This document shows, piece after piece, positions 1 through 64,000 of a stretch of DNA of 64,000 bases. The notes under the pieces were generated by a model. That model ran no database searches and had not been told where the DNA came from. It was given only the letters and a program-made list of their open reading frames with translations. A program made the translations under genes and the position numbers. Location of the stretch: positions 11,842,001 to 11,906,000 of the forward strand of contig NC_092672.1 of the NCBI RefSeq assembly GCF_964355755.1. Reading direction: 5' to 3'. This DNA comes from Antedon mediterranea. Lineage: Eukaryota > Animalia > Echinodermata. Each line of letters begins with the position of its first letter. The stretch's first letter is position 1.

Positions 1-980
1 ACCACTTCTCATTAAAAATCATTGTTTCGTGTTTTACGATCGACAAATCAAAGTATGCGTGTGACCTGCTCCGTCTGCCAGTTACTAACACGGAATTCAA
101 TGCTAATATTGAAATTGAATTACAAATTTATACCCGTAATATTGTTATTGTTTAACATTTCAACGTGTTATTGAACGCTGTGCACAAGTTAAATATCACG
201 TACTATGCTAACTGAAAATAATCCTGGTTGTATTTCCCATGGTTTCATTGTTGTGACTTCATATTAAGGGAAATGACACCAGGAAAAACAACAAGCTAGT
301 TTCCCATCCATACGTTTCAATAAGTTGAAATAAAGACAAAAATGAATGCGTTTCTGATTACCATTTGATCGATATTGTAATAATTCAACGGTCCGTGATT
401 GGCTAATCACAGAACTTTAAACAACGCGACAGTTGACTGACACGCTTCGTGAAGTCGAATTATTGATTACCATTCAAACCCAATTACATGCTGACTTTGT
501 TTAAATCTTTAAAACTCAACAGTCTACATTGTCGAACAATATTGTAAAGAATGTCGAATTAACAAAAAATGGTAATATTTTTAAATATTAACATTTTTAG
601 ATTAAAAAATACCAATTTGATTTAAATTATACAGTACTGTATTATAATACAGCATTGCTTTTATAAGCCAACCATTTCAATAGATTCATTGTATAAATTC
701 GTTTTAATTGGAAATCACGATGAAGAAGTAATGAATATGGATGAACCAAACAACAGTTTATTTAAACTAATTAATATTTACATTACTCATAATCCTTTTC
801 GTTATGATGCTGACTTGACAAATATTGCCTACTGTTAATGTCTTTTATGATTGTCTAAAAAAATCAGGATGTAATTTATAATTTAAAAAAAAAAGGAAAA
901 AAAGCCAGCCAACCCACCATTTATATATAGATAGTATCATGTCCAGTAGGTAGAGAGCATGATAACAGGGTCATCGTTTT

Positions 981-1129
981 AAGCTCTGTCTACACTATCA
1001 AACTTTATGTGACCAAAGAGAAGTGTGATGTGCGCATTATACGGTAACGATGAGGTCACATCATTACCGTATTATTTTGGGCGCATCATACATTTTTGTC
1101 AAACTTGTCTGTTAGTGTAGACAGAGCTT
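981..1129. mobile_element. MITE with 17-bp TIRs (aagctctgtctacacta / tagtgtagacagagctt), PIF/Harbinger-like ends
   Basis: Terminal inverted repeats seen directly; second copy at 19207-19341. Superfamily assignment is inference. Confidence 0.75.
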
Positions 1130-1932
1130 TTAAAGTAGTACAGAATGCATTTCTCAACAACATTGTATATTTTTACGTAAGTGAGATAATCGTACGTACT
1201 CTTCCTTATAGTCAGCGATTGCATACAAATTTGTGATATTCAATTGTTAACACTCGTGTCAAAATCATATTTATTGGGTCATGCTATCGATTGTGATGTG
1301 ATTTAACTCGTTACCTAATTCCGATGACAGCATCATAATTGCATCGTTTGTTTTACTAATGCATATGTTCAATACGTGATGTTACATTTGACATTTAAAC
1401 TTATAAGCTTGTTTGCTTTAAAATGATTTGTGACATCAGAATTGACAATGACATTATCGTAAAATCCTCTAAAAAGCATATCTAACTAAATGTATCTCTA
1501 TACAAAGGCGAGAGTTCGCACTGAAAAAGGAACAATGTAAATATATTTACTATATTCAGCAGTTAACAATAGATCATTTTTGTGTTAGTTTGAAAGTCGT
1601 AAACAAAGGGTGTATTGATTCTCCCTAACAATGCGAACAACGTTTTGATGAACTTTAATAGAGATTAAATTTAACTATAATAAGTTTAAAATAACTCTTT
1701 TTTATTTTATTTTATCTATCTCAGCTATTTAAATCGCATTTAATATAATATAGTTCTTAAATTATTATTTTTCTATTTAGGTATCAGTTATCAAATATTA
1801 CATTAATACATTTACATAAGCGCCCGTCTTTGTCATCTACCGGTACAACCACAATGAATTGTTGTACGTTATACAACATTGATTATTCAAAAAGGTAATC
1901 GGTGGAATTGTGCCTAACAATATTAGAGTATA

Positions 1933-2008
1933 TAAAAAAAAGTCGTGATTGGTGACGGACAATGTAACAATTGTTACATTGTCCGTCACCAATCACGACT
2001 TTTTTTTA
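1933..2008. repeat. Perfect 76-bp palindrome (38-bp arms, no loop)
   Basis: Arms checked base by base around the centre 1970/1971. Confidence 0.95.
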
Positions 2009-3029
2009 AAACAATTATTGTTACATTGTTGTTGAAGTAACTGTAATGTATTTATTTAGTAGGCTTTTATGTTGGACAATTATAATAATATGGAGGAAGT
2101 TCATGATCATAACACACTGTTTATTGCAGTGACTGACTAACACTTTCAACGAAACACTGAATAAACCTTAAATCATACGTAAACAATATAGATTTTTAAA
2201 TAACTGAATAATATTGTTTTTTTATGATCCCTGTATTAGTATTGACAATGATGTGAGTGTTTACTATCATATAAAACACAAACATCAGCAATAAACACTT
2301 ATTAATATTAGAGAAGTACAGCATACACAAAATGTATAGCTTTTTTATTGAAGTCATATTATCAATAGTTCATGAGATTTCAACAAATGGCCTTTTGTTA
2401 TCGTCTGCCTTTACACGATTTCGTAATCAAATATGTAATTCTGTATTGGGTAATCAAGTGCAGTGTATTGATTTCATTGGATTATAGTTTACATTTATTT
2501 CCTGACATCACCTGTTGCCGGCCATAATACTTTAATTTGTTGTTATTCGCCCATTTAACAATGTGTTGGTCATTAAAATCAAATCAATCCAAATCTTCTT
2601 AGGCCATAATATGAAAACACTCGAAACAGAAAGTGTTACGGTTTCACAAGAATACTACTATTAAAGATATATATAAAAAAATAATATTTTGTTTTTCATT
2701 TTTTTTATTTGTCATTTTAATGTCACATAATATTTTGAAAACAAAATGAATTACCTAAAAAAATGTAATTTAAAGCAAAAAATACTTAAATCTGTGTGTA
2801 GTACCTGAAATCGTTATATCGAAAATCTGAATAATAAAATGAACTATAAAAAAAAAATAACACAATGAATAAGTAAATGACTGATGTTTCATATCACAAT
2901 CTTGAAGATTGCGTTAGAAATATTTTATAGCTTTTGTTTTGAATCAATGTTTTATTCAAAGATGCAGACTGTCTGAACCAATTTGCCAACACAGATCCAG
3001 CATCATACGGAAAACCATGTCGGATTACA

Positions 3030-3550
3030 ATTGGTAAGAACCAAATAATCACTGGATTAATTTCCTATTCAGTGCAATGAACAGCGTGCCGCTATAAAAA
3101 CAGTCCACATGAGCTCGAAGTTGTTTTTTTCCGCATCGCGACAAGTATTGTAATTAGTCCACTGAGTTTGAGATCCATATTAACGATTTTGATTGGCCAT
3201 TCGCAAGTAAGCTGCGAAATGAAGCGAACAGACATCGATAGGCCTAATACTGAGCTCTCTCACTAAGAACAAAAATCAGTGAGCGACAGAAGTAATCTAA
3301 CATTGTTGTTTTCTGCGTAAGAGCGTGCAGAGTGTAAAAAGTCACTGTCGTTTGAAAGTTGTGGAATATAAATATCTGTGAATAATGATTTAATTCTGAC
3401 TAAAGTATGTTCGGTGACGGATTTAGATCTAATCATCATTGTGCATAACTTGTCTAAATATTTATGCTCATATAATTCGGTATTATTATACATCACGGTG
3501 TCGGCAAACGTAAGGGTGTGAATCTAAAAAAACAAACACTTTTGTTGCAG
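3030..3550 (+). promoter_or_regulatory. Candidate promoter/5' UTR intron for the solo gene
   Basis: Locally CpG-richer; TATAAAA 3093, donor-like caa|gtaagc 3207, acceptor-like cacttttgttgcag ending at 3550. Confidence 0.25.
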
Positions 3551-3913
3551 GTGGCTTCAGAATACATCAACTACAATGGCTATCATAATATTGAACAGTT
3601 GATGAATCAGCGTTGAATTTATTTTGCCACAGTTGATTGAGCAGACAAACAAATATTTTTTGTTGAAATTTTGTAGACTGAAGATTTTGTTCACCGAACG
3701 AAGCAAAGGCCGTGGCGGTACTTTCAGGACATTTATAGTGCTAGATATATTCAACCAGCCTTAACTATTCTTTCACTGGTTTACACAAGTTAGTAGGCAC
3801 ATTGATGACAGTTGGTCTGTGTACTTATTATTCTCGTTCTTTGATTGAATATGGACATAGACTGATAGTGATTTTGTAATAAAATGTTCAGTTTAGTTTA
3901 GATAAGCATCACA

Positions 3914-5317
3914 ATGTTTTACATATCGAACTGTGACTTATTCTCTTTTATTGGTGTATACCTGGTATCTTCGTTGGTAGTTGTTTCCGGGTCGTTTTCA
4001 ACAAACCCGGAAAAACAGGAGGCCAAAGAAGGAGGAAGTGCCTATATGTTTTGCCTCTATCCAGAAGACTTGAACGAGGGAGAAGAATTGGCGTGGTTCC
4101 GGTCAAGGGTTAAAATATCTAATCTAAATCAGGTTATTCGAGAAACTGTGGATGACCCATTGCGATATATATTTGATTTTGACGAAGCAACTCGTCGGTA
4201 TGGATTAACTATAAAGAAACTCAAACGATCAGATGCAACTGATTATGCATGTGCAGTGGTAAACGGTGATACCACCAACTTTGCAGATTCAGCTTATTTA
4301 ACAGTTAATGAAATTCCCAAAAAACCGATATGTTTAAGCGTAGAGGATACATACCCAGAGGGATTGTCGGCAAAGATTATATGTGGCGTTGAGAAAACTA
4401 ACCCTCCTGCTATTGTTACATGGAAGAGAGGCAACACGGTACTACAAACATTTCAAGAAAACAATAACGAACATGAATTTACATATTATAGTTACACTTT
4501 TAAACCTAATTTCAACGATAACCGGGCTACATTCACTTGTCAGGTTAAAACTGAAATCGACGATAGTTTTCAGGTAAACTGTACTACTGGAATAATAAAT
4601 GTTTTGTACAAACCAAGAGTTTCAATACCAGATGGAACAGATATTAATGAAGGAAAAGAAGCTGTACTATTTTGTGAATCTGACGCGAATCCTGATGCTA
4701 CAAGTTACGATTGGAAATTTGAACCAGACATTGATCCTAACCGACTAAAATTTGAGAATAACAATAAGATTCTTAGAATAATTGCGGCAACTAAAGATCT
4801 AAATGAATCCAAAGTGATATGTACGTCTAGTAATACGGTTGGTTCTTCGTCTGCTTATGTAACTTTAATAATTAACCCACCTCAACTAAAGACTTACACA
4901 ACAGGGGGAGTGTACGACCCAGCAGATCAGCAGGTAAATGGAGAGGAAGGCCTAGCTTTTACAGTTCCTCTTATCCTTGCTCTGGCTGGAGGGTGCTCAG
5001 TGCTTTTTCTATTTCTTCTTTTAATACCAATTTGTTATATACATATGTTTGGACGTAAACGTGTAATGACGCCAGATGGTAGAATAATTGCTCAGCCAGA
5101 TATATATTTTGAGCCTAGGGATAGAATAATGCCTCCGTTACCAGGCCTTCCCGATGGGATGACGTGGGTTCGATCTGTAGGTGTACAAGTACCAGGAGAA
5201 GCCGAAAGTGAATCTGCGTTTTATGCAGAAATTTCTGGAAGTAGAAAATCAGCATGTTCAGCTTATGGATCATATACTGGTTACGGAACATATGGTAGAC
5301 GATCAACGTACATTTAA
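3914..5317 (+). CDS. Intronless type I membrane IgSF receptor (V-type Ig + 2 Ig, TM, Tyr-rich tail); divergent solo paralogue of the array genes
   Basis: 467 aa ORF. Hydrophobic N-terminus; Ig hallmarks C..W..DATDYAC, C..W..FTC, C.SDANP..W..C; TM VPLILALAGGCSVLFLFLLLIPICYI. Tail motifs PDIYFEPRD and WVRSVGVQVPGE are shared with the array. Nectin/CADM/KIRREL-like architecture, no orthologue assignable. Confidence 0.9.
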   Translation: MFYISNCDLFSFIGVYLVSSLVVVSGSFSTNPEKQEAKEGGSAYMFCLYPEDLNEGEELAWFRSRVKISNLNQVIRETVDDPLRYIFDFDEATRRYGLTIKKLKRSDATDYACAVVNGDTTNFADSAYLTVNEIPKKPICLSVEDTYPEGLSAKIICGVEKTNPPAIVTWKRGNTVLQTFQENNNEHEFTYYSYTFKPNFNDNRATFTCQVKTEIDDSFQVNCTTGIINVLYKPRVSIPDGTDINEGKEAVLFCESDANPDATSYDWKFEPDIDPNRLKFENNNKILRIIAATKDLNESKVICTSSNTVGSSSAYVTLIINPPQLKTYTTGGVYDPADQQVNGEEGLAFTVPLILALAGGCSVLFLFLLLIPICYIHMFGRKRVMTPDGRIIAQPDIYFEPRDRIMPPLPGLPDGMTWVRSVGVQVPGEAESESAFYAEISGSRKSACSAYGSYTGYGTYGRRSTYI

Positions 5318-8300
5318 AAGTATAACTAAACATAAGTTAAATGTTAAATATAATTTAAATGCATATATTTTATTGAGAGTAACTCGTATGCAACATTTTA
5401 AAATGTAAATAGTAATTTCTATGAAAATAATTAATTATTAACGCCGCGCAAATGACCATCTAAATCAAAGTTGATAAACTATATTTAAATATTTTGGAGA
5501 TACTTTTATGAGGACATGAGTTGACCTCAAATTAATGAACATTTATGACTTATGAGATTTTAATCTAGCTAGATCCAGGCTACTTATAGAATCAGGCCAT
5601 TCTGTATGACTATAGAATTATTAAACATCTGTAGTCAACCACGAATATTTCTGTAAGATCCGATCTAGTACTCAATAATGTAAGCTGAGTTGCTCTAGAT
5701 TTATAAATGTGCTGCTCTACCTACAATCAGTATTTCATTAAGTGTGATGATTATTCTTTCTATTCACGTCTGTTGAGTTATGTGTTATGCGTATTTCGCA
5801 TCTATTAAAATGAGATTTCGTTCGTACTAGTTGTTGATTACTGTTAATTATAATGTTTAACCATTCACGATGCTTTTTCGCGAATGATGACAGTAAATTT
5901 ATATTATTGATGATAGCAATGCGAGATGATGATTGCGATAGGAGGACGGCATTTAAACTCTGTCGAATGCAATTGTAAATAGCACAGTGCCCTACCTCTA
6001 TAAATATTGGCATTCCTGTAGGATGGTGAATTTGCATTGCTATTAAAATTGTCAAATTGATTTTAATCATTTTGCCTACAAGCAAGTTCTAACTCCGTGT
6101 GCAGGATGTGTAATCAACTCCAAGTATTGGCTAGATAATCATACAACATCTTACGAGTTCGATCGCTATACGATCAATACAATCTGGGACGTGACCATTG
6201 ACGAGTCATCATTTTAAGACTCATGTTAGAGAGCATGCTGTATTTTACTACTCTCTTTCTATAACCAATGTAATTATAGTTAAATTAAAATTCAGTATAA
6301 CATTAATTTTGTTTGTATTGTATAAAGTTTTATTATTAAAAAGATGGTGCTTTTCGATTTGGAATAATATTATTATTTCGTTTATCGTAAAATTAACTAT
6401 TGAGTGTATAATGATTGCCTTGCCAAATCGTTGGAGAATAATTCATTTAAAGATTTAAAATAAAAGAGCAATACATATTTAGAATATTCAAAATTCAGAA
6501 TGTTACGCAAAAAAAAATTATTGTTTTTTTTTTCTACATTAAATCTACAGAAAGTAGGCCTTTTGGTTATAATGTCTTCACTGAATGCCACACGATTAAA
6601 ACATACATTGTAATACCGTAATATTCATCAGCAATGTCACTATTTAGTAAATCTTTCATGAAACCATGGGAACTTTGTATAATGTTAATATAACGGAATA
6701 TTCAAATCATAGCTAATGATCTGCTTTAATCAAAGCAAAACACTGATCATAATACTAACTGACAATAACATTTTGATCAACGGCCAAATAAGTGATGCGA
6801 TGCCTTAAGCGAATCTAAGAAACACAATATCACTGCTGTTTTAATAAATTGAGCTTTATTTAGATATGCAAAATATTATTATAGCCTAGAGATCTTTAAT
6901 TGGAATCATGGTCGTATTAATTATTAGACGATTTATCCGAATTACGTCGATCTTTATTATTTAGACGTCGCTCGTCACAATTTTTGTTTTAATATTAATT
7001 TACCTGTGTCTGAATAGCACTGGCCAAAAAAAGGTTTACAGTACCGTACTGGTCTACTTCTAACACAGGTTGCTTCATCAGAATAGATGTTGATTATGAC
7101 AATACTGATGGCTTTTATAACGCTCGTGCATGATGATGTAAATTCATTTGATTGGACACTCACGGGTCACGTAGCGTGCAATAGTACGTTAAGAAGTTAA
7201 ATATCGTGAAATAGAATTCCATCTATCACCATCTAAAATCATAAACATTCTGAGGATATTTAGGCTATGAATGATGATGAATGACGATGATGATGGCACT
7301 AATGATGTTATAGCTTATTTGACGATGATAATAATGACGAATGATAATAAAATAGTGACGATGATAATAACTTATATCATGTGTTGTAACGGCCCTATTC
7401 TCTCTATAATTAGGTAGGTTATTATTATCAAGAAATGTATGCTCAATATAATGACTACTTATTCATTGAACTTTACTAATCTGTGCCGTCATTATCGGAT
7501 TATGGAAATGATATAATGATGTTCATACACATGCTAGGTCCAGGAATAATTTCAAGATGCATGTCAATAACCGGGTTTGTTATCGACCGTTAATGCATAC
7601 ATCTGCATGACATACTAATTGCAGTGGTGCATCGGTACAGACAAAATCAACAGTATTGAAATCGGGCCTTATTTTGTCAATAATAAGTTTATTGTATTAA
7701 TTCATTTTCCACTCGTCTCTTTCAGCATTGTTTTTCTCACAACCATACATAATGTAATTAATACATCCGGGAGCTTAAATTCTCGGTAATGCTTTGTCGT
7801 CAGACATCAATGACATCATAATAACCATGGAGGTATAACATATTGTATAACTCGATGATAATAACCAACACGTATCCGTAAAAAAAAAACAAACGGAAAA
7901 AAATCATCTATCACGTATGCGATATTATATTGGAAAGTTCATTGAAATATACGTAATCGTAAAGAAGGATTAGAACAGTAATTTTACAATCGTCATTAAT
8001 CAATTATTGATTTTTGTGAGTCAGTTTAGATTTATGTCAATAAGACCGTCGTTCATACAATTTGTATTTGTACATTGTTTACATTGTATATATATACTTT
8101 CCTACAACCTTTGCTAATGAACTCGTAGCACGCGACTAATGCATAAACAAAACAAACAATGGAATAACTAGCAGATTTATATTGAGCCTGTATAACTACG
8201 CCAAAAAGCGTTAATGCAAAACGTAAAATACTATTAACAACTAAGTAGATGCTTTACAGTGTGTATTTACGCTTCTTATCCGCAACATTTTCACACTTTT

Positions 8301-9766
8301 AGAACTTCGATATGAGTCCATCGGCGTCATGTGTTCAGACAACGTGATATTATAGGCAGCTTTATATAAACCTTTTACGTGAAGATAAAACAGAATTAAC
8401 ATTATTGTAGATCGATAAATGGGTACATGAATAGTTCTTTCGTTTCATGTTCTTCAACCGGCCAGAACACAACGTGTTTTGGTAGTTTCTATTTCAACTA
8501 TACCTGTTAGGTGCCTACTGTTCGTTCTATGTTATGGCACTGCGCTGCATATACCAGCGAATTATTCAAGAGATAACATAATTCAAACAAACAGTTTAAT
8601 ATTATTTCCAATATACATATCTAAACCCTTATATGTGAAGTAGTGAAATAATGTAAAGTGAAATGATTAATATTCATAGACTCTTCCCTGATGTGATTGG
8701 TCAATGCGGCCACGGTACGATATCTTGTTTTTTGTTGGTTTTTTTTTGTTTGTAAAGAATTCATTATGAAAAAAAGTATGTTCTTATTTTATTATTGTAT
8801 TCATGGAAATTACGATTATGTCTATATTACTAAATATTAGCGTGTGTTGTTGTTTTTATTATTGTTCAGACTATGTTTACTATCGTATATACGATAATCC
8901 TTCCAATATAACTCAGTATTGTGCATTGGGAAAATATAATGCTCATCATTACAAGAATGCTATTATTAATAATAATAAAATGACTACTTTTCTATTAAAC
9001 AATGCGAAACCAAAATTAGCTAAAGCCGAAAGTACGTGCTAAACTGCATCCAGGCAAGCTGAAAACCAGCGTTAGATCTCAGGACTGAGGAACTTAACGC
9101 TGAATATTAAGCATTCCCGAGCAATGAGACGTGTCGACTGTAATCCCAGGTTTCTGATGAAGACCTATTAATTATTACTCTAATGGTATCATTTCTATTC
9201 TTGTGCGACCCCCGGTGATTTTGCATAATTTAAACGCATAATTTGGAATAAGACTGATCCTAATGATCATTAATTCTGAGGTAGATTATATCCATCCGAT
9301 TATATTGGCATCTACTTTTTTCGTTTCCTTATTGTTGCAAATTATAGAAAGTTCTAAATATATGATTATAACCAAGAACATTTTTTTCATCAAAATCATC
9401 TCTTGGAAATATATATTTATTGATAATACTGTTATTTTTAATTCAATATTAGATCATTGTTTAAATATAATATTATTAAAAAACAAGGTTGTTCGGCATT
9501 TATGAACACAATGTTTTAATGTAGTTGATTAATGTCATTTAAAAAAAAACACTAATACAAAAACGGGGATTGAAACATTCACGTTTTTTTTTATTTTGTT
9601 GCGATGTAGTGAAAGCAAGTTAAGTTATTAATATTTTAGTCGTATCCTAGTTATTATAACACTCTCGGTTCAACAAAGACCAAATTACATTACAACAATT
9701 ATCTTTAGAACTAAGGGAGTGCTTTTAAAACATTACAGAGTGTATGTTATCAATGTCGTTCACCTT

Positions 9767-10113
9767 AAAGCTAGGTTCACACTGGAACGCAACACAAGGA
9801 CTTATATGCAACGCCTTTGACGTAACCGTGTCGTATGAACATAACCTTGCGTGTCACAAGTGGAAACCTACGACGTAATAAGAACGGTGTCGTAGATGCT
9901 TTTCAGCAACTGTTTCTCCTTTGTGTACGTCGCAACTCGTAAAACCTGGTTCCCAATTAGACGTCAAGCAAGGACGCGTAAACGTACCGCAAGTAATCTG
10001 ACCAATCACGACACAATGGTCTACATCCGAACTGTCGATGGTTGATTAGTCAAATAACCCGCGTTTACACCACCTATACATCGTTAGGTTGCTTCCAAGT
10101 GGGAACCAAGATT
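9767..10113. mobile_element. Two adjacent degenerate MITEs (ggttcccact-type TIRs); related copy at about 17320-17490
   Basis: cctggttcccaatt ... aagtgggaaccaag ends. The internal ccaatca...catccgaac.gtcg...tgatt.gtcaa is shared with 17390-17440. Confidence 0.55.
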
Positions 10114-10602
10114 TCGAGGAGGATGTGAATTGATGAACAGTATTTTCTCACGTAGCGTAACGTCAACAAGCTTACATGCATTCGATCCAGTTCAGAGTCT
10201 CTCCTTCAATAATAATTGTTTAAAACTAATTGTGACAGTTTGAACTTTAAGCTAACCAATTATTTAACGAGTATGAATAAAATACTAATGCTACTATTTT
10301 AGTTGTGGATATTAATCAATAATATTATGCAATTTTAATAACGAGTTTCTTCTCCTGTACGGTCAATGTTCGTGCTTTAGGGCACTAGTAATATCTACAC
10401 AGAGTATGTCTACTTCATGGAGGAAATGTCATGGTTGGGACCTACTATTCAGTTATTTTTTATGAAACTATTAATCATAGTTTGAATCTACTGCTTTAGT
10501 TGTTTGTTCAATGTATACTATGTTATCTCTATTTTATCTGTTTTGTTACTTATCTGACTACTCCAAAACAAGTTTGTCGAAGAGCACGTCCCCTCTGCCC
10601 AC

Positions 10603-10818
10603 TAATTTGGGATTTAATCGGCAATTATTAGTAAAACAAAATATATGGTTTCAAATACAAGCAAGGGAGTGTATTTATGTTCGTTTTAATCACTGTATTA
10701 CTAACATATTGATGTGTATTAATTACATTAATTAAAACGAACATAAATACACTCCCTTGCTTGTATTTGAAACCATATATTTTGTTTTACTAATAATTGC
10801 CGATTAAATCCCAAATTA
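10603..10818. repeat. Inverted repeat with 88-bp arms and a 40-nt loop
   Basis: 10603-10690 is the reverse complement of 10731-10818. Confidence 0.93.
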
Positions 10819-11967
10819 CCGCTATATGTTTTAAAGGACAACATTTTTATTCATCTCCTTGTGGCCATCAAAGGCTGCACTAACATGATGATTAAATATA
10901 TAGGTCTAACTAAATAATAATTCAATACGGAAAATCTGTACACTGTTATATACCTTCAACAAACAATCATCTAAAATGTATGATAATTATATTTTTCTTA
11001 TGAAAACAATGTCAAATTTACTATTTTAAAATCATCGTTAAATCGTGTTCTCTATTAATATCTGTTTAAGCTAATTTGAAACACGATATCAAATGCCATT
11101 GCGAGTATCTGAGTACATTTAAATATTTGAATATGAATTGAAAATACTATGGTAATATTATTTTAGAACGAAATCGTTGCATTCGAAATGATTTAGCACA
11201 ATAGCATGGTTAGCTAATAAAACAAGCCAGCTTATCGTTTAATATTTTGAATAACAATGGGTCGTCTAAAATCGTTCAGTTTCAAAATCACTACAACTTG
11301 TTTAAAAATCATATCGACATTTTAAAATGCAAGCGAGTGAACGCGTCGGATTTAAAAAAAAGTAAATGGTTCCCCTGCTGCGTGCGAAACAAAGACAATG
11401 ATGAGAAATTATTGACTAAACACAGACTGCCTTTTAATTTGCTGTTACCGGCTTCCAAAGACATTAGCTGACGGACCAATTAACAGTGCCTGGCCATGAT
11501 CAATCTATTCTGAAGCGTAAACCTCAATAACTATACGTACTAATTAAGTGTGAAATTGTCTTTCATAATCATAGCAACACAGTTAGGTAATTAGACCGCT
11601 GAGGGCAGCACGGTCATGGTGTTATTTCAAACATTTAAGTGTGTGTTTTTTAACACGTTTACTTGCGTATCAAATACCAGACACCATGTTTACGCCTAGT
11701 GAAAACTCCTATCCATGATGTCCTAGTTTGCCCGTGTATTATGCATGTTCATTTCCTGAGGGATTCTAACCACCTTTACAAAAATCAAAACAAAGGAATA
11801 CACAAAAGACCTGGAAACAATCAATTGTTTACCACAAAAAAAAAGGACAATAGGCCAAGAGAACTGACTTTGGTTATGATTTCATTATAGTGACGTTGTT
11901 CAGTTACAAATATGTAATTTAAAGGCATAATAGTTGAATATTAGAATATTATAATGAAGAACCATTG

Positions 11968-12325
11968 AAGATGTATTGTCCCTTTAAAAAACATGAAAAA
12001 TGAAAATTAATTAAGTCAGTCTTTGAATAGGTTATTTTGCAGTTTTATGAAAGTTAATCATTTGTGACAGAAAAAAAAAACAACACGAAAACAAATAATG
12101 TTTTCATTTAAACAATGACAAAATAAAGGTTAAATTCAACTAAAACCAATGGCTGTCAGCCAATTGACGAGTTTTGCATTAAATTACATATCTTTTCAGG
12201 TAATTTTTTTTTTAATCCAATTTTGTTCAAAGTCGATAACTATTATGTAACATTATAACAGCATATTCAACACTATTCAACTCAAGATTTTTAAGAATTT
12301 ATTTTTCAGGGGGACAATACACTTT
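11968..12325. mobile_element. Non-autonomous DNA transposon with aagatgtattgtccc / gggacaatacactt ends
   Basis: Imperfect TIRs; related copies at about 14328-14768 and 21397-21696. Confidence 0.6.
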
Positions 12326-12449
12326 TTATTGAGTTTGTTGTAATTTCAAGACAATACAACATATGGCCTTGGAATAAACAAATGAATGAATATTGGTGAT
12401 GTACGAATAACAGAATTAAACGTTCGCCATATAGGCCTACCAAGCCTAG

Positions 12450-12494
12450 GTATAACCATGGAGTAAAGAATAATTCTTTACTCCATGGTATAAC
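12450..12494. mobile_element. 31-bp palindromic transposon footprint with 7-bp target-site duplication
   Basis: gtataac|catggagtaaagaat-a-attctttactccatg|gtataac. Confidence 0.65.
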
Positions 12495-13725
12495 CATGGT
12501 TTTCGTGCAGCCGGTAACATCCACCATTTAATTATATCAAATTCAATCAATCAATCAATCAATAAATTTATTTCTCAAATAAAAACAAAATACAGTTACA
12601 TTTTCTAGAAATAATAGATAATAAATGAGAAAAAGGGTACCCCACTGGAAGCTTAAGTTTTAAAATGTGGGGTCCAGGCAACATATTTAAAAATAAGGTA
12701 TTCGAATTCGAATGGTTACTGTATCTTAAATGAGTCTTGTAATTCAATTTCCTAGCGTGTTACTATTCACATTTTTGTTTATATTTAGTAGCTCGAAATC
12801 ACTTTCGAACTCATGTTTATCTAAAGAATTTAATGAAATATCAAACTCGGTCAGTCATCTCAATACTGGTGTTTATTGGAAACACTTTAATTAAGTTCCA
12901 GGCATCAACATCAAGTAGTAACTAAAAAATGTGACGCTTAATTATAAATAGATGATACACTCTGGATTGATGATAGTAGTGTATCATTTGTTTGTGTTTT
13001 GTTTTGTTTAGTAGGGTAGATGTGCGTATTTTACCATTAATACATTATCACTTACCAATTGAAATGTCTTCAGTATAAACAGCATTGATACGAAATGAAT
13101 AGATATGTCATAAGTGACTCGACTTGAATTGTCATCTTTTCTTGCTGTACATATCGCCTCTGTTGATTATTAACGCTAAGAATAAGAAATCTGTTTTTTT
13201 CTAATCATCGATTTATAATTTGTTTATTGTTATACGACACACTTATAGGCCTAGTGTTACATTCATTTAAATTAGTGAAATTACAATAATGTCCTTTATA
13301 GTATAATTTATTATGTTTTTATCTATCGATCTAAGCTACTTTTTTATTTGTCGGTGTATTTGTTTATATTTGTTTTATTAAACAAAAAAAGTGATGTGCA
13401 GTCCATTGCATTTAATATTTCATCCAAGGGGAAACACGAAATAATGTAATTCAGACACAAATTTATAATACACAACCGATACTAAGGCCTACACATGAAA
13501 TATCCCTTTAACCTGTAACATGAACAATGGCAATAACATTTTTACGATCCACCATACAGCAATTATGTTTTTTTTTTTTTGCCAACTTGATTGCTTAAGC
13601 AGCTGTGTGAAGATTCCGAACACAATTTTCCGTCATAGTTAACGATAAGCGAGTGGGACAGGGAGAAGCTGGGGATTGTTTACCTATAATATGTTGGTCC
13701 ATGGTTTATGCACCCGATTGTTTCA

Positions 13726-13830
13726 TTTTTAGTGGCGTGCAACTCGAATCTACAGCTCACTATGTCCATCGGTTGATCGGATGGTCGGTCGGTTGAGCAC
13801 GCGACTGCAGCCATGTGTATGGCCTTGTTT
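13726..13830 (-). mobile_element. Short Helentron/DINE-1-like (HINE-type) element with (accg)n core
   Basis: The reverse strand reads aaacaaggccat..ggctgcagtcgcgtgctcaa-(accg)n-catagtgagctgtaga..gcacgccactaaaaa. The subterminal inverted repeat plus tetranucleotide microsatellite matches HINE layout (class is inference). Confidence 0.6.
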
Positions 13831-14327
13831 ATTAAACTTTTTTTAAGAGGGTGACTCAAAACAGCCGAGTCTGACATGCATGAGGCCCTCAACACTTAAA
13901 AAACAGTAACGATGCAAATACGAAACACAAGAAAGAGAATAACAAAACAAGGGGACAAAATAGACTAATAAAATGTATAAATTCAAAGGCAAATTACTGA
14001 TAAAATGAAATGCTGTAAATATATGAACATTTCGAAACCTCAAGGTTAGTGTATATAGCCATAACAGATTTAGGGGTGAGATAGTTTTTTAGTCGAAAAA
14101 TATTAAATAATGTTGAGTTTCAGATCCCGATGGGTATTGCATTCAGCAAAGACATACCTTAGGCCTATATAGAAAACTGTCCCTGAATGTTACAAGACGT
14201 GGAAAAGGAACAATGAAGTAACCTTTTTGGATTCGGTAGCTGTCACTAACTGTCAGTCATATAGAAACGAGTCAGCTTATGTTTATGTTATGTTGTGTAA
14301 TGTAATATACACACAGGTATACGCTTA

Positions 14328-14768
14328 AAGATGTATTGTCTCTTGAAACACAAAAAAATGAAGGTCAAAATATTCTAAATTTAAATTGGCCATATCAAAG
14401 TAATATTAAAGTTATTCACTTTAGGTAAAAAAAACGAGCCAACAACAAGTTTACGTAATTAACAGGTAAATTAATGTGTTTACATTACATGATGCTAATT
14501 ACAACTCGTCTCAAGTTTTATGATTATGCATACAGAGTAGCCAAACAAGCGCGTTGCATTATTAGACTAATTTTTGGTGAAAGTTAATAACTAGATACTT
14601 CAAAATGACCCACTTTTTTTCGAAATCTTTATTTTTAATTTGTTTGGAATTAGTCTTTAACTTTTATGGTCCTATATTTGGACTTACATTGCAGCCTAAT
14701 CTAAAAATAAACTTATGAAAGAGTGAAGTTTTTTAATTCTTCATGGAGGAAGCACAGTATATTTCTAA
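14328..14768. mobile_element. Degenerate copy of the aagatgtattgtc TIR element
   Basis: Left TIR follows ttaa; internal gttattcactt..gtaaaaaaa is shared with 21481. Confidence 0.5.
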
Positions 14769-15778
14769 TTGTGTCGTGCAATTTCAATAACTGCGCAAAT
14801 TGTTTGCGGCATATATTTTAAGGGCCTGCAACAATTGGTCTGAGACAGGTTAAACCTTTATTTATATTACGGCACTATGTCTTCTTTTTACAAATAGTAA
14901 TTTTTATATTATATATTCTATATGTAATGTCTTATTCAATGTTTATTGTTTTCATACAGAATGAGAGGTCGTTGGCAAGAGAGCGACGACTGACCAAAAC
15001 CGATGGTATAAAAGAGCATGTGCCAAATAGCAAATCAGACAATAACCATCGAAACAATAACTACCAGGGCATTATATCATTGACCTATAATAGGTCTATA
15101 GTTGGAGGTTTGTGTGACAATGCAAAGGAGTCTTTGCAGTATATGTTTGTATATCTTTCTTATTTTGGATTAAACTAATATATTATCTACCTTAACATCG
15201 TAAAGTAACATTGTACGTAACATCGTAATATTTTATAAAGTCAAATTTATTAAACATTAAAAGTACATACATTAATAGGATATCTCAATATAGTAATCAA
15301 AACTTATAAGTATAAATTTACTTCAACTTAAAGTGATCGTGTTAACAGAGAGGGTATCTGATCAAAGAGGTCGAAAACCCACCCTCTCCGTTCTCAAAAT
15401 AGAATTGTGTTCCCAACCCAATTCTTGATTATTTTACATGAAAATGATTTAAGATTGTTTCATATCTCCCAATCAATTTGGTTCGTCATATATGAGTGAA
15501 TGTTCAGAATTGTTTGTTCACATAGTTATATATTAAATTAATTTAATCAAAACAGAACGGATGATAAAAATAAAAAAGATATTTAAATTATTACTGCCAG
15601 TGGAGATTCACTGCCAACACCCTACTGAATTGAATTTCCAAAGAAATCAAAGGCGTGTAATATGAAGTAACAAAATGTAATCCCATTCTATTGTAAAGAT
15701 TGATATAAAAAAAAACAAGACAACACCTGACATTGTCATACACCCACCGAACTCTATAACAATAGCACAGCCCATGAT

Positions 15779-15824
15779 GGGTGGGTATTGTCCTAGTGGT
15801 TATTGTCCTGGTGGGTATTGTCCT
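15779..15824. repeat. 15-bp unit (ggtgggtattgtcct) x3
   Basis: Read directly. Confidence 0.8.
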
Positions 15825-17274
15825 CAGTCTAAATTTAACAACACGGATAAATTATTATTATTCTATATTCAGGCAAAATATACATTTTACAAATTAAGCA
15901 AATACGACACAAGAAGAAAATATAAAGTTATAGTAGGCCTACTAGCTGCCAGGAGAAAGCACAGAAGCAGCCTAAGCTATTGTCACCAATTAAGTGTGTA
16001 CCTCCAACCAGTAGCTAAGTATATTTATGGCTTTGGAATTAAAGCATCAGATGCGTAAGCGTTAATTAATGAAAATTAAGTTATGACAGAACTGTTTGCA
16101 ATTATAATCTATCTCTATTGATTTATTAAGATAAAAGTCGGCTTGTCTGTATATGTTAGTATTGATACCCACTAAATCTCATAATGCAATAGTTGGCCTA
16201 TCAGGTTTAATCCCAAAAGTATTTCCTAAGTAAAAGATGTCCTTTATTAACCACTTTCACACCTTAAATTGCAATTGTTTGAAGTGTGGTTAAAGTTATA
16301 ATAACATTCATCAATAATTGTACATAGGCCTACATTATATTTATTTTAATATGAATACTATATAAAAATGTTATAATATAACCCTTAAATCTTCTGATTT
16401 ATCATGATCGATCAGTTATTCTGTCACTCCATATGAACAAATTTGATGATTTATCAGGGGTTCGGATGTAGAAAATGTAAAGATTTACCTTTGGTATTCT
16501 ATAGATGACATAATATGGCGAGTGATTGTAATCTCGGATTGATTACCTCACTTTCATTTTGAATATAATCCCCACAGGCGGGAATTACGGCATCTGTATT
16601 ATTGATAAAAAAATTAATAACAATACCATGCGTAATTTGAAATAAACCATGCACGACATCAATCAAATACCAAATCGCTGTTGTCAAAATATTTAATAAT
16701 GATTTTACAGTGTGGAAAAATTCGAATGTACGGTTAGCAATCTCGCTGTGAAACGCCATTAGTGTATGTTACCTTAACGTTATAAAATCACAGATGTTGA
16801 TGATTTTAAGTAAGACATGATCACATTCATAATATCAATGTTAACAATCATAACTAACTATAAAGATGGAAACAGAACAATTCAATTCGTCGCACGCAAT
16901 CAAGCAATGCCGACAATTAGAAATGCCATAATTTCATAACATAGGACAGAACATGAATTTGAAATATGCTTACCAGGAAGCCGCCAATTTACGTTGTTAA
17001 TTATTACAATACAAAGTTCATACTCATGAAGATATGTTTATTAATCAAAACTGAACTCATATAAACTCATGATTGATACAACGCAATCTTATAAACGATA
17101 TAATTATATATAGTGTAGGGCCTAGCCATAAATAGTGAAACATAACGGTCCTAATCATTGGTTTTCGCTTTGATATTTGCTTTTTACATTTATTTTTGTT
17201 GGTGTTTTCCTTTGAGCACGGTCTTACTGAAAAACAACTTTTAGTTGAGTTAAGTATCCGTGATTAAATAAAGC

Positions 17275-17306
<32 letters not shown>
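17275..17306. repeat. (TTA)n microsatellite
   Basis: Read directly. Confidence 0.9.
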
Positions 17307-17352
17307 TCGCTAGAAACTCAACTCAGAGACGTACGTAAGCGCAATTTAGATA

Positions 17353-17390
17353 ATTAGACCAGGGAGTTGTTATTAACTCCCTGATTAGAC
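17353..17390. mobile_element. 24-bp transposon footprint with 7-bp target-site duplication, inside a MITE
   Basis: attagac|cagggagtt-gttatt-aactccctg|attagac. The related MITE at about 10000 lacks the insert. Confidence 0.65.
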
Positions 17391-17793
17391 CAATCAAAAG
17401 CGATGGACCATCCGAACAGTCGCCTGTGATTGGTCAACTCGCTTATGTTGCGCGTGCATCATTGCGTTGTGAAAAGTGAGAACAAAACATTAGAGTTAGG
17501 TAAGTGCAGTACATAACCTAGTTTGTGTTGTAGATAGTTGTCATTCAAATCAACTAACATTTGGGCTAGTAGTTAGTTTCTCAAGCAGACTTAAGCTCAT
17601 GACGCCAATCTCCAGCAATGATAATGTGGCTAAGATACTGTTATCAAATTAATGTCAAATTGTTTCCATTTATTAAGCTAGTCTAGATAATTGTATTGTT
17701 CGTGTTTTTTAGGGCTATTAATAATAAACATACATCAGCAACGCACAAGATAGGAATATAAAACACACAATATACAAATTAACAAAATATCAA

Positions 17794-17938
17794 CTAGGCA
17801 TTATTAAAATGAGGGAATGCTTTAACCTTTTTCCAGCAGTTTGGAGTATTGGAGAGCCACTTTGATAGTGCTTGCACTGTTGGCAATCCACAGGGTACTC
17901 CATCCACACTTCGTTTGTTAATGTTGTTGTCTGTATAC
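17794..17938 (-). other. Candidate terminal exon of a minus-strand transcript (YTDNNINKRSVDGVPCGLPTVQALSKWLSNTPNCWKKVKAFPHFNNA*)
   Basis: Long pyrimidine tract plus ttccag acceptor, GC-richer open frame, AATAAA on the minus strand at 17669-17674. No recognised homology. Confidence 0.25.
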
Positions 17939-19206
17939 CTGGAAATTGAATAAATAAATAAAATAAATAAATATTCATTTTTCTCCAAATAAAATAAGAA
18001 TAGCAACAATAACAATAATAATATTTATTCTGTTTCTTCTAGAGATAGCCTCCTAAAATCTGCTAGCCGACAGAAACAATTTGAGCGCTTTTTCAAATAA
18101 TGGGATTGAACGTCCGAGATCCTATAGCGCTCATAAATGATATTGGTAATATACGGTGTTTATGACTCATTGTCATAAAGAATGCTCGGCTTTATTTGTT
18201 TTTATAAAACATTTGTATATTGTATTTTCGACTGCAATGCAAAAATAGCAAATAATATTAAATAACAGTATGCTGAATATAATGATAGCTTTAATCATTT
18301 TCTTATGACCGTTATAATTATCTGAAACTCTTATTGCGGGCGTTCTAAACATTGAATTGTTTTCCGTTTTGTTCTGTGTATTGTCTTGCTTGTGTGTATT
18401 AATTGGAATGTATCTATCCATTTTTTAAATTATGCATATATACAATAACCAAAACCGTTTTGACTGATTTAAAACAACATGAACGCTTTATGAAATTTAA
18501 AAAAGGATAATGAATATAAAAAACATTGAAAGTATCATTAAAACATGGAAAGATTTATAGGCCTATGCATTTTTGTTGATAATATTAATTCATTAGTGGG
18601 AATCGTCATTTCCCTTTTTAATAATAGTTTAGTTAATATTACATAAACAATGGTATGGTTTTTATATCTCAGCACATGTTTGATGTCTTCTTTCTAAAGG
18701 AAGCTTGTAGAAAATCCAGCAATTGTAAAGAATACTACGCAATCAGTGGTAAAGTGCTTTTGATATTAACGTAGTTATATTTGTTGCCGTAGATAATGTT
18801 GTTAATGGATGTAACGTTAACCCTAACTATCCCAAGTGTGTTTGTATTTATTAATCCTCATGTTATCAGTGTTTTCATCTAATTTCGTTCTGCTTGATTA
18901 GAAGTCCAGCTAACTACTGTGACATGGACCGTAACACGTTTTCGGAAAAGAACTAAATGGATTAAGTTTAAATACAAACATAAAAATAAAAACCCAAACA
19001 AGTTATATCTGTAATTGCCACACATTTGTTTATTTATATATTTATTTATTAAAACATATTGAGGCAGGATAACATAATTCAGAAACGAAAAGATCACAAA
19101 CTTTCTGTTTGTCAATATGGTCCTGCAATGAAACAACAGTAAACAAATAAATAGAACAAATATAACATCACATTGCTAACATGAATCGATCACAATTGTG
19201 TCGATA

Positions 19207-19341
19207 AAGCTCTGTCTACACTATCAAACTGTATAATGAAAAAAAAATGTGATGTCCCCATATATGGACATATTGATGTCATACCACTACAATATTTGGG
19301 CACATCACACTTGTTTTGTCGAACTAGTTTGATAGTGTAGA
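19207..19341. mobile_element. Second copy of the gctctgtctacact MITE (right TIR truncated)
   Basis: Collinear with 981-1129 (ctatcaaact, tgtgatgt, tttgggc, tttgtc.aact, tagtgtag). Confidence 0.7.
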
Positions 19342-21396
19342 GTTTAAGTTATGTTTTAATACTATGAGTTTCACAACTAATACCCTATTCTAACATACAC
19401 ACATTTTACAAAATGGTGTAACACACTTCTATAGTAAATACGTATGAAATATAGAATCTCGAAACAATACGGTGGTAATCTCGGTGAGGCCTGTACATAG
19501 CAATATTGGCGCATAAGTACGTGCGTATCTACTGACTTGTTTTTACATGACGTTTATACCATGGCAGGCAGATAACACGGGAGATTCATGTAACAATTTG
19601 TTACAATTGAGGGGCACGTGTAAGTCTGGAATATGTGAAAAATATTAATACAATGTGAAAAGGCACTGCAATTGTTTCAGAAGAAATTCTGTGTATGAAA
19701 GTTGTCTATTGAAACAACATACGTAATATTTAGAAAATAATTTACTAAAATGTAGTATAGCATAATGTTAAATATAGCAGGTGTTGGATTTCTTAAACTG
19801 TTCCTTCTAGGCAAAGTATGATCATTATTCATTAGTATAATACATCTTTGGTACTTGACTTATAAACTCCGGGTAATTTTCACCTGTACACACTTTTACA
19901 ATCCTATAAATCATGTTTAGAACTATAGTCTGGTTAATATGCTATAGATTATAGCAATACAGATTATGTTTATTACGATCAATCGTTTTTATTATTTTTT
20001 GACATTTCGAAGGTTATATTTCATATAATTCGAAGAATTACAATATATAAAACAATATATCACTTTACGGATTACGGTACAGTTTTATAATTATCTCAGT
20101 ACCTTCCATTGAGATGATAAAGAAATGTGGGATAATGTATATAGATATTTTATTGTTAAGGATAATATGTTATACATTTTTTTAGTAAAAATGTTCAAGG
20201 ACTGGTTTGATTTTTGTTAGACAATTGTCATAATGCCGATGGCGCTTCAAATGAACGATGCTACTTGCACTTTGTACTGGTAAATCAACCAATAATATTG
20301 TTTTTTCCAACATAATCGGGAAAAATAATGCAAAGCTAATAATTCTGATATTATGTTGAATTTAATGGTTTATATAACGCCTAAATAGATTCCTGTTATT
20401 TGATTGGACGATTGCGTGTTACATGATAAGTAAATGTCATATCAATCGCTCCAGGTATCGCGGCGGTGTATTCCAATTTTTACCCGCTGAAGACCCTTAA
20501 CAATTAACACCATAAAAACAATGATTTCTAATAAAGCAGAGCTAAACAAAAGGAACAGAGAACACAATGACAAACATTGTTATTTAGTATTAGGGCTGGT
20601 ATTTATGAACCATCATTAAAAGGGCCATATTTGTTTACTATTGCTACAATTTAAGGTTGTTGTTGTTGTTTATTAAAATTACATGATATAAAATGAAATA
20701 ATTTGAAGAAGCACCATGGTTTTAAAGAAAATTTGCACTATGACATTTGCAATCTTAGTCTGATTTTATCGTAACCGAAGTTAAATTGATTTGTATATTT
20801 TTAGAAAAATACATTCTCAGTAAATCTGCCTGGATCTGTACTTTTAGGCATAATTATTGATGTACGGATAAAAATATTATGCGGTAACTAATACACATCG
20901 AGGTAAACATTAAGTTTTAAGAGCATTGAGTAGATATTGTAAATGTTAGTAATTGTGAAATTTCACGCCCTCTGTAATTAACATTTTAAGCATAGAGCAC
21001 TTAAGTGCAGTGCGTATCCAGGCAATCCATCACTACAACGCATACGTCATTCATCCAGGTCAATGTTATTGCTTGCAGACTCTATTTGCTTTGTAAATGA
21101 CGAATATGTTTTACGTCACCCATCCAGGCCAGTGTTATTACTTACGAGCTTTAAATAAATCAAAATATGTACGATGGGACAATTTAGCAGAAAATTCGAG
21201 AAAAAAAATTCGATAGTTCGTCTCGTCCAGACCATTCATGTTAGAACAGATGTTGACATGTGCATTTGGCAGATTGACAAGAAAACACACGGTATTCAGA
21301 AATTATTCTAATCGTAGGCCTATAGAAGATAGAGGACGTCATTTGTGTAGCAGTAGGCCTATAGGCCTAGTTGGTTAACGAAGTTTTAGAAATGTT

Positions 21397-21696
21397 TAAA
21401 GATATTTGGTTCCCCCGAAAAAAAAAAACAATAAAACAATACATTTTTTGTTAAATATGCCATTTTAATATCATATGATAGTTATTCACTTTGGTTAAAA
21501 AAATGTCTACCTGAAAAAATGATAAATAATTATTTCAATGGCTTTTCGGTGGGTTATTTTATTATAAGTAAAAACATCTCGGAACTTTTAATTGTTTTTC
21601 TACTTATGTGATTACTTTAACTACAAAATGACATATTAATTATTTTTGTATTATTAATCTTCATTTTTCATGTTTGTTGGGGTCAATACATCTTAA
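21397..21696. mobile_element. Degenerate copy of the aagatgtattgtc TIR element
   Basis: Right end ggggtcaatacatcttaa; internal match to 14411. Confidence 0.5.
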
Positions 21697-23154
21697 ACCA
21701 TTATGCCTACTCTGGGTATCTTTTTCCCCCAGAAAATATTCTAAATTTACAAAAATAAAGTATTATGGAGTCATTTTTTGTGAATCTCCTATCTTATAAC
21801 ATTGCAAGAAAGTCATAGCACCACTTAAAAAATATTGTTTCACGAACGATCGTTCTTTTTTTACAACTAAAGAAGACTAACTAGAGTATCATCGATGCTG
21901 TTCCAATGATTTATAAAAAAAAAGAAAATGTTAAACCACGAATCTCTAGCCTTTAATGTTTTCTTCTTACTCTACCGAACAGATTATTACATACATTGCA
22001 TGCAGAACTCGTTTATTCTGGTTCGTATACTCCAGCGGAAAAGAAGACATATTTTGGTTGTTATTGCTAAAGAATCTTTAAGATGTGGATTGTAGCTCAA
22101 GATTACTGATACACGTACATTAAGGCCTACACTAATCTTCATAATACTTTATTTATTGCAGTCACGATTATGTAAAAGAAACAACCGGTTTGTTTGTATA
22201 ACCCAGAAAATGGATTGATCATTGCAGTGAGATAAATTACTCATTACACCGCTTAGTTTTACAATTTAGTTTTTCAAATAATTCATATTTCTGTCAAATA
22301 TAAACCATTCGTAATACAGTTGTTATATCTATTTTGTTTTAATAATTAAACATTGGTTTATGTATAATTGAGTTGATAATACAAAGGCAAGGAATACGTA
22401 TTAGGCCTACTTTAATTATTAACTAGTAGAATATTGACTGAATGTAAATATACTAAATTAGATACATGTATTAAAACATGCTTACGGTATCGTATGATTA
22501 TGATACAGAATGATGATGCAAATATATGTAATTGAGAAACAGATTAATATATGCCAACATGAGGTCAATGCAGAGGACAGATCAACATAAATGCATAACT
22601 ACGTTGTATAATTGTACCTTACCATTGTTAAGAAAGCAAATCATGATTTACCACGTACAATTGCATATATACCAGAAGTTCTAACCCGCACATGTATTCT
22701 CGTGAGAAGATACATCGTAATTCCAGTTTCTAAACCTGTGATGTATGGAGAGAAATCATCGTAATTAAGATACCTCTTCACAGCACTGTAGAGAACTGAT
22801 AACTACCTAATCATCTACCCACGGGAAAACTTTCTATAGCAATTCTATTTTTGAAAGAGGAAACAGGGACAAATTAGTTCATAAACCAGATCACAAAGGA
22901 AAGACACAGTACAACTTTAATTACAAAGATGATGAAATAATAATAATAACCGAAATATGTTTCTTTTATAGAAAACAAGATGTGATTGTGTATTACTTTA
23001 TACCAAATGAATATTTTTGTATGATATTTTCACCCTTCACATTACTATCAATGAAACTCACAAAAGCTTAACTGATCTAAATGGTTGACTACTTAAGACT
23101 ATTTTAATTTGTATACGCCATTTCTAGGGCAATCTACAATCCTTGCGACACAGT

Positions 23155-23245
23155 AAGGCCATATACATGGCTGCAGTCGCCTGCTTAAATTAGTGTTTAC
23201 CGACCGACCGACCAACCGACCGACATAGTGAGCTGTAGACTAAAA
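23155..23245 (+). mobile_element. Short copy of the same HINE-like family
   Basis: aaggccatatacatggctgcagtcgc...(accg)n catagtgagctgtagactaaaa. Confidence 0.6.
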
Positions 23246-23499
23246 ACATTAAAACTGCGCTAGAAAAAAGAAAAAACTATCTTCCATATAGGTAAACATT
23301 CAACATTTACATAATAAACTGTATTGGCTCATACTTCAATTTGAATTAAATGTCTCCTGTAGCATTTTGAAAACACTAACATCAGATCATCATCGAAAAT
23401 TGTGCATACCCCACAAAATAACACACACACAGGTTGGGTTTACAGTACATGCAAAAGATGTGATACCTAACTACACATTGTTCGTATATACTTTCAAAC

Positions 23500-24525
23500 A
23501 AATATATAATAAAAATTAGCCAGTTTAGAGGAAAACAATAGGCCTAATTAAAACATGCCTATTTCGAATATATACTACGGTTTGTTTTGTGGTTCTCTAT
23601 ATTATTAGTACAGTAGTTTATATGACAAAAAAAAATGGAGAGGGCAGTAGACAAGAATATATGAATATCAAATAATGATCTAATAGCATTAATTTAGACA
23701 TCTAAAATAATGTTCTTACCGTGAAATCCTTAGAGTAAAACCATTAGACTGGGCTAGATATTCTAAATAGACAGAATGACAATCTATCTAGTTTAAGTTT
23801 TCTATGGGCCTTTGCTTTATTCATTTATATTTGTTTAGAACAGAGATTCAGTGACACTGTCCATTGTAAAATTAACAAACCTAAAAAGTAAATCCTAAAA
23901 TAAAGGTCAATACACGCACAATCTGGAAGTAATTGATGCTTTGTAGTTAGATTAAACCTTCGTAATACATCTGCTTTTCTAAAAACCGGTTATATGTTTT
24001 TTTTTGTCTGTATTATTAGCACTGTTGGTATAATAATAGTACGGTAGTTCATATGACGTAAAGTGGAGGGCGGTAGACAAGAATATATGAATATCAAATA
24101 ATGGTCCAATAACATGCTATCACTTCTGTATATTATAATTTGAAAAAAAAAAACATGTATGATAAAAATTAGCCTCTGTGTAGAAGAAAACGAGAATTAA
24201 AACACGCCTGTTTGGATATTTCATATGTTTTTTTGTTGTTGTTGTTGTCTGTGGTTCTTTAATATTATCACTGTTGGTGTAAGGTACCATAGTTCGTAAG
24301 CTGTAAAAAGGGAGGGCGATAAACGAGAATTATGAATATAAAAAATAATGATTAAATGACATATTATATATATATCTATAATAAACTTTGCCTGTGTAAA
24401 AGAAAACGAGATTTGAAAGACATATATTTGGATATTTCATGTGTTTTATTTATTTCTGCATTATCAGCACACTGTTGGTACAGTACCGTATTCGTGTGAC
24501 GTAAAAAGGAGGGCAGTAGACTAGA
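23500..24525. repeat. Degenerate tandem repeat (about 4 units containing ggagggc.gtagac.agaa.atatgaatat)
   Basis: Motif recurs near 23637, 24065, 24311 and 24508. Confidence 0.7.
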
Positions 24526-25599
24526 AAGTACAACTATTTACCATTTAAATTTACTCTATATTAAGAAATGTATTCATTTTGGTTTGATTCAATTTACATT
24601 TTGAGCAAATTGTTTCTTTTATTAAATTTTAATTCAGTACACACAATTTCTATGTTTCTTTTTTTTTGGTTTGACCTTATATTACATCCATTACAAATAT
24701 ATACACCAATACACACATTAATAAACCTATTTACCTTCACCAACCAGTTTACATAGTTTCTATATTATTATATGCTACATTTTATGTTTTGGTCGTGAGG
24801 TGGTTTCCCGAATGATCGTAACATCAAAACGGTACTGGGTATGACCAACTAGCGTTATTGTCACCAACTAGTCATCCATTCATAGAAGTACTGATGTAGT
24901 AGCCTATCTGTATGGTGACCATAGGATGTGATCCGAGACATGACTAACTACGACTTTTAGTTGATAGAAGATTGAAAACATTTTGTTAAGAAGAGTTGTA
25001 ATGTATGTGGATGTTTATTGACATTATGTAAATAATGTTTACACACTAGGCATATAAATAGTAATGTTTGTTAGTAAAAATAATTTTGAGTTAATAAGAA
25101 TAAGATATAACTTCAAAAAGACTATGGAGCGGCTATTCCTGAATATACAATACTAAGTATCGTAGTTTTAAATTATAAATTTTAGGCGATCTTGTCAAAG
25201 GTCAAGCGCCTATAGCCTGCCACGTTTCGATATTCCACTATTTCTAAACCTTAAAATTCTGTTCTTACTGTGTTGGCCATTATTCATTTGTTTGATTACT
25301 TATATGTTTGACCGTGTGTTTCAGTCTATGTTTTACCCTAATACATATATTTCTATCATATCTTGGTTTTAGTATAGTGTTTGTTTGTCTAATTTTATGA
25401 TGTAATGGCCTTATTTTAGATATGATGCCTGATGAATAAATAGTAACATAAAACAACCAATTTTGCCATTAAACCAGAATCATAAATGAAATTGACTGCC
25501 GATGACACGATGTGACCCTTAGGGGAGAAGAATGTTGTTGGAAAGACTAACATCTAAGTCCACAGCGCATTTGATCACTAATTGTTGCTGGAATTGGCG

Positions 25600-26230
25600 G
25601 AATTGCATTAATCATATTTAAATAAAATTCAGGCATAATTTGTAATTGTTTATGCTCTTCAAAATTAAGCTTACTTATCTCTAATGTACTTTCTATAGGG
25701 TACATGTAATATTTTGAATACATTTCTACTTACATGGGTCTGGGCTATGTAATCTCTTAACCCAGTTTAGCTTTACGAGTTCACAACTACGTAAACATCA
25801 ATCAAATTACTAACACCTCCCTCTTCTATTTTATTTATAAGTGTTTTCCTCTTAATCTTTTCTTTTTTATTTCCCCATAGGAATCTATACAGTAACTTTT
25901 CAACCATTAAAAATATATGTTTTGGAACATCGGTAATACTAGCATTGTATATTAATTTTGAAATTTGTAGACTTTTAATTATGATCATTTTTCCAAAGAA
26001 GGTAAGATGACGTTTTTCCCATAGCCTTAAATCCATAATTTTATCATCCCAGTTTTTTTTACAAAAACCTTTGTTACAGCCAACATAAATTCCGAGAAAT
26101 TTCACTGGCTCTTTCGTCCAAATGATACCAAGAGGGATGTCTAGGTTATTCTGAATTGATCCAATCCAGATTCCTTTACATTTTCCTTTATTTAGATTTA
26201 ACCCCGAAATATTACAAAATGCATTGATAT
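25600..26230 (-). mobile_element. Truncated non-LTR retrotransposon relic (L1/Tx1-like ORF2, C-terminal RT/thumb region)
   Basis: The minus strand translates FCNISGLNLNKGKC.GIWIG...KFLGI...W..R.LT..GK..IIKS...SKLIY...FLWG.K..KIKRKTL....EEGG, then KLNWVKRL after a stop. These are typical L1/Tx1 motifs. Left boundary approximate. Confidence 0.85.
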
Positions 26231-27464
26231 AAAGTAAAACATTATTCTATAGGCCTAATATGAATATCTAATAATGATCCAATAACATTCTGTCACATTT
26301 AAAAAATCCAAGAAATATTCAACGAATACAAACGATTTATTATTTGTTTTATAAAGCATTTCAAATTCAATTCAAATTAAAACAAAACATTTTTTTTATT
26401 GTCTAATAATCATAAAACATTAAAATTGGAAATTTGTGTTTTGACGTACTACTACTAGACACACAAAAGTACGGAAAAACACAATATATATAAAATATAA
26501 TTTACAAAAAAAAATTATGTTAACAGTGGAATATCATGGGCTTATAGACCCTATTAGCTAGGCGAGACAGTTAACCATAAGAACAATCGATTGCGATAGA
26601 AACTGAGCTAATTCTACCAACGATTCCATTACTAAATCAAAATAATAGTATAAAAACAATTTACATGTAAGTAAAGTGCTTTTTGTGTATTGACTGTTAA
26701 TTTACACCATATGTGACTGCAGTATATTTTATATTCGTTATCAAGTGACATTTTGAATGTTATTGTTTTTAGAAAAATTATAAGCAAATAGGCGGCGCCA
26801 TACGAATTTGGCTGTGAGAGAGGATGCGCTTTTCTTCATCACAGCCGACCTGAGACGTGTTTTTATAATTGTTACATATCTGAATAAAACGTTTGTTAAA
26901 TTACAATAAGGCATGCGATACAGTGGCATTCGGACTTGGCTTGGAGTAGATTGGAGCAATTATTTCTGATCCCGAACAGCGGGGTCGAAGACACAACATA
27001 CGCCAGGCTGTAGCCCGAGAACGTCGGATCTCAAAATGTGTTAACAATGCCCGTCATACATACATAATAAGATCATGAAAAGCACAACAAAGTACAAACG
27101 TATTTGGATTGAGAATATCTAAATAGAAAATTAAAACTGTCAGGAGTTGGAAGTTTTACAGCATGAATGAAGAGAAAAAAAGCGCCGATTAATAGTTTTT
27201 TTTTACAACTATTTGATGTTTTATTTGGTCAATAAGAATATTAAAAAAAAAAATCTTACATTTTCCATGTTTATATACAGTCCAATTTATACCAAATATA
27301 CCTTACAATACTAATTCTCATAGAGATAACCAAGCTGTCATCTATTAGGTATATCGGTGGCGCTATTTATTTTAAAATGTTTCAATAGATGTTCAATATT
27401 ATATATAATATATACCATAAATCGTCTAATTGTAACTCTGGGTTATTATTTTTGTATTGTGTTT

Positions 27465-27617
27465 TAGAGTGGGTTACTATAAGAAGAGAGGTTACTATTA
27501 GAGTAGTGGGTTATTATTATATATTGACTTATACGGGGGGTTACTATTAGAAGGGGGGGGGGGGGGTTACTATTAGAAGGGGGGTTACTATTAGAGTGTG
27601 GGTTACTATTATAAGAT
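27465..27617. repeat. Minisatellite (gggttactattaga)n with poly-G
   Basis: About 7 imperfect units read directly. Confidence 0.85.
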
Positions 27618-27742
27618 TTACGGTAGATGTTTTAATATTACGTTTGTTAGGGATTTCTTTTTGATGATAACTGCGATTTCATTTCTATACTAAACGTTTC
27701 AATTCGCTTAGAAATCATGAACGACGTCATAAGCCATGTTTA

Positions 27743-28423
27743 AAACAAGGCCATAGATGGCTGCAGTCGCGTGCTCAAGTTAGTGTTTGCCGACCAACCG
27801 ACCGACTAACTGACCGACCAACCGACCGAAATTGCTGAACATGTTTAAAAATGTTGAAAATGTTGAAAAAACATTTTTAATTTACACGTGCGTAGGCTGT
27901 CACTTTTGACGTGCTCGTATAACGTAATTTCGAGTTGAAAAGTGGATCAAATATGATGATATTACTAAAGAAAGTTTGTAAAACAGAAATCGGGCAAAAA
28001 TAGTGCACATTAACATTTAACGCGCAGTGCGCGTGCAAAAATCTGCGCACTCATGGCCATTTTTTAAACACTTAAAATTGCCTGAAACGTTGTCTTTTTT
28101 CATCGAAAAAAAATGGAAAATTTTAAGCGCGCGTACGCATGCGTTACATGTGCTACGCACGTAATTGTTTTGCCATATGATGATTTATGCCATGAAATCT
28201 ATGAGTACCAAATTTTATTTAATTGTGATTCATGCTTGTGAAGATATGATTACAAACGTGATTTTGTTAAATCGTGCGTAGACCGCGTAATTTTTGATTG
28301 CGCACCGTGAAAATATAACTACATCGATTCCTGGTCATAAGGAATATACTGTGAAAAAAGACAACGCCATATACAAGTTAGTGTTTACCGACCGACCGAC
28401 ATAGTGAGCTGTAGAGACTAAAA
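27743..28423 (+). mobile_element. Longer copy of the HINE-like family with a CG-rich interior
   Basis: Same 5' end at 27743 and 3' end (accgac..catagtgagctgtagagactaaaaa) at 28385-28423. Confidence 0.6.
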
Positions 28424-29199
28424 ACTGAAATTGTTTGAAAATTCCTTGAAGAAATAAAAGGACATATGAATACTGTACTCACTGCATATGTATTTAAGCT
28501 GACGCTTTCGAAACGTGACAAACACGGTTTAAGACAATCGTTGTAGCATAAAAACAGCAAAAAAGTCTAGGCATTTTTTAGATTTTAACTTTAAATTTTA
28601 CATATTAAAAGCAAACAAAAAATGATATTGTGTATATCATTCCATGCACATACGGTAGCGGGACAATTCGACCCGGATACTATTCGGCATGGTCAATTTA
28701 TTTGTTATAAACATATAGGTATATAAAATAAATTTGTTTAATTGTTTGGTTTCTTTTTTCATTAGCCTTTATTAGTATAATAAATAACTTTTTGATTATT
28801 TACATTATATCAACATTGAAAACATCAATAAAATGATATTGGTAGTTCAAACCCCTTTAAGCACATAAATACCACCAAAATGTAAACTAACCAGTCAGTA
28901 TAAACGTGGGATCGACGTTTCAGCTTTTTGTTCGTGCATAAGCTGGGGACCCCTTTTGTGAAAGATACTACTTTCTAAATATAACTAAACACAACTCTCT
29001 AAACAATCTCTCTCTCTCTCATTATAAAGTAAAAAGAAGTTGATCTTGAAATTCGAACCCCATATTATTATTGACATGTAAAGTACATAGTCTAATCCAC
29101 TCGACTAACGGACGGCTTGACAGAATGCGTTTGCATTAGCGAATTGTAGTTAGCTCAATTTCTTACGTCACACCTTATAGATATGACTAATTCATATTC

Positions 29200-29432
29200 A
29201 TGTTTTTTGTAACGTTTCATGAGGGGTCCTCAACATATGTACGAAAAGAAATATAGCCCCAGGAAACAGGGGATGTTTTATCGAACCCAGTACACCGGGG
29301 TAAACCCCTACGAGTCCCGAATGATGACCTGGTTTCTTTAACGTGCCTCCGACAAGAAGACAATGCCCATTATTATTTATTAGGTACGATAAACGGCGTA
29401 TCTGCCTTAACCACTCAGCCATTTGACTCGCT
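29200..29432 (-). mobile_element. Probable tRNA-derived SINE fragment
   Basis: The minus strand starts with A-box-like TGGCTGAGTGGTTAAGGC, followed by a gtcggaggcacgttaaag core and a GC-rich body. No clear B-box at tRNA spacing. Confidence 0.45.
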
Positions 29433-30329
29433 AAATATGATAGATAGCATACATATTATAAACTTGATATTAAAAAAAAAAACATTTTACCTAACATTAA
29501 CATTGGCTAATTGTTTGTTTATATTATTATTTTACTAAAATTATTGTTCCATATGTCGTTATTATTATTATTTAATTGTGTCTTCCTATGTTTGTCCTTA
29601 TGCACGCGAATAAAGGCTTATTTTCATCATATTATTTATATGCATGTGAGAGGTGCATTTACATTAAAATTAAAAATATTATATTTCTAATTATTTTATT
29701 ATATAATATATTAAACAAATATTAATATTATTATTTTAACAGTTGTCCGAAATTATAACGCATCTTGTTATAAAATAAAATATGTTTAAAATATAAATTA
29801 TGCAATAATTAAAATACAGTAATGCTTTTAATAGTAACACATTACTATTATTAGTAACCCATCCGAAAGCTAATCTATAACAAAAAATCCAAATCTTTCA
29901 TAGTAACCCATCACCACTACCATCACAAGAAAATATTGTAAAAAATGACACAACTTATTAGGTCTATAAGTCAGTCAGTTCTTACAATTGTAAATTTAAA
30001 CTCATTATTATTTTGTTTGTTTACATTATATCTTTATTCATTTTACAACGAAAAATAGTTGATATTGTTGTAACAGATTTAAAAAGTACGTGCTACTGCA
30101 TTGAAAAGTAGCCACATATGGTTGTGAATTGATTAAACGACATTGTGTAGGCTACAGAGAGCACAATATGAAAATTCTCTACTAATCATGCCAGTTTATT
30201 GTTGTAATCAGACTCAATATTCTTCTCGAAATAGTCTTTTGTTCAGTTATTTCCGTTTCGTTGAATAATTCCTGATACAGTCGTAGCAGTCGCTAGAGGA
30301 TCATGGGATTGAAATCGATGATCACACAC

Positions 30330-31411
30330 CCTAACGTCAACTATGCCAATCAATTCACAGCGTAATGAATATTCAATTATTGAATGACGTGTTCTCATTG
30401 GTGGCGCACTCTGGCCAACTCAAAATTAAATTTAACATCTGCACTCAAAAAAGCCAAAAAATGCATTTAATGCCTATGTACTACCAGTAGTAAATCTATT
30501 ACTTTTGGTTTCGCGGTACTGTATAAAAATATATAACACATTGAAAGTATAACCGTATATTGCCATATTATTCGTTGTTCAAATAACACTCGCAGTAAAC
30601 TTTCGGCACATTTTTACAATGTTAACACGTTTTAAAAATTATAATAAAAGTCGTATACTAAACTCTTTAATTGATAGTAAAACAGTCAAGATACTGCATA
30701 ATAATTACAATGTTGAAATTAGAATAGATACAATAACCATCATAAACATTGTAAAGGTTGTTTTTTTTACGTTTGTTTTTTTAATATTTTTACATATTAA
30801 GTTAAAAAACAAACAAATTGATCCGATTATTGAGTATGCCACCAGTATGCATTCCGTACAGGTACAGAGTACTATATTATTATTATACAACTTAAACCTT
30901 TTCTTTTTAATTAATTAATAGTATTGTTAGGCGCTCTGTTCTTTGTAAGGCACCATATAAAAATCTGTATAGAATAGAACAGAATGAACTGACGAACATA
31001 GACCAATTAGAAGTAGAAGCCGTTTTTAAAAAAAGGTAATAAACTGGACTATTGCAATTGATTTAGCGTTTTATTTCGACGTAATTTCTTTCATTTCTTA
31101 ACTTCATCGGATGACAACTTTTATTTAAACATAATTCTTGGTATTTATCGCATTTTGGACAATCGGCTGCACAATTTAAGCACACCTTATCTTATCTAGC
31201 TTCAGTCGTTTATTGCTTAATAATCGATAGGATAATAATATAATATTCTGTACCTGTACGAAATGCATTCTTGTGGCATACTCAATAATCGGATCAATTT
31301 GTTTGTTTTTGCTATTGGTAGGCCTATGTTATGTCTAGAGTTTTGGACTTGTATACTAACAAATGTAACGTTAAGAACCTGATACGTGATGCGCTTTGTC
31401 TGTTCTTGCAG
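30330..31411 (+). promoter_or_regulatory. Candidate promoter/5' UTR intron region for the array
   Basis: CCAAT 30346, TGACGT 30385, ATTGG 30397, TATAAAA 30522; acceptor-like tttgtctgttcttgcag ending at 31411. Short motifs only. Confidence 0.25.
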
Positions 31412-31679
31412 TTAAATGTATCTGAATGTTACGGGAAATTAGTACTGTAACGCATATTTAATCAAATTTTGAAAAACAGAAACGAAAATTTAAATGTTCA
31501 TGGCATACGCTCATTAATATTAATCAGGTAACAATTGCGTATACATTTGTTGCAAAAAAAGGCAACTCCATGGAGTTGTGTTCTAGTATTGTAGGCCGAA
31601 GAAACTGACGGAGTGCGACGCTAATAAGTAGAGGAAAAATAATCAAACAGCCAGATGTATATGCCATAATTGTGAAATA

Positions 31680-33113
31680 ATGTTTTGCGATATTTGTACA
31701 TTAGTGTGCATCTGTACGTTCATAGATGTGACGCTTTCAGCAAGTTCAATATCAAAGAACCCGGATCATGATACAGTAACGGAAGGCGGAAAAGCTTACT
31801 TCGTTTGCGTAGTTGATAATTTATCTCAAGACGATTACGTCTCATGGATGCACAGTGACATTGAAGTCAGTAAACAAGATAGGATTGTTGAAAGTAAGCT
31901 TCAAAATAGATATTCTATACAAGTTGATAAAGACTATGGCAGTTTTAACCTTAAAATAACAGATGTGCAAAGAGAAGATGCTGGCCAGTATACTTGCACA
32001 ATTTACAATATGGAAAATAAAAAAGTTGTTGCGCAATCTCAACCAGCTAATTTAACTGTTAACCAAATTCCACAAAAATTGTATCCAATTTGCTCTCCTG
32101 TAGAACAATTCTACGTACCAGGAGGCATGGTAACACTAGCTTGTTCTTCGGAAATAACACAACCACCATCTGTTTTAAATTGGATCCAAAATGGTATCAG
32201 AATATCACCTAATCTGTACAAAAATGTGTTTGATCAAAAAATAATGAAAATAGCCTATTCGTTCAAAGCTGAGCGAATTTCAAATCGTGGAATGTTTACA
32301 TGTGAACTTACTTCCACAATTGATCCTACCTTTAGGAATAACTGCAGTATCGGGCCATTAAATATTCGCTACGTTCCTCAAGTCCGTATCGAGCACACAG
32401 GTGTTCTTAAAATTGGCCGCGAAGCAATATATATTTGCTACAGTGAAGCCAATCCTGATAAAGTGACATATATATGGAAAACTGAACCTCAATTAAGAAG
32501 AGACCAATATGAAATAGAAAATGACATAATATTTAGAATTTTATTGTTAACGGTAGATCTTAATGGTACACAGTTATTTTGTGAAGTGAATAATGAAGTA
32601 GGAATTGGAAGTAAAAGTTACAATATCATCTTTTCAAATGAACAATCAACTAAGGTTGGTAATTTAGAAAGTGACATTAACAAGGACATTCATAATAAAA
32701 ACGATGATAAAGTTGGAGAAAATGAAAAAATGCATAAGACGCAGAATGTTGAAGAGATAGAAATGGAAAATAGTTTTGATCTATCACTTATTGTTGTAAT
32801 AGCTGTTGTATGTATATTTGTTATTATTGGCCTAGCTATGATACCTGTTGGTTACATGAGATATACACAAAGACAACCCAGTGACACCATCGGTAGAGGA
32901 AGACCTGTGTCAATACCTGATGTATACTTTGAACCTAGAGATCACATAGATCCTATGCTACCACAGTTAGGCTTATCAGCTCCATGGATGAGGACAGTAG
33001 GAGTTCAAGTTCCTGGTGAATGTGAATATGATGTAACGTATAATACACAAGTTATGCCACAGTTACGACAGGTTTACTACTCACAAAGGGTGTACCCACC
33101 ATCCTCTCTGTAA
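31680..33113 (+). CDS. Array copy 1: 3-Ig type I membrane receptor (unique, most divergent ectodomain)
   Basis: 477 aa. Signal peptide, V-domain FVC..VSW..DAGQYTC, two further Ig domains, TM LIVVIAVVCIFVIIGLAMIPVGY, constant tail ending PPSSL. Confidence 0.93.
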   Translation: MFCDICTLVCICTFIDVTLSASSISKNPDHDTVTEGGKAYFVCVVDNLSQDDYVSWMHSDIEVSKQDRIVESKLQNRYSIQVDKDYGSFNLKITDVQREDAGQYTCTIYNMENKKVVAQSQPANLTVNQIPQKLYPICSPVEQFYVPGGMVTLACSSEITQPPSVLNWIQNGIRISPNLYKNVFDQKIMKIAYSFKAERISNRGMFTCELTSTIDPTFRNNCSIGPLNIRYVPQVRIEHTGVLKIGREAIYICYSEANPDKVTYIWKTEPQLRRDQYEIENDIIFRILLLTVDLNGTQLFCEVNNEVGIGSKSYNIIFSNEQSTKVGNLESDINKDIHNKNDDKVGENEKMHKTQNVEEIEMENSFDLSLIVVIAVVCIFVIIGLAMIPVGYMRYTQRQPSDTIGRGRPVSIPDVYFEPRDHIDPMLPQLGLSAPWMRTVGVQVPGECEYDVTYNTQVMPQLRQVYYSQRVYPPSSL

Positions 33114-33305
33114 TGCTTTTTTCATTTTTTTTAAACCAGTAACATAATTTAATATTTGAAATGGCACATACGAATAATACTTTAAATACACCAATCATAC
33201 TAAATCTACAGAAAATGTAGTATAATGAATTTGATTCGGATTCATTCTGGAAAATATATATTATTGTGAATCAAGATTTTACACAAGAGAAAAGCTGTAT
33301 TTGAG

Positions 33306-34796
33306 ATGATATTACATCCAACATTTTTGTTTATTGCATTTTTACTGCTCAACAAAACGTTTTCCTTTCCTGAATTTATAAAACAGCCAGAGGATGAAAG
33401 CCGAGCCGAAGGAGAACTTACGTATTTTAATTGTATGGTGAAAAATCTTGATGAAGGTGAATATGTTTCATGGCTTCATAATGGTCGGAAAATAAGTAGA
33501 AAAGATATAATTTCTGATACAAGTATATTTGATCGTTATTCAATAGAGTTTGATGACGTATTTAGCACTTATAATTTGCGAATTAAGAATATACAGAGGC
33601 GAGATGTAGGAATATACGCATGCGCAGTTTATGATGATTCTGACAATGTGGTTGCAGAGACTAAATCTTCTAACTTCACAGTACTTCAAATTCCTGAGAA
33701 ATATTACCCATTGTGCTCTAATATAAAAACAAGTTATAAACTTAACCAAAACATTGTTGTTGTATGTTCATCAGAAAAGACCTATCCTCTGCCTAGTTTA
33801 ATTTGGAAGCGAGACGGTATCAATATTGTATCACAATTGGAGGAGAAAACATCACGAGATATATACAAAGTTTCCTATTCAGTTAATGCAAAACAATCCG
33901 ACAACAGAGCTATATTTATATGTGAATTAACAACATCAGCAAACCCATCTATAAGAAGGAATTGTTCTGTTGGACCTATCAACGTTTTATATCCTCCGGT
34001 TGTTAGTATTAAACAGACAAGTGATATCGTTCTTGGCGACGAAGCCATCTTTATTTGTTATAGCGATGCAAATCCACAAGAGAATATTTTTCAATGGAGT
34101 TTTGACCCACCTATCAACAAAAACATGTATTTCTTAGAAAATGAATTCATTCTAAGAATTACAAATGTAGTAATCAGTTTAAATGATACAATTGTTACCT
34201 GCGAAGTAGAAAATTCTGTTGGAAGGAGCTATAGCAAATTAAACATCAATATAAAAAGAAAAACCTCATTTGATAGTAGCGTTAATGATAACGAGGGAAA
34301 TGGAAAAGGCGGATCAAAGAAAAATACAAATGGGTTTAAAACAGAAGGTACAGAGGACGACGGTGCGACGATAGGAAACAAAGAAAAATCAAAGAATCAA
34401 AATAGTAATCAAAATACAATACAGACAAGATCCCAAGACAAGAAAAACAGCACCGATGTATCAATATCATTAGTTATAACCATTGCAGTTGTATGTATTA
34501 TAGTAATTCTAGGATTGGCATTGATACCTGTTGGTTACATGAGATATACACGAAGACAACCTAGTGACACCATCAGTAGAGGAAGACCTGTGTCAATACC
34601 TGATGTATACTTTGAACCTAGAGATCACATAGATCCTATGCTACCACAGTTAGGCTTAGCAGCTCCTTGGATGAGGACAGTAGGAGTTCAAGTTCCTGGT
34701 GAATGTGAATATGATGTAACGTATAATACACAAGTTATGCCACAGTTACGACAGGTTTACTACTCACAAAGAATGTACCCGCCATCATCTTTGTAA
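33306..34796 (+). CDS. Array copy 2 (subfamily B, MILHPTF type)
   Basis: 496 aa intact ORF with the same domain layout and constant tail. Confidence 0.93.
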   Translation: MILHPTFLFIAFLLLNKTFSFPEFIKQPEDESRAEGELTYFNCMVKNLDEGEYVSWLHNGRKISRKDIISDTSIFDRYSIEFDDVFSTYNLRIKNIQRRDVGIYACAVYDDSDNVVAETKSSNFTVLQIPEKYYPLCSNIKTSYKLNQNIVVVCSSEKTYPLPSLIWKRDGINIVSQLEEKTSRDIYKVSYSVNAKQSDNRAIFICELTTSANPSIRRNCSVGPINVLYPPVVSIKQTSDIVLGDEAIFICYSDANPQENIFQWSFDPPINKNMYFLENEFILRITNVVISLNDTIVTCEVENSVGRSYSKLNINIKRKTSFDSSVNDNEGNGKGGSKKNTNGFKTEGTEDDGATIGNKEKSKNQNSNQNTIQTRSQDKKNSTDVSISLVITIAVVCIIVILGLALIPVGYMRYTRRQPSDTISRGRPVSIPDVYFEPRDHIDPMLPQLGLAAPWMRTVGVQVPGECEYDVTYNTQVMPQLRQVYYSQRMYPPSSL

Positions 34797-34985
34797 TGAT
34801 TTTTCCAATTTTCTAAAACCAGTAACACAATTTAATATTTGAAATGGCACATATGAATAATAGTTTAAATACACCAATCAAACTAAATCTACAGAAACGG
34901 TAACACAATGAAATTGTTTTGGATTCATTTTGGAAAATATACGTTGTGAATCAAGATAATACACACGAGAAAAGCTGTATTTGAG

Positions 34986-36476
34986 ATGATATTATATCCA
35001 ACGTTTTGGTTTATTGCATTGTTACTGCTCAACAAAACGTTTTCGTTTCCTGAATTTATAAAACAGCCAGAGGATGAAAGCCGAGCCGAAGGAAAATTTA
35101 CGTTTTTTATTTGTATGGTGACAAATCTTGGGGAAGGTGAATATGTTTCATGGCTGCATAGTGGTCGGAAAATAAGTAGAAATGATATAATTACTGATAC
35201 TAGGGTATTTGATCGTTATTCAGTAGATTTTGATCCAGTATTTAGTACTTACAATTTGCGAATTAAGAATATACAGAGGCAAGATGTAGGAATATACACA
35301 TGCGCAGTTTATGATGATTCTGGCGACATAGTGGCACAGAGTAAAGCTTCTAACTTTACAGTTCTTCAAATTCCTGAGAAATTTTACCCATTATGCTCTA
35401 ATATAAAAACAAGTTATACACTTAACAAAAAAATTGTTGTTGTATGTTCATCAGAAAAGACCTATCCTCTGCCTAGTTTAATTTGGAAGCGTGACGATAT
35501 CAATATTGTATCACCATTGGAGAAAGAATCATCACGAGATACATACAAAGTGTCCTATTCAGTTATTGCAAAACAATCCGACAACAGAGCTATATTTATA
35601 TGTGAATTAACAACATCAGCAAACCCATCTATAGGAAGGAATTGTTCTGTTGGACCTATCAACGTTTTATATCCTCCTGTTGTTCGTATTAAACAGACAA
35701 GTGATATCGTTCTTGGCGACGAAGCCATCTTTATTTGTTATAGCGATGCAAATCCACAAGAGAATATTTTTAGATGGAGATTTGACCCACCTATCAACAA
35801 AAACATGTATTTCTTAGAAAATGAATTCATTCTGAGAATTAGAAATGTAGTACTCAGTTTAAATGATACAATTGTTATCTGCGAAGTAAAAAATTCTGTT
35901 GGAAGTAGCTATAGCAAATTAAACATCAATATAAAAAGAAAAACCTTATTTGATAGTAGCGTTAATGAAAACGAGGGAAATGGAAAAGGTGGATCAAAGA
36001 AAAATACAAATGGGTTTAAAACAGAAGGTACAGAGGACGACGGTGCGACGATAGGAAACAAAGAAAAATCAAAGAATCAAAATAGTAATCAAGATACAAT
36101 ACACACAAGATCCCAAGACAAGGAAAACAGCACCGATGTATCAATATCATTAGTTATAACCATTGCAGTGGTATGTATTATAGTAATTCTAGGTTTGGCA
36201 CTGATACCTGTTGGTTACATGAGATATACACGAAGACAACCTAGTGACACCATCAATAGAGGAAGACCTGTGTCAATACCTGATGTATACTTTGAACCTA
36301 GAGATCACATAGATCCTATGCTACCACAGTTAGGCTTAGCAGCTCCATGGATGAGGACAGTAGGAGTTCAAGTTCCTGGTGAATGTGAATATGATGTAAC
36401 GTATAATACACAAGTTATGCCACAGTTACGACAAGTTTACTACTCACAAAGAATGTACCCACCATCATCTCTATAA
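34986..36476 (+). CDS. Array copy 3 (subfamily B, MILYPTF type)
   Basis: 496 aa intact ORF, collinear with copies 2, 4, 5. Confidence 0.93.
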   Translation: MILYPTFWFIALLLLNKTFSFPEFIKQPEDESRAEGKFTFFICMVTNLGEGEYVSWLHSGRKISRNDIITDTRVFDRYSVDFDPVFSTYNLRIKNIQRQDVGIYTCAVYDDSGDIVAQSKASNFTVLQIPEKFYPLCSNIKTSYTLNKKIVVVCSSEKTYPLPSLIWKRDDINIVSPLEKESSRDTYKVSYSVIAKQSDNRAIFICELTTSANPSIGRNCSVGPINVLYPPVVRIKQTSDIVLGDEAIFICYSDANPQENIFRWRFDPPINKNMYFLENEFILRIRNVVLSLNDTIVICEVKNSVGSSYSKLNINIKRKTLFDSSVNENEGNGKGGSKKNTNGFKTEGTEDDGATIGNKEKSKNQNSNQDTIHTRSQDKENSTDVSISLVITIAVVCIIVILGLALIPVGYMRYTRRQPSDTINRGRPVSIPDVYFEPRDHIDPMLPQLGLAAPWMRTVGVQVPGECEYDVTYNTQVMPQLRQVYYSQRMYPPSSL

Positions 36477-36666
36477 TGATTTTTCTAAATTTTCTAAAAC
36501 CAGTAACACAATTTAATATTTGAAATGGCACATATGAATAATAGTTTAAATACACCAATCATACTAAATCTGCAGAAACTGTAACACAATGAAATTGTTT
36601 CGGATTCATTCTGGAAAATATACATTGTGAATCAAGATATTACACAAAAGAAAAGCTGTATTTGAG

Positions 36667-38157
36667 ATGATATTACATCCAACATTTTTGTTTATTGCAT
36701 TGTTACTGCTCAACAAAACGTTTTCGTTTCCTGAATTTATAAAACAGCCAGAGGATGAAAGCCGAGCCGAAGGAGAACTTACGTTTTTTAATTGTATGGT
36801 GAAAAATCTTGGTGATGGTGAATATGTTTCATGGATGCAAAATGGTCGTAAAATAAGTAGTAATGATTTAATTGTTGATGTAAGTGTATTTGAGCGATAT
36901 TCAATAGAATTTAATGACGTGTTTAGTATTTACAATTTGCGAATTCAGAATATACAGAGGCGAGATGTAGGAATATACACATGCGCAGTTTATGATGATT
37001 CTGGCGACATAGTGGCACAGAGTAAAGCTTCTAATTTCACAGTACTTGAAATTCCTGAGAAATATTACCCATTATGCTCTAATATAAAAACAAGTTATAA
37101 ACTTAACCAAAACATTGTTGTTGTATGTTCATCAGAAAAAACCTATCCTCTGCCTAGTTTAATTTGGAAGCGAGACGATATCAATATTGTATCACAATTG
37201 GAGGAGGAAACATCACGAGATATATACAAAGTTTCCTATTCAGTTATTGCAAAACAATCCGACAACAGAGCTATATTTATATGTGAATTAACAACATCAG
37301 CAAACCCATCTATAAGAAGGAATTGTTCTGTTGGACCTATCAACGTTTTATATCCTCCTGTTGTTAGTATAAAACAGACAAGTGATATCGTTCTTGGCGA
37401 CGAAGCCATCTTTATTTGTTATAGCGATGCAAATCCACAAGCGAATATTTTTAAATGGAGTTTTGACCCACCTATCAACAAAAACATGTATTTCTTAGAA
37501 AATGAATTCATTCTAAGAATTACAAATGTAGTAATCAGTTTAAATGATACAATTGTTACCTGCGAAGTAGAAAATTCTGTTGGAAGGAGCTATAGTAAAT
37601 TAAACATCAATATAAAAAGAAAAACCTCATTTGATAGTAGCGTTAATGATAACGAGGGAAATGGAAAAGGCGGATCAAAGAAAAATACAAATGGGTTTAA
37701 AACAGAAGGTAAAGAGGACGACGGTGCGACGATAGGAAACAAAGAAAAATCAAAGAATCAAAATAGTAATCAAAATACAATACAGACAAGATCCCAAGAC
37801 AAGAAAAACAGCACCGATGTATCAATATCATTAGTTATAACCATTGCAGTTGTATGTATTATAGTAATTCTAGGGTTGGCATTGCTACCTGTTGGTTACA
37901 TGAGATATACACGTAGACAACCCAGCGACACTATCAGTAGAGGAAGACCTGTGTCAATACCTGATGTATACTTTGAACCTAGAGATCACATAGATCCTAT
38001 GCTACCACAGTTAGGCTTAGCAGTTCCATGGATGAGGACAGTAGGAGTTCAAGTTCCTGGTGAATGTGAATATGATGTAACATATAATACACACGTTATG
38101 CCACAGTTACGACAAGTTTACTACTCACAAAGAATGTACCCACCATCTTCTTTGTAA
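36667..38157 (+). CDS. Array copy 4 (subfamily B, MILHPTF type)
   Basis: 496 aa intact ORF, closest to copy 2. Confidence 0.93.
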   Translation: MILHPTFLFIALLLLNKTFSFPEFIKQPEDESRAEGELTFFNCMVKNLGDGEYVSWMQNGRKISSNDLIVDVSVFERYSIEFNDVFSIYNLRIQNIQRRDVGIYTCAVYDDSGDIVAQSKASNFTVLEIPEKYYPLCSNIKTSYKLNQNIVVVCSSEKTYPLPSLIWKRDDINIVSQLEEETSRDIYKVSYSVIAKQSDNRAIFICELTTSANPSIRRNCSVGPINVLYPPVVSIKQTSDIVLGDEAIFICYSDANPQANIFKWSFDPPINKNMYFLENEFILRITNVVISLNDTIVTCEVENSVGRSYSKLNINIKRKTSFDSSVNDNEGNGKGGSKKNTNGFKTEGKEDDGATIGNKEKSKNQNSNQNTIQTRSQDKKNSTDVSISLVITIAVVCIIVILGLALLPVGYMRYTRRQPSDTISRGRPVSIPDVYFEPRDHIDPMLPQLGLAVPWMRTVGVQVPGECEYDVTYNTHVMPQLRQVYYSQRMYPPSSL

Positions 38158-38347
38158 TGATTTTTCCAATTTTTCTAAAACCAGTAACACAATTTAATAT
38201 TTGAAATGGCACATATGAATAATAGTTTAAATACACCAATCAAACTGAATCTACAGAAACCGTAACACAATGAAATTGTTTTGGATTCATGTTGGAAAAT
38301 ATACGTTGTGAATCAAGATAATACACACAAGAAAAGCTGTTTTTGAG

Positions 38348-39838
38348 ATGATATTATATCCAACGTTTTGGTTTATTGCATTGTTACTGCTCAACAACAC
38401 GTTTTCATTTCCTGAATTTATAAAACAGCCAGAGGATGAAAGCCGAGCCGAAGGAAAATTTACGTATTTTAATTGTATGGTGACAAATCTTGGTGAAGAT
38501 GAATATGTTTCATGGCTGCATAGTGGTCGGAAAATAAGTACAAATCATTTAATTACTGATACAAGTTTAATAGATCGTTATTCAATATACTTTGATCCAG
38601 TATTTAGCACTTACAATTTGCAAATTAAAAATATACAGAGGCAAGATGTAGGAATATACGCATGCGCAGTTTATGATGATTCTGGCGACATAGTGGCAAA
38701 GAGTAAAGCTTCTAACTTTACAGTACTTGAAATTCCTGAGAAATATTACCCATTATGCTCAAATATAAAAACAAGTTATAAACTTAACCAAAATATTGTT
38801 GTTGTATGTTCATCAGAAAAGACCTATCCTCTGCCTAGTTTAATTTGGAAGCGTGACGATATCAATATTGTATCACCATTGGAAGAAGAAATATCAAAAA
38901 ATACATACAAAGTGTCTTATTCAGTTATTGCAAAAAAATCCGACAACGGAGCTATATTTATATGTGAATTAACAACATCAGCAAACCCATCTATAAGAAG
39001 GAATTGTTCTGTTGGACCTATCAACGTTTTATATCCTCCTGTTGTTCGTATTAAACAGACAAGTGATATTGTTCTTGGCGACGAAGCCATCTTTATTTGT
39101 TATAGCGATGCAAATCCACAAGAGAATATTTTTAAATGGAGTTTTGAACCACCTATCAACAAAAAGATGTATTTCTTAGAAAATAAATTCATTCTGAGAA
39201 TTAGAAATGTAGTACTCAGTTTAAATGATACAATTGTTACCTGCGAAGTAAATAATTCTGTTGGAAGTAGCTATAGTAAATTAAACATCAATATAATCAG
39301 AAAAACCTCATTTGATAGTAACGTTAATACCAACAAGGGAAATGGAAAAGGCGGATCAAACAAAGATACAAATGGGTTTAAAACAGAAGGTACAAAGGAC
39401 GATGGTGCGATGATAGGAAATAAAGAAAAATCAAAGAATCAAAATAGTAATCAAGATACAACACAGACACGATCCCAAGACAAGGAAAACAGCACCGATG
39501 TATCAATATCATTAGTTATAACCATTGCAGTGGTATGTATTATAGTAATTCTAGGGTTGGCATTGATACCTGTTGGTTACATGAGATACACACGAAGACA
39601 ATCTAGTGACACCATCAGTAGAGGAAGACCTGTGTCAATACCTGATGTATACTTTGAACCTAGAGATCATATAGATCCTATGCTACCACAGTTAGGCTTA
39701 GCAGCTCCATGGATGAGGACAGTAGGAGTTCAAGTTCCTGGTGAATGTGAATATGATGTAACATATAATACACAAGTGATGCCACAATCACGACATGTTT
39801 ACTATTCACAGCGTATGTATCCAACAGTGTCACTCTAA
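38348..39838 (+). CDS. Array copy 5 (subfamily B, MILYPTF type; C-terminus PTVSL)
   Basis: 496 aa intact ORF, closest to copy 3. Confidence 0.93.
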   Translation: MILYPTFWFIALLLLNNTFSFPEFIKQPEDESRAEGKFTYFNCMVTNLGEDEYVSWLHSGRKISTNHLITDTSLIDRYSIYFDPVFSTYNLQIKNIQRQDVGIYACAVYDDSGDIVAKSKASNFTVLEIPEKYYPLCSNIKTSYKLNQNIVVVCSSEKTYPLPSLIWKRDDINIVSPLEEEISKNTYKVSYSVIAKKSDNGAIFICELTTSANPSIRRNCSVGPINVLYPPVVRIKQTSDIVLGDEAIFICYSDANPQENIFKWSFEPPINKKMYFLENKFILRIRNVVLSLNDTIVTCEVNNSVGSSYSKLNINIIRKTSFDSNVNTNKGNGKGGSNKDTNGFKTEGTKDDGAMIGNKEKSKNQNSNQDTTQTRSQDKENSTDVSISLVITIAVVCIIVILGLALIPVGYMRYTRRQSSDTISRGRPVSIPDVYFEPRDHIDPMLPQLGLAAPWMRTVGVQVPGECEYDVTYNTQVMPQSRHVYYSQRMYPTVSL

Positions 39839-40068
39839 CTAGTCTAATCGTCAATGTAAAGTATTTATTTAAACTGGTAACATATAATTAAACCAGTTGT
39901 TCCATGTTACGGAAAAAAGGAAATTAGATCATAAGTAGAAAACTGAATCAATATGACAGATACAATGTAGACACTAAGATATCAGTCCATCCATGAGTTT
40001 TGACAAACTATTTCTTTGAATTAACAGTTGTTATGAACACCTTTATTTAAGCTTTATTATCCTTTAAA

Positions 40069-41520
40069 ATGAAGTTTCGAAGCTACATGTTGATTGTTAT
40101 TCCATTTTTGTACGAAGCATCTTCATTCACTGGATTCTTAAAACAGCCGTCAGACGAGAGCGTAGCTGAAGGTGAGCTGACATTTTTTAGTTGTATTGTA
40201 CAGAATCTTGATGGTGGTGAATACGTTTCCTGGTTGTATAATGCTCAGAAGATAAGCAAAAATGATATAATAACTAATAAAATGCTTACTACTCGCTACT
40301 CAATAGACTTTGATCCTGTATTTAAAAAATACAATTTGCAAATATATGACATCCATCGAAGCGATGAAGGACAATACACTTGTGCTGTTTATGATAAAAA
40401 TGAGATTATAGTAAAACAATCAAAAACAGCAAACTTTACCGTACTGCAAACTCCAGGACTAAATTATCCAATATGTACACTGAAAAAACAAACTTACATT
40501 GTTGGAGAAGCTGTTGTACTTGTCTGTATATCAGAAGTAACAAAGCCGTCAGCAACGTTATCATGGGTGAAATATGGTGACATTATTAAGGAAAAGGTTG
40601 TCAATGAAATGGTGAACGGAAATCATCAAACATCTTTTTCATTTACTGCAAGAAAGTCTGATAATAGAGCAATATTTATATGTGAATTGACAACACCAGC
40701 TAACCCATCGATTAGGCGAAATTGTTCAAGTGGGCCCTTCAACATTGTATACCCTCCTATAGTTCATATTCAACAAACAAGTGACGTCATTTTGGGCAAT
40801 GAAGGCATCTTTATTTGTTACAGTGATGCGAATCCACAGGAAACTACATTTGAATGGAGCTTTGATCCACCCATTGAAGAAAATATGTATTTGTTGGAAA
40901 GTGAAAGAATTTTAAGGATTGAAAATACAATAAGTAGTTTAAATGGGACAAGTGTCATATGTAAAGTTACTAATTCCATTGGAAGTGGATCTAGTAAATT
41001 AATATTGAAAATTAGAACGGAAGAAACTATTAATAATGTAGTTGAAACAAACAATGGAAAAGAAACCGACACGTCCGAAAAACCTCATGAAAGAAATAAG
41101 TCTAAGTCGAAGAATCAAAATTTAAACAACAATCAGCAGTTATTGCAGACTAACTCGCCAAACAACAACAGTACTGATGATATTTCAATTTCGTTGGTTG
41201 TCATAATTGCATTGGTATGCATTATAGTAATTCTAGGTTTGGCTATGATACCTGTTGGTTACATGAAATATACACGAAGACAACCCAGTGACACCATCAG
41301 TAGAGGAAGGCCTGTGTCATTACCTGATGTATATTTTGAACCTAGAGATCACATAGATCCTATGCTACCACAGTTAGGCTTAGCAGCTCCTTGGATGAAG
41401 ACAGTAGGAGTTCAAGTTCCTGGTGAATGTGAATATGATGTAACGTATAATACACAAGTTATGCCACAATTACGACAGGTGTACTATACACAACGGATGT
41501 ATCCTGCAGCTCCACTCTGA
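40069..41520 (+). CDS. Array copy 6 (singleton; C-terminus PAAPL)
   Basis: 483 aa intact ORF with the same Cys/Trp skeleton and tail. Confidence 0.93.
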   Translation: MKFRSYMLIVIPFLYEASSFTGFLKQPSDESVAEGELTFFSCIVQNLDGGEYVSWLYNAQKISKNDIITNKMLTTRYSIDFDPVFKKYNLQIYDIHRSDEGQYTCAVYDKNEIIVKQSKTANFTVLQTPGLNYPICTLKKQTYIVGEAVVLVCISEVTKPSATLSWVKYGDIIKEKVVNEMVNGNHQTSFSFTARKSDNRAIFICELTTPANPSIRRNCSSGPFNIVYPPIVHIQQTSDVILGNEGIFICYSDANPQETTFEWSFDPPIEENMYLLESERILRIENTISSLNGTSVICKVTNSIGSGSSKLILKIRTEETINNVVETNNGKETDTSEKPHERNKSKSKNQNLNNNQQLLQTNSPNNNSTDDISISLVVIIALVCIIVILGLAMIPVGYMKYTRRQPSDTISRGRPVSLPDVYFEPRDHIDPMLPQLGLAAPWMKTVGVQVPGECEYDVTYNTQVMPQLRQVYYTQRMYPAAPL

Positions 41521-41762
41521 ATACTCAATAACTAGCATTATACAGAAACCTGTAACACAATAACAAACTCATCAAGACATCTTGCAAAAAATAGTAATGT
41601 TCACCGTTGAATATTAAATGATAGTGGTTTTAGATGTTTACAAACTAAATATGTCGCTGAAATAAACAACCGAACTATGCTTTCCGATGTAAGGAAGACA
41701 ATCATTTGGAAAATCGTTTAAAGATTTAAACATACGTTAACATTATATTCTTGCAAATAATT

Positions 41763-43214
41763 ATGTTTTCAAAGTTATATTGTACTGTTTTGTTTATTCT
41801 CACATTATTTTTTCATGAAGCGATTTTATTTTCTGGATTTGTAAGTCAACCATCTGATGACAGTCGTGGAGAAGGTGAACGTGTATATTTTAACTGTATT
41901 GTTGAAACTCTCGACACCAACGAATACGTTTCTTGGTTACATAATAGACGTATAATAAGTAATAATGACGTCATTGTTCTGGACCAATATATGGATCGGT
42001 ACACTATAGATTTTGATTCAGACTTTGGAAAATACAATTTGAAAATCAGAAATATTCAGCGTATAGATAAAGGACAATATGAATGTGTTATATATGATAG
42101 CAATGAGAACGTTGTCAGTAAATCTTGGATTGCAAATTTAACAGTTTTAGAAATACCCCAAGGGTCTTACCCAATTTGTCAAAACACTAAAATGAGTTAT
42201 ATCGTTGGACAGCGCGTGCTTCTTGCATGTATATCTGAAACAATTTCTCCTCTTGCTCTTTTGAAATGGAAACAAAATGATATTGATATTTTGACAGGAA
42301 TAACCGAAGACACATCTAGTGGTAATTATAAAGTATCTTATTCATTTATTGCAAAACAATCAAACAATCGAGAAATATTTACATGCGAATTAACAACACC
42401 AGCAAATCCATCTATCAAAAGGAATTGTTCAATTGGACCCATCAACATTCTGTATGCTCCTGTTGTTCGTATTGAACAAACACGTGACGTCATTCTTGGC
42501 AATGAAGCGATCTTTCTTTGTTATAGTGATGCAAATCCACAAGAAACTACATTTGAATGGAGTTTTGACCCAGCAATTGATGAAACTTTGTATTTATTGG
42601 AAAATGAAATAATTTTGAGAATTAAAAATACAGTACGTAGTTTTAATGGGACAAGTGTTATATGTAAAGTTACTAATTCCATTGGAAGTGGATCTAATAA
42701 ATTGATAGTGAACGTAAAAACTAAAGAGTCCATACATATTGCTAATGGAAATAGTGTCAAAGACACAACACACTCTAAATATGACACACCAATCAAACAA
42801 AATAAAGATGCAAACAGCAATCAACAAATATTGCTTACTAAATCACCAACAAAGAACAACAGTAATAATACAGATATTTCAATATCTCTAGTTGTTATAA
42901 TTGCAGTGGTATGTATAATAGTGATTCTAGGGTTAGCATTGATACCCGTTGGTTACATGAGATATACACGGAGACAACCTAGTGACACCATAAGTAGAGG
43001 AAGACCTGTGTCAATACCTGATGTATACTTTGAACCTAGAGATCACATAGATCCTATGCTACCACAGTTAGGATTAGCAGCTCCATGGATGAGGACAGTA
43101 GGAGTTCAAGTTCCTGGTGAATGTGAATATGATGCCACATATAATACACAAGTTATGGCACAGCCACGACAGGTATACTATACACAACGGATGTACCCGG
43201 CATCTTCGTTGTAA
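41763..43214 (+). CDS. Array copy 7 (singleton; domains 2-3 resemble subfamily D)
   Basis: The ORF track starts at TTG 41751. The first in-frame ATG is 41763 (MFSKLYCTVLFILTLFF signal peptide). Confidence 0.9.
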   Translation: MFSKLYCTVLFILTLFFHEAILFSGFVSQPSDDSRGEGERVYFNCIVETLDTNEYVSWLHNRRIISNNDVIVLDQYMDRYTIDFDSDFGKYNLKIRNIQRIDKGQYECVIYDSNENVVSKSWIANLTVLEIPQGSYPICQNTKMSYIVGQRVLLACISETISPLALLKWKQNDIDILTGITEDTSSGNYKVSYSFIAKQSNNREIFTCELTTPANPSIKRNCSIGPINILYAPVVRIEQTRDVILGNEAIFLCYSDANPQETTFEWSFDPAIDETLYLLENEIILRIKNTVRSFNGTSVICKVTNSIGSGSNKLIVNVKTKESIHIANGNSVKDTTHSKYDTPIKQNKDANSNQQILLTKSPTKNNSNNTDISISLVVIIAVVCIIVILGLALIPVGYMRYTRRQPSDTISRGRPVSIPDVYFEPRDHIDPMLPQLGLAAPWMRTVGVQVPGECEYDATYNTQVMAQPRQVYYTQRMYPASSL

Positions 43215-43546
43215 TGGTTGTTGTTCAAGATATAATAACACAAATTTAATATTCCTCGTAAATGTGAGATGCCACACGTAAAATTACTCTCAAAGAATGT
43301 ATCCAGCAGTTTTAATTTTAACATTAATAAGTTGATTTTCATATAAACCTGTAACACAATAACAATCTTATCTGGACACATAATATTAAACAATTACATC
43401 ATCAATATTCAACGTATTCTTAATTTTTACTTAATTCTATGCAGTTTGATATACCATGTATTGTTTGAACCAACTAGACTACATAACTTATAAACTTGCT
43501 TCAATAACGGCGTAGCAGTCAAATCAATGGATAATGATATTTAAGC

Positions 43547-45025
43547 ATGGCACTAAACATTTTTTATAAACTCTTCTGTACTCCTTTACTGTTGCTTACA
43601 TTTGTTTTATATGAAGTGATTTCTTTTTCTGGTTTTCAAATTGAACCGTCGGATATTAGTCAGGCAGAAGGTGAGCTGGTGTATTTCACATGTATTGTTC
43701 GAAAACTTGATGATAGTGAATATGTTTCATGGTTACATAATGGACACAAGATAAGTAATAATGGCGTGATTATCACCAATGCATACTCTCATTATTCAAT
43801 GGATTTTGATTCAGCATTTGGTTCATACAATTTAAGAATTCAAAACGTACAACGGAGAGATAAAGGAGGATATACATGTACCGTTTATGATAGCAACGAT
43901 CATCAAATTGTAGAGAAATCGAGGACAGCTAATTTTACAGTTTTAGAAATTCCTCAACAACAATATCCGATTTGTACTTCGACTCAAACGAGTTATCGTG
44001 TTGGTCAGAGTGTTGTTCTTGACTGTATTTCGGAAAAGACCACTCCTCCAGCTTTGTTAAGATGGGTACATAATACTAGAGTTAGTGAATCAGGATTACA
44101 AGAATCGTTAAATGGTAATTATGAAAAGTCTTATTTATTTACTGCAAAACAATCTGATAACAGAGAAATATTTACATGTGAATTAACAACATCAGCAAAT
44201 CCGTCATTATATAGGAATTGTTCAATTGGTCCTCTTGATGTTTTATATGCTCCTACTGTTCGAATTGAACAAACACGTGACGTCATTCTTGGTAATGAAG
44301 CCATCTTTATTTGTTATAGTGATGCAAATCCACAAGAAACTACGTTTGAATGGAGCTTTGATCCACCTATTAGTGAAAATATGTTTGTGTTGGAAAATGA
44401 CATAATTTTGAGAATTAAAAATACAGTAAGTAGTTTAAATGGAACAAGTGTCATATGTAAAGTTACTAATTCGATTGGAAGTGAATCTAGTAAATTGATA
44501 GTGAACGTAAAATTGAAAGAATCTATTTATAATATAGTTGAAACGAACAATGGAAAAGAAACGACAAAGTCTGAAAAACCAAATGAAAGAAACGACAATA
44601 AACCGACAAATCAAAATACAAACAGCAATCAAAACATATTGCATACAAGATCGCCAAATAACAGCAACAACAACAGCAGTACTGATATTTCAATTTCGTT
44701 GGTTGTCATAATTGCATTGGTATGCATTATAGTTATTCTAGGGTTGGCATTGATACCTGTTGGTTACATGAAATATACACGTAGACAACATAGTGACACC
44801 ATCAGTAGAGGAAGACCTGTGTCAATACCTGATGTATACTTTGAACCCAGAGATCATATAGATCCTATGCTACCACAGTTAGGCTTAGCAATTCCATGGA
44901 TGAGGACAGTAGGAGTTCAAGTTCCTGGTGAATGTGAATATGATGCCACATATAATACACAAGTTATGCCACAGCCACGACAGGTATACTATACACAACG
45001 GATGTACCCGGCATCTTCGTTGTAA
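43547..45025 (+). CDS. Array copy 8 (subfamily C body, distinct N-terminus resembling copy 7)
   Basis: 492 aa intact ORF; EIPQQQYPIC linker typical of copies 8-14. Confidence 0.93.
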   Translation: MALNIFYKLFCTPLLLLTFVLYEVISFSGFQIEPSDISQAEGELVYFTCIVRKLDDSEYVSWLHNGHKISNNGVIITNAYSHYSMDFDSAFGSYNLRIQNVQRRDKGGYTCTVYDSNDHQIVEKSRTANFTVLEIPQQQYPICTSTQTSYRVGQSVVLDCISEKTTPPALLRWVHNTRVSESGLQESLNGNYEKSYLFTAKQSDNREIFTCELTTSANPSLYRNCSIGPLDVLYAPTVRIEQTRDVILGNEAIFICYSDANPQETTFEWSFDPPISENMFVLENDIILRIKNTVSSLNGTSVICKVTNSIGSESSKLIVNVKLKESIYNIVETNNGKETTKSEKPNERNDNKPTNQNTNSNQNILHTRSPNNSNNNSSTDISISLVVIIALVCIIVILGLALIPVGYMKYTRRQHSDTISRGRPVSIPDVYFEPRDHIDPMLPQLGLAIPWMRTVGVQVPGECEYDATYNTQVMPQPRQVYYTQRMYPASSL

Positions 45026-45208
45026 TGATTGCTGTTCAGAACAAATAACACAACTTTTAAAATGATTTGCCATGTTGCAATACCATTGTAAATAGATCAT
45101 AAATATTCATATTTGTATATCGTGACCAATACACTGTATGCTGATATGTCTGACTTCTTTTCTCAAGTATGTTGTAACATTTGGATAATATAGATTGAAT
45201 ATGACATC

Positions 45209-46675
45209 ATGTACACATTAGGTTTTGGAAAAGCTTTTGGTACTTGGATATATTTGTATATATTGATTTTGCATAGAACTTATTCATTCTCAGGATTCAT
45301 AAAAGAGCCATTGGATGAGAATCAAGCGGAGGGTGATTTAACATATTTCAATTGTATTGTACGAGAACTTGATGAAACTCAATATGTTTCTTGGTTACAC
45401 AATGGACGCAAGATAAGTAAAAATGGCGAAATTATTATACATACATACGCATATTATTCCATTGATTATGATTCAGCATTTGGTACGTGCAACTTGAGAA
45501 TTCAAAATGTACAACGGAGAGATAAAGGAGGATATACATGTACTGTTTATGATAGCAACGATCAAATTGTAGAGACATCGAGGACAGCTAATTTTACCGT
45601 TTTAGAAATTCCTCAACAGCAATATCCGATTTGTTCTTCGACTCAAACGAGTTATCGTGTTGGCCAATATGTTGTTCTTAACTGTATTTCGGAAAAGACC
45701 ACACCTCCAGCATTGTTAAGATGGGTACATAATATTGGAGGTAGTGAATCAGGATTAAAAGAATCGTTAACTGGTAATTATGGAAACTCTTATTCGTTTA
45801 TTGCAAAACAATCGGACAACAGAGCAATATATACATGTGAATTAACAACATCAGCAAATCCGTCATTATATAGGAATTGTTCAATTGGTCCTCTCGATGT
45901 TTTATATCCCCCTATTGTTCGTATCCAACAAACACGTGATGTCATTCTTGGTAATGAAGCCATCTTTATTTGTTATAGTGATGCAAATCCACAAGAAACT
46001 ACGTTTGAATGGAGCTTTGATCCACCTATTAGTGAAAATATATTTGTGTTGGAAAATGACATAATTTTGAGAATTAAAAATACAATAAATCGTTTAAATG
46101 GGACAAGTGTCATATGTACAGTTACTAATTCCATTGGAAGTGGATCTAGTAAATTTATAGTGAACGTAAAATTGAAGGAACCTATTAATAATGTAGTTGA
46201 AACAAACAGTGGAAAAGAAACGAAAAAGTCGGAAAAAATAACTGAAAGAAACGAAAATAAACCGAAAAATAAAAATTCTAACAGCAATCAACAACTATTG
46301 CAGACAAGATCACCAAACAACAGCAGTACAGATATTTCAATTTCATTGGTTGTCATAATTGCATTGGTCTGTATCATAGTAATTATAGGTGTGGCTATGA
46401 TACCTGTTGGTTACATGAAATATACACGTAGACAACCTATTGACACAATAAGTAGAAGAAGACCTGTGTCAATTCCTGATGTATACTTTGAACCTAGAGA
46501 TCACATAGATCCTATGCTACCACAATTAGGCTTAGCAGTTCCATGGATGAGGACAGTAGGAGTTCAAGTTCCTGGTGAATGTGAATATGATGCCACATAT
46601 AATACACAAGTTATGCCACAGCCACGCCAGGTATACTATACACAACGGATGTACCCGGCATCTTCCTTGCAATGA
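45209..46675 (+). CDS. Array copy 9 (subfamily C; C-terminus extended to SSLQ)
   Basis: 488 aa. The usual TAA is CAA and the next codon TGA terminates. Confidence 0.93.
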   Translation: MYTLGFGKAFGTWIYLYILILHRTYSFSGFIKEPLDENQAEGDLTYFNCIVRELDETQYVSWLHNGRKISKNGEIIIHTYAYYSIDYDSAFGTCNLRIQNVQRRDKGGYTCTVYDSNDQIVETSRTANFTVLEIPQQQYPICSSTQTSYRVGQYVVLNCISEKTTPPALLRWVHNIGGSESGLKESLTGNYGNSYSFIAKQSDNRAIYTCELTTSANPSLYRNCSIGPLDVLYPPIVRIQQTRDVILGNEAIFICYSDANPQETTFEWSFDPPISENIFVLENDIILRIKNTINRLNGTSVICTVTNSIGSGSSKFIVNVKLKEPINNVVETNSGKETKKSEKITERNENKPKNKNSNSNQQLLQTRSPNNSSTDISISLVVIIALVCIIVIIGVAMIPVGYMKYTRRQPIDTISRRRPVSIPDVYFEPRDHIDPMLPQLGLAVPWMRTVGVQVPGECEYDATYNTQVMPQPRQVYYTQRMYPASSLQ

Positions 46676-46885
46676 TTGCTTTTCAGAACAAATAACACAA
46701 CTTTAAAATTATTTGCCATGTTGCAATACCATTGTAAATAGATCATACATATTCATGTTATCTTTATACATATGCATAATATGTAATGTATATATATCGT
46801 GATCAATACACTGTATGCTGGTATGTCTGACTTGTTTTTTCAAGTATGTTGTAACATTTTAATACTATAATTTGACAATGACATC

Positions 46886-48358
46886 ATGTACACCTTAGGT
46901 TTCAGAACAACTATTGGTACTTGGATATTCTTTTATATATTGATGTTGCATAGAACTTATTCCTTCTCAAGATTCATAAAAGAGCCATTGGATGAGAATC
47001 AAGCGGAGGGTGATTTAACATATTTCAATTGTATTGTACGAGAACTTGATGAAACTCAATATGTTTCTTGGTTACACAATGGACGCAAGATAAGTAAAAA
47101 TGGCGTTATTATCATCAATACATACTCTCATTATTCAATTGATTATGATTCAACATTTGGTAAATGTAACTTAAAAATTCAAAATATAAAACGAAGCGAT
47201 CAAGGGGAATTTGTATGTACCGTTTACGATAGCAACGATTGGATTGTAGACAAATCGAGAACAGCTAATTTTACAGTTTTAGAAATTCCTCAACAACAAT
47301 ATCCAATTTGTTCTTCGACTAAAACGAGTTATCGTGTTGGCCAAAGAGTTGTTCTTCAATGTATTTCGGAAAAGACCACTCCTTTAGCTTTGTTAAAATG
47401 GGTAAATAATATTGGAGGAAGTGAATCAGGATTAAAAGAATCATTAAGTGGTAATTATGAAAAGACTTATTCATTTACTGCAAAACAATCTGATAACAGA
47501 GAAATATTTACATGTGAATTAACAACATCAGCAAATCCGTCATTATATAGGAATTGTTCAATTGGTCCTCTTGATGTTTTGTATGCTCCTGTTGTTCGAA
47601 TTGAACAAACACGTGACGTCATTCTTGGTAATGAAGCCATCTTTATTTGTTATAGTGATGCAAATCCACAAGAAACTACGTTTGAATGGAGCTTTGATCC
47701 ACCTATTAGTGAAAATATATTTGTGTTGGAAAATGACATAATTTTGAGAATTAAAAATACAATAAATCGTTTAAATGGGACAAGTGTCATATGTACAGTT
47801 ACTAATTCCATTGGAAGTGGATCTAGTAAATTGATAATAAACGTAAAATCGAAAGAATCTACTAATAATGTAGTTGAAACAAACAATGCAAAAGAAACGA
47901 AAAAGTTTGAAAAACCAAATGAAAGAAACAAAAATAAATCGAAAAATCAAAACTCTAACAGCAATCAACCACTATTGCAGACTAGAACGCCAAACAACAA
48001 CAACAACAGCAGTAATTATATTTCAATTTCTCTCGTTGTGATAATTGCATTGGTGTGTATCATAGTAATTCTAGGGTTGGCTATGATACCTGTTGGTTAC
48101 ATGAGATATACTCGTAGACAACCCAGTGACACCATCAGTAGAGGAAGACCTGTGTCAATACCTGATGTATACTTTGAACCTAGAGATCACATATATCCTA
48201 TGCTACCACAATTAGGCTTAGCAGCTCCATGGATGAGGACAGTAGGAGTTCAAGTTCCTGGTGAATGTGAATATGATGCCACATATAATACACAAGTTAT
48301 GCCACAATCACGACAGGTGTACTATACACAACGGATGTACCCGGCATCTTCGTTGTAA
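46886..48358 (+). CDS. Array copy 10 (subfamily C)
   Basis: 490 aa intact ORF. Confidence 0.93.
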   Translation: MYTLGFRTTIGTWIFFYILMLHRTYSFSRFIKEPLDENQAEGDLTYFNCIVRELDETQYVSWLHNGRKISKNGVIIINTYSHYSIDYDSTFGKCNLKIQNIKRSDQGEFVCTVYDSNDWIVDKSRTANFTVLEIPQQQYPICSSTKTSYRVGQRVVLQCISEKTTPLALLKWVNNIGGSESGLKESLSGNYEKTYSFTAKQSDNREIFTCELTTSANPSLYRNCSIGPLDVLYAPVVRIEQTRDVILGNEAIFICYSDANPQETTFEWSFDPPISENIFVLENDIILRIKNTINRLNGTSVICTVTNSIGSGSSKLIINVKSKESTNNVVETNNAKETKKFEKPNERNKNKSKNQNSNSNQPLLQTRTPNNNNNSSNYISISLVVIIALVCIIVILGLAMIPVGYMRYTRRQPSDTISRGRPVSIPDVYFEPRDHIYPMLPQLGLAAPWMRTVGVQVPGECEYDATYNTQVMPQSRQVYYTQRMYPASSL

Positions 48359-48567
48359 AGATTGCTGTTTAAGAACAAATAACACAACTTTTTAAATGAT
48401 TTGCCATGTTGTAATACCATTGTAAATAGATCATAAATATTCATGTTATAATTATACATATACAGAATATGTAATGTATATTGTGACCAATACACTCTAT
48501 GCTGGTATGTTGACTTGTTTTCTCAAGTATGTTGTGACATTTGGATAATATACTTCGAAATGACATC

Positions 48568-50037
48568 ATGTACAACTTAGGTACTGGAAAAACTGTTGGT
48601 ACTTGGATATTCTTCTATATTTTGATGTTGCAGAGAACTTATTCCTTCTCAGGATTCATAAAGGAGCCTTTGGATGAGAATCAAGCGGAGGGTGATTTGA
48701 CATTTTTTACTTGCATTGTACGAGAACTTGATGAAACTCAATATGTTTCCTGGTTACATAATGGACACAAGATAAGTAAAAATGGCGAAATTATTTTAAA
48801 TACATACGCACATTATTCTATTGATTTTGATTCAGCATTTGGTTCATACAACTTAAGAATTCAAAATGTACAACGGAGAGATAAAGGAGGATATATATGT
48901 AGCGTTTATAATAGCTATGATCAGATTGTAGAGAAGTCGAGGACAGCTAATTTTACAGTTTTAGAAATTCCTCAACAACAATATCCGATTTGTTCTTCGA
49001 CTAAAATGAGCTATCGTGTGGGTCAAAATGTTGTTCTTAACTGTATTTCGGAAAAGACCACTCCTCTAGGTTCGTTAAGATGGGTAAATACTATTGGAGG
49101 TAGTGAATCAGGATTAAAAGAATCATTAAGTGGTAATTATGAAAAGACTTATTCATTTACTGCAAAACAATCTGATAACAGAGAAATATTTACATGTGAA
49201 TTAACAACATCAGCAAATCCGTCATTATATAGGAATTGTTCAATTGGTCCTCTTGATGTTTTGTATGCTCCTGTTGTTCGTATCCAACAAACACGTGACG
49301 TCATTCTTGGTAATGAAGCCATCTTTATTTGTTATAGTGATGCAAATCCACAAGAAACTACGTTTGAATGGAGCTTTGATCCACCTATTAGTGAAAATAT
49401 GTTTGTGTTGGAAAATGACATAATTTTGAGAATTAAAAATACACTAAGTAGTTTAAATGGGACAAGTGTCTTATGTAAAGTTACTAATTCGATTGGAAGT
49501 GGATCTAGTAAATTGATAGTAAACGTAAAATCGAAAGAATATATAAATAATGTTGTTGAAACAAACAATGGAAAAGAAACGAAAAAGTCTGAAAAAATAA
49601 ATGAAAGAAACGAAAATAAGCCGAAAAATCAAAATTCTAACAGCAATCAACAACTATTACAGACTCCGTCGCCAAACAACAAAAGCAGAAGTACTGATAT
49701 TTCAATTTCGTTGGTTGTGATAATTGCATTAGGATGTATCGTAGTAATTCTAGGGTTGGCATTGATACCTGTTGGTTACATGAGATATACTCGTAGACAA
49801 CCCAGTGACACCATCAATAGAGGAAGACCTGTGTCAATACCTGATGTATACTTTGAACCTAGAGATCACATAGATCCTATGCTACCACAGTTAGGATTAG
49901 CAGCTCCATGGATGAGGACAGTAGGAGTTCAAGTTCCTGGTGAATGTGAATATGATGCCACATATAATACACAAGTTATGCCCCAGCCACGACAGGTATA
50001 CTATACACAACGGATGTACCCGGCATCTTCGTTGTAA
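48568..50037 (+). CDS. Array copy 11 (subfamily C)
   Basis: The ORF track starts at TTG 48541. The ATG homologous to the neighbours (gacatcATGtac) is 48568. Confidence 0.9.
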   Translation: MYNLGTGKTVGTWIFFYILMLQRTYSFSGFIKEPLDENQAEGDLTFFTCIVRELDETQYVSWLHNGHKISKNGEIILNTYAHYSIDFDSAFGSYNLRIQNVQRRDKGGYICSVYNSYDQIVEKSRTANFTVLEIPQQQYPICSSTKMSYRVGQNVVLNCISEKTTPLGSLRWVNTIGGSESGLKESLSGNYEKTYSFTAKQSDNREIFTCELTTSANPSLYRNCSIGPLDVLYAPVVRIQQTRDVILGNEAIFICYSDANPQETTFEWSFDPPISENMFVLENDIILRIKNTLSSLNGTSVLCKVTNSIGSGSSKLIVNVKSKEYINNVVETNNGKETKKSEKINERNENKPKNQNSNSNQQLLQTPSPNNKSRSTDISISLVVIIALGCIVVILGLALIPVGYMRYTRRQPSDTINRGRPVSIPDVYFEPRDHIDPMLPQLGLAAPWMRTVGVQVPGECEYDATYNTQVMPQPRQVYYTQRMYPASSL

Positions 50038-50250
50038 TGATTGTTGTTTCAGAACAAATAACACAACTTTTAAAATGATTTGCCATGTTTCAATACAATT
50101 GTAAATACATCATAAATATTCATGTTATATTTATGCACACACAGAATAAGTAATTTATATCGTGATACACTGTATGCTGGTATGTTCGACTTCTTTTTTC
50201 TCAAGTAAGTTGTAACAATTATGTAATAATATACTTTAAACAATGACATC

Positions 50251-51708
50251 ATGCTAGGTATTGGAACAACTGTTGGTACTTGGGTATTTTTTCACATGTT
50301 TATGTTGCAGAGAACTTATTCCTTCTCAGGATTCATAAAAGAGCCATTGGATGAGAATCAAGCCGAGGGTGATTTAACATATTTTACTTGTATTGTACGA
50401 GAACTTGATGAAACTCAATATGTTTCTTGGTTACACAATGGACGCAAGATAAGTAAAAATGGCGAAATTATTATAAATACATACGCACATTATTCAATAG
50501 AATTTGATTCAGCATTTGGTTCATACAACTTGAGAATTCAAAACGTACAGCGGAGAGATACAGGAAGATATACATGTACCGTTTATGATAGTAACGATCA
50601 AATTGTAGAGAAATCGAGGACAGCTAATTTTACCGTTTTAGAAATTCCTCAACAACAATATCCGATTTGTTCTTCGACTAAAACGAGTTATCGTGTTGGC
50701 CAATACGTTGTTCTTAACTGTATTTCGGAAAAGACCACACCTCCAGCATTGTTAAGATGGGTACACAATATTGGAGGTAGTGAATCAGGATTAAAAGAAT
50801 CGTCAACTGGTAATTATGAAAAATCTTATTCGTTTATTGCAAAACAGTCTGACAATAGAGCGATATTTACATGTGAATTAACAACATCAGCAAATCCGTC
50901 TATAGAAAGGAATTGTACAATTGGTGCTCTTGATGTTTTATATCCTCCTATTGTTCGTATCCAACAAACACGTGACGTCATTCTTGGTAATGAAGCCATC
51001 TTTATTTGTTATAGTGATGCAAATCCTCAAGAAACTACGTTTGAATGGAGCTTTGATCCACCTATTAGTGAAAATATTTTTGTGTTGGAAAATGACATAA
51101 TTTTGAGAATTAAAAATACTATCAGTAGTTTAAATGGGACAAGTGTCATATGTAAAGTTACTAATTCGATTGGAAGTGGATCTAGTAAATTGATAGTGAA
51201 CGTAAAATTGAAAGAATCTATTAATAATGTAGTTGAAACGAACAATGGAAAAGAAACGAAAAAATCTGAAAAACCAAATGAAAGAAACAAAAATAAATCG
51301 AACAATCAAAACTATAACAGCAATCAACAACTATTGCAGACAAGATCGCCAAACAATAAAAACAACAGCAGTACTGATATTTCAATTTCTCTCGTTGTCA
51401 TAATTGCATTGGTGTGTATCGTATTAATTCTAGGGTTGGCTATGATACCTGTTGGTTACATGAGATATACACGTAGTGACACCATCAATAGAGGAAGACC
51501 TGTGTCAATACCTGATGTATACTTTGAACCTAGAGATCACATAGATCCTATGCTACCACAGTTAGGCTTACCAGCTCCATGGATGAGGACAGTAGGAGTT
51601 CAAGTTCCTGGTGAATGTGAATCTGATGCCACATATAATACACAAGTTATGCCACAACCACGACAGGTATACTATACACAACGGATGTACCCGGCATCTT
51701 CGTTGTAA
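50251..51708 (+). CDS. Array copy 12 (subfamily C; 3-aa juxtamembrane deletion, Tyr-to-Ser change in tail)
   Basis: 485 aa intact ORF; YTRSDT instead of YTRRQPSDT, and ECESDAT. Confidence 0.93.
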   Translation: MLGIGTTVGTWVFFHMFMLQRTYSFSGFIKEPLDENQAEGDLTYFTCIVRELDETQYVSWLHNGRKISKNGEIIINTYAHYSIEFDSAFGSYNLRIQNVQRRDTGRYTCTVYDSNDQIVEKSRTANFTVLEIPQQQYPICSSTKTSYRVGQYVVLNCISEKTTPPALLRWVHNIGGSESGLKESSTGNYEKSYSFIAKQSDNRAIFTCELTTSANPSIERNCTIGALDVLYPPIVRIQQTRDVILGNEAIFICYSDANPQETTFEWSFDPPISENIFVLENDIILRIKNTISSLNGTSVICKVTNSIGSGSSKLIVNVKLKESINNVVETNNGKETKKSEKPNERNKNKSNNQNYNSNQQLLQTRSPNNKNNSSTDISISLVVIIALVCIVLILGLAMIPVGYMRYTRSDTINRGRPVSIPDVYFEPRDHIDPMLPQLGLPAPWMRTVGVQVPGECESDATYNTQVMPQPRQVYYTQRMYPASSL

Positions 51709-51926
51709 TGATTGCTGTTTCAGAACAAATAACACAACTTTTTAAATGATTTGCCATGTTGCTATACCATTGTAAATAGATCATAAATATTCATGTTATA
51801 ATTATGCACACGCAGAATAAGTAATTTATATCGTGATCAATACATTGTATGCTGGTATGTTCGACTTCTTTTTTTCTCAAGTAAGTTGTAACATTTATGT
51901 AATTATATACTTTAAACAATGACATC

Positions 51927-53390
51927 ATGCTAGGTATTGGAACAACTGTTGGTACTTGGGTATTTTTTTACATGTTTATGTTGCAGAGAACTTATTCCTT
52001 CTCAGGATTCATAAAAGAGCCATTAGATGAGAATCAAGCCGAAGGTGATTTAACATATTTTACTTGTATTGTACGAGAACTTGATGAAACTCAATATATT
52101 TCTTGGTTACATAATGGACGCAAGATAAGTCAAAATGGCGAAATTATTATAAATACATACGCACATTATTCAATTGATTATAATTCAGTATTTGGTACAT
52201 GCACCTTAAGAATTCAAAACGTACAGCGGAGAGATAAAGGAGGATATACATGTACCGTTTATGATAGCAACGATCAAATTGTTGAGAAATCAAGGACAGC
52301 TAATTTTACAGTTTCAGAAATTCCTCAACAACAATATCCGATTTGTTCTTCAACTAAAAGGAGTTATCGCGTTGGCCAACACGTTGTTCTTAACTGTATT
52401 TCGGAAAAGACCACACCCCCAGCCTTGTTAAGATGGGTACATAATATTGGAGGTAGTGAATCAGGATTAAAAGAATCGTTAACTGGTAATTACGAAAACT
52501 CTTATTCATTTATTGCAAAACAATCTGACAATAGAGCAATATTTACATGTGAATTAACAACACCAGCAAATCCGTCATTATATAGTAATTGTACAATTGG
52601 TCCTCTTGATGTTTTATATGCTCCTACTGTTCGAATTGAACAAACACGTGACGTCATTCTTGGTAATGAAGCCATCTTTATTTGTTATAGTGATGCAAAT
52701 CCACAGGAATCTTCGTTTAAATGGAGCTTTGTTCCACCTCTTACTGAAAACATGTTTGTGTTGGAAAATGACATAATTTTGAGAATTAAAAATACAGTAA
52801 GTAGTTTAAATGGGACAAGTGTCATATGTGCAGTTACTAATTCGATTGGAAGTGGATCTAGTAAATTGATAATAAACGTAAAATCGAAAGAATCTACTAA
52901 TAATGTAGTTGAAACAAACAATGGAAAAGAAACGAAAAAGTTTGAAAAACCAAATGAAAGAAACAAAAATAAATCGAAAAATCAAAACTCTAACAGCAAT
53001 CAACCACTATTGCAGACTCGAACGCCAAACAACAACAACAGCAGTAATGATATTTCAATTTCTCTTGTTGTGATAATTGCATTGGTGTGTATCATAGTAA
53101 TTCTAGGATTGGCTATGATACCTGTTGGTTACATGAGATATACTCGTAGACAACCCAGTGACACCATCAGTAGAGGAAGACCTGTGTCAATACCTGATGT
53201 ATACTTTGAACCTAGAGATCACATAGATCCTATGCTACCACAGTTAGGCTTAGCAGCGCCATGGATGAGGACAGTAGGAGTTCAAGTTCCTGGTGAATGT
53301 GAATATGATGCCACATATAATACACAAGTTATGCCACAGGCACGACATGTATACTATACACAACGGATGTACCCGGCGTCTTCGTTGTAA
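51927..53390 (+). CDS. Array copy 13 (subfamily C)
   Basis: 487 aa intact ORF; N-terminus nearly identical to copy 12, stalk like copy 10. Confidence 0.93.
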   Translation: MLGIGTTVGTWVFFYMFMLQRTYSFSGFIKEPLDENQAEGDLTYFTCIVRELDETQYISWLHNGRKISQNGEIIINTYAHYSIDYNSVFGTCTLRIQNVQRRDKGGYTCTVYDSNDQIVEKSRTANFTVSEIPQQQYPICSSTKRSYRVGQHVVLNCISEKTTPPALLRWVHNIGGSESGLKESLTGNYENSYSFIAKQSDNRAIFTCELTTPANPSLYSNCTIGPLDVLYAPTVRIEQTRDVILGNEAIFICYSDANPQESSFKWSFVPPLTENMFVLENDIILRIKNTVSSLNGTSVICAVTNSIGSGSSKLIINVKSKESTNNVVETNNGKETKKFEKPNERNKNKSKNQNSNSNQPLLQTRTPNNNNSSNDISISLVVIIALVCIIVILGLAMIPVGYMRYTRRQPSDTISRGRPVSIPDVYFEPRDHIDPMLPQLGLAAPWMRTVGVQVPGECEYDATYNTQVMPQARHVYYTQRMYPASSL

Positions 53391-53602
53391 TGATTGCTGT
53401 TTCAGAACAACTAACACAACTTTTTAAATGATTTGCCATGTTGCAATACCATTGTAAATAGATCATAAATATTCATGTTATAATTATACATACAGAATAT
53501 GTAATGTATATCGCGACCAATACACACTATGCTGGTATATCTGACTTGTTTTCTGAAGTATGTTGTAACATTTGGATAATAATTATACTTCGAAATGACA
53601 TC

Positions 53603-55072
53603 ATGTACACCTTAGGTATTGGAAACACTTTTGGCACTTGGATATTTTTATATATGTTGATGTTGCAGAGAACTTATTCCTTCTCAGGATTCATAAAAGA
53701 GCCACTAGATGAGAATAAAGCTGAGGGTGATTTGACATATTTTACTTGTATTGTACGAGAAATTGATGAAACTCAATATGTTTCTTGGTTACACAATGGA
53801 CGCAAGATAAGTAAAAATGGCGAAATTATCATCAATACATACGCACATTATTCAATTGATTATGATTCAACATTTTTTGTTAAATGTAACTTACAAATTC
53901 AAAATATAAAACGAAGCGATAAAGGGGAATATGTATGTACAGTTTACGATAGCAACGATCGGATTGTGGACAAATCAAGGACAGCTAATTTTACAGTTTT
54001 AGAAATTCCTCAACAACAATATCCGATTTGTTCTTCGACTAAAACGAGTTATCATGTTGGCCAGAATGTTGTTCTTAACTGTATTTCGGAAAACACCAAT
54101 CCTCTACCTATTCTTACATGGACACAAAATATTGTTGGAGGCATTGAATTAGGATTAAAAGAATCGTTAACTGGTAATTATGAAAAGTCTTATTCATTTA
54201 TTGCAAAACAATCTGACAACAGAGCAATATTTACATGTGAATTAACAACATCAGCAAATCCGTCTATAGAAAGGAATTGTACAATTGGTCCTCTTGATGT
54301 TTTATATCCCCCTATTGTTCGTATCCAACAAACACGTGATGTCATTATTGGTAATGAAGCCATCTTTATTTGTTATAGTGATGCAAATCCTCAAGAAACT
54401 ACGTTTGAATGGAACTTTGATCCACCTATTAGTGAAAATATGTTTGTGTTGGAAAATGATATAATTTTGAGAATTAAAAATACTGTAAGTAGTTTAAATG
54501 GGACAAGTGTCATATGTAAAGTTACTAATTCCATTGGAAGTGGATCTAGTAAATTGATAGTGAACGTAAAATCTAAAGAATCTATTAATAATGTAGTTGA
54601 AACGAACAATGGAAAAGAAACGAACAAGCCTGAAAAACCAAATCAAGGAAACAAAAATAAATCGAACAATCAAAATTCTAACAGCAATCAACAACTATTG
54701 AAGACTAGATCGCCAAACAACAGCAGTACAGATATTTCAATTTCGTTGGTTGTGATAATTGCATTAGTGTGTATCATAGTAATTCTAGGATTGGCTATGA
54801 TACCTGTTGGTTACATGAAATATACACGTAGACAACCCAGTGACACCATCAGTAGAGGAAGACCTGTGTCAATACCTGATGTATACTTTGAACCTAGAGA
54901 TCACATAGATCCTATGCTACCACAGTTAGGCTTAGCAGCTCCATGGATGAGGACAGTAGGAGTTCAAGTTCCTGGTGAATGTGAATATGATGTCACATAT
55001 AATACACAAGTTATGCCACAGTTACGACAGGTATACTATACACAACGGATGTACCCAGCTTCTTCGTTGTAA
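53603..55072 (+). CDS. Array copy 14 (subfamily C)
   Basis: The ORF track starts at an upstream ATG 53504. The homologous start (MYTLGIG, gacatcATG) is 53603. Confidence 0.88.
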   Translation: MYTLGIGNTFGTWIFLYMLMLQRTYSFSGFIKEPLDENKAEGDLTYFTCIVREIDETQYVSWLHNGRKISKNGEIIINTYAHYSIDYDSTFFVKCNLQIQNIKRSDKGEYVCTVYDSNDRIVDKSRTANFTVLEIPQQQYPICSSTKTSYHVGQNVVLNCISENTNPLPILTWTQNIVGGIELGLKESLTGNYEKSYSFIAKQSDNRAIFTCELTTSANPSIERNCTIGPLDVLYPPIVRIQQTRDVIIGNEAIFICYSDANPQETTFEWNFDPPISENMFVLENDIILRIKNTVSSLNGTSVICKVTNSIGSGSSKLIVNVKSKESINNVVETNNGKETNKPEKPNQGNKNKSNNQNSNSNQQLLKTRSPNNSSTDISISLVVIIALVCIIVILGLAMIPVGYMKYTRRQPSDTISRGRPVSIPDVYFEPRDHIDPMLPQLGLAAPWMRTVGVQVPGECEYDVTYNTQVMPQLRQVYYTQRMYPASSL

Positions 55073-55260
55073 TGATTGCTATCTCAGAACTGATAACACA
55101 ACATTTAAACTGATTTGCCATACCTTTTTAATATCATTAATATTCATATTTTGTTTGTGCATATGCAATACTGATTGCAAACTATACACTTTCTATTGCA
55201 GACTTTTGTTTAACCAATATGTTGTAAGGTTTCCATAATATACTTTTAAACAATGACATT

Positions 55261-56715
55261 ATGTACGTTTTAGGAATTGGAAAGTCTTTTGGAATATGGG
55301 TAGTTTTGTATTTATTGATGTTTCAGAGAACACATTCTTTATCTGGATTCAATACAGAGCCTGGGGATGAAAATCAGGCAGAAGGTGATTTAACCTATTT
55401 TACTTGTATTGTACGAGGACTCGATGACACTCACTATGTTTCTTGGTTGCATAATGGACGCAAGATTAGTAAAAATTATGACATTATATCAGATATCAAT
55501 AGATATTCAATCGAGTTTGATTCAAATTCTAGAAAATACAACTTTGAAATTGAGAATACTCAAAGGCAAGATAAAGGAGAATACGTATGCGCTGTTTATG
55601 ATAGCAGTGACAGAATTGTGGTCAAATCTAGAACAGCTAATTTAACAGTTTCAGAAATTCCACAAGAACCTTACCCTATTTGTCATAACGCTAAGCTAAG
55701 CTATTCCGCTGGACAAAGTGTGCTTCTTTCATGTATATCTGAAAAGACATCTCCTCTTGCTCATTTAAAATGGAAACAAAATAATTTGGATGTTACGACA
55801 GGATTAAGTGAAGACACATCTAGTGGTAATTATAAAGTATCGTATTCATTTACTGCAAGAAAATCCCATAATAGAGCAATATTTATATGTGAATTAACAA
55901 CATCCGTTAACCCAACTATTAGAAGGAATTGTTCTATTGGACCTATCAACGTTTTATATGCCCCTGTTGTTCGAATTGAGCAAACAAGTGACGTCATACT
56001 TGGTACTGAAGCCATCTTCATTTGTTATAGTGATGCAAATCCACAAGAAACTACATATCAATGGAGTTTTGATCCACCTATAGACGAAACTATGTATTAT
56101 TTAGAAAATGAATTTATTTTGAGAATTAAAAAAACAGTAAATAGTTTAAATGGCATACAAGTTATCTGCAAAGTAACGAATTCTATTGGAAGTGAGTCAG
56201 ACAAATTAATAATCAAAATAAAGACGAGAGGAGACATAACAAATAATGAAGATGAAGAATATGACAAAACGGTTGATGAAAATAAAGATATATCTGATAA
56301 CAATAAGGTAAATAAAAATCAACAATTGTTGCAAACAAGATCACCAACTATAAATAACAGTCATAGTAATTCAGATATTTCAATATCTCAAGTTGTCATC
56401 ATTGCAGTGGTATGTATTATATTAATTCTAGGTTTGGCAATGATACCTGTTGGTTACATTAAATATACACGACGACAACCCAGTGACACCATCAGTAGAG
56501 GAAGACCTGTGTCAATACCTGATGTATACTTTGAACCTAGAGATCACATAGATCCTATGCTACCGCAGTTAGGCTTAGCAGCTCCATGGATGAGGACAGT
56601 AGGAGTTCAAGTTCCTGGTGAATGTGAATATGATGCCACATATAATACACAAGTGATGCCACAATCACGACAGGTGTACTATACACAACGGATGTACCCG
56701 GCATCTTCGTTGTAA
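55261..56715 (+). CDS. Array copy 15 (subfamily D, MYVLGIG type)
   Basis: 484 aa intact ORF; acidic stalk; SQVV at the TM start. Confidence 0.93.
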   Translation: MYVLGIGKSFGIWVVLYLLMFQRTHSLSGFNTEPGDENQAEGDLTYFTCIVRGLDDTHYVSWLHNGRKISKNYDIISDINRYSIEFDSNSRKYNFEIENTQRQDKGEYVCAVYDSSDRIVVKSRTANLTVSEIPQEPYPICHNAKLSYSAGQSVLLSCISEKTSPLAHLKWKQNNLDVTTGLSEDTSSGNYKVSYSFTARKSHNRAIFICELTTSVNPTIRRNCSIGPINVLYAPVVRIEQTSDVILGTEAIFICYSDANPQETTYQWSFDPPIDETMYYLENEFILRIKKTVNSLNGIQVICKVTNSIGSESDKLIIKIKTRGDITNNEDEEYDKTVDENKDISDNNKVNKNQQLLQTRSPTINNSHSNSDISISQVVIIAVVCIILILGLAMIPVGYIKYTRRQPSDTISRGRPVSIPDVYFEPRDHIDPMLPQLGLAAPWMRTVGVQVPGECEYDATYNTQVMPQSRQVYYTQRMYPASSL

Positions 56716-56903
56716 TGATTGCTGTTTTAGAACTGATAACACAACATTTAAACTGATTTGCCATACATTTTTAATATAATTAATATTCATATTTTGTTTG
56801 TGCATATACAATACTGATTGCAAAATATACACTTCCTATTGCAGACTTTTGTTTAACCAATATTTTGTAAGGTTTCCGTAACATACTTTTAAACAATGAC
56901 ATT

Positions 56904-58358
56904 ATGTACGTTTTGGGAATTGGAAAGTCTTTTGGAACATGGATAGTCTTGTATTTATTGATGTTTCAGGAAACACATACTTTATCTGGATTTAATACAG
57001 AGCCCGGGGATGTAAATCAAGCAGAAGGTGATTTGACCTATTTCAACTGTATCGTGCGAGGACTTGATGACACTCACTATGTTTCTTGGTTGCATAATGG
57101 ACGCAAGATTAGTAAAAATTATGACATTATATCAGATAACAATCGATATGCAATCGAGTTTGATTCTAATTCTAGAAAATACAACTTTGAAATTGAGAAT
57201 ACTCAAAGAAAAGATAAAGGAGAATACGTATGCGCTGTTTATGATAGCAGTGACAACATTGTGGTCAAATCTAGAACAGCTAATTTAACAGTTTTAGAAA
57301 TTCCTCAAGAAAATTATCCTATTTGTCATAACGCTAAGCAAAGCTATTCCGCTGGACAAAGTGTGCTTCTTTCATGTATATCTGAAAAGACATCTCCTCT
57401 TGCTCATTTAAAATGGAAACACAATAGTATTGATGTTACGACAGGATTAAGTGAAGACACATCTAGTGGTAATTACAAAGTATCGTATTCATTTATTGCA
57501 AGACAATCCAATAATAGAGCAGTATTTATATGTGAATTAACAACATCCGTTAACCCAACTATAAGAAGGAATTGTTCTATTGGACCTATCAATGTTTTAT
57601 ATGCTCCTGTTGTTCGTATTGAACAAACGAGTGACGTCATACTTGGTAATGAAGCCATCTTTATTTGCTATAGTGATGCAAATCCACAAGAAGCTACGTA
57701 TCAATGGAGTTTTGATCCACCTATAGACGAAACTATGTATTATTTAGAAAATGAATTTATTATGAGAATTAAAAAAACAACAAATAGTTTAAATGGTATA
57801 CAAGTTATCTGCAAAGTAACGAATTCTATTGGAAGTGAGTCAAACAAATTAATAATCAAAGTAAAGACGAGAGGAGTCATAGCAGACAATGAAGATGTAG
57901 ATTATGACAAAGCAATCGATGAAAATAAAGATATATCTGATAGCAAAAAGGTAAATAAAAATCAACAAATGTTGCAAACAAAATCACCAACTATAAACAA
58001 CAGTAATACGGATTCAGATATTTCAATATCTCTAGTTGTCATAATTGCATTAGTATGTATTATAGTAATTCTAGGGTTGGCATTGATACCTGTTGGTTAC
58101 ATGAGATATACACGGAGACAACCTAATGACACCATAAGTAGAGGAAGACCTGTGTCAATACCTGATGTATACTTTGAACCTAGAGATCACATAGATCCTA
58201 TGTTACCACAGTTAGGCTTAGCAGCTCCATGGATGAGGACAGTAGGAGTTCAAGTTCCTGGTGAATGTGAATATGATGCCACATATAATACACAAGTTAT
58301 GCCACAGCCACGACATGTATACTATACACAACGGATGTACCCAGCTTCATCGTTGTAA
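56904..58358 (+). CDS. Array copy 16 (subfamily D)
   Basis: 484 aa intact ORF. Confidence 0.93.
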   Translation: MYVLGIGKSFGTWIVLYLLMFQETHTLSGFNTEPGDVNQAEGDLTYFNCIVRGLDDTHYVSWLHNGRKISKNYDIISDNNRYAIEFDSNSRKYNFEIENTQRKDKGEYVCAVYDSSDNIVVKSRTANLTVLEIPQENYPICHNAKQSYSAGQSVLLSCISEKTSPLAHLKWKHNSIDVTTGLSEDTSSGNYKVSYSFIARQSNNRAVFICELTTSVNPTIRRNCSIGPINVLYAPVVRIEQTSDVILGNEAIFICYSDANPQEATYQWSFDPPIDETMYYLENEFIMRIKKTTNSLNGIQVICKVTNSIGSESNKLIIKVKTRGVIADNEDVDYDKAIDENKDISDSKKVNKNQQMLQTKSPTINNSNTDSDISISLVVIIALVCIIVILGLALIPVGYMRYTRRQPNDTISRGRPVSIPDVYFEPRDHIDPMLPQLGLAAPWMRTVGVQVPGECEYDATYNTQVMPQPRHVYYTQRMYPASSL

Positions 58359-58564
58359 TGATTGCTGTTGTAGAACTAATAACACAACATTTAAACTGAT
58401 TTGCCATACCTTTTTAATACAATCATTAATATTCATATTATGTTTATGCATATGCAAAACTTATCAGGTATACTGTATTGCGAACTATACACTGTATGTT
58501 GCTCGACTTCTGTTTTACGAATATGGCGTAAGGTTTCCATAATTCACTTTTAAACAATGACATT

Positions 58565-60022
58565 ATGTACGTTTTAGGCATTGGAAAGTCTTTTGGAACA
58601 TGGGTAGTTTTGTATTTTCTGATGTTTCAAAGAACATATTCTTTATCTGGATTCATTAAAGAGCCTGCGGATGAAAATCAAGCAGAAGGTGATTTAACCT
58701 ATTTTACTTGCATTGTACGTGGACTCGATGAAACTCAATATGTTTCTTGGTTGCATAATGGACGCAAGATTAGTAACAACTATGACATTTTATCAGATAC
58801 TAATCGATATTCAATCGATATTGATTCAAATTCTAGAAAATATAACTTTGAAATTGAGAATACACAAAGGCAAGATAAAGGAGAATACGTATGCGCTGTT
58901 TATGATAGCAGGGACAGCATTGTGGTCAAATCTAGAACAGCTAATTTAACAGTTTTAGAAATTCCTCAAGAACCTTACCCTCTTTGTCATAACGCTAAGC
59001 TAAGCTATTCCGCTGGACAAAGTGTGCTTCTTTCATGTATATCTGAAAAGACATCTCCTCTTGCCCATTTAAAATGGAAACAAAATGATATTGATGTTAC
59101 CACAGGATTAAGTGAAGACACATCTAGTGGTAATTACAAAGTATCGTATTCATTTATTGCAAGACAATCTAATAATAGAGCAGTATTTATATGTGAATTA
59201 ACAACATCCGTAAACCCAACTATAAGAAGGAATTGTTCTATTGGACCTATCAATGTTTTATATGTTCCTGTTGTTCGTATTGAACAAACGAGTGACGTCA
59301 TACTTGGTACTGAAGCCATCTTCATTTGCTATAGTGATGCAAATCCACAAGAAGCTACGTATCAATGGAGTTTTGATCCACCTATAGACGAAACTATGTA
59401 TTATTTAGAAAATGAGTTTATTTTGAGAATTAAAAGAACAGTAAATAGTTTAAATGGTATACATGTTATCTGCAAAGTAACGAATTCTATTGGAAGTGAG
59501 TCGAACAAATTAATAATCAAAGTAAAAACGAGAGGAGACATAGCAGACAATGAAGATGTAGATTATGACAAAACGGTTGATGAAAATAAAGATATATCTG
59601 ATAACAAAAAGGTAAACAAAAATCAACAATTGCTGCAAACACGATCACCAACTATAAATAACAGTCATAATAATTCAGATATTTCAATATCTCAAGTTGT
59701 CATCATTGCAGTGGTATGTATTATAGTAATTCTAGGATTGGCATTGATACCTGTTGGTTACATTAAATACACACGACGACAACCCAGTGACACCATCAGT
59801 AGAGGAAGACCTGTGTCAATACCTGATGTATACTTTGAACCTAGAGATCATATAGATCCTATGTTACCACAGATAGGCTTAGCAGCTCCATGGATGAGGA
59901 CAGTAGGAGTTCAAGTTCCTGGTGAATGTGAATATGATGCCACATATAATACACAAGTTATGCCACAGCCACGACAGGTATACTATACACAACGGATGTA
60001 CCCAGCTTCTTCGTTGCAATGA
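58565..60022 (+). CDS. Array copy 17 (subfamily D; C-terminus SSLQ)
   Basis: 485 aa intact ORF; TAA-to-CAA change followed by TGA. Confidence 0.93.
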   Translation: MYVLGIGKSFGTWVVLYFLMFQRTYSLSGFIKEPADENQAEGDLTYFTCIVRGLDETQYVSWLHNGRKISNNYDILSDTNRYSIDIDSNSRKYNFEIENTQRQDKGEYVCAVYDSRDSIVVKSRTANLTVLEIPQEPYPLCHNAKLSYSAGQSVLLSCISEKTSPLAHLKWKQNDIDVTTGLSEDTSSGNYKVSYSFIARQSNNRAVFICELTTSVNPTIRRNCSIGPINVLYVPVVRIEQTSDVILGTEAIFICYSDANPQEATYQWSFDPPIDETMYYLENEFILRIKRTVNSLNGIHVICKVTNSIGSESNKLIIKVKTRGDIADNEDVDYDKTVDENKDISDNKKVNKNQQLLQTRSPTINNSHNNSDISISQVVIIAVVCIIVILGLALIPVGYIKYTRRQPSDTISRGRPVSIPDVYFEPRDHIDPMLPQIGLAAPWMRTVGVQVPGECEYDATYNTQVMPQPRQVYYTQRMYPASSLQ

Positions 60023-60225
60023 TTGCTGTTTCAGAACTAATAACACAACATTTAAACTGATTTGCCATACCTTCTTAATACAATCATTAATATTCATAGT
60101 ATGTTTATGCATATGCAAAACTTATCAGGTATACTGTATTGCGAACTATACACTGTATGTTGCTCGACTTCTGTTTTACGAATATGGCGTAAGGTTTCCA
60201 TAATATACTTTTAAACAATGACATT

Positions 60226-61680
60226 ATGTACGTTTTAGGCATTGGAATGCCTTTTGGAACATGGGTAGTTTTGTATTTGTTGATGTTTCAGAGAATATGT
60301 TCCTTATCCGGATTCATTAAGGAGCCTGCGGATGAAAATCAAGCAGAAGGTGATTTGACATATTTCAACTGTATTGTAAGAGGACTCGATGAAACTCACT
60401 ATGTTTCTTGGTTGCATAATGGACGCAAGATTAGTAAAAATTATGACATTATATCAGATAACAATCGATATTCAATCGAGTTTGATTCTAATTCTAGAAA
60501 ATACAACTTTGAAATTGAGAATACTCAAAGGCAAGATAAAGGAGAATACGTATGCGCAGTTTATGATAGCAGTGACAGCATTGTGGTCAAATCTAGAACA
60601 GCTAATTTAACAGTTTCAGAAATTCCTCAAGAACCTTACCCTCTTTGTCATAACGCTAAGCTAAGCTATTCCGCTGGACAAAGTGTGCTTCTTTCATGTA
60701 TATCTGAAAAGACATCTCCTCTTGCTCATTTAAAATGGAGACACAGTAATATTGATGTTACGACAGGATTAAGTGAAGACACATCTAGTGGTAATTACAA
60801 AGTATCGTATTCATTTATTGCAAGACAATCCAATAATAGAGCAATATTTATATGTGAATTAACAACATCCGTTAACCCAATTATAAGAAGGAATTGTTCT
60901 ATTGGACCTATCAATGTTTTATATGCGCCTGTTGTTCGTATTGAACAAACGAGTGACGTCATACTTGGTAATGAAGCCATCTTCATTTGTTATAGTGATG
61001 CAAATCCAAAAGAAGCTACATATCAATGGAGTTTTGATCCACCCATAGACGAAACTATGTATTATTTAGAAAATGAATTTATTTTGAGAATTAAAAACAC
61101 AGTAAATAGTTTAAATGGTATACAAGTTATCTGCAAAGTAACGAATTCTATTGGAAGTGAGTCAAACAAATTAATAATCAAAGTAAAAACGAGAGGAGAT
61201 ATGCCAGACAATGAAGATGTAGAATATGACAAAACATTCGAAGAAAATATAGATATATCTGATAGTAAAATGGTAAATAAAAATCAGCAATTGCTGCGAA
61301 CAAGATCACCAACTATAAACAACAGTAATACGAATTCAGATATTTCAATATCTCTAGTTGTCATCATTGCAGTTGTATGTATTATAGTAATTCTAGGTTT
61401 GGCATTGATACCTGTTGGTTACATGAGATATACACGTAGACAACCCAGTGACATCATCAATAGAGGAAGACCTGTGTCAATACCTGATGTATACTTTGAA
61501 CCTAGAGATCACATAGATCCTATGCTACCACAGTTAGGCTTAGCAGCTCCATGGATGAGGACAGTAGGAGTTCAAGTTCCTGGTGAATGTGAATATGATG
61601 TAACGTATAATACACAAGTTATGCCACAGTTACGACAGGTTTACTACTCACAAAGAATGTACCCAGCAGCTTCACTGTAG
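60226..61680 (+). CDS. Array copy 18 (subfamily D ectodomain, copy 1-4-type tail end; last unit)
   Basis: 484 aa intact ORF ending PAASL-TAG. No further unit is visible up to 64000. Confidence 0.93.
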   Translation: MYVLGIGMPFGTWVVLYLLMFQRICSLSGFIKEPADENQAEGDLTYFNCIVRGLDETHYVSWLHNGRKISKNYDIISDNNRYSIEFDSNSRKYNFEIENTQRQDKGEYVCAVYDSSDSIVVKSRTANLTVSEIPQEPYPLCHNAKLSYSAGQSVLLSCISEKTSPLAHLKWRHSNIDVTTGLSEDTSSGNYKVSYSFIARQSNNRAIFICELTTSVNPIIRRNCSIGPINVLYAPVVRIEQTSDVILGNEAIFICYSDANPKEATYQWSFDPPIDETMYYLENEFILRIKNTVNSLNGIQVICKVTNSIGSESNKLIIKVKTRGDMPDNEDVEYDKTFEENIDISDSKMVNKNQQLLRTRSPTINNSNTNSDISISLVVIIAVVCIIVILGLALIPVGYMRYTRRQPSDIINRGRPVSIPDVYFEPRDHIDPMLPQLGLAAPWMRTVGVQVPGECEYDVTYNTQVMPQLRQVYYSQRMYPAASL

Positions 61681-61965
61681 ATTATGTTATTGTTTGAAAA
61701 CTGATTGCTTATTATTGCTGATTTCTTAATTACCTGTACCTGGAGTATTTTCATATTAACCATGATAACATGTATCATTATTCTCACACAGACCAATTAT
61801 ATCCGCCAATTCCGTAATGCATACATCATGTAAGAGGTTAAGTGTTGTGTTATGGTGTATGAAACATATGACACTATATTTCGGAATTTTCCTTGATACT
61901 TGTAAAATCTACAGTACGGAGAAACGATTGCTTTATATAACATGATGATCATTTTATTCATTACA

Positions 61966-61971
61966 AATAAA
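61966..61971 (+). terminator. First AATAAA downstream of the last array ORF (candidate polyA signal)
   Basis: AATAAA at 61966, another at 62111. The motif is common by chance in AT-rich DNA. Confidence 0.3.
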
Positions 61972-64000
61972 GCCTAAATGTGTAGTGTTTTCCTCAATTG
62001 TAAGTGACAAAATGATGTTCTAAATGTACCATCCATGGGTTAAACCAATCGCCATTACGTATTACAATGTGAATTATAAGGCTTAATTGCTATAATTATG
62101 TAAATAGTCAAATAAAAAAAGCACCAATTGGTATTGTTTTTGTAAATGTTATAATAATGTTCAATATTAATTTGATAACTGCAAATTATTAAAGGCAAAC
62201 ATTTTTAAACATACCATCCACAGTTTGTTCCCCTCTACATCATTATGTATATTATAATGAGGATTATAAATGAATTATTATAATTATGTAAATACAGTAG
62301 TTATTATAGCTTACTTTATACGTCTGTATTCAGTAATGTTAACAATGTAGCACAACTTCAAATAAATATAATTGTCATGATTTGTGTTTTTAGTACAGCA
62401 CAACTTAAACAACCCCACCAATTATGTATTTATTTGTCTGAATGTGTACAATTACGTAATAATGATCCTCTTAATACTGAATGATAACGACTATGATACA
62501 TTGATCTGCAATCGGCCTACATAATTTGAGTTTGTGAAATGTACTGTGTAACTATTTGGACTCATACTCTGTACTGTTCTATGTTCTTTCTTTCTCTATT
62601 TACCCATAAATATAAATTATAAACATTGCAACATACAAATAATAATAATTATATCAATGTTAATTTATGAATGACGTAATACGTGTTTATACAATATTAA
62701 TAGTAGTTTTTTATATGAAGCACAATATCTAAAATATGATTATTATTTTATATTTTTTAAATGTTATAACAATACGAAACAATGATTACCGTAAAATGTA
62801 TATTTTAAATTTAAAATGTGAATCAGTGTCGTTTCTGTCAATATTTTGAATACAATTCATGTATAAACCTAAAAAAAAAATAATGTTAAATCATAGGTTA
62901 TTTTCCAAGTCGTCTTGATTATTTACCATAATATTTGAATAGGCCTATGTACGTTTTTGTAAATCTGATTCGATGTTGACATTTATCATTGTAAATATTG
63001 TAAAATAGGCATCAAATAATGTTGTCACTAGTGATAAGGGTAAAGAGTACAGTTTAATAGGATCAATAATTATCTATTTCAGACATGACATGCTTTTCAT
63101 AGTTATAGGCCATATTGCCTGAATAGATGACTCATGAAGACAAGAGCATCGATGCTCTTATTACCAAGAGGATTGAAATCGATGGCTCTTTCCGCTACGT
63201 TGCTTAGCAGTATATTGTGTACAGTAATAAATTATGTAAATTTACAAAATGTATAGAGTTTTTGCTATTAAAATGTCAAGCAAGAACCTGGCAACCAACT
63301 CTTATTACACTATAATTTGCCAGAAACTAAAATGTATGCCCAATAATGTTAGCGAAACTGTGATCTGGATAGAATGACACATTATAATAATATAATATAA
63401 TGTTCTCATGTAATCATTATATTAAAAACGTTAATTTTAAAATGTGGTTACTAGGTTTGTTATCATTATACAATAACCATTTATGTCAACTTAATTGTAA
63501 ATAATTATTGTAGTCTGATATAATTATATTAATAATAGTATGTATTTAGAGATTCTTTATAATAGATTATTGTTACCTTTTAGATTAATATTATTAGTTA
63601 ATGGATATCTGTGTGTGTGTTAATTAAACAAATATTGTTACCACATATTGTACATATACAATGTTATAACATATAACAATATTTAGGCTTCTTATATCAT
63701 AGATATTTTTAAATAGGTCCTAGAGTGTTTTAAATTTTACATACTACCGTTATTATATTCATGATTACTATAAATGTTATTATTGTGTGCACTTAATGAA
63801 TGGAGTAATGAGTGACACCCAATTCATTTTATTGCTGATATCGATATAAAGTTATTTGTCAAATATAATGTACTTGATCCTTGTTTAATTTATATGGTGT
63901 TTGTTATTTTTTTGCTATGTGGCTTGCGCGTACTGGGCTACTATTCGCTAACTCAACAACCACGGTTGCTTTACGACATGTGATGCTTCTATACAATATT

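Follow-up and report, generated by a model that had tools for sequence, protein, structure and literature searches.

The stretch of DNA that we analysed, a 64,000-nucleotide window of a chromosome of the crinoid (feather star) Antedon mediterranea, contains 18 intact single-ORF immunoglobulin (Ig) receptor genes between positions 31680 and 61680, all on the forward strand (Table 1). Listing ORFs of at least 150 aa in the region 28000-64000 recovered exactly 18, all forward and 477-522 aa long; the 522-aa form of copy 14 begins at an in-frame ATG further upstream, at 53504, and the start is probably the in-frame ATG at 53603, judging from the match to its paralogs. A tblastn search of the window detected the 18 copies and one distant paralog, and zero broken fragments of array genes. 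The spacers measure 113-332 bp, or 183-332 bp given the 53603 start of copy 14; all 17 are short, co-oriented and free of insertions, and they are too short for an ordinary transposon. Hence, the claim of an earlier sequence-only reading of this DNA, that 18 consecutive intact ORFs enclose no pseudogene or transposon, is borne out. That reading also described the left flank as rich in transposable elements, which holds only in part: we found there a terminal-inverted-repeat element, small dispersed repeats and a LINE-like fragment that has no Pfam match.

An assembly artefact, raised at the outset as a possible refutation of the array, is not evident. The copies are 44-93% identical overall, and contigs from public runs (four of four, from two studies) cover 29-30 of the 30 bins of 31000-50999, the span of the coverage check. 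Among the 32 of 1065 pieces listed are contigs that span the junctions of copies 5/6 and 6/7; the three runs that supplied them are one sample, maybe the assembly's own source. A literature search found no published description of the 18-copy array of A. mediterranea.

Table 1. Features of the receptor array and its surroundings (window coordinates; the motif column gives the start of TAACA[CT]A[AT] in the spacer after each copy).
Feature	Position	Strand	PDVYFEP codon start	Motif start	Description
Distant paralog	3914..5317	+			single ORF, same family, 467 aa, ~31% identity; same tail motifs; outside homogenised set
Terminal-inverted-repeat element	30805-31310				79 bp; left flank of array
Copy 1	31680..33113	+	32916	33140	477 aa; its ectodomain diverges most (44-47% identity overall with the other copies)
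Tail core, copy 1	32886..33035	+			homogenised 150-bp block
First spacer motif	33140..33147	+			1 of 17
Copy 2	33306..34796	+	34599	34823	subfamily A, 496 aa
Copy 3	34986..36476	+	36279	36504	subfamily A, 496 aa
Copy 4	36667..38157	+	37960	38185	subfamily A, 496 aa
Copy 5	38348..39838	+	39641	39878	subfamily A, 496 aa
Copy 6	40069..41520	+	41323	41553	singleton, 483 aa
Copy 7	41763..43214	+	43017	43236	singleton, 483 aa
Copy 8	43547..45025	+	44828	45046	subfamily C, 492 aa
Copy 9	45209..46675	+	46475	46693	subfamily C, 488 aa; reference copy (signal 1-26, Ig1 27-132, Ig2 133-233, Ig3 234-321, stalk 322-374, TM ~378-405, tail to 488)
Tail core, copy 9	46445..46594	+			encodes PDVYFEPRD and LC8-like WMRTVGVQVP
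Copy 10	46886..48358	+	48161	48380	subfamily C, 490 aa
Copy 11	48568..50037	+	49840	50059	subfamily C, 489 aa
Copy 12	50251..51708	+	51511	51730	subfamily C, 485 aa
Copy 13	51927..53390	+	53193	53412	subfamily C, 487 aa
Copy 14	53603..55072	+	54875	55094	subfamily C, 489 aa (probable start)
Copy 15	55261..56715	+	56518	56737	subfamily D, 484 aa
Copy 16	56904..58358	+	58161	58380	subfamily D, 484 aa
Copy 17	58565..60022	+	59822	60041	subfamily D, 485 aa
Copy 18	60226..61680	+	61483		subfamily D ectodomain, 484 aa; tail end nearest copies 1-4, not neighbours
Tail core, copy 18	61453..61602	+			112-nt identical run in common with copy 1
First AATAAA past array	61966..61971	+			candidate poly(A) signal, either for copy 18 or for a shared 3' end

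Domain layout, tail motifs and family placement

Each copy is, in its coding part, a single ORF from signal peptide to stop, with the layout signal-V-C2-Ig-stalk-transmembrane segment (TM)-tail. Pfam scans of 4 of the 18 proteins gave V-set, C2-set_2 and Ig_3/I-set matches in all 4, and in a structure model, copy 9 folds into three Ig domains and a single TM helix, followed by a tail of low confidence, in agreement with the V-Ig-Ig-stalk-TM-tail layout first read from the letters. The best match in a structural search was Necl-4 (E 1e-18, TM-score 0.75 on target), followed by DIP-eta and nectin-1. By predicted fold, the array proteins thus appear to be nectin/Necl-like surface receptors. The predicted V-C2-Ig ectodomain is common to nectins, CADM and Necl proteins, with ~20% identity between nectins/Necls and the array; the array tail appears unrelated to nectin/Necl tails and shows no recognisable afadin/PDZ or 4.1-binding motif. 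Vertebrate nectin/Necl genes contain introns and lie at dispersed loci, and their products trans-dimerise via Ig1.

The tail carries two motifs, PDVYFEPxD and an LC8-like RTVGVQVP, the latter found as [RK]TVGVQVP in 18 of 18 copies. It has Q at position 0, hydrophobic residues at -1 and +1, P at +2 and an H-bonding residue at -4, and so satisfies the LC8 rules. As given in one study, these are a Q anchor, hydrophobic -1/+1, P, D or E at +2 and a disordered region, with which the low confidence of the tail in the copy 9 model agrees; binders in its supplement include DLGAP1 (QSVGVQVE) and ATMIN (ISTGVQVN), and it cautions that LC8 motifs are short and that many peptides with the anchor fail to bind (PMC6607443). 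Among 53 motif-bearing relatives, 46 have the two tail motifs together, a count that includes the window copies and one redundant cluster. A PDB sequence search with the tail gave no match below E 0.3.

The family went unrecognised in the sequence-only reading. By our comparisons it can be placed as an echinoderm V-C2-Ig family, expanded in crinoids, that appears to be a cousin of KirrelL yet separate from it. Like the array proteins, echinoderm KirrelL, Kirrel2L, Hypp1164 and IgTM have three Ig domains and a TM, and the kirrelL gene is intronless (PMC8903837); the array genes, as coding ORFs, are likewise intronless three-Ig TM genes. KirrelL and the array also both have a YPxC...RxC pattern around Ig2. 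Skeletogenic expression and a role in cell fusion further characterise KirrelL. In the same source, KirrelL is handled as one gene per species (PMC8903837), as against 18 copies here. We rejected identity as KirrelL, since the two fall into distinct clades of a quick tree of 29 rows and the ectodomain is only 28% identical to Anneissia KirrelL over 254 residues. A KirrelL-type tail was also rejected: Anneissia P0140 and sea-cucumber-type P0131 have neither YFEP nor GVQV-type motifs and do not branch within the clade of tail-motif proteins (SH-aLRT 99, same tree). Close Anneissia relatives bear the NCBI name 'cell adhesion molecule 2-like'.

Divergence of ectodomains and tails

The description of diverse ectodomains on one near-identical tail stands: identity among copies averages 60% in Ig1 (34-93%) and 92% in the tail (85-99%). 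The diversity is narrower than the gene count implied, since the ectodomains form about 6 lineages, not 18, namely three tight subfamilies (copies 2-5, 8-14 and 15-18; 77-93% overall identity within each) and singletons 1, 6 and 7. Between lineages, pS is 0.53 for the Ig domains but 0.19 for the tail, and in 120 of 120 such pairs the tail has the lower value; for copies 1 and 2 the synonymous difference is 0.65 and 0.09, respectively. The drop, to 0.08-0.13, falls at codons 401-470. We refer to the homogenised 150-bp block, which in every copy runs from -30 to +120 relative to the PDVYFEP codon, as the tail core. Its DNA is 95-99% identical between each copy and its four nearest cores, and copies 1 and 18, whose ectodomains share no identical run longer than 13 nt, are identical over 112 nt there.

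Similarity shifts across the core. The tail end and the spacer correlate better with Ig1 of the gene that follows (rho 0.75 and 0.71) than with Ig1 of their own gene (0.53 and 0.58), whereas the stalk and TM follow their own gene's Ig1 (0.71 versus 0.48 for the next). By this measure, the duplication unit apparently breaks inside the 150-bp in-frame tail core.

We compared the copies with Anneissia japonica relatives at the protein level, silent sites being compared among window copies only. When ectodomains are used for the tree, copy 1 branches outside every A. japonica array protein, and copies 2-18 have Anneissia P0009/P0010 as their sister group (94/92); a tree of TM+tail, whose bootstrap is not fully settled, joins the 18 copies in one group (99/99), and 10 differences between the species are near-fixed. 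Thus, tails appear to group by species while ectodomains interleave with those of A. japonica. An AU test of the ectodomains (13 of 28 rows, run post hoc on the seen tree) rejected a window-only clade (p=0.02); with the tail alignment, an ectodomain-like grouping was not rejected (p=0.28). We conclude that the logic of variable ectodomain and constant tail is real and goes further than the sequence-only reading could tell, and that homogenisation, as judged from these alignments, extends to synonymous sites and to species-wise grouping.

Gene conversion and unequal crossing-over through the in-frame core would produce tails that are near-identical even at silent sites. A crossover within the core would add or remove whole units (tail end, spacer, ectodomain and TM) and, being in frame, would always leave genes intact, which would explain the missing pseudogenes. 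Recombination via the core is likely to be what keeps tails constant and copies intact. Alternatively, the low silent divergence of the core may come from nucleotide-level selection, for example on a promoter for the next gene. We detected no unusual RNA structure in the cores of 7 of 18 copies tested (z +0.9 to +1.8), and no Rfam match for the core.

Candidate functions and systems that work alike

The explanation that we favour, at somewhat better than even confidence, is one of tandem intron-free nectin/Necl-like receptors with recombination-homogenised tails, whose diverged ectodomains would all feed one shared intracellular output. The six or so lineages likely differ in the partner that Ig1 binds on a neighbouring cell, as nectins and Necls do; because Ig1 is 67-93% identical within subfamilies, specificities may be shared there. 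For the common tail we predict binding to LC8, a dimerising hub, through RTVGVQVP and signalling via conserved tyrosines. It is likely that the receptors serve in cell adhesion or let cells of the same animal recognise one another's identity.

In no domain or subfamily does pooled dN/dS reach 1 (highest, 0.79-0.81), which counts against this explanation; in the Ig domains it is 0.2-0.8, with no pooled excess of replacements, and only the short Ig1 BC loop has a within-subfamily ratio of 2.0, over six codons. Such values would also fit redundant copies that raise the dose of one adhesion receptor, their ectodomains drifting under relaxed selection and their constant tail a by-product of recombination, which alone can yield one; the three tight subfamilies agree with this. 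We nevertheless consider redundancy unlikely, since 18 of 18 copies are intact, lineages 34-62% apart in Ig1 persist, copy 1 apparently predates the Anneissia split, and conversion ends at the TM without spreading into the ectodomain, as expected if selection keeps ectodomain differences.

Innate immune receptors on coelomocytes, whose variable Ig ectodomains would bind ligands from microbes or viruses and whose tyrosine motifs would signal, seem less probable still. The contig also carries many distant paralogs, a birth-and-death expansion consistent with this role, and nectin-type folds are often virus receptors (the structural matches list nectin-1 with herpesvirus gD). Moreover, Yxx[IVL] follows the second motif in 31 of 33 distant relatives (9 of the 33 being added members of two clusters), and an ITIM-like VTYTQV occurs in 4 of 7 Anneissia array proteins. 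However, an inserted N disrupts the ITIM spacing in 18 of 18 window copies, and pooled positive selection is absent.

Self/non-self recognition, as the sequence-only reading had proposed, is unsupported, and we regard a polymorphic locus like Hydractinia Alr or Botryllus FuHC as very improbable. Those systems resemble the array in their clustered or three-Ig TM receptors, shared tail and tail tyrosine motifs; no sequence alignment of the array to Alr or FuHC was obtained. The top feature-level Atlas match was the chordate 'Histocompatibility ligand transmembrane form' (0.95, no alignment), which ties with nectin-3 and CADM4 clusters. Ig1 had 10 replacement and 3 silent changes among the 40 differences listed of 185, which were picked by support and may include paralog cross-mapping. 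Yet extreme allelic polymorphism, the hallmark of Alr and FuHC, was not seen in this limited test: the eight listed pieces of a second sample differ from the array at 30 of 3788 bases (0.8%), at a 93% threshold that may hide very divergent alleles. The diversity seen is between paralogs and spans about six lineages, with pooled dN/dS below 1, and feather stars are solitary.

Chelicerate sDscam, like the array, couples tandem variable Ig cassettes to one tail, but splices them onto shared constant exons, whereas each array unit encodes a whole protein with its own stop. That arrangement had been called a different route to the same end; it is not new. In a study of protocadherins, the protocadherin-beta cluster has no shared constant exons; its large single coding exons stand in tandem, and each encodes an ectodomain, a TM and a cytoplasmic segment. 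Membrane-proximal parts are homogenised there by regional gene conversion, and diversity persists in the N-terminal domains (PMC1852091). The array likewise combines tandem single-exon units with what is probably regional conversion, and by this precedent would join many recognition surfaces to one shared signal. Protocadherins have six cadherin ectodomains and the array Ig domains only, so any likeness is convergent. In the array, homogenisation affects the cytoplasmic tail, apparently also the site of the duplication breakpoint, and spacers are ~200 bp; protocadherin spacers span kilobases, with one promoter per exon. Protocadherin clusters are further marked by stochastic promoter choice and by homophilic binding that is specific to each isoform. 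New here are the silent-site homogenisation of tails, their species-wise grouping and the breakpoint inside a 150-bp in-frame core.

The locus is a compact, testable case of a variable-receptor, constant-signal system held together without splicing, in which core recombination would multiply intact receptors and keep outputs equal. To our knowledge, the echinoderm mechanism of cell-identity recognition or self-avoidance is an open question, for which the 18 single-ORF copies, cloneable as they stand and predicted to connect to LC8, are candidates.

Spacers and transcription

The very short spacers and a conserved motif within them, neither mentioned in the sequence-only reading, raise the question of shared transcription. 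TAACA[CT]A[AT] lies 18-40 nt after each of the 17 internal stops and was not found in the 250 nt following copy 18. Its TAACA part, which 17 of 17 spacers have no more than 60 nt from the stop, is the sole 5-mer common to six lineage-representative spacers, and any common 5-mer arose in 13 of 2000 shuffles, for a motif found post hoc. Its presence after internal stops and absence after the last gene hint at shared transcription.

We put at about even the chance that the array is one transcription unit, read either as a ~30-kb polycistronic RNA or as nested RNAs from tail-near promoters with a common 3' end; promoter choice or processing would then select the ORF to be translated. This concerns regulation and is compatible with the nectin/Necl-like explanation above. 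Apart from the uninterrupted spacers and the motif, it is favoured by the absence of both AATAAA and ATTAAA from 14 of 17 spacers and by the AATAAA past copy 18. With one spacer per lineage, however, AATAAA is not significantly depleted (1 seen, 2.8 expected, P=0.21), 3 of 6 lineages' spacers contain AATAAA or ATTAAA, and AATAAA is a weak marker, since it occurs 28 times inside the ORFs. Each spacer has 1-7 upstream ATGs, contrary to simple reinitiation, good splice acceptors are present in only some, and TAACA could belong to a non-canonical poly(A) signal or promoter element.

A bolder reading, to which we give an outside chance, is that a deuterostome cell-identity code lies in one 30-kb read-through locus, with the core both a recombination hot spot, where whole receptors are added and reshuffled, and part of the next gene's control region, and each cell translating one or a few of the 18 ORFs through promoter choice or RNA processing at TAACA. 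If true, this would be an independent Ig-based counterpart of protocadherin/Dscam self-recognition with no constant exon. Read-through of the 200-bp spacers would in itself make this a large polycistronic or nested-promoter locus, rarely reported in this animal group.

Layout and integrity of the array

From 31680 to 61680, 18 ORFs are arranged head to tail on the + strand, and a tblastn search found no broken copies of the family in the window, the sole extra member being a distant paralog (table). Every copy encodes, from N to C terminus, a signal peptide, three Ig domains, a low-complexity stalk, a TM helix and a tail of ~85 aa. Overall pairwise identity among the 18 copies is 44-93%; copies 2-5, 8-14 and 15-18 form subfamilies, and copies 1, 6 and 7 are ungrouped singletons. 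Ectodomain diversity is real yet moderate, comprising about six lineages. The intact ORFs and the domain and identity comparisons bear out the sequence-only reading, which had proposed an 18-gene array with variable ectodomains and a constant tail.

Contigs from four public sequencing runs, belonging to two studies, span the first 20 kb of the array region (31000-50999). Among the matches listed, at least two copy junctions are crossed by contigs, all derived from a single sample, possibly the one used for the assembly. A contig from one of these runs, X1, carries a CAATT repeat that is not in the window; this may be an allele or an artefact.

Features of the array and its flanks, in window coordinates
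Feature	Position	Strand	Observation
Perfect palindrome	1933-2008		76 bp
Possible splice acceptor	near 3550		Ahead of the distant paralog; suggests a 5' UTR intron in it
Distant paralog	3914-5317		Intronless ORF carrying both tail motifs; lies 26 kb 5' of the array
Inverted repeat	10603-10818		95 bp, 98%
Small dispersed repeat family	23163/27753/13749		With CCGA runs
Open stretch	25773-26246	-	157 aa; no Pfam match at E 0.01; resembles a LINE retrotransposon fragment
Minisatellite	27462-27620		18-bp unit
MITE-like element	30805-31310		79-bp terminal inverted repeats (94% complementary); ends ~370 bp before the first ATG
Pyrimidine-rich stretch	~31385-31410		Ends TTGCAG, ~270 nt 5' of the copy 1 ATG; candidate splice acceptor for an upstream non-coding exon
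Array	31680-61680	+	18 single-ORF genes
CAATT repeat in run X1	39840		Loose end of a contig just past the copy 5 stop
Spacer 7	43215-43546		Longest spacer; two TAACA motifs; second part similar to the beginning of spacer 6; looks composite

Probable recombination through the tail core

Between lineages, synonymous sites differ by 0.53 in the Ig domains against 0.19 in the tail, and all 120 pairs have the lower value in the tail; over codons 401-470 the figure is 0.08-0.13. Since silent sites have been homogenised too, protein constraint alone is insufficient to account for the constant tail. Copies 1 and 18 share an identical run of 112 nt in the tail, whereas no identical run in the ectodomain exceeds 13 nt. 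In the ectodomain tree, Antedon and Anneissia copies interleave; in the tree of TM plus tail, all 18 copies cluster together (99/99) and are set apart from Anneissia by ten near-fixed differences. An AU test of the ectodomain, run after the tree had been seen and on 13 of 28 rows, rejected a window-only clade (p = 0.02); with the short tail alignment, the test of the reverse grouping was not significant (p = 0.28).

Every copy contains a homogenised in-frame block of 150 bp around the PDVYFEP codons (the tail core). On its 3' side, in the tail end and spacer, similarity is to the lineage of the next gene; on its 5' side, in the stalk and TM, it is to the lineage of the gene itself. This switch in similarity argues for a breakpoint inside the core, so that the duplicated unit appears to begin and end within it. 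The mechanism we infer is recombination through the core, by gene conversion and unequal crossing-over. A crossover there would stay in frame and leave intact genes each time, which would explain the intactness of every copy. Alternatively, the core DNA may itself be under selection, for example if it helps to regulate the gene that follows. In the tail core and in the spacers, RNA structure was no stronger than in shuffles, and these sequences had no Rfam match. Recombination is the likely mechanism behind the combination of variable ectodomain and constant tail.

Relatives and comparable systems

The nearest outside relatives are seven Anneissia japonica proteins (50-57% identity), which probably represent a matching cluster, since they map to one 2.07-Mb scaffold with near-consecutive accessions. 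More distant relatives occur in Antedon mediterranea itself, Anneissia, Holothuria and Diadema. The family has two tail motifs, P[DE][VI]YFEPxD and WxR[STN][VI]G[VI]QVP; of 53 motif-bearing proteins, 46 have both. At least nine further distant members (P0017, P0024-P0026, P0029, P0030, P0032, P0039 and P0122) are apparently on the same contig as the window, which suggests a larger chromosomal cluster. Three proteins of the same ectodomain type (P0019-P0021, 1513-3688 aa) contain near-identical tandem Ig2-Ig3 pairs and no tail motifs; we rejected the idea that they are fused gene models of similar arrays, and regard them as multi-Ig repeat proteins.

An intronless echinoderm gene, kirrelL, is described in part of PMC8903837, and its product has the same ectodomain type as the array proteins. 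However, Anneissia KirrelL is 28% identical to the array proteins, lacks both tail motifs and groups in a different clade, and on these grounds we rejected KirrelL as the identity of the array. The tail comparison relied on stored KirrelL proteins rather than the PMC8903837 supplement; the part of the KirrelL supplement searched contained no match to the tail motifs. From the relatives, the shared tail motifs and the separation from KirrelL, the array is the youngest expansion in a branch, expanded in crinoids, of an echinoderm Ig family. A family that had gone unrecognised from the sequence can thus now be placed.

The wider family is known to databases solely under automatic names. One distant relative, P0026, is named 'LRIG2' by NCBI, yet has no LRR by Pfam. 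The wider family may already have been described under that name. An LRIG2-named gene, which may or may not belong to the array family, appears in a sea cucumber coelomocyte cluster in PMC11244903.

Clustered protocadherins are the closest known organisation, resembling the array in layout and evolution. As described in part of PMC1852091, the protocadherin-beta cluster lacks constant exons, and paralogs in clustered protocadherins are homogenised by regional gene conversion while their N-terminal domains stay diverse. The array is built of Ig domains, and hence lies outside the protocadherins; it also differs in that the homogenised part is the cytoplasmic tail, which is the apparent duplication breakpoint as well, and in its very short spacers. 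A literature search, with subscription journals and bioRxiv supplements mostly outside its scope, returned among the matches listed no account of the array or of polycistronic echinoderm Ig genes. Polycistronic tandem gene families, named Lrig2 and LITAF, have reportedly been found in echinoderms and could bear on novelty. Alr, FuHC and sDscam also have likenesses to the array.

Transcription and protein function

The sequence-only reading was right about the array itself and did not raise the question of transcription for genes spaced at ~200 bp. Spacer lengths are 183-332 bp. In post hoc analyses, all 17 spacers had TAACA[CT]A[AT] 18-40 nt past the stop, the motif was missing after copy 18, and TAACA was the sole 5-mer common to six lineage-representative spacers (any shared 5-mer occurred in 13 of 2000 shuffles). 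AATAAA and ATTAAA are both absent from 14 of the 17 spacers; depletion of AATAAA has P = 0.004 over 17 spacers but P = 0.21 over six independent lineages, and we downgraded it because it is not significant per lineage. The spacers contain several upstream ATGs. Separately, copies 9-18 have a conserved out-of-frame ATG at -8 (10 of 10), opening an ORF of 4-16 codons that overlaps the true start. Run X1 contigs begin to cover the region at 31607, taking in both ORFs and spacers; 31000-31606 is covered by contigs of the other three runs but not by those of X1. The RNA origin of X1 is a guess, and contigs cannot reveal transcripts, their ends or their levels, so we gave this pattern no weight as a sign of expression or read-through. 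We regard shared or read-through transcription of the array as an evenly balanced prospect.

The predicted structure of copy 9 has Ig domains mostly at pLDDT 85-95 (pTM 0.52), and its best structural match is Necl-4, followed by DIP-eta and nectin-1, at ~20% identity. By analogy with nectins, the proteins are likely adhesion or recognition receptors that would bind through Ig1. Homodimer prediction for Ig1-Ig2 of copy 9, made without an alignment, scored 0.00, which carries no weight either way on dimerisation.

A self/non-self role had also been put forward. Pooled dN/dS in the Ig domains is 0.2-0.8; solely the six-codon BC loop of Ig1 has a ratio above 1. Among the second-sample pieces listed at a 93% threshold, 30 of 3788 bases differ from the window, with no sign of allorecognition-type polymorphism in this small comparison. 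With pooled dN/dS below 1, about six lineages and so few differences in the second sample, that role is unsupported.

In the tail, the second motif conforms to the consensus for the dynein light chain LC8 and is similar to the binders DLGAP1 and ATMIN (consensus and binders from part of PMC6607443); LC8 binding is predicted only. An acidic Yxx[IVL] motif is kept in 31 of 33 distant relatives, a partly redundant set. An ITIM-like VTYTQV is present in four of the seven Anneissia array proteins; in all 18 window copies an inserted N disrupts the ITIM-like spacing, an example of homogenisation altering the output of a whole array at once.

Follow-up and report, generated by a model that had tools for sequence, protein, structure and literature searches.

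Recombination at an island of homology in the cytoplasmic tail, in the form of gene conversion and unequal crossover, probably explains why 18 tandem genes of the feather star Antedon mediterranea share nearly the same 3' coding DNA. We put the probability of this reading at about 0.8. The window, meaning the whole stretch of DNA analysed, is 64,000 nucleotides long. It contains 19 uninterrupted ORFs, all intronless echinoderm Ig-TM genes. Eighteen lie in tandem between 31680 and 61680, with spacers of 183-332 nt from stop to next start, and one is a distant solo paralog. Each array gene encodes three Ig domains, a transmembrane (TM) segment and a tail, and has its own signal peptide, intact frame and stop. 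In Pfam the domain order is V/I-set, C2 and Ig, followed by one TM helix and a tail of about 90 residues. All four proteins scanned contained Ig families and none contained a cadherin family. The genes, numbered c01 to c18 and grouped into subfamilies A to F, are as follows.

3914..5317, + strand: solo paralog, 467 aa, three Ig domains and a TM segment (ORF, Pfam)
31680..33113, + strand: c01, subfamily A; most divergent ectodomain, tail resembling c02-c04 and c18
33306..34796, + strand: c02, subfamily B
34986..36476, + strand: c03, subfamily B
36667..38157, + strand: c04, subfamily B
38348..39838, + strand: c05, B ectodomain; 3' tail end and spacer its own
40069..41520, + strand: c06, sole member of subfamily C
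41763..43214, + strand: c07, sole member of subfamily D; 3' tail end like those that precede E genes
43547..45025, + strand: c08, subfamily E
45209..46675, + strand: c09, subfamily E
46886..48358, + strand: c10, subfamily E
48568..50037, + strand: c11, subfamily E
50251..51708, + strand: c12, subfamily E; three-codon deletion in the 5' tail
51927..53390, + strand: c13, subfamily E
53603..55072, + strand: c14, E ectodomain with an F-type spacer; the start is probably this homologous ATG, an in-frame ATG at 53504 being incidental
55261..56715, + strand: c15, subfamily F
56904..58358, + strand: c16, subfamily F
58565..60022, + strand: c17, subfamily F
60226..61680, + strand: c18, last gene, F ectodomain with a B-type tail
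61681..64000, strand not shown: AT-rich single-copy region 3' of c18, possibly a long 3' UTR (AATAAA at 61966, 62111, 62361 and 63226)

A sequence-only reading of this DNA had described the tail-coding sequence as nearly invariant, even at synonymous sites. This is true of a core of about 150-190 nt but not of the whole tail. Between subfamilies (120 pairs), the proportion of synonymous differences (pS) was 0.56 in Ig1-3 and 0.50 in the TM helix. It fell to 0.13 and 0.07 in tail parts A and B, then returned to 0.41 in the last 36 columns. Hence, low synonymous divergence is restricted to the core (0.07-0.13 vs 0.56), as conversion would predict, and the core is not comparable to the ectodomain in this respect. 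Across the full 270-nt tail, all 153 pairs differed at 6 to 32 positions (median 19), and the 15-mer that opens the compared tail was exact in 16 of 18 copies. The core features are these.

32880..33032, + strand: homogenised core of c01, 153 nt, SDT...CEYD
34563, 36243, 37924, 39605, 41287, 42981, + strand: approximate core starts, c02-c07
44792, 46439, 48125, 49804, 51475, 53157, + strand: approximate core starts, c08-c13
54839, 56482, 58125, 59786, 61447, + strand: approximate core starts, c14-c18
32994..33027, + strand: first of the 18 occurrences of the invariant 34-mer (codons TVGVQVPGECE)

The 34-mer is, as first noticed, unchanged in every copy; the + strand holds exactly 18 of them, one in each array ORF, from 32994 to 61561. 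The solo gene keeps the peptide motifs (PDIYFEPRD and SVGVQVPGE) with other codons, its corresponding codon string being at 5174. It lies outside the homogenised pool (tail pS 0.70 against c02). The motifs PDxYFEP and GVQVP are retained in the solo gene and in one further distant paralog. The sequence-only reading had also contrasted c01 with c02. Their ectodomains are indeed highly divergent, with Ig domains near saturation (pS 0.71, pN 0.39), and only 10 of 270 tail nucleotides differ between the IPVGY codons and the stop (6 synonymous, 4 non-synonymous). The similarity is real but has, in part, a simpler cause. The duplicated unit appears to stretch from one tail core to the next, which would make the 3' half of the c02 tail a recent copy of the c01 tail. 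Over the ectodomains, pooled dN/dS was about 0.3, without sign of positive selection at this pooled level.

To explain the homogeneity, the sequence-only reading had offered either recombination confined to the tail or a nucleotide-level role. Three lines of evidence support the former: a switch of register inside the core, a long-range tract in c18 and, in a second crinoid, tail residues particular to that species. The subfamily signal switches within the core, where the 5' side follows the gene's own subfamily and the 3' side that of the next gene. At -227 from the 34-mer start, pairs with the same next but different own subfamily differed by 0.28, and pairs with the same own but different next subfamily by 0.05 (12 non-independent pairs per class). 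At 73-113 nt past the 34-mer start, the corresponding values were 0.04 and 0.14. Against this, selection for intact promoter-gene units would leave the same register switch.

The second line of evidence comes from the last gene.

61455..61662, + strand: candidate conversion tract in c18, matching c03 and c02

Judged from sequence identity, this is likely to be a conversion tract. It is identical to c03 over tail nucleotides 47-227 and to c02 over 34 codons from TVGV. Over 102 nt, c18 differs from c02 at no position and from c03 at one, but from its sister c17 at 10. The matching copies sit 25-27 kb away, and c18 agrees with c03 at 35 consecutive polymorphic sites. Such identical tracts, common to non-sister copies, are a mark of interlocus gene conversion. 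Contigs from both read sets, X1 and X2, carry the B-type end of c18 on into unique downstream DNA (61635-61867 and 61647-61854). For 22 of the 153 pairs, the longest identical run exceeded that in every one of 300 permutations (uncorrected); it lay in the tail for 13 pairs and in the ectodomain for 9. The four-gamete fraction was no higher in the tail (105/276) than in the ectodomain (6746/16290) and thus gives no tail-specific support for recombination. Raised GC3 is common, though not obligatory, in converted regions. GC3 of the core (0.227) is not raised relative to Ig1-3 (0.218), which counts against conversion.

The nucleotide-level alternative is that the core, above all the 34-mer, doubles as part of the following gene's promoter or enhancer, or as a 3'-end signal, its bases being under selection. 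We consider this unlikely. The gap from stop to next start is indeed just 183-332 nt, and 14 of 17 spacers have no AATAAA or ATTAAA, although these hexamers are not rarer than in shuffled sequence (P(none) 0.19-0.56). A short motif also follows the stop.

33140..33146, + strand: TAACA(C/T)A, post-stop motif, first of 17 internal copies

It lies 18-40 nt past the stop in all 17 internal genes, including those with poorly aligning spacers, against a background of 0.46/kb; it was not found after the stop of c18 or of the solo gene. An AGGAA pentamer, which we take to be an ETS-type core, occurs on each core strand in the four array copies inspected and is absent from the solo gene. Weak support comes from a depth-19 contig of run X1, which is possibly RNA; at 60051-60264 it covers the bulk of the last spacer together with the beginning of c18, but does not demonstrate a single transcript. 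The longest invariant run, 35 nt, exceeded uniform and codon-aware nulls (p 0.011 and 0.017, for a core chosen post hoc). Elsewhere in the core, invariance is slightly lower than in the 34-mer (p about 0.02).

Other observations disfavour the exonic promoter or RNA element as the cause of homogeneity. The core is intact in c18, which no gene follows. Outside the array, the best matches to the 34-mer are 23/34 (the solo gene) and 20/34, so no such element lies upstream of c01. Folding z scores of +1.3 and +0.6 for the two core strands indicate no stable fold, and no Rfam match was obtained in 31000-64000. The core tolerates change at 27 of its 153 sites, mostly in one copy each, and this includes 14 of 34 synonymous sites and radical single-copy replacements (Asp>Tyr, Tyr>Ser, Gly>Arg). 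The radical singletons and variable synonymous sites are expected of young mutations arising between overwrites. Finally, selection on individual bases fails to explain why the variable 3' part of c18 matches c02 and c03 rather than c17.

Cores could instead be used somatically, recombination or hidden splicing joining any ectodomain to the 3' end of the last gene. Poly(A) hexamers are scarce in internal spacers and several lie past c18, and the tails of c01 and c18, the first and last genes, are among the most alike (pS 0.06). On single-copy pieces, the depth of run X1 was 60-125 past c18 and 3-5 upstream of the array, while run X2 gave 34-49 in both places. However, contig depth cannot rank parts of one gene, and a high-depth piece may belong to another transcript. 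Read contigs were compared over two stretches, 14600-34500 and 60025-64000. Across the latter, no joint was seen in contigs of X1 (uncertain as RNA) or X2. In the former, the 15 joints listed, of 218, were all among upstream repeats and none touched the array. The invariant 34-mer contains no AG-GT junction, and no gene lacks a stop, a signal peptide or an intact frame of its own. We regard somatic joining as very improbable.

Near-identical tandem repeats are prone to assembly artefacts, and tail identity might have arisen in assembly or polishing; nothing specific to this effect was observed. In the DNA run X2, one tail contig had a depth of 577, about 12 times the 39-49 on single-copy pieces. 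Contig 31281-32868, with 2 differences, links the c01 ectodomain to the start of the c01 tail, and contigs connect unique flanks to tails with 0-2 differences. Each tail carries private variants. An independent assembly of Anneissia japonica repeats the pattern of variable outer part and constant tail. The artefact reading, the least probable of those considered, is largely refuted.

We compared the 18 array copies with seven Anneissia japonica relatives (XP_033107803, 805-808, 911 and 912) at the protein level. The tails of the two species fall on opposite sides of a 100/97 branch. At 7 of 90 tail columns no residue is common to both species, and all seven are invariant among the array copies. 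The equivalent Ig columns number 10 of 293, none invariant in the array. Tail paralogs thus group by species with species-diagnostic sites, as is characteristic of concerted evolution. The Ig domains of c01 are as distant from its own array as from Anneissia (ratio 1.03), whereas its tail core is closer to its own array (ratio 0.46). Bootstrap intervals for the within/between-species ratio overlap (core 0.14-0.76, Ig1-3 0.72-0.85), and those of three further ratios reach 1. The ectodomains of c02-c18 already cluster by species (96/97), and an AU test did not reject a single clade of all 18 array ectodomains (p 0.244). Because ectodomains also partly group by species, the weight of this grouping in the tail is limited. 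The protein comparison therefore lends modest support to conversion.

The core most likely shows low divergence because it is the only stretch still similar enough for all copies to pair. Conversion and unequal crossover would concentrate there, repeatedly overwriting even silent differences. We infer that protein-level selection on PDxYFEP and GVQVP first held the DNA alike, and that recombination then locked the similarity in place. Expansion of each subfamily may have begun when two unlike neighbours crossed over within their tail cores, an event that would duplicate a unit of 3' tail, spacer and next ectodomain. The predicted outcome is a family of receptors that vary in their adhesion or recognition ends and share a single signalling end.

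We did not find the array in the published literature searched; the underlying process, regional gene conversion of receptor clusters, is already known. As an example of concerted evolution confined to one region, the array would be unusually clean: the island measures 190 nt, a register switch traces the crossovers to it, and a second species can be compared. It is also a candidate for cell identity or self-recognition in an early-branching deuterostome. A more speculative scheme, rather unlikely as a whole, is a protocadherin-like recognition code built from intronless KirrelL-like Ig receptors. The recombination island would replace spliced constant exons, the island and TAACACA would switch the next gene, and cells would select among the 18 receptors to recognise self, whether in cell fusion, in the wiring of nerves or in immunity. 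A tail that also controlled the next gene would be rare among coding sequences in serving three purposes, as a signalling motif, a hub of recombination and a regulatory element.

Relatives of the array were found by protein searches solely in crinoids. A search with the tail likewise returned crinoid proteins only and no vertebrate protein. None of 13 candidate shorter proteins sharing the tail was significant, and none of 109 pattern matches in a metagenome scan with the tail alignment was a relative. In design, the array is related to the skeleton-fusion protein KirrelL. According to the accessible part of the source, echinoderm KirrelL and its relatives Kirrel2L, Hypp1164 and IgTM are intronless Ig-domain transmembrane genes (PMC8903837). 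A reporter assay in sea urchin embryos described there also succeeded with an element from a feather star. Compared by eye, the array and the KirrelL sequences available there resemble each other in the linker that follows Ig1 (xPxxxYPxC) and in the last part of Ig2 (FxCxxT...RxC). Unlike the array, KirrelL is treated in that portion of the text as one gene per species, and Aj_kirrelL from the accessible supplement (PMC8903837) matches none of the seven Anneissia array proteins, compared by eye without tails.

The array proteins also resemble nectin, CADM and Fasciclin-3. They share the order V/I-set, C2 and Ig and have the V-C2-C2 ectodomain and single TM helix by which Nectin/CADM proteins are recognised. 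Among the closest Atlas clusters at 0.95 are Nectin-3, cell adhesion molecule 4 and Fasciclin-3, and the Anneissia relatives carry the automatic database name 'cell adhesion molecule 2-like'. The likeness to nectin/CADM rests on generic Ig domains; the best solved relatives are Robo, NCAM and SYG-2.

Clustered protocadherins combine stochastic promoter choice with homophilic recognition. Regional conversion has reportedly been described for human and zebrafish protocadherins by Noonan et al. in 2004. The array has Ig rather than cadherin domains, and so lacks the six cadherin repeats of protocadherins. Each ORF encodes its own tail and stop, and the contigs over 60025-64000 show no sign of spliced constant exons. 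In fugu, the accessible text reports regional gene conversion in the Pcdh2 alpha and gamma subclusters, with raised GC3 in converted regions (PMC1852091). Compared with that account, the array's island is only about 190 nt, is cytoplasmic and reaches across all six subfamilies, not just one subcluster; its GC3 is not raised, and it is also the putative crossover point of the duplications. As in the fugu clusters so described, the ectodomains at the 5' end of tandem surface receptors diverge, and the coding DNA at the 3' end is homogenised at synonymous sites. Conversion, already known as a process, would equip a variety of sensors with a common signalling end, as it does in vertebrate protocadherins.

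The window has a G+C content of 32% and contains 19 long open reading frames (ORFs) on its + strand, each with an intron-free coding part. One is a solo gene, a distant paralog of the others. The remainder form a tandem array, c01 to c18, numbered 5' to 3'.

3914-5317, + strand: solo gene, ORF
31680-61680, + strand: array of 18 consecutive genes, ORFs

Gaps between neighbouring array genes span 183-332 nt. Ig-family domains were found in all four proteins scanned. In the aligned proteins, a hydrophobic N-terminus is followed by three Ig domains, then a low-complexity stalk, a single transmembrane (TM) helix and a tail of ~90 residues. Ectodomains identify six subfamilies: A (c01), B (c02-05), C (c06), D (c07), E (c08-14) and F (c15-18). 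A 79-nt inverted repeat (94% alike; 30805-30883 and 31232-31310) lies ~400-900 nt upstream of c01. A 157-codon frame on the - strand (25773-26246) has LINE/reverse-transcriptase-like wording; we take it to be, probably, a decayed retroelement.

The sequence-only reading described tail-coding DNA as nearly invariant, even at synonymous sites. Sites were counted on codon-aligned sequences by the Nei-Gojobori method. For the 120 between-subfamily pairs, synonymous difference (pS) was 0.56 in Ig1-3 and 0.50 in the TM helix. A tail core gave 0.13 in one half and 0.07 in the other, and the last part of the tail gave 0.41. Hence, the description applies to a core of ~190 nt, where pS is far below that of Ig1-3, and not to the tail's last part. 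Within those limits the homogeneity is real and large. The Ig domains of c01 are at pS 0.69-0.75 from those of every other copy; for its tail the range is 0.06-0.26. As reported earlier, a 34-mer within the core occurs in every copy (18/18), and the c01 and c02 tails differ at 10 of 270 bases. Whole-tail differences across all 153 pairs range from 6 to 32 bases. The core has 27 variable sites, mostly private to single copies and including radical changes. Immediately 5' of the core, c12 has lost three codons without a frameshift (51445-51475). The stop codon is one codon later in c09 and c17 than in other copies.

Assembly collapse was ruled out as the cause. In read set X2 (DNA), one tail contig had a depth of 577, compared with 39-49 on single-copy pieces, and one contig connected the c01 ectodomain with the c01 tail.

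On the 5' side of the core, copies resemble their own subfamily. Beyond it in the 3' direction, tail ends and spacers resemble those of copies preceding the same next subfamily. At -227 from the 34-mer, differences were 0.05 for same-own-family and 0.28 for same-next-family pairs; at +73 the values were 0.14 and 0.04 (12 pairs each, representing few independent events). Thus, c01 and c02-04 share a 3' end and spacer. A 3' tail end is likewise common to c07 and c08-13, and a spacer to c14 and c15-17. Copies c05 and c18 are unlike their sisters 3' of the core. A switch of this kind is expected if two unlike neighbours cross over unequally within their cores. Such crossover would also account for part of the c01/c02 tail likeness; pS between these tails (0.10) equals the ectodomain level among c02-05 (0.07-0.11).

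The last gene provides a separate tract. From the 34-mer onward, c18 differs from c02 at 0/102 nt and from its sister c17 at 10/102 nt. Furthermore, c18 and c03 have 35 consecutive polymorphic sites in common. The B-type end of c18 is connected to unique DNA 3' of the gene in both X2 and the second read set, X1. Short identical Ig3 runs in c06 (40069-41520), in common with c07, c09, c12 and c14, suggest conversion outside the tail too. Ectodomains of subfamily E (43547-55072) are mosaic; c10 and c14 are closest to each other in Ig1 (0.071) but not in Ig2 (0.118). In each of the three multi-copy subfamilies, members differ most from one another in Ig1.

Some results run against conversion. Third-position G+C (GC3) is flat (0.227 in the core versus 0.218 in Ig1-3), and the four-gamete fraction of the tail is similar to that of the ectodomain, with no tail-specific excess. 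An invariant run of 35 nt also exceeds expectation from core variability (p 0.011 uniform, 0.017 codon-aware). Such a run could mark the middle of several overlapping tracts, or it could reflect constraint on the bases themselves.

A search with the tail returned 15 protein matches, eight from the window's contig and seven named as from a second crinoid, Anneissia japonica. At 7 of 90 tail columns, the seven Anneissia tails share residues absent from all 18 window tails. All seven columns are invariant in the window, and three of them belong to the core. Of the 293 Ig columns, by contrast, 10 do not overlap between species and all 10 vary within the window. The tail tree splits the species at 100/97. 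The c01 Ig domains are equally distant from both arrays (ratio 1.03, interval 0.95-1.12), while its core is nearer its own array (0.46, interval 0.11-1.03). Because these protein distance ratios have wide intervals, and a single clade of all 18 ectodomains was not rejected (p-AU 0.244), the comparison is supportive, not decisive.

Two causes had been proposed at the outset: conversion or crossover, and a promoter or RNA element. The signal switch, the c18 tract, the Anneissia tails and the mostly private core variants favour the former, and we place the probability of localised gene conversion with unequal crossover at roughly 0.8. A DNA-level role of the core as the main cause is unlikely; the core has no excess folding, no Rfam family was found, no copy of the 34-mer precedes c01, and the c18 core is intact although no gene follows within the window. 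Some regulatory role near the tail nevertheless has points in its favour: the spacers are very short, the canonical poly(A) hexamer is absent from 14/17 of them (not significant versus shuffles), and a motif lies 18-40 nt 3' of the stop in 17/17 internal genes.

33140 (first) and the matching place after other internal stops: TAACA(C/T)A

This motif is absent after c18 and the solo gene; the DNA 3' of c18 (61681-61720) resembles an F-type spacer up to the motif site and then continues without it. The motif may also persist through ancient homology where conversion tracts end.

We guess that X1 is RNA. Its depth was 3-5 on single-copy DNA 5' of the array and within the c01 ectodomain, 11-39 on the B- and F-gene pieces listed, and 19 on the last spacer. 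Single-copy pieces 3' of c18 had depths of 20-125 in X1 and 24-49 in X2. These contrasts suggest that X1 is RNA, with the array and downstream region transcribed, although contig depth ranks no gene parts and gives no strand, start or end. The highest single-copy X1 depth among the pieces listed was at 62988-64000 (124.6, versus 40.8 in X2), which may represent an extended 3' UTR of c18 or the terminal part of a different gene. No joints were listed over 60025-64000.

Six aligned tails, among them those of the solo gene and of P0016 (a third, distant paralog outside the window), show no variation in PDxYFEPxD, W and GVQVP. The solo gene does, as first noticed, retain the peptide motifs in other codons (tail pS 0.70). 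Since P0016 keeps PDxYFEPRD and GVQVP, the motifs predate the array. YFEP resembles tyrosine adaptor-binding motifs, a candidate lead to the reason for the tail's conservation. Similarly, GVQVP resembles GIQVD, the dynein-light-chain consensus quoted in PMC2700376, and is a second candidate lead.

No description of the array was found in the literature searched. The main value of the locus is an undescribed receptor array with a testable regulatory question. Compared by eye with the proteins of PMC8903837, the array appears to belong with KirrelL in its group of intronless echinoderm Ig-TM genes; on the same comparison it is probably not the ortholog of KirrelL itself. Localised conversion is already known in other families. 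For example, PMC1852091 describes a clear GC3 rise in converted regions of fugu protocadherins, whereas GC3 is flat here. The array proteins, having Ig families, are not protocadherins, but their regional homogenisation is like that of the clustered protocadherins.

What the first reader, a model, noticed from the sequence alone, without database searches (positions are those of the whole stretch)
33114..60225. Operon-like packing: ~200-nt spacers, mostly without polyA signals, suggest a polycistronic transcription unit
Seen: stop-to-ATG gaps are 192, 189, 190, 190, 230, 242, 332, 183, 210, 209, 213, 218, 212, 188, 188, 206 and 203 nt. Length is held constant although spacer sequences fall into divergent classes. 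By eye, AATAAA occurs only in the spacer after copy 6 (ATTAAA after copies 5-7). Only copy 1 has a long upstream region, and AATAAA follows copy 18. Established: 200 nt is very little for 3' UTR + polyA site + promoter + 5' UTR, and is comparable to intercistronic gaps in nematode and tunicate operons. Inference: one long pre-mRNA resolved by trans-splicing, by alternative cis-splicing of one leader exon to each cassette, or by internal initiation.
Basis: partly seen in the sequence, partly recalled or inferred. Interest (0 to 1): 0.88.

Follow-up and report, generated by a model that had tools for sequence, protein, structure and literature searches.

The report
Feather star's tightly chained receptor genes
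In a feather star, 18 intron-free cell-surface receptor genes sit head to tail only about 200 bases apart, with convincing end-of-message signals almost only after the last one, so each gene likely has its own start but is likely transcribed on through its neighbours, much as in insect smell- and taste-receptor clusters.

Summary
The anatomy is real: 18 intact, intronless three-Ig transmembrane receptor ORFs (31680-61680) of a crinoid, with 17 gaps of 183-332 nt exactly as listed; AATAAA occurs in 1 of 17. But the gaps are duplicates of only five classes, so poly(A) signals are not statistically depleted (1 of 5 classes, p=0.55); the oddity is the distance, against a mean sea urchin 3' UTR near 1.8 kb. 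Four AATAAA with GU-rich downstream elements follow copy 18. Contigs of one run guessed to be RNA pass through whole spacers into the next ORF, with no leader or splice joint at spacers 8-17. No spacer has an outstanding splice acceptor, 16 of 17 hold three or more upstream ATGs, and SL trans-splicing was not found in sea urchin. New here: a 16-nt element in all 17 spacers, 170-217 nt before each ATG, and initiator-like motifs near -61 in two classes. Best reading (0.4): each copy has its own start and reads through towards a shared 3' end, with only the first ORF translated. Main rival (0.3): compact independent genes with variant poly(A) signals. One-promoter operon readings total about 0.25. 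No transcript-level proof.

The parts
31680..33113 (+). Copy 1, most divergent ORF (477 aa); three Ig domains, TM, conserved tail
   Evidence: ectodomain 39% identical to copy 6
33306..39838 (+). Copies 2-5 (496 aa each; 33306-34796, 34986-36476, 36667-38157, 38348-39838)
40069..45025 (+). Copies 6-8 (40069-41520, 41763-43214, 43547-45025)
45209..55072 (+). Copies 9-14 (45209-46675, 46886-48358, 48568-50037, 50251-51708, 51927-53390, 53603-55072)
55261..61680 (+). Copies 15-18 (55261-56715, 56904-58358, 58565-60022, 60226-61680)
33114..38347 (+). Class A spacers sp1-4 (33114-33305, 34797-34985, 36477-36666, 38158-38347; 189-192 nt)
39839..40068 (+). Class B spacer sp5 (230 nt, one ATTAAA); covered from 39840 into copy 6 by one X1 contig
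41521..41762 (+). Class C spacer sp6 (242 nt); the only spacer AATAAA, at 41661, without a GU-rich downstream element
43215..43546 (+). Class D spacer sp7 (332 nt); composite with two copies of the junction element; wholly inside one X1 contig (43187-43861)
45026..60225 (+). Class E spacers sp8-17 (183-218 nt); no AATAAA/ATTAAA; variant AATACA with GU-rich downstream in 5 of 10; out-of-frame ATG at -8 in 10 of 10
33133..33148 (+). First copy of the 16-nt junction element (RAAC-N-N-R-TAACA-Y-AA; one copy has C at the R); others at 34816, 36497, 38178, 39871, 41546, 43345, 45039, 46686, 48373, 50052, 51723, 53405, 55087, 56730, 58373, 60034
   Evidence: 170-217 nt before the next ATG in 17 of 17
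33242..33247 (+). Initiator-like TCATTY at -64 from copy 2; also 34925, 36606, 41702 (-61) and TCAGTC at 39982 (-87)
   Evidence: the initiator consensus is recalled
32991..33032 (+). Tail core (14 codons, shown for copy 1) with no synonymous change in any of the 18 copies
61681..63300 (+). Inferred shared long 3' UTR with AATAAA at 61966, 62111, 62361, 63226, each with a GU-rich downstream stretch
   Evidence: X1 contigs at 61647-61854 and 62599-62933
3914..5317 (+). Stand-alone, intronless distant paralog (467 aa, 30-33% identical); control for a normally spaced family member

Best explanation
Eighteen intact, intronless Ig-receptor ORFs lie 183-332 nt apart with complete-looking poly(A) sites almost only after the last; each copy likely has its own start site about 60 nt before its ATG, and its transcript likely runs on through the downstream copies to the shared 3' end, so that probably only the first ORF of each RNA is translated. 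Shown: the packing, intact ORFs under purifying selection, a shared junction element in all spacers, terminal poly(A)-like sites, and contigs that cross spacers. Inferred: the array grew by unequal crossing-over and conversion in the near-identical tails, copying a unit that lacks the long 3' UTR; the junction element (with sequence in the upstream tail) acts as the proximal promoter of the next copy; the RNAs form a nested, 3'-coterminal set (some may end earlier at weak sites); promoter choice then decides which ectodomain a cell displays on a constant signalling tail.
For: All 18 ORFs are open and pN/pS is below 1 in 18 of 18 domain-by-group values covering 14 of the 18 copies (0.00-0.76), so internal ORFs must be translated. 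Gaps are about a tenth of the mean sea urchin 3' UTR (52% of 3.5 kb; PMC3460201 passages). AATAAA after copy 18: 4 of 4 with GU score 7-13; inside the array 1 of 29 reaches 7; upstream background 5 of 41 (my own post hoc score, and 28 of the 29 lie in A-rich coding sequence). Contigs of run X1 (RNA is the tool's guess) cover sp5 from its second base into copy 6, all of sp7 into copy 8, and the 3' parts of sp6, sp10, sp14 and sp16 into the next ORF, bridging the ATTAAA of sp5 and sp7 and the site just downstream of the AATAAA of sp6 (tables cut, 8 X1 rows shown in each). Own starts: 16-nt element in 17 of 17 spacers at -170 to -217; held-out classes A, C, D beat all 239 background windows, B is matched by 8 and E by 3-16 of 239; initiator-like TCATTY followed by GGAAAAT at -61 to -64 in otherwise unalignable classes A and C, downstream of the last upstream ATG in those four spacers. 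16 of 17 spacers hold three or more upstream ATGs, which disfavours scanning across a whole spacer. Precedents: Drosophila three-receptor polycistronic read-through, ant OR arrays (PMC12393541 passages), Gr64 (PMC9302837 passages).
Against: No start or end of any RNA was observed; contigs are unstranded and would merge overlapping UTRs of independent genes, and X1 is not on record as RNA. Initiator-like motifs occur upstream of only 5 of 18 copies and none in class E; no TATA box recurs at a fixed place. The element is absent before copy 1 (59 of 239 background windows score as well) and a weak hit lies after copy 18 (5 of 239), so it need not be a promoter element. Variant AATACA with a GU-rich downstream stretch exists in 5 of 10 class E spacers. 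CpG observed/expected is lower across the array (0.61-0.84 in 16 of 16 bins from 32001) than upstream (0.87 or more in 13 of 16), with no consistent rise at the spacers, which fits one 5' promoter better. Upstream copies would carry 3' UTRs of up to 30 kb, a likely target of decay (established knowledge).
Confidence: 0.4

Rival explanations
1. Compact but independent genes: each copy has its own start and ends at a variant poly(A) signal in its spacer (or in the next ORF), so short 3' UTRs abut or overlap the next 5' UTR; short gaps are simply inherited from the duplicated unit.
For: No class-level depletion of poly(A) hexamers (p=0.55); every spacer has variant hexamers, AATACA with GU score 7-13 in sp8, 9, 10, 12, 13; overlapping UTRs would also give spacer-crossing contigs; shared motifs suggest a start per copy; the Anneissia relatives are separate NCBI proteins.
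Against: The variant hexamer is not kept in sp11 or sp14-17; cleavage there would fall about 55 nt before the next ATG; the stand-alone paralog has no canonical hexamer within 302 nt and X1 contigs reach 1.25 kb past copy 18, so this family seems to use long 3' UTRs where it can.
Confidence: 0.3
2. One promoter upstream of copy 1 makes a 31-kb, 18-cistron RNA whose internal ORFs are reached by internal initiation, reinitiation, or cleavage at the junction element.
For: CpG-rich region only upstream of copy 1 (o/e 1.27 over 700 nt); junction element confined to internal junctions; spacer-crossing contigs; out-of-frame ATG kept at -8 in 10 of 10 class E spacers.
Against: Spacers are unstructured (z -1.2 to +2.3 in 6 of 17 folded), no Rfam match in the window, many upstream ATGs; reinitiation after a 480-codon ORF is inefficient in animals (established knowledge).
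Confidence: 0.12
3. A non-coding leader exon upstream of copy 1 is cis-spliced to an acceptor in one spacer, removing all upstream ORFs as an intron.
For: A fair donor 152 nt before copy 1 (matched by 11% of background windows) and an AG 11-16 nt after the stop in sp7-17 that is missing after copy 18; one X1 contig has 29 unlaid letters just before sp5, letters not shown.
Against: Best acceptor per spacer is matched by 9-89% of 238 background windows (rough recalled matrix). For sp8-17, 2 of 234 X1 contigs were only partly laid, both near 62.6 kb, and X1 had no joint. The 29 letters fit a converted tail allele, given 30-letter contig overlaps (inference). Spacers 1-7 could not be checked: repeat rows crowded the tables.
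Confidence: 0.07
4. A spliced-leader operon of nematode or tunicate type.
For: Co-directional genes about 200 nt apart; TTTCAG 12-15 nt after the stop in 4 of 10 class E spacers (sp11, 12, 13, 17) and in sp9; a short leader could be clipped from contigs (inference).
Against: No evidence of SL trans-splicing in sea urchin embryos (PMC3460201 passages); acceptors not above background; no canonical poly(A) signal ahead of them, as the stop lies only about 15 nt upstream; the one paper holding both 'crinoid' and 'trans-splicing' is on mitochondrial genomes (listing).
Confidence: 0.06

Closest known systems
Insect chemoreceptor read-through arrays (Drosophila three-IR array and Gr64a-f; ant and bee OR arrays; Anopheles polycistronic ORs)
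   Same: Tandem paralogous receptors, transcription running across genes, expected translation of the promoter-proximal gene (PMC12393541, PMC9302837, PMC13575207 passages).
   Different: Here single-pass Ig receptors in a deuterostome, fully intronless, 18 copies about 200 nt apart. In ants each gene is cleaved and polyadenylated; in the fly IR array splicing removes downstream first exons; neither is seen here.
Clustered protocadherins and chelicerate sDscam
   Same: Variable ectodomains in tandem with a constant cytoplasmic tail, isoform chosen by promoter (PMC4835542 abstract and section titles).
   Different: There the constant part is a shared exon set joined by splicing; here every copy encodes its own tail and stop, kept alike by selection and probably conversion.
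SL trans-spliced operons of nematodes and tunicates
   Same: Very short co-directional gaps.
   Different: No strong acceptor before each ATG, no poly(A) signal per gene, members are paralogs, and SL was not found in sea urchin.
Nectin/CADM (SynCAM) and Kirre/SYG-1 three-Ig adhesion receptors
   Same: Signal peptide, three Ig domains, TM, C-terminal S/T-x-L end; best solved match CADM4 (E 2.4e-11), then Robo2, DCC, nectin-2; NCBI names relatives 'cell adhesion molecule 2-like'.
   Different: Only generic Ig similarity; the TM-tail matched only crinoid-named proteins (7 of 8 looked up, 1 unnamed); orthology not tested.

Membership tests
SL trans-spliced operon | Closely spaced co-directional genes | tested here: met
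   17 gaps of 183-332 nt
SL trans-spliced operon | Strong unpaired 3' splice acceptor ahead of each internal ATG | tested here: not met
   best acceptors matched by 9-89% of 238 background windows; generic recalled matrix
SL trans-spliced operon | Poly(A) signal after each upstream gene | tested here: inconclusive
   AATAAA in 1 of 17, ATTAAA in 3 of 17; variant hexamers in all
SL trans-spliced operon | Common leader on the mRNAs and an SL RNA gene | not testable with these tools
   contigs only, no genome held; none found in sea urchin
Read-through receptor array (insect OR/IR/Gr type) | Tandem paralogous receptors, all functional | tested here: met
   18 open ORFs, pN/pS below 1 in 14 copies tested
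Read-through receptor array (insect OR/IR/Gr type) | RNA continuous across intergenic regions | tested here: inconclusive
   X1 contigs cross sp5 and sp7, but RNA status is a guess and contigs show no single molecule
Read-through receptor array (insect OR/IR/Gr type) | A promoter for each gene | tested here: inconclusive
   shared element in 17 of 17 spacers, initiator-like motif before 5 of 18 copies
Read-through receptor array (insect OR/IR/Gr type) | Only the promoter-proximal ORF is translated; staircase expression in single cells | not testable with these tools
   needs single-cell and ribosome data
Clustered protocadherin / sDscam locus | Variable cassettes spliced to shared constant exons | tested here: not met
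   each copy has its own tail and stop; no X1 joint in 44100-64000
Clustered protocadherin / sDscam locus | Variable ectodomain with constant intracellular part | tested here: met
   amino-acid p-distance 0.39 in Ig1 and Ig2 against 0.07 in the tail
Nectin/CADM family | Three Ig domains, TM, PDZ-type C-terminus | tested here: met
   16 of 18 end in S/P-L (x-S/V/A-x-L), copies 9 and 17 carry an extra Q; motif name recalled
Nectin/CADM family | Orthology to vertebrate nectins or CADMs | not tested
   no tree with vertebrate members was built

The most novel reading that the evidence does not exclude
A first echinoderm operon: one promoter drives a 31-kb RNA with 18 full-length receptor cistrons, and the 16-nt element found at every internal junction directs how each internal cistron becomes translatable (internal entry, cleavage, or an unknown leader), giving crinoid cells a protocadherin-like identity code chosen after transcription.
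Probability: 0.2. Interest if true: 0.92.

Novelty: new variant of a known kind. Interest (0 to 1): 0.62.

Why it matters
If the best reading holds, crinoids reached a third solution to making many ectodomains on one constant tail: not shared constant exons (protocadherins, sDscam) but whole intronless genes that share one 3' end. It would extend read-through-based receptor choice from insect chemoreceptors to a deuterostome cell-recognition family. With no introns and unique 200-nt spacers, the locus is an unusually clean test of how a cell picks one gene from an array. If one promoter serves all 18, it would be an operon in a phylum where SL trans-splicing has not been found.

Tried and rejected
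No genome was held for the window, so no SL RNA search or genome-wide gap distribution. No RNA holder on record was listed among 5 runs of 2 studies; X1 is only guessed to be RNA. X1 contig depths (about 5 at copy 1, 7-38 at copies 5-18, 50-100 in parts of the region after copy 18) neither rise steadily, as a nested set might, nor can they rank parts, by the tool's statement; not used either way. The X1 loose end at 62584 has no match in the window. DNA of relatives could not be had: 0 confirmed loci in viral contigs (12 pattern hits) and metagenome contigs (203 pattern hits); a search for shorter tail homologues found none among 7 candidates. So conversion and nucleotide-level constraint in the tail core could not be separated. 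Rejected: poly(A) depletion as a statistic; fusion of ORFs by stop read-through (3-9 in-frame stops in every spacer); structured or known ncRNA in spacers; in-register tail-to-tail splicing (the CAG-GT site is missing in 5 of 18 copies); positive selection at domain level (all pN/pS below 1). In one search the sp7 training site was mis-picked; one search is the corrected run. Earlier findings: none in 2 look-ups. PMC4528329 passages added nothing.
Full report
WHAT IS THERE. The window holds 18 ORFs of 477-496 aa between 31680 and 61680 on +, plus one distant paralog at 3914-5317. Each ORF is intronless and encodes a signal peptide, three Ig domains, a polar stalk, a transmembrane helix and a tail of about 90 aa. 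A search of 1.84 billion representatives with the TM and tail gave 10 hits: 2 are the window's own, and 7 of the other 8 carry crinoid names. The organism is therefore a feather star and the family looks crinoid-specific at this sensitivity.

THE OBSERVATION. The 17 are not independent. They form five classes (sp1-4, sp5, sp6, sp7, sp8-17), alike within and at random level between. At class level poly(A) hexamers are not depleted (1 of 5 against 35 of 120 background windows, p=0.55). The stand-alone paralog has its first ATTAAA 303 nt and its first AATAAA 1142 nt after the stop. What is odd is the distance. In the sea urchin the 3' UTR is 52% of a 3.5-kb mean mRNA and genes lie 23.5 kb apart (PMC3460201, passages).

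ALL COPIES ARE USED. No ORF is broken, and pN/pS is below 1 in 18 of 18 domain-by-group values for 14 of the 18 copies. Internal ORFs must therefore be translated, and any model must put each at the head of an mRNA or give it internal entry. Ectodomains differ by 39% of residues in Ig1 and Ig2, tails by 7%; fourfold sites differ by 0.42 in Ig1 against 0.15 in the tail, and a 14-codon core has no synonymous change in 18 copies. In unrooted FastTree trees of all 18 copies, the paralog and the 7 Anneissia proteins, the Anneissia tails fall apart from this array's tails (support 0.99, with the paralog among them), as concerted evolution predicts. I infer that the array grew by crossing-over in the tails, which copies the short gap.

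THE 3' END. The four AATAAA after copy 18 all have GU-rich downstream stretches (score 7-13), against 1 of 29 inside the array and 5 of 41 upstream. The score is my own and post hoc, and coding sequence is A-rich. Against this, AATACA with a GU-rich stretch sits about 80 nt before the next ATG in 5 of 10 class E spacers, so weak per-gene sites remain possible.

SEQUENCING RUNS. Five runs of two studies hold the stretch; X1 is guessed to be RNA. All are contigs, which cannot show starts, ends, strand or level. X1 contigs cover 39840-40951 (sp5 into copy 6), 41632-41936, 43187-43861 (all of sp7 into copy 8), and 48419-48698, 55104-55344, 58390-58603, 61647-61854 and 62599-62933. Only 8 X1 rows were shown per call (12486 and 505 rows hidden). 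For 44100-64000, which holds 10 of 17 spacers, 2 of 234 X1 contigs were partly laid, both near 62.6 kb, and X1 had no joint. For spacers 1-7 the tables were filled by repeats (143 of 1063 X1 contigs partly laid, 6 rows shown). One X1 contig has 29 unlaid letters before 39840. They were not shown; a converted tail allele fits the 30-letter overlap seen at 43187, but a leader is not excluded.

HOW INTERNAL COPIES COULD BE REACHED. With a generic, recalled matrix the best acceptor in each spacer is matched by 9-89% of 238 background windows. An AG 11-16 nt after the stop is kept in sp7-17 and lost after copy 18, but ten of these eleven spacers are one class. Sixteen of 17 spacers hold three or more upstream ATGs. 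No SL trans-splicing was found in sea urchin embryos. The spacers do share one thing: a 16-nt element in 17 of 17, 170-217 nt before the next ATG and 11-33 nt after the stop except in composite sp7. Held out by class, A, C and D beat all 239 background windows, B is matched by 8 and E by 3-16. It is absent before copy 1 and weak after copy 18. Classes A and C also share an initiator-like TCATTY and GGAAAAT at -61 to -64, past the last upstream ATG. These favour a start per copy. Against that, such motifs precede only 5 of 18 copies, and CpG is low across the whole array and high only upstream of copy 1.

VERDICT. Best reading, 0.4: a start for each copy with read-through towards a shared 3' end and translation of the first ORF only. 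Independent compact genes with variant poly(A) signals, 0.3. One promoter with internal entry 0.12, a cis-spliced leader 0.07, an SL operon 0.06. The anatomy is shown; every transcript-level step is inferred.

COMPARISON. It most likely works like insect chemoreceptor read-through arrays (PMC12393541, PMC9302837 and PMC13575207, passages), and its output resembles clustered protocadherins and sDscam (PMC4835542, abstract and section titles). It fails their shared-constant-exon test and fails the acceptor test for SL operons. I found no description of this array in five searches (listings only), and the Anneissia genome paper has no main-text occurrence of operon, immunoglobulin, cell adhesion or trans-splicing (PMC7351957, passages; supplements not seen and may bear on this). 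The library lacks most subscription papers. Interest 0.62: a real and unusual architecture with a direct test, but an ordinary reading keeps 0.3.

Noticed in passing
window 3914-5317 (+): Stand-alone intronless paralog, 30-33% identical, sharing the tail motifs; its 68% identical Anneissia counterpart has the same longest-contig length as the Anneissia array proteins, suggesting kept linkage.
   Followed up: partly
window 32991-33032 and the same place in each copy: Fourteen codons without a synonymous change in 18 copies; they include a fair splice donor 98-101 nt before each ORF end. Conversion centre or nucleotide-level element.
   Followed up: partly
window 43215-43546: Spacer 7 is a composite: its first 35 nt resemble class E and from +131 it shares 21 of 21 nt with spacer 6, so it holds the junction element twice. 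Spacers 2-4 also hold it twice, 78 nt apart.
   Followed up: partly
spacers 8-17, 8 nt before each ATG: An out-of-frame ATG opening a 4-16 codon overlapping uORF is kept in 10 of 10 class E spacers.
   Followed up: no
window about 32000: CpG observed/expected drops from 1.15-1.34 (26-32 kb) to 0.61-0.84 for all 16 bins of the array and beyond; tails are lowest, 0.37.
   Followed up: partly
window about 27500-29600: High-copy repeat: contig depth up to 290,000 in X2 against about 45 in unique DNA, with an 18-nt tandem unit at 27535-27615.
   Followed up: no
window 39811-39840: One X1 contig carries 29 letters that do not fit just before spacer 5; copy 5 has an unusual tail end in the window.
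   Followed up: partly
copies 9 and 17 (ends 46675, 60022): Both end in an extra Gln after the usual C-terminal Leu, which would mask a PDZ-type end (motif recalled).
   Followed up: no
protein P0015: One Anneissia relative ends TQDFT instead of the usual last 20 residues, hinting at a splice or frameshift in the tail.
   Followed up: no
proteins P0021-P0028: More distant family members (34-40% identical in TM and tail) exist in two crinoid species, some on other contigs.
   Followed up: partly
window 62060-62106 and 62250-62294: A 47-nt direct repeat (81% identical) in the region after copy 18.
   Followed up: no
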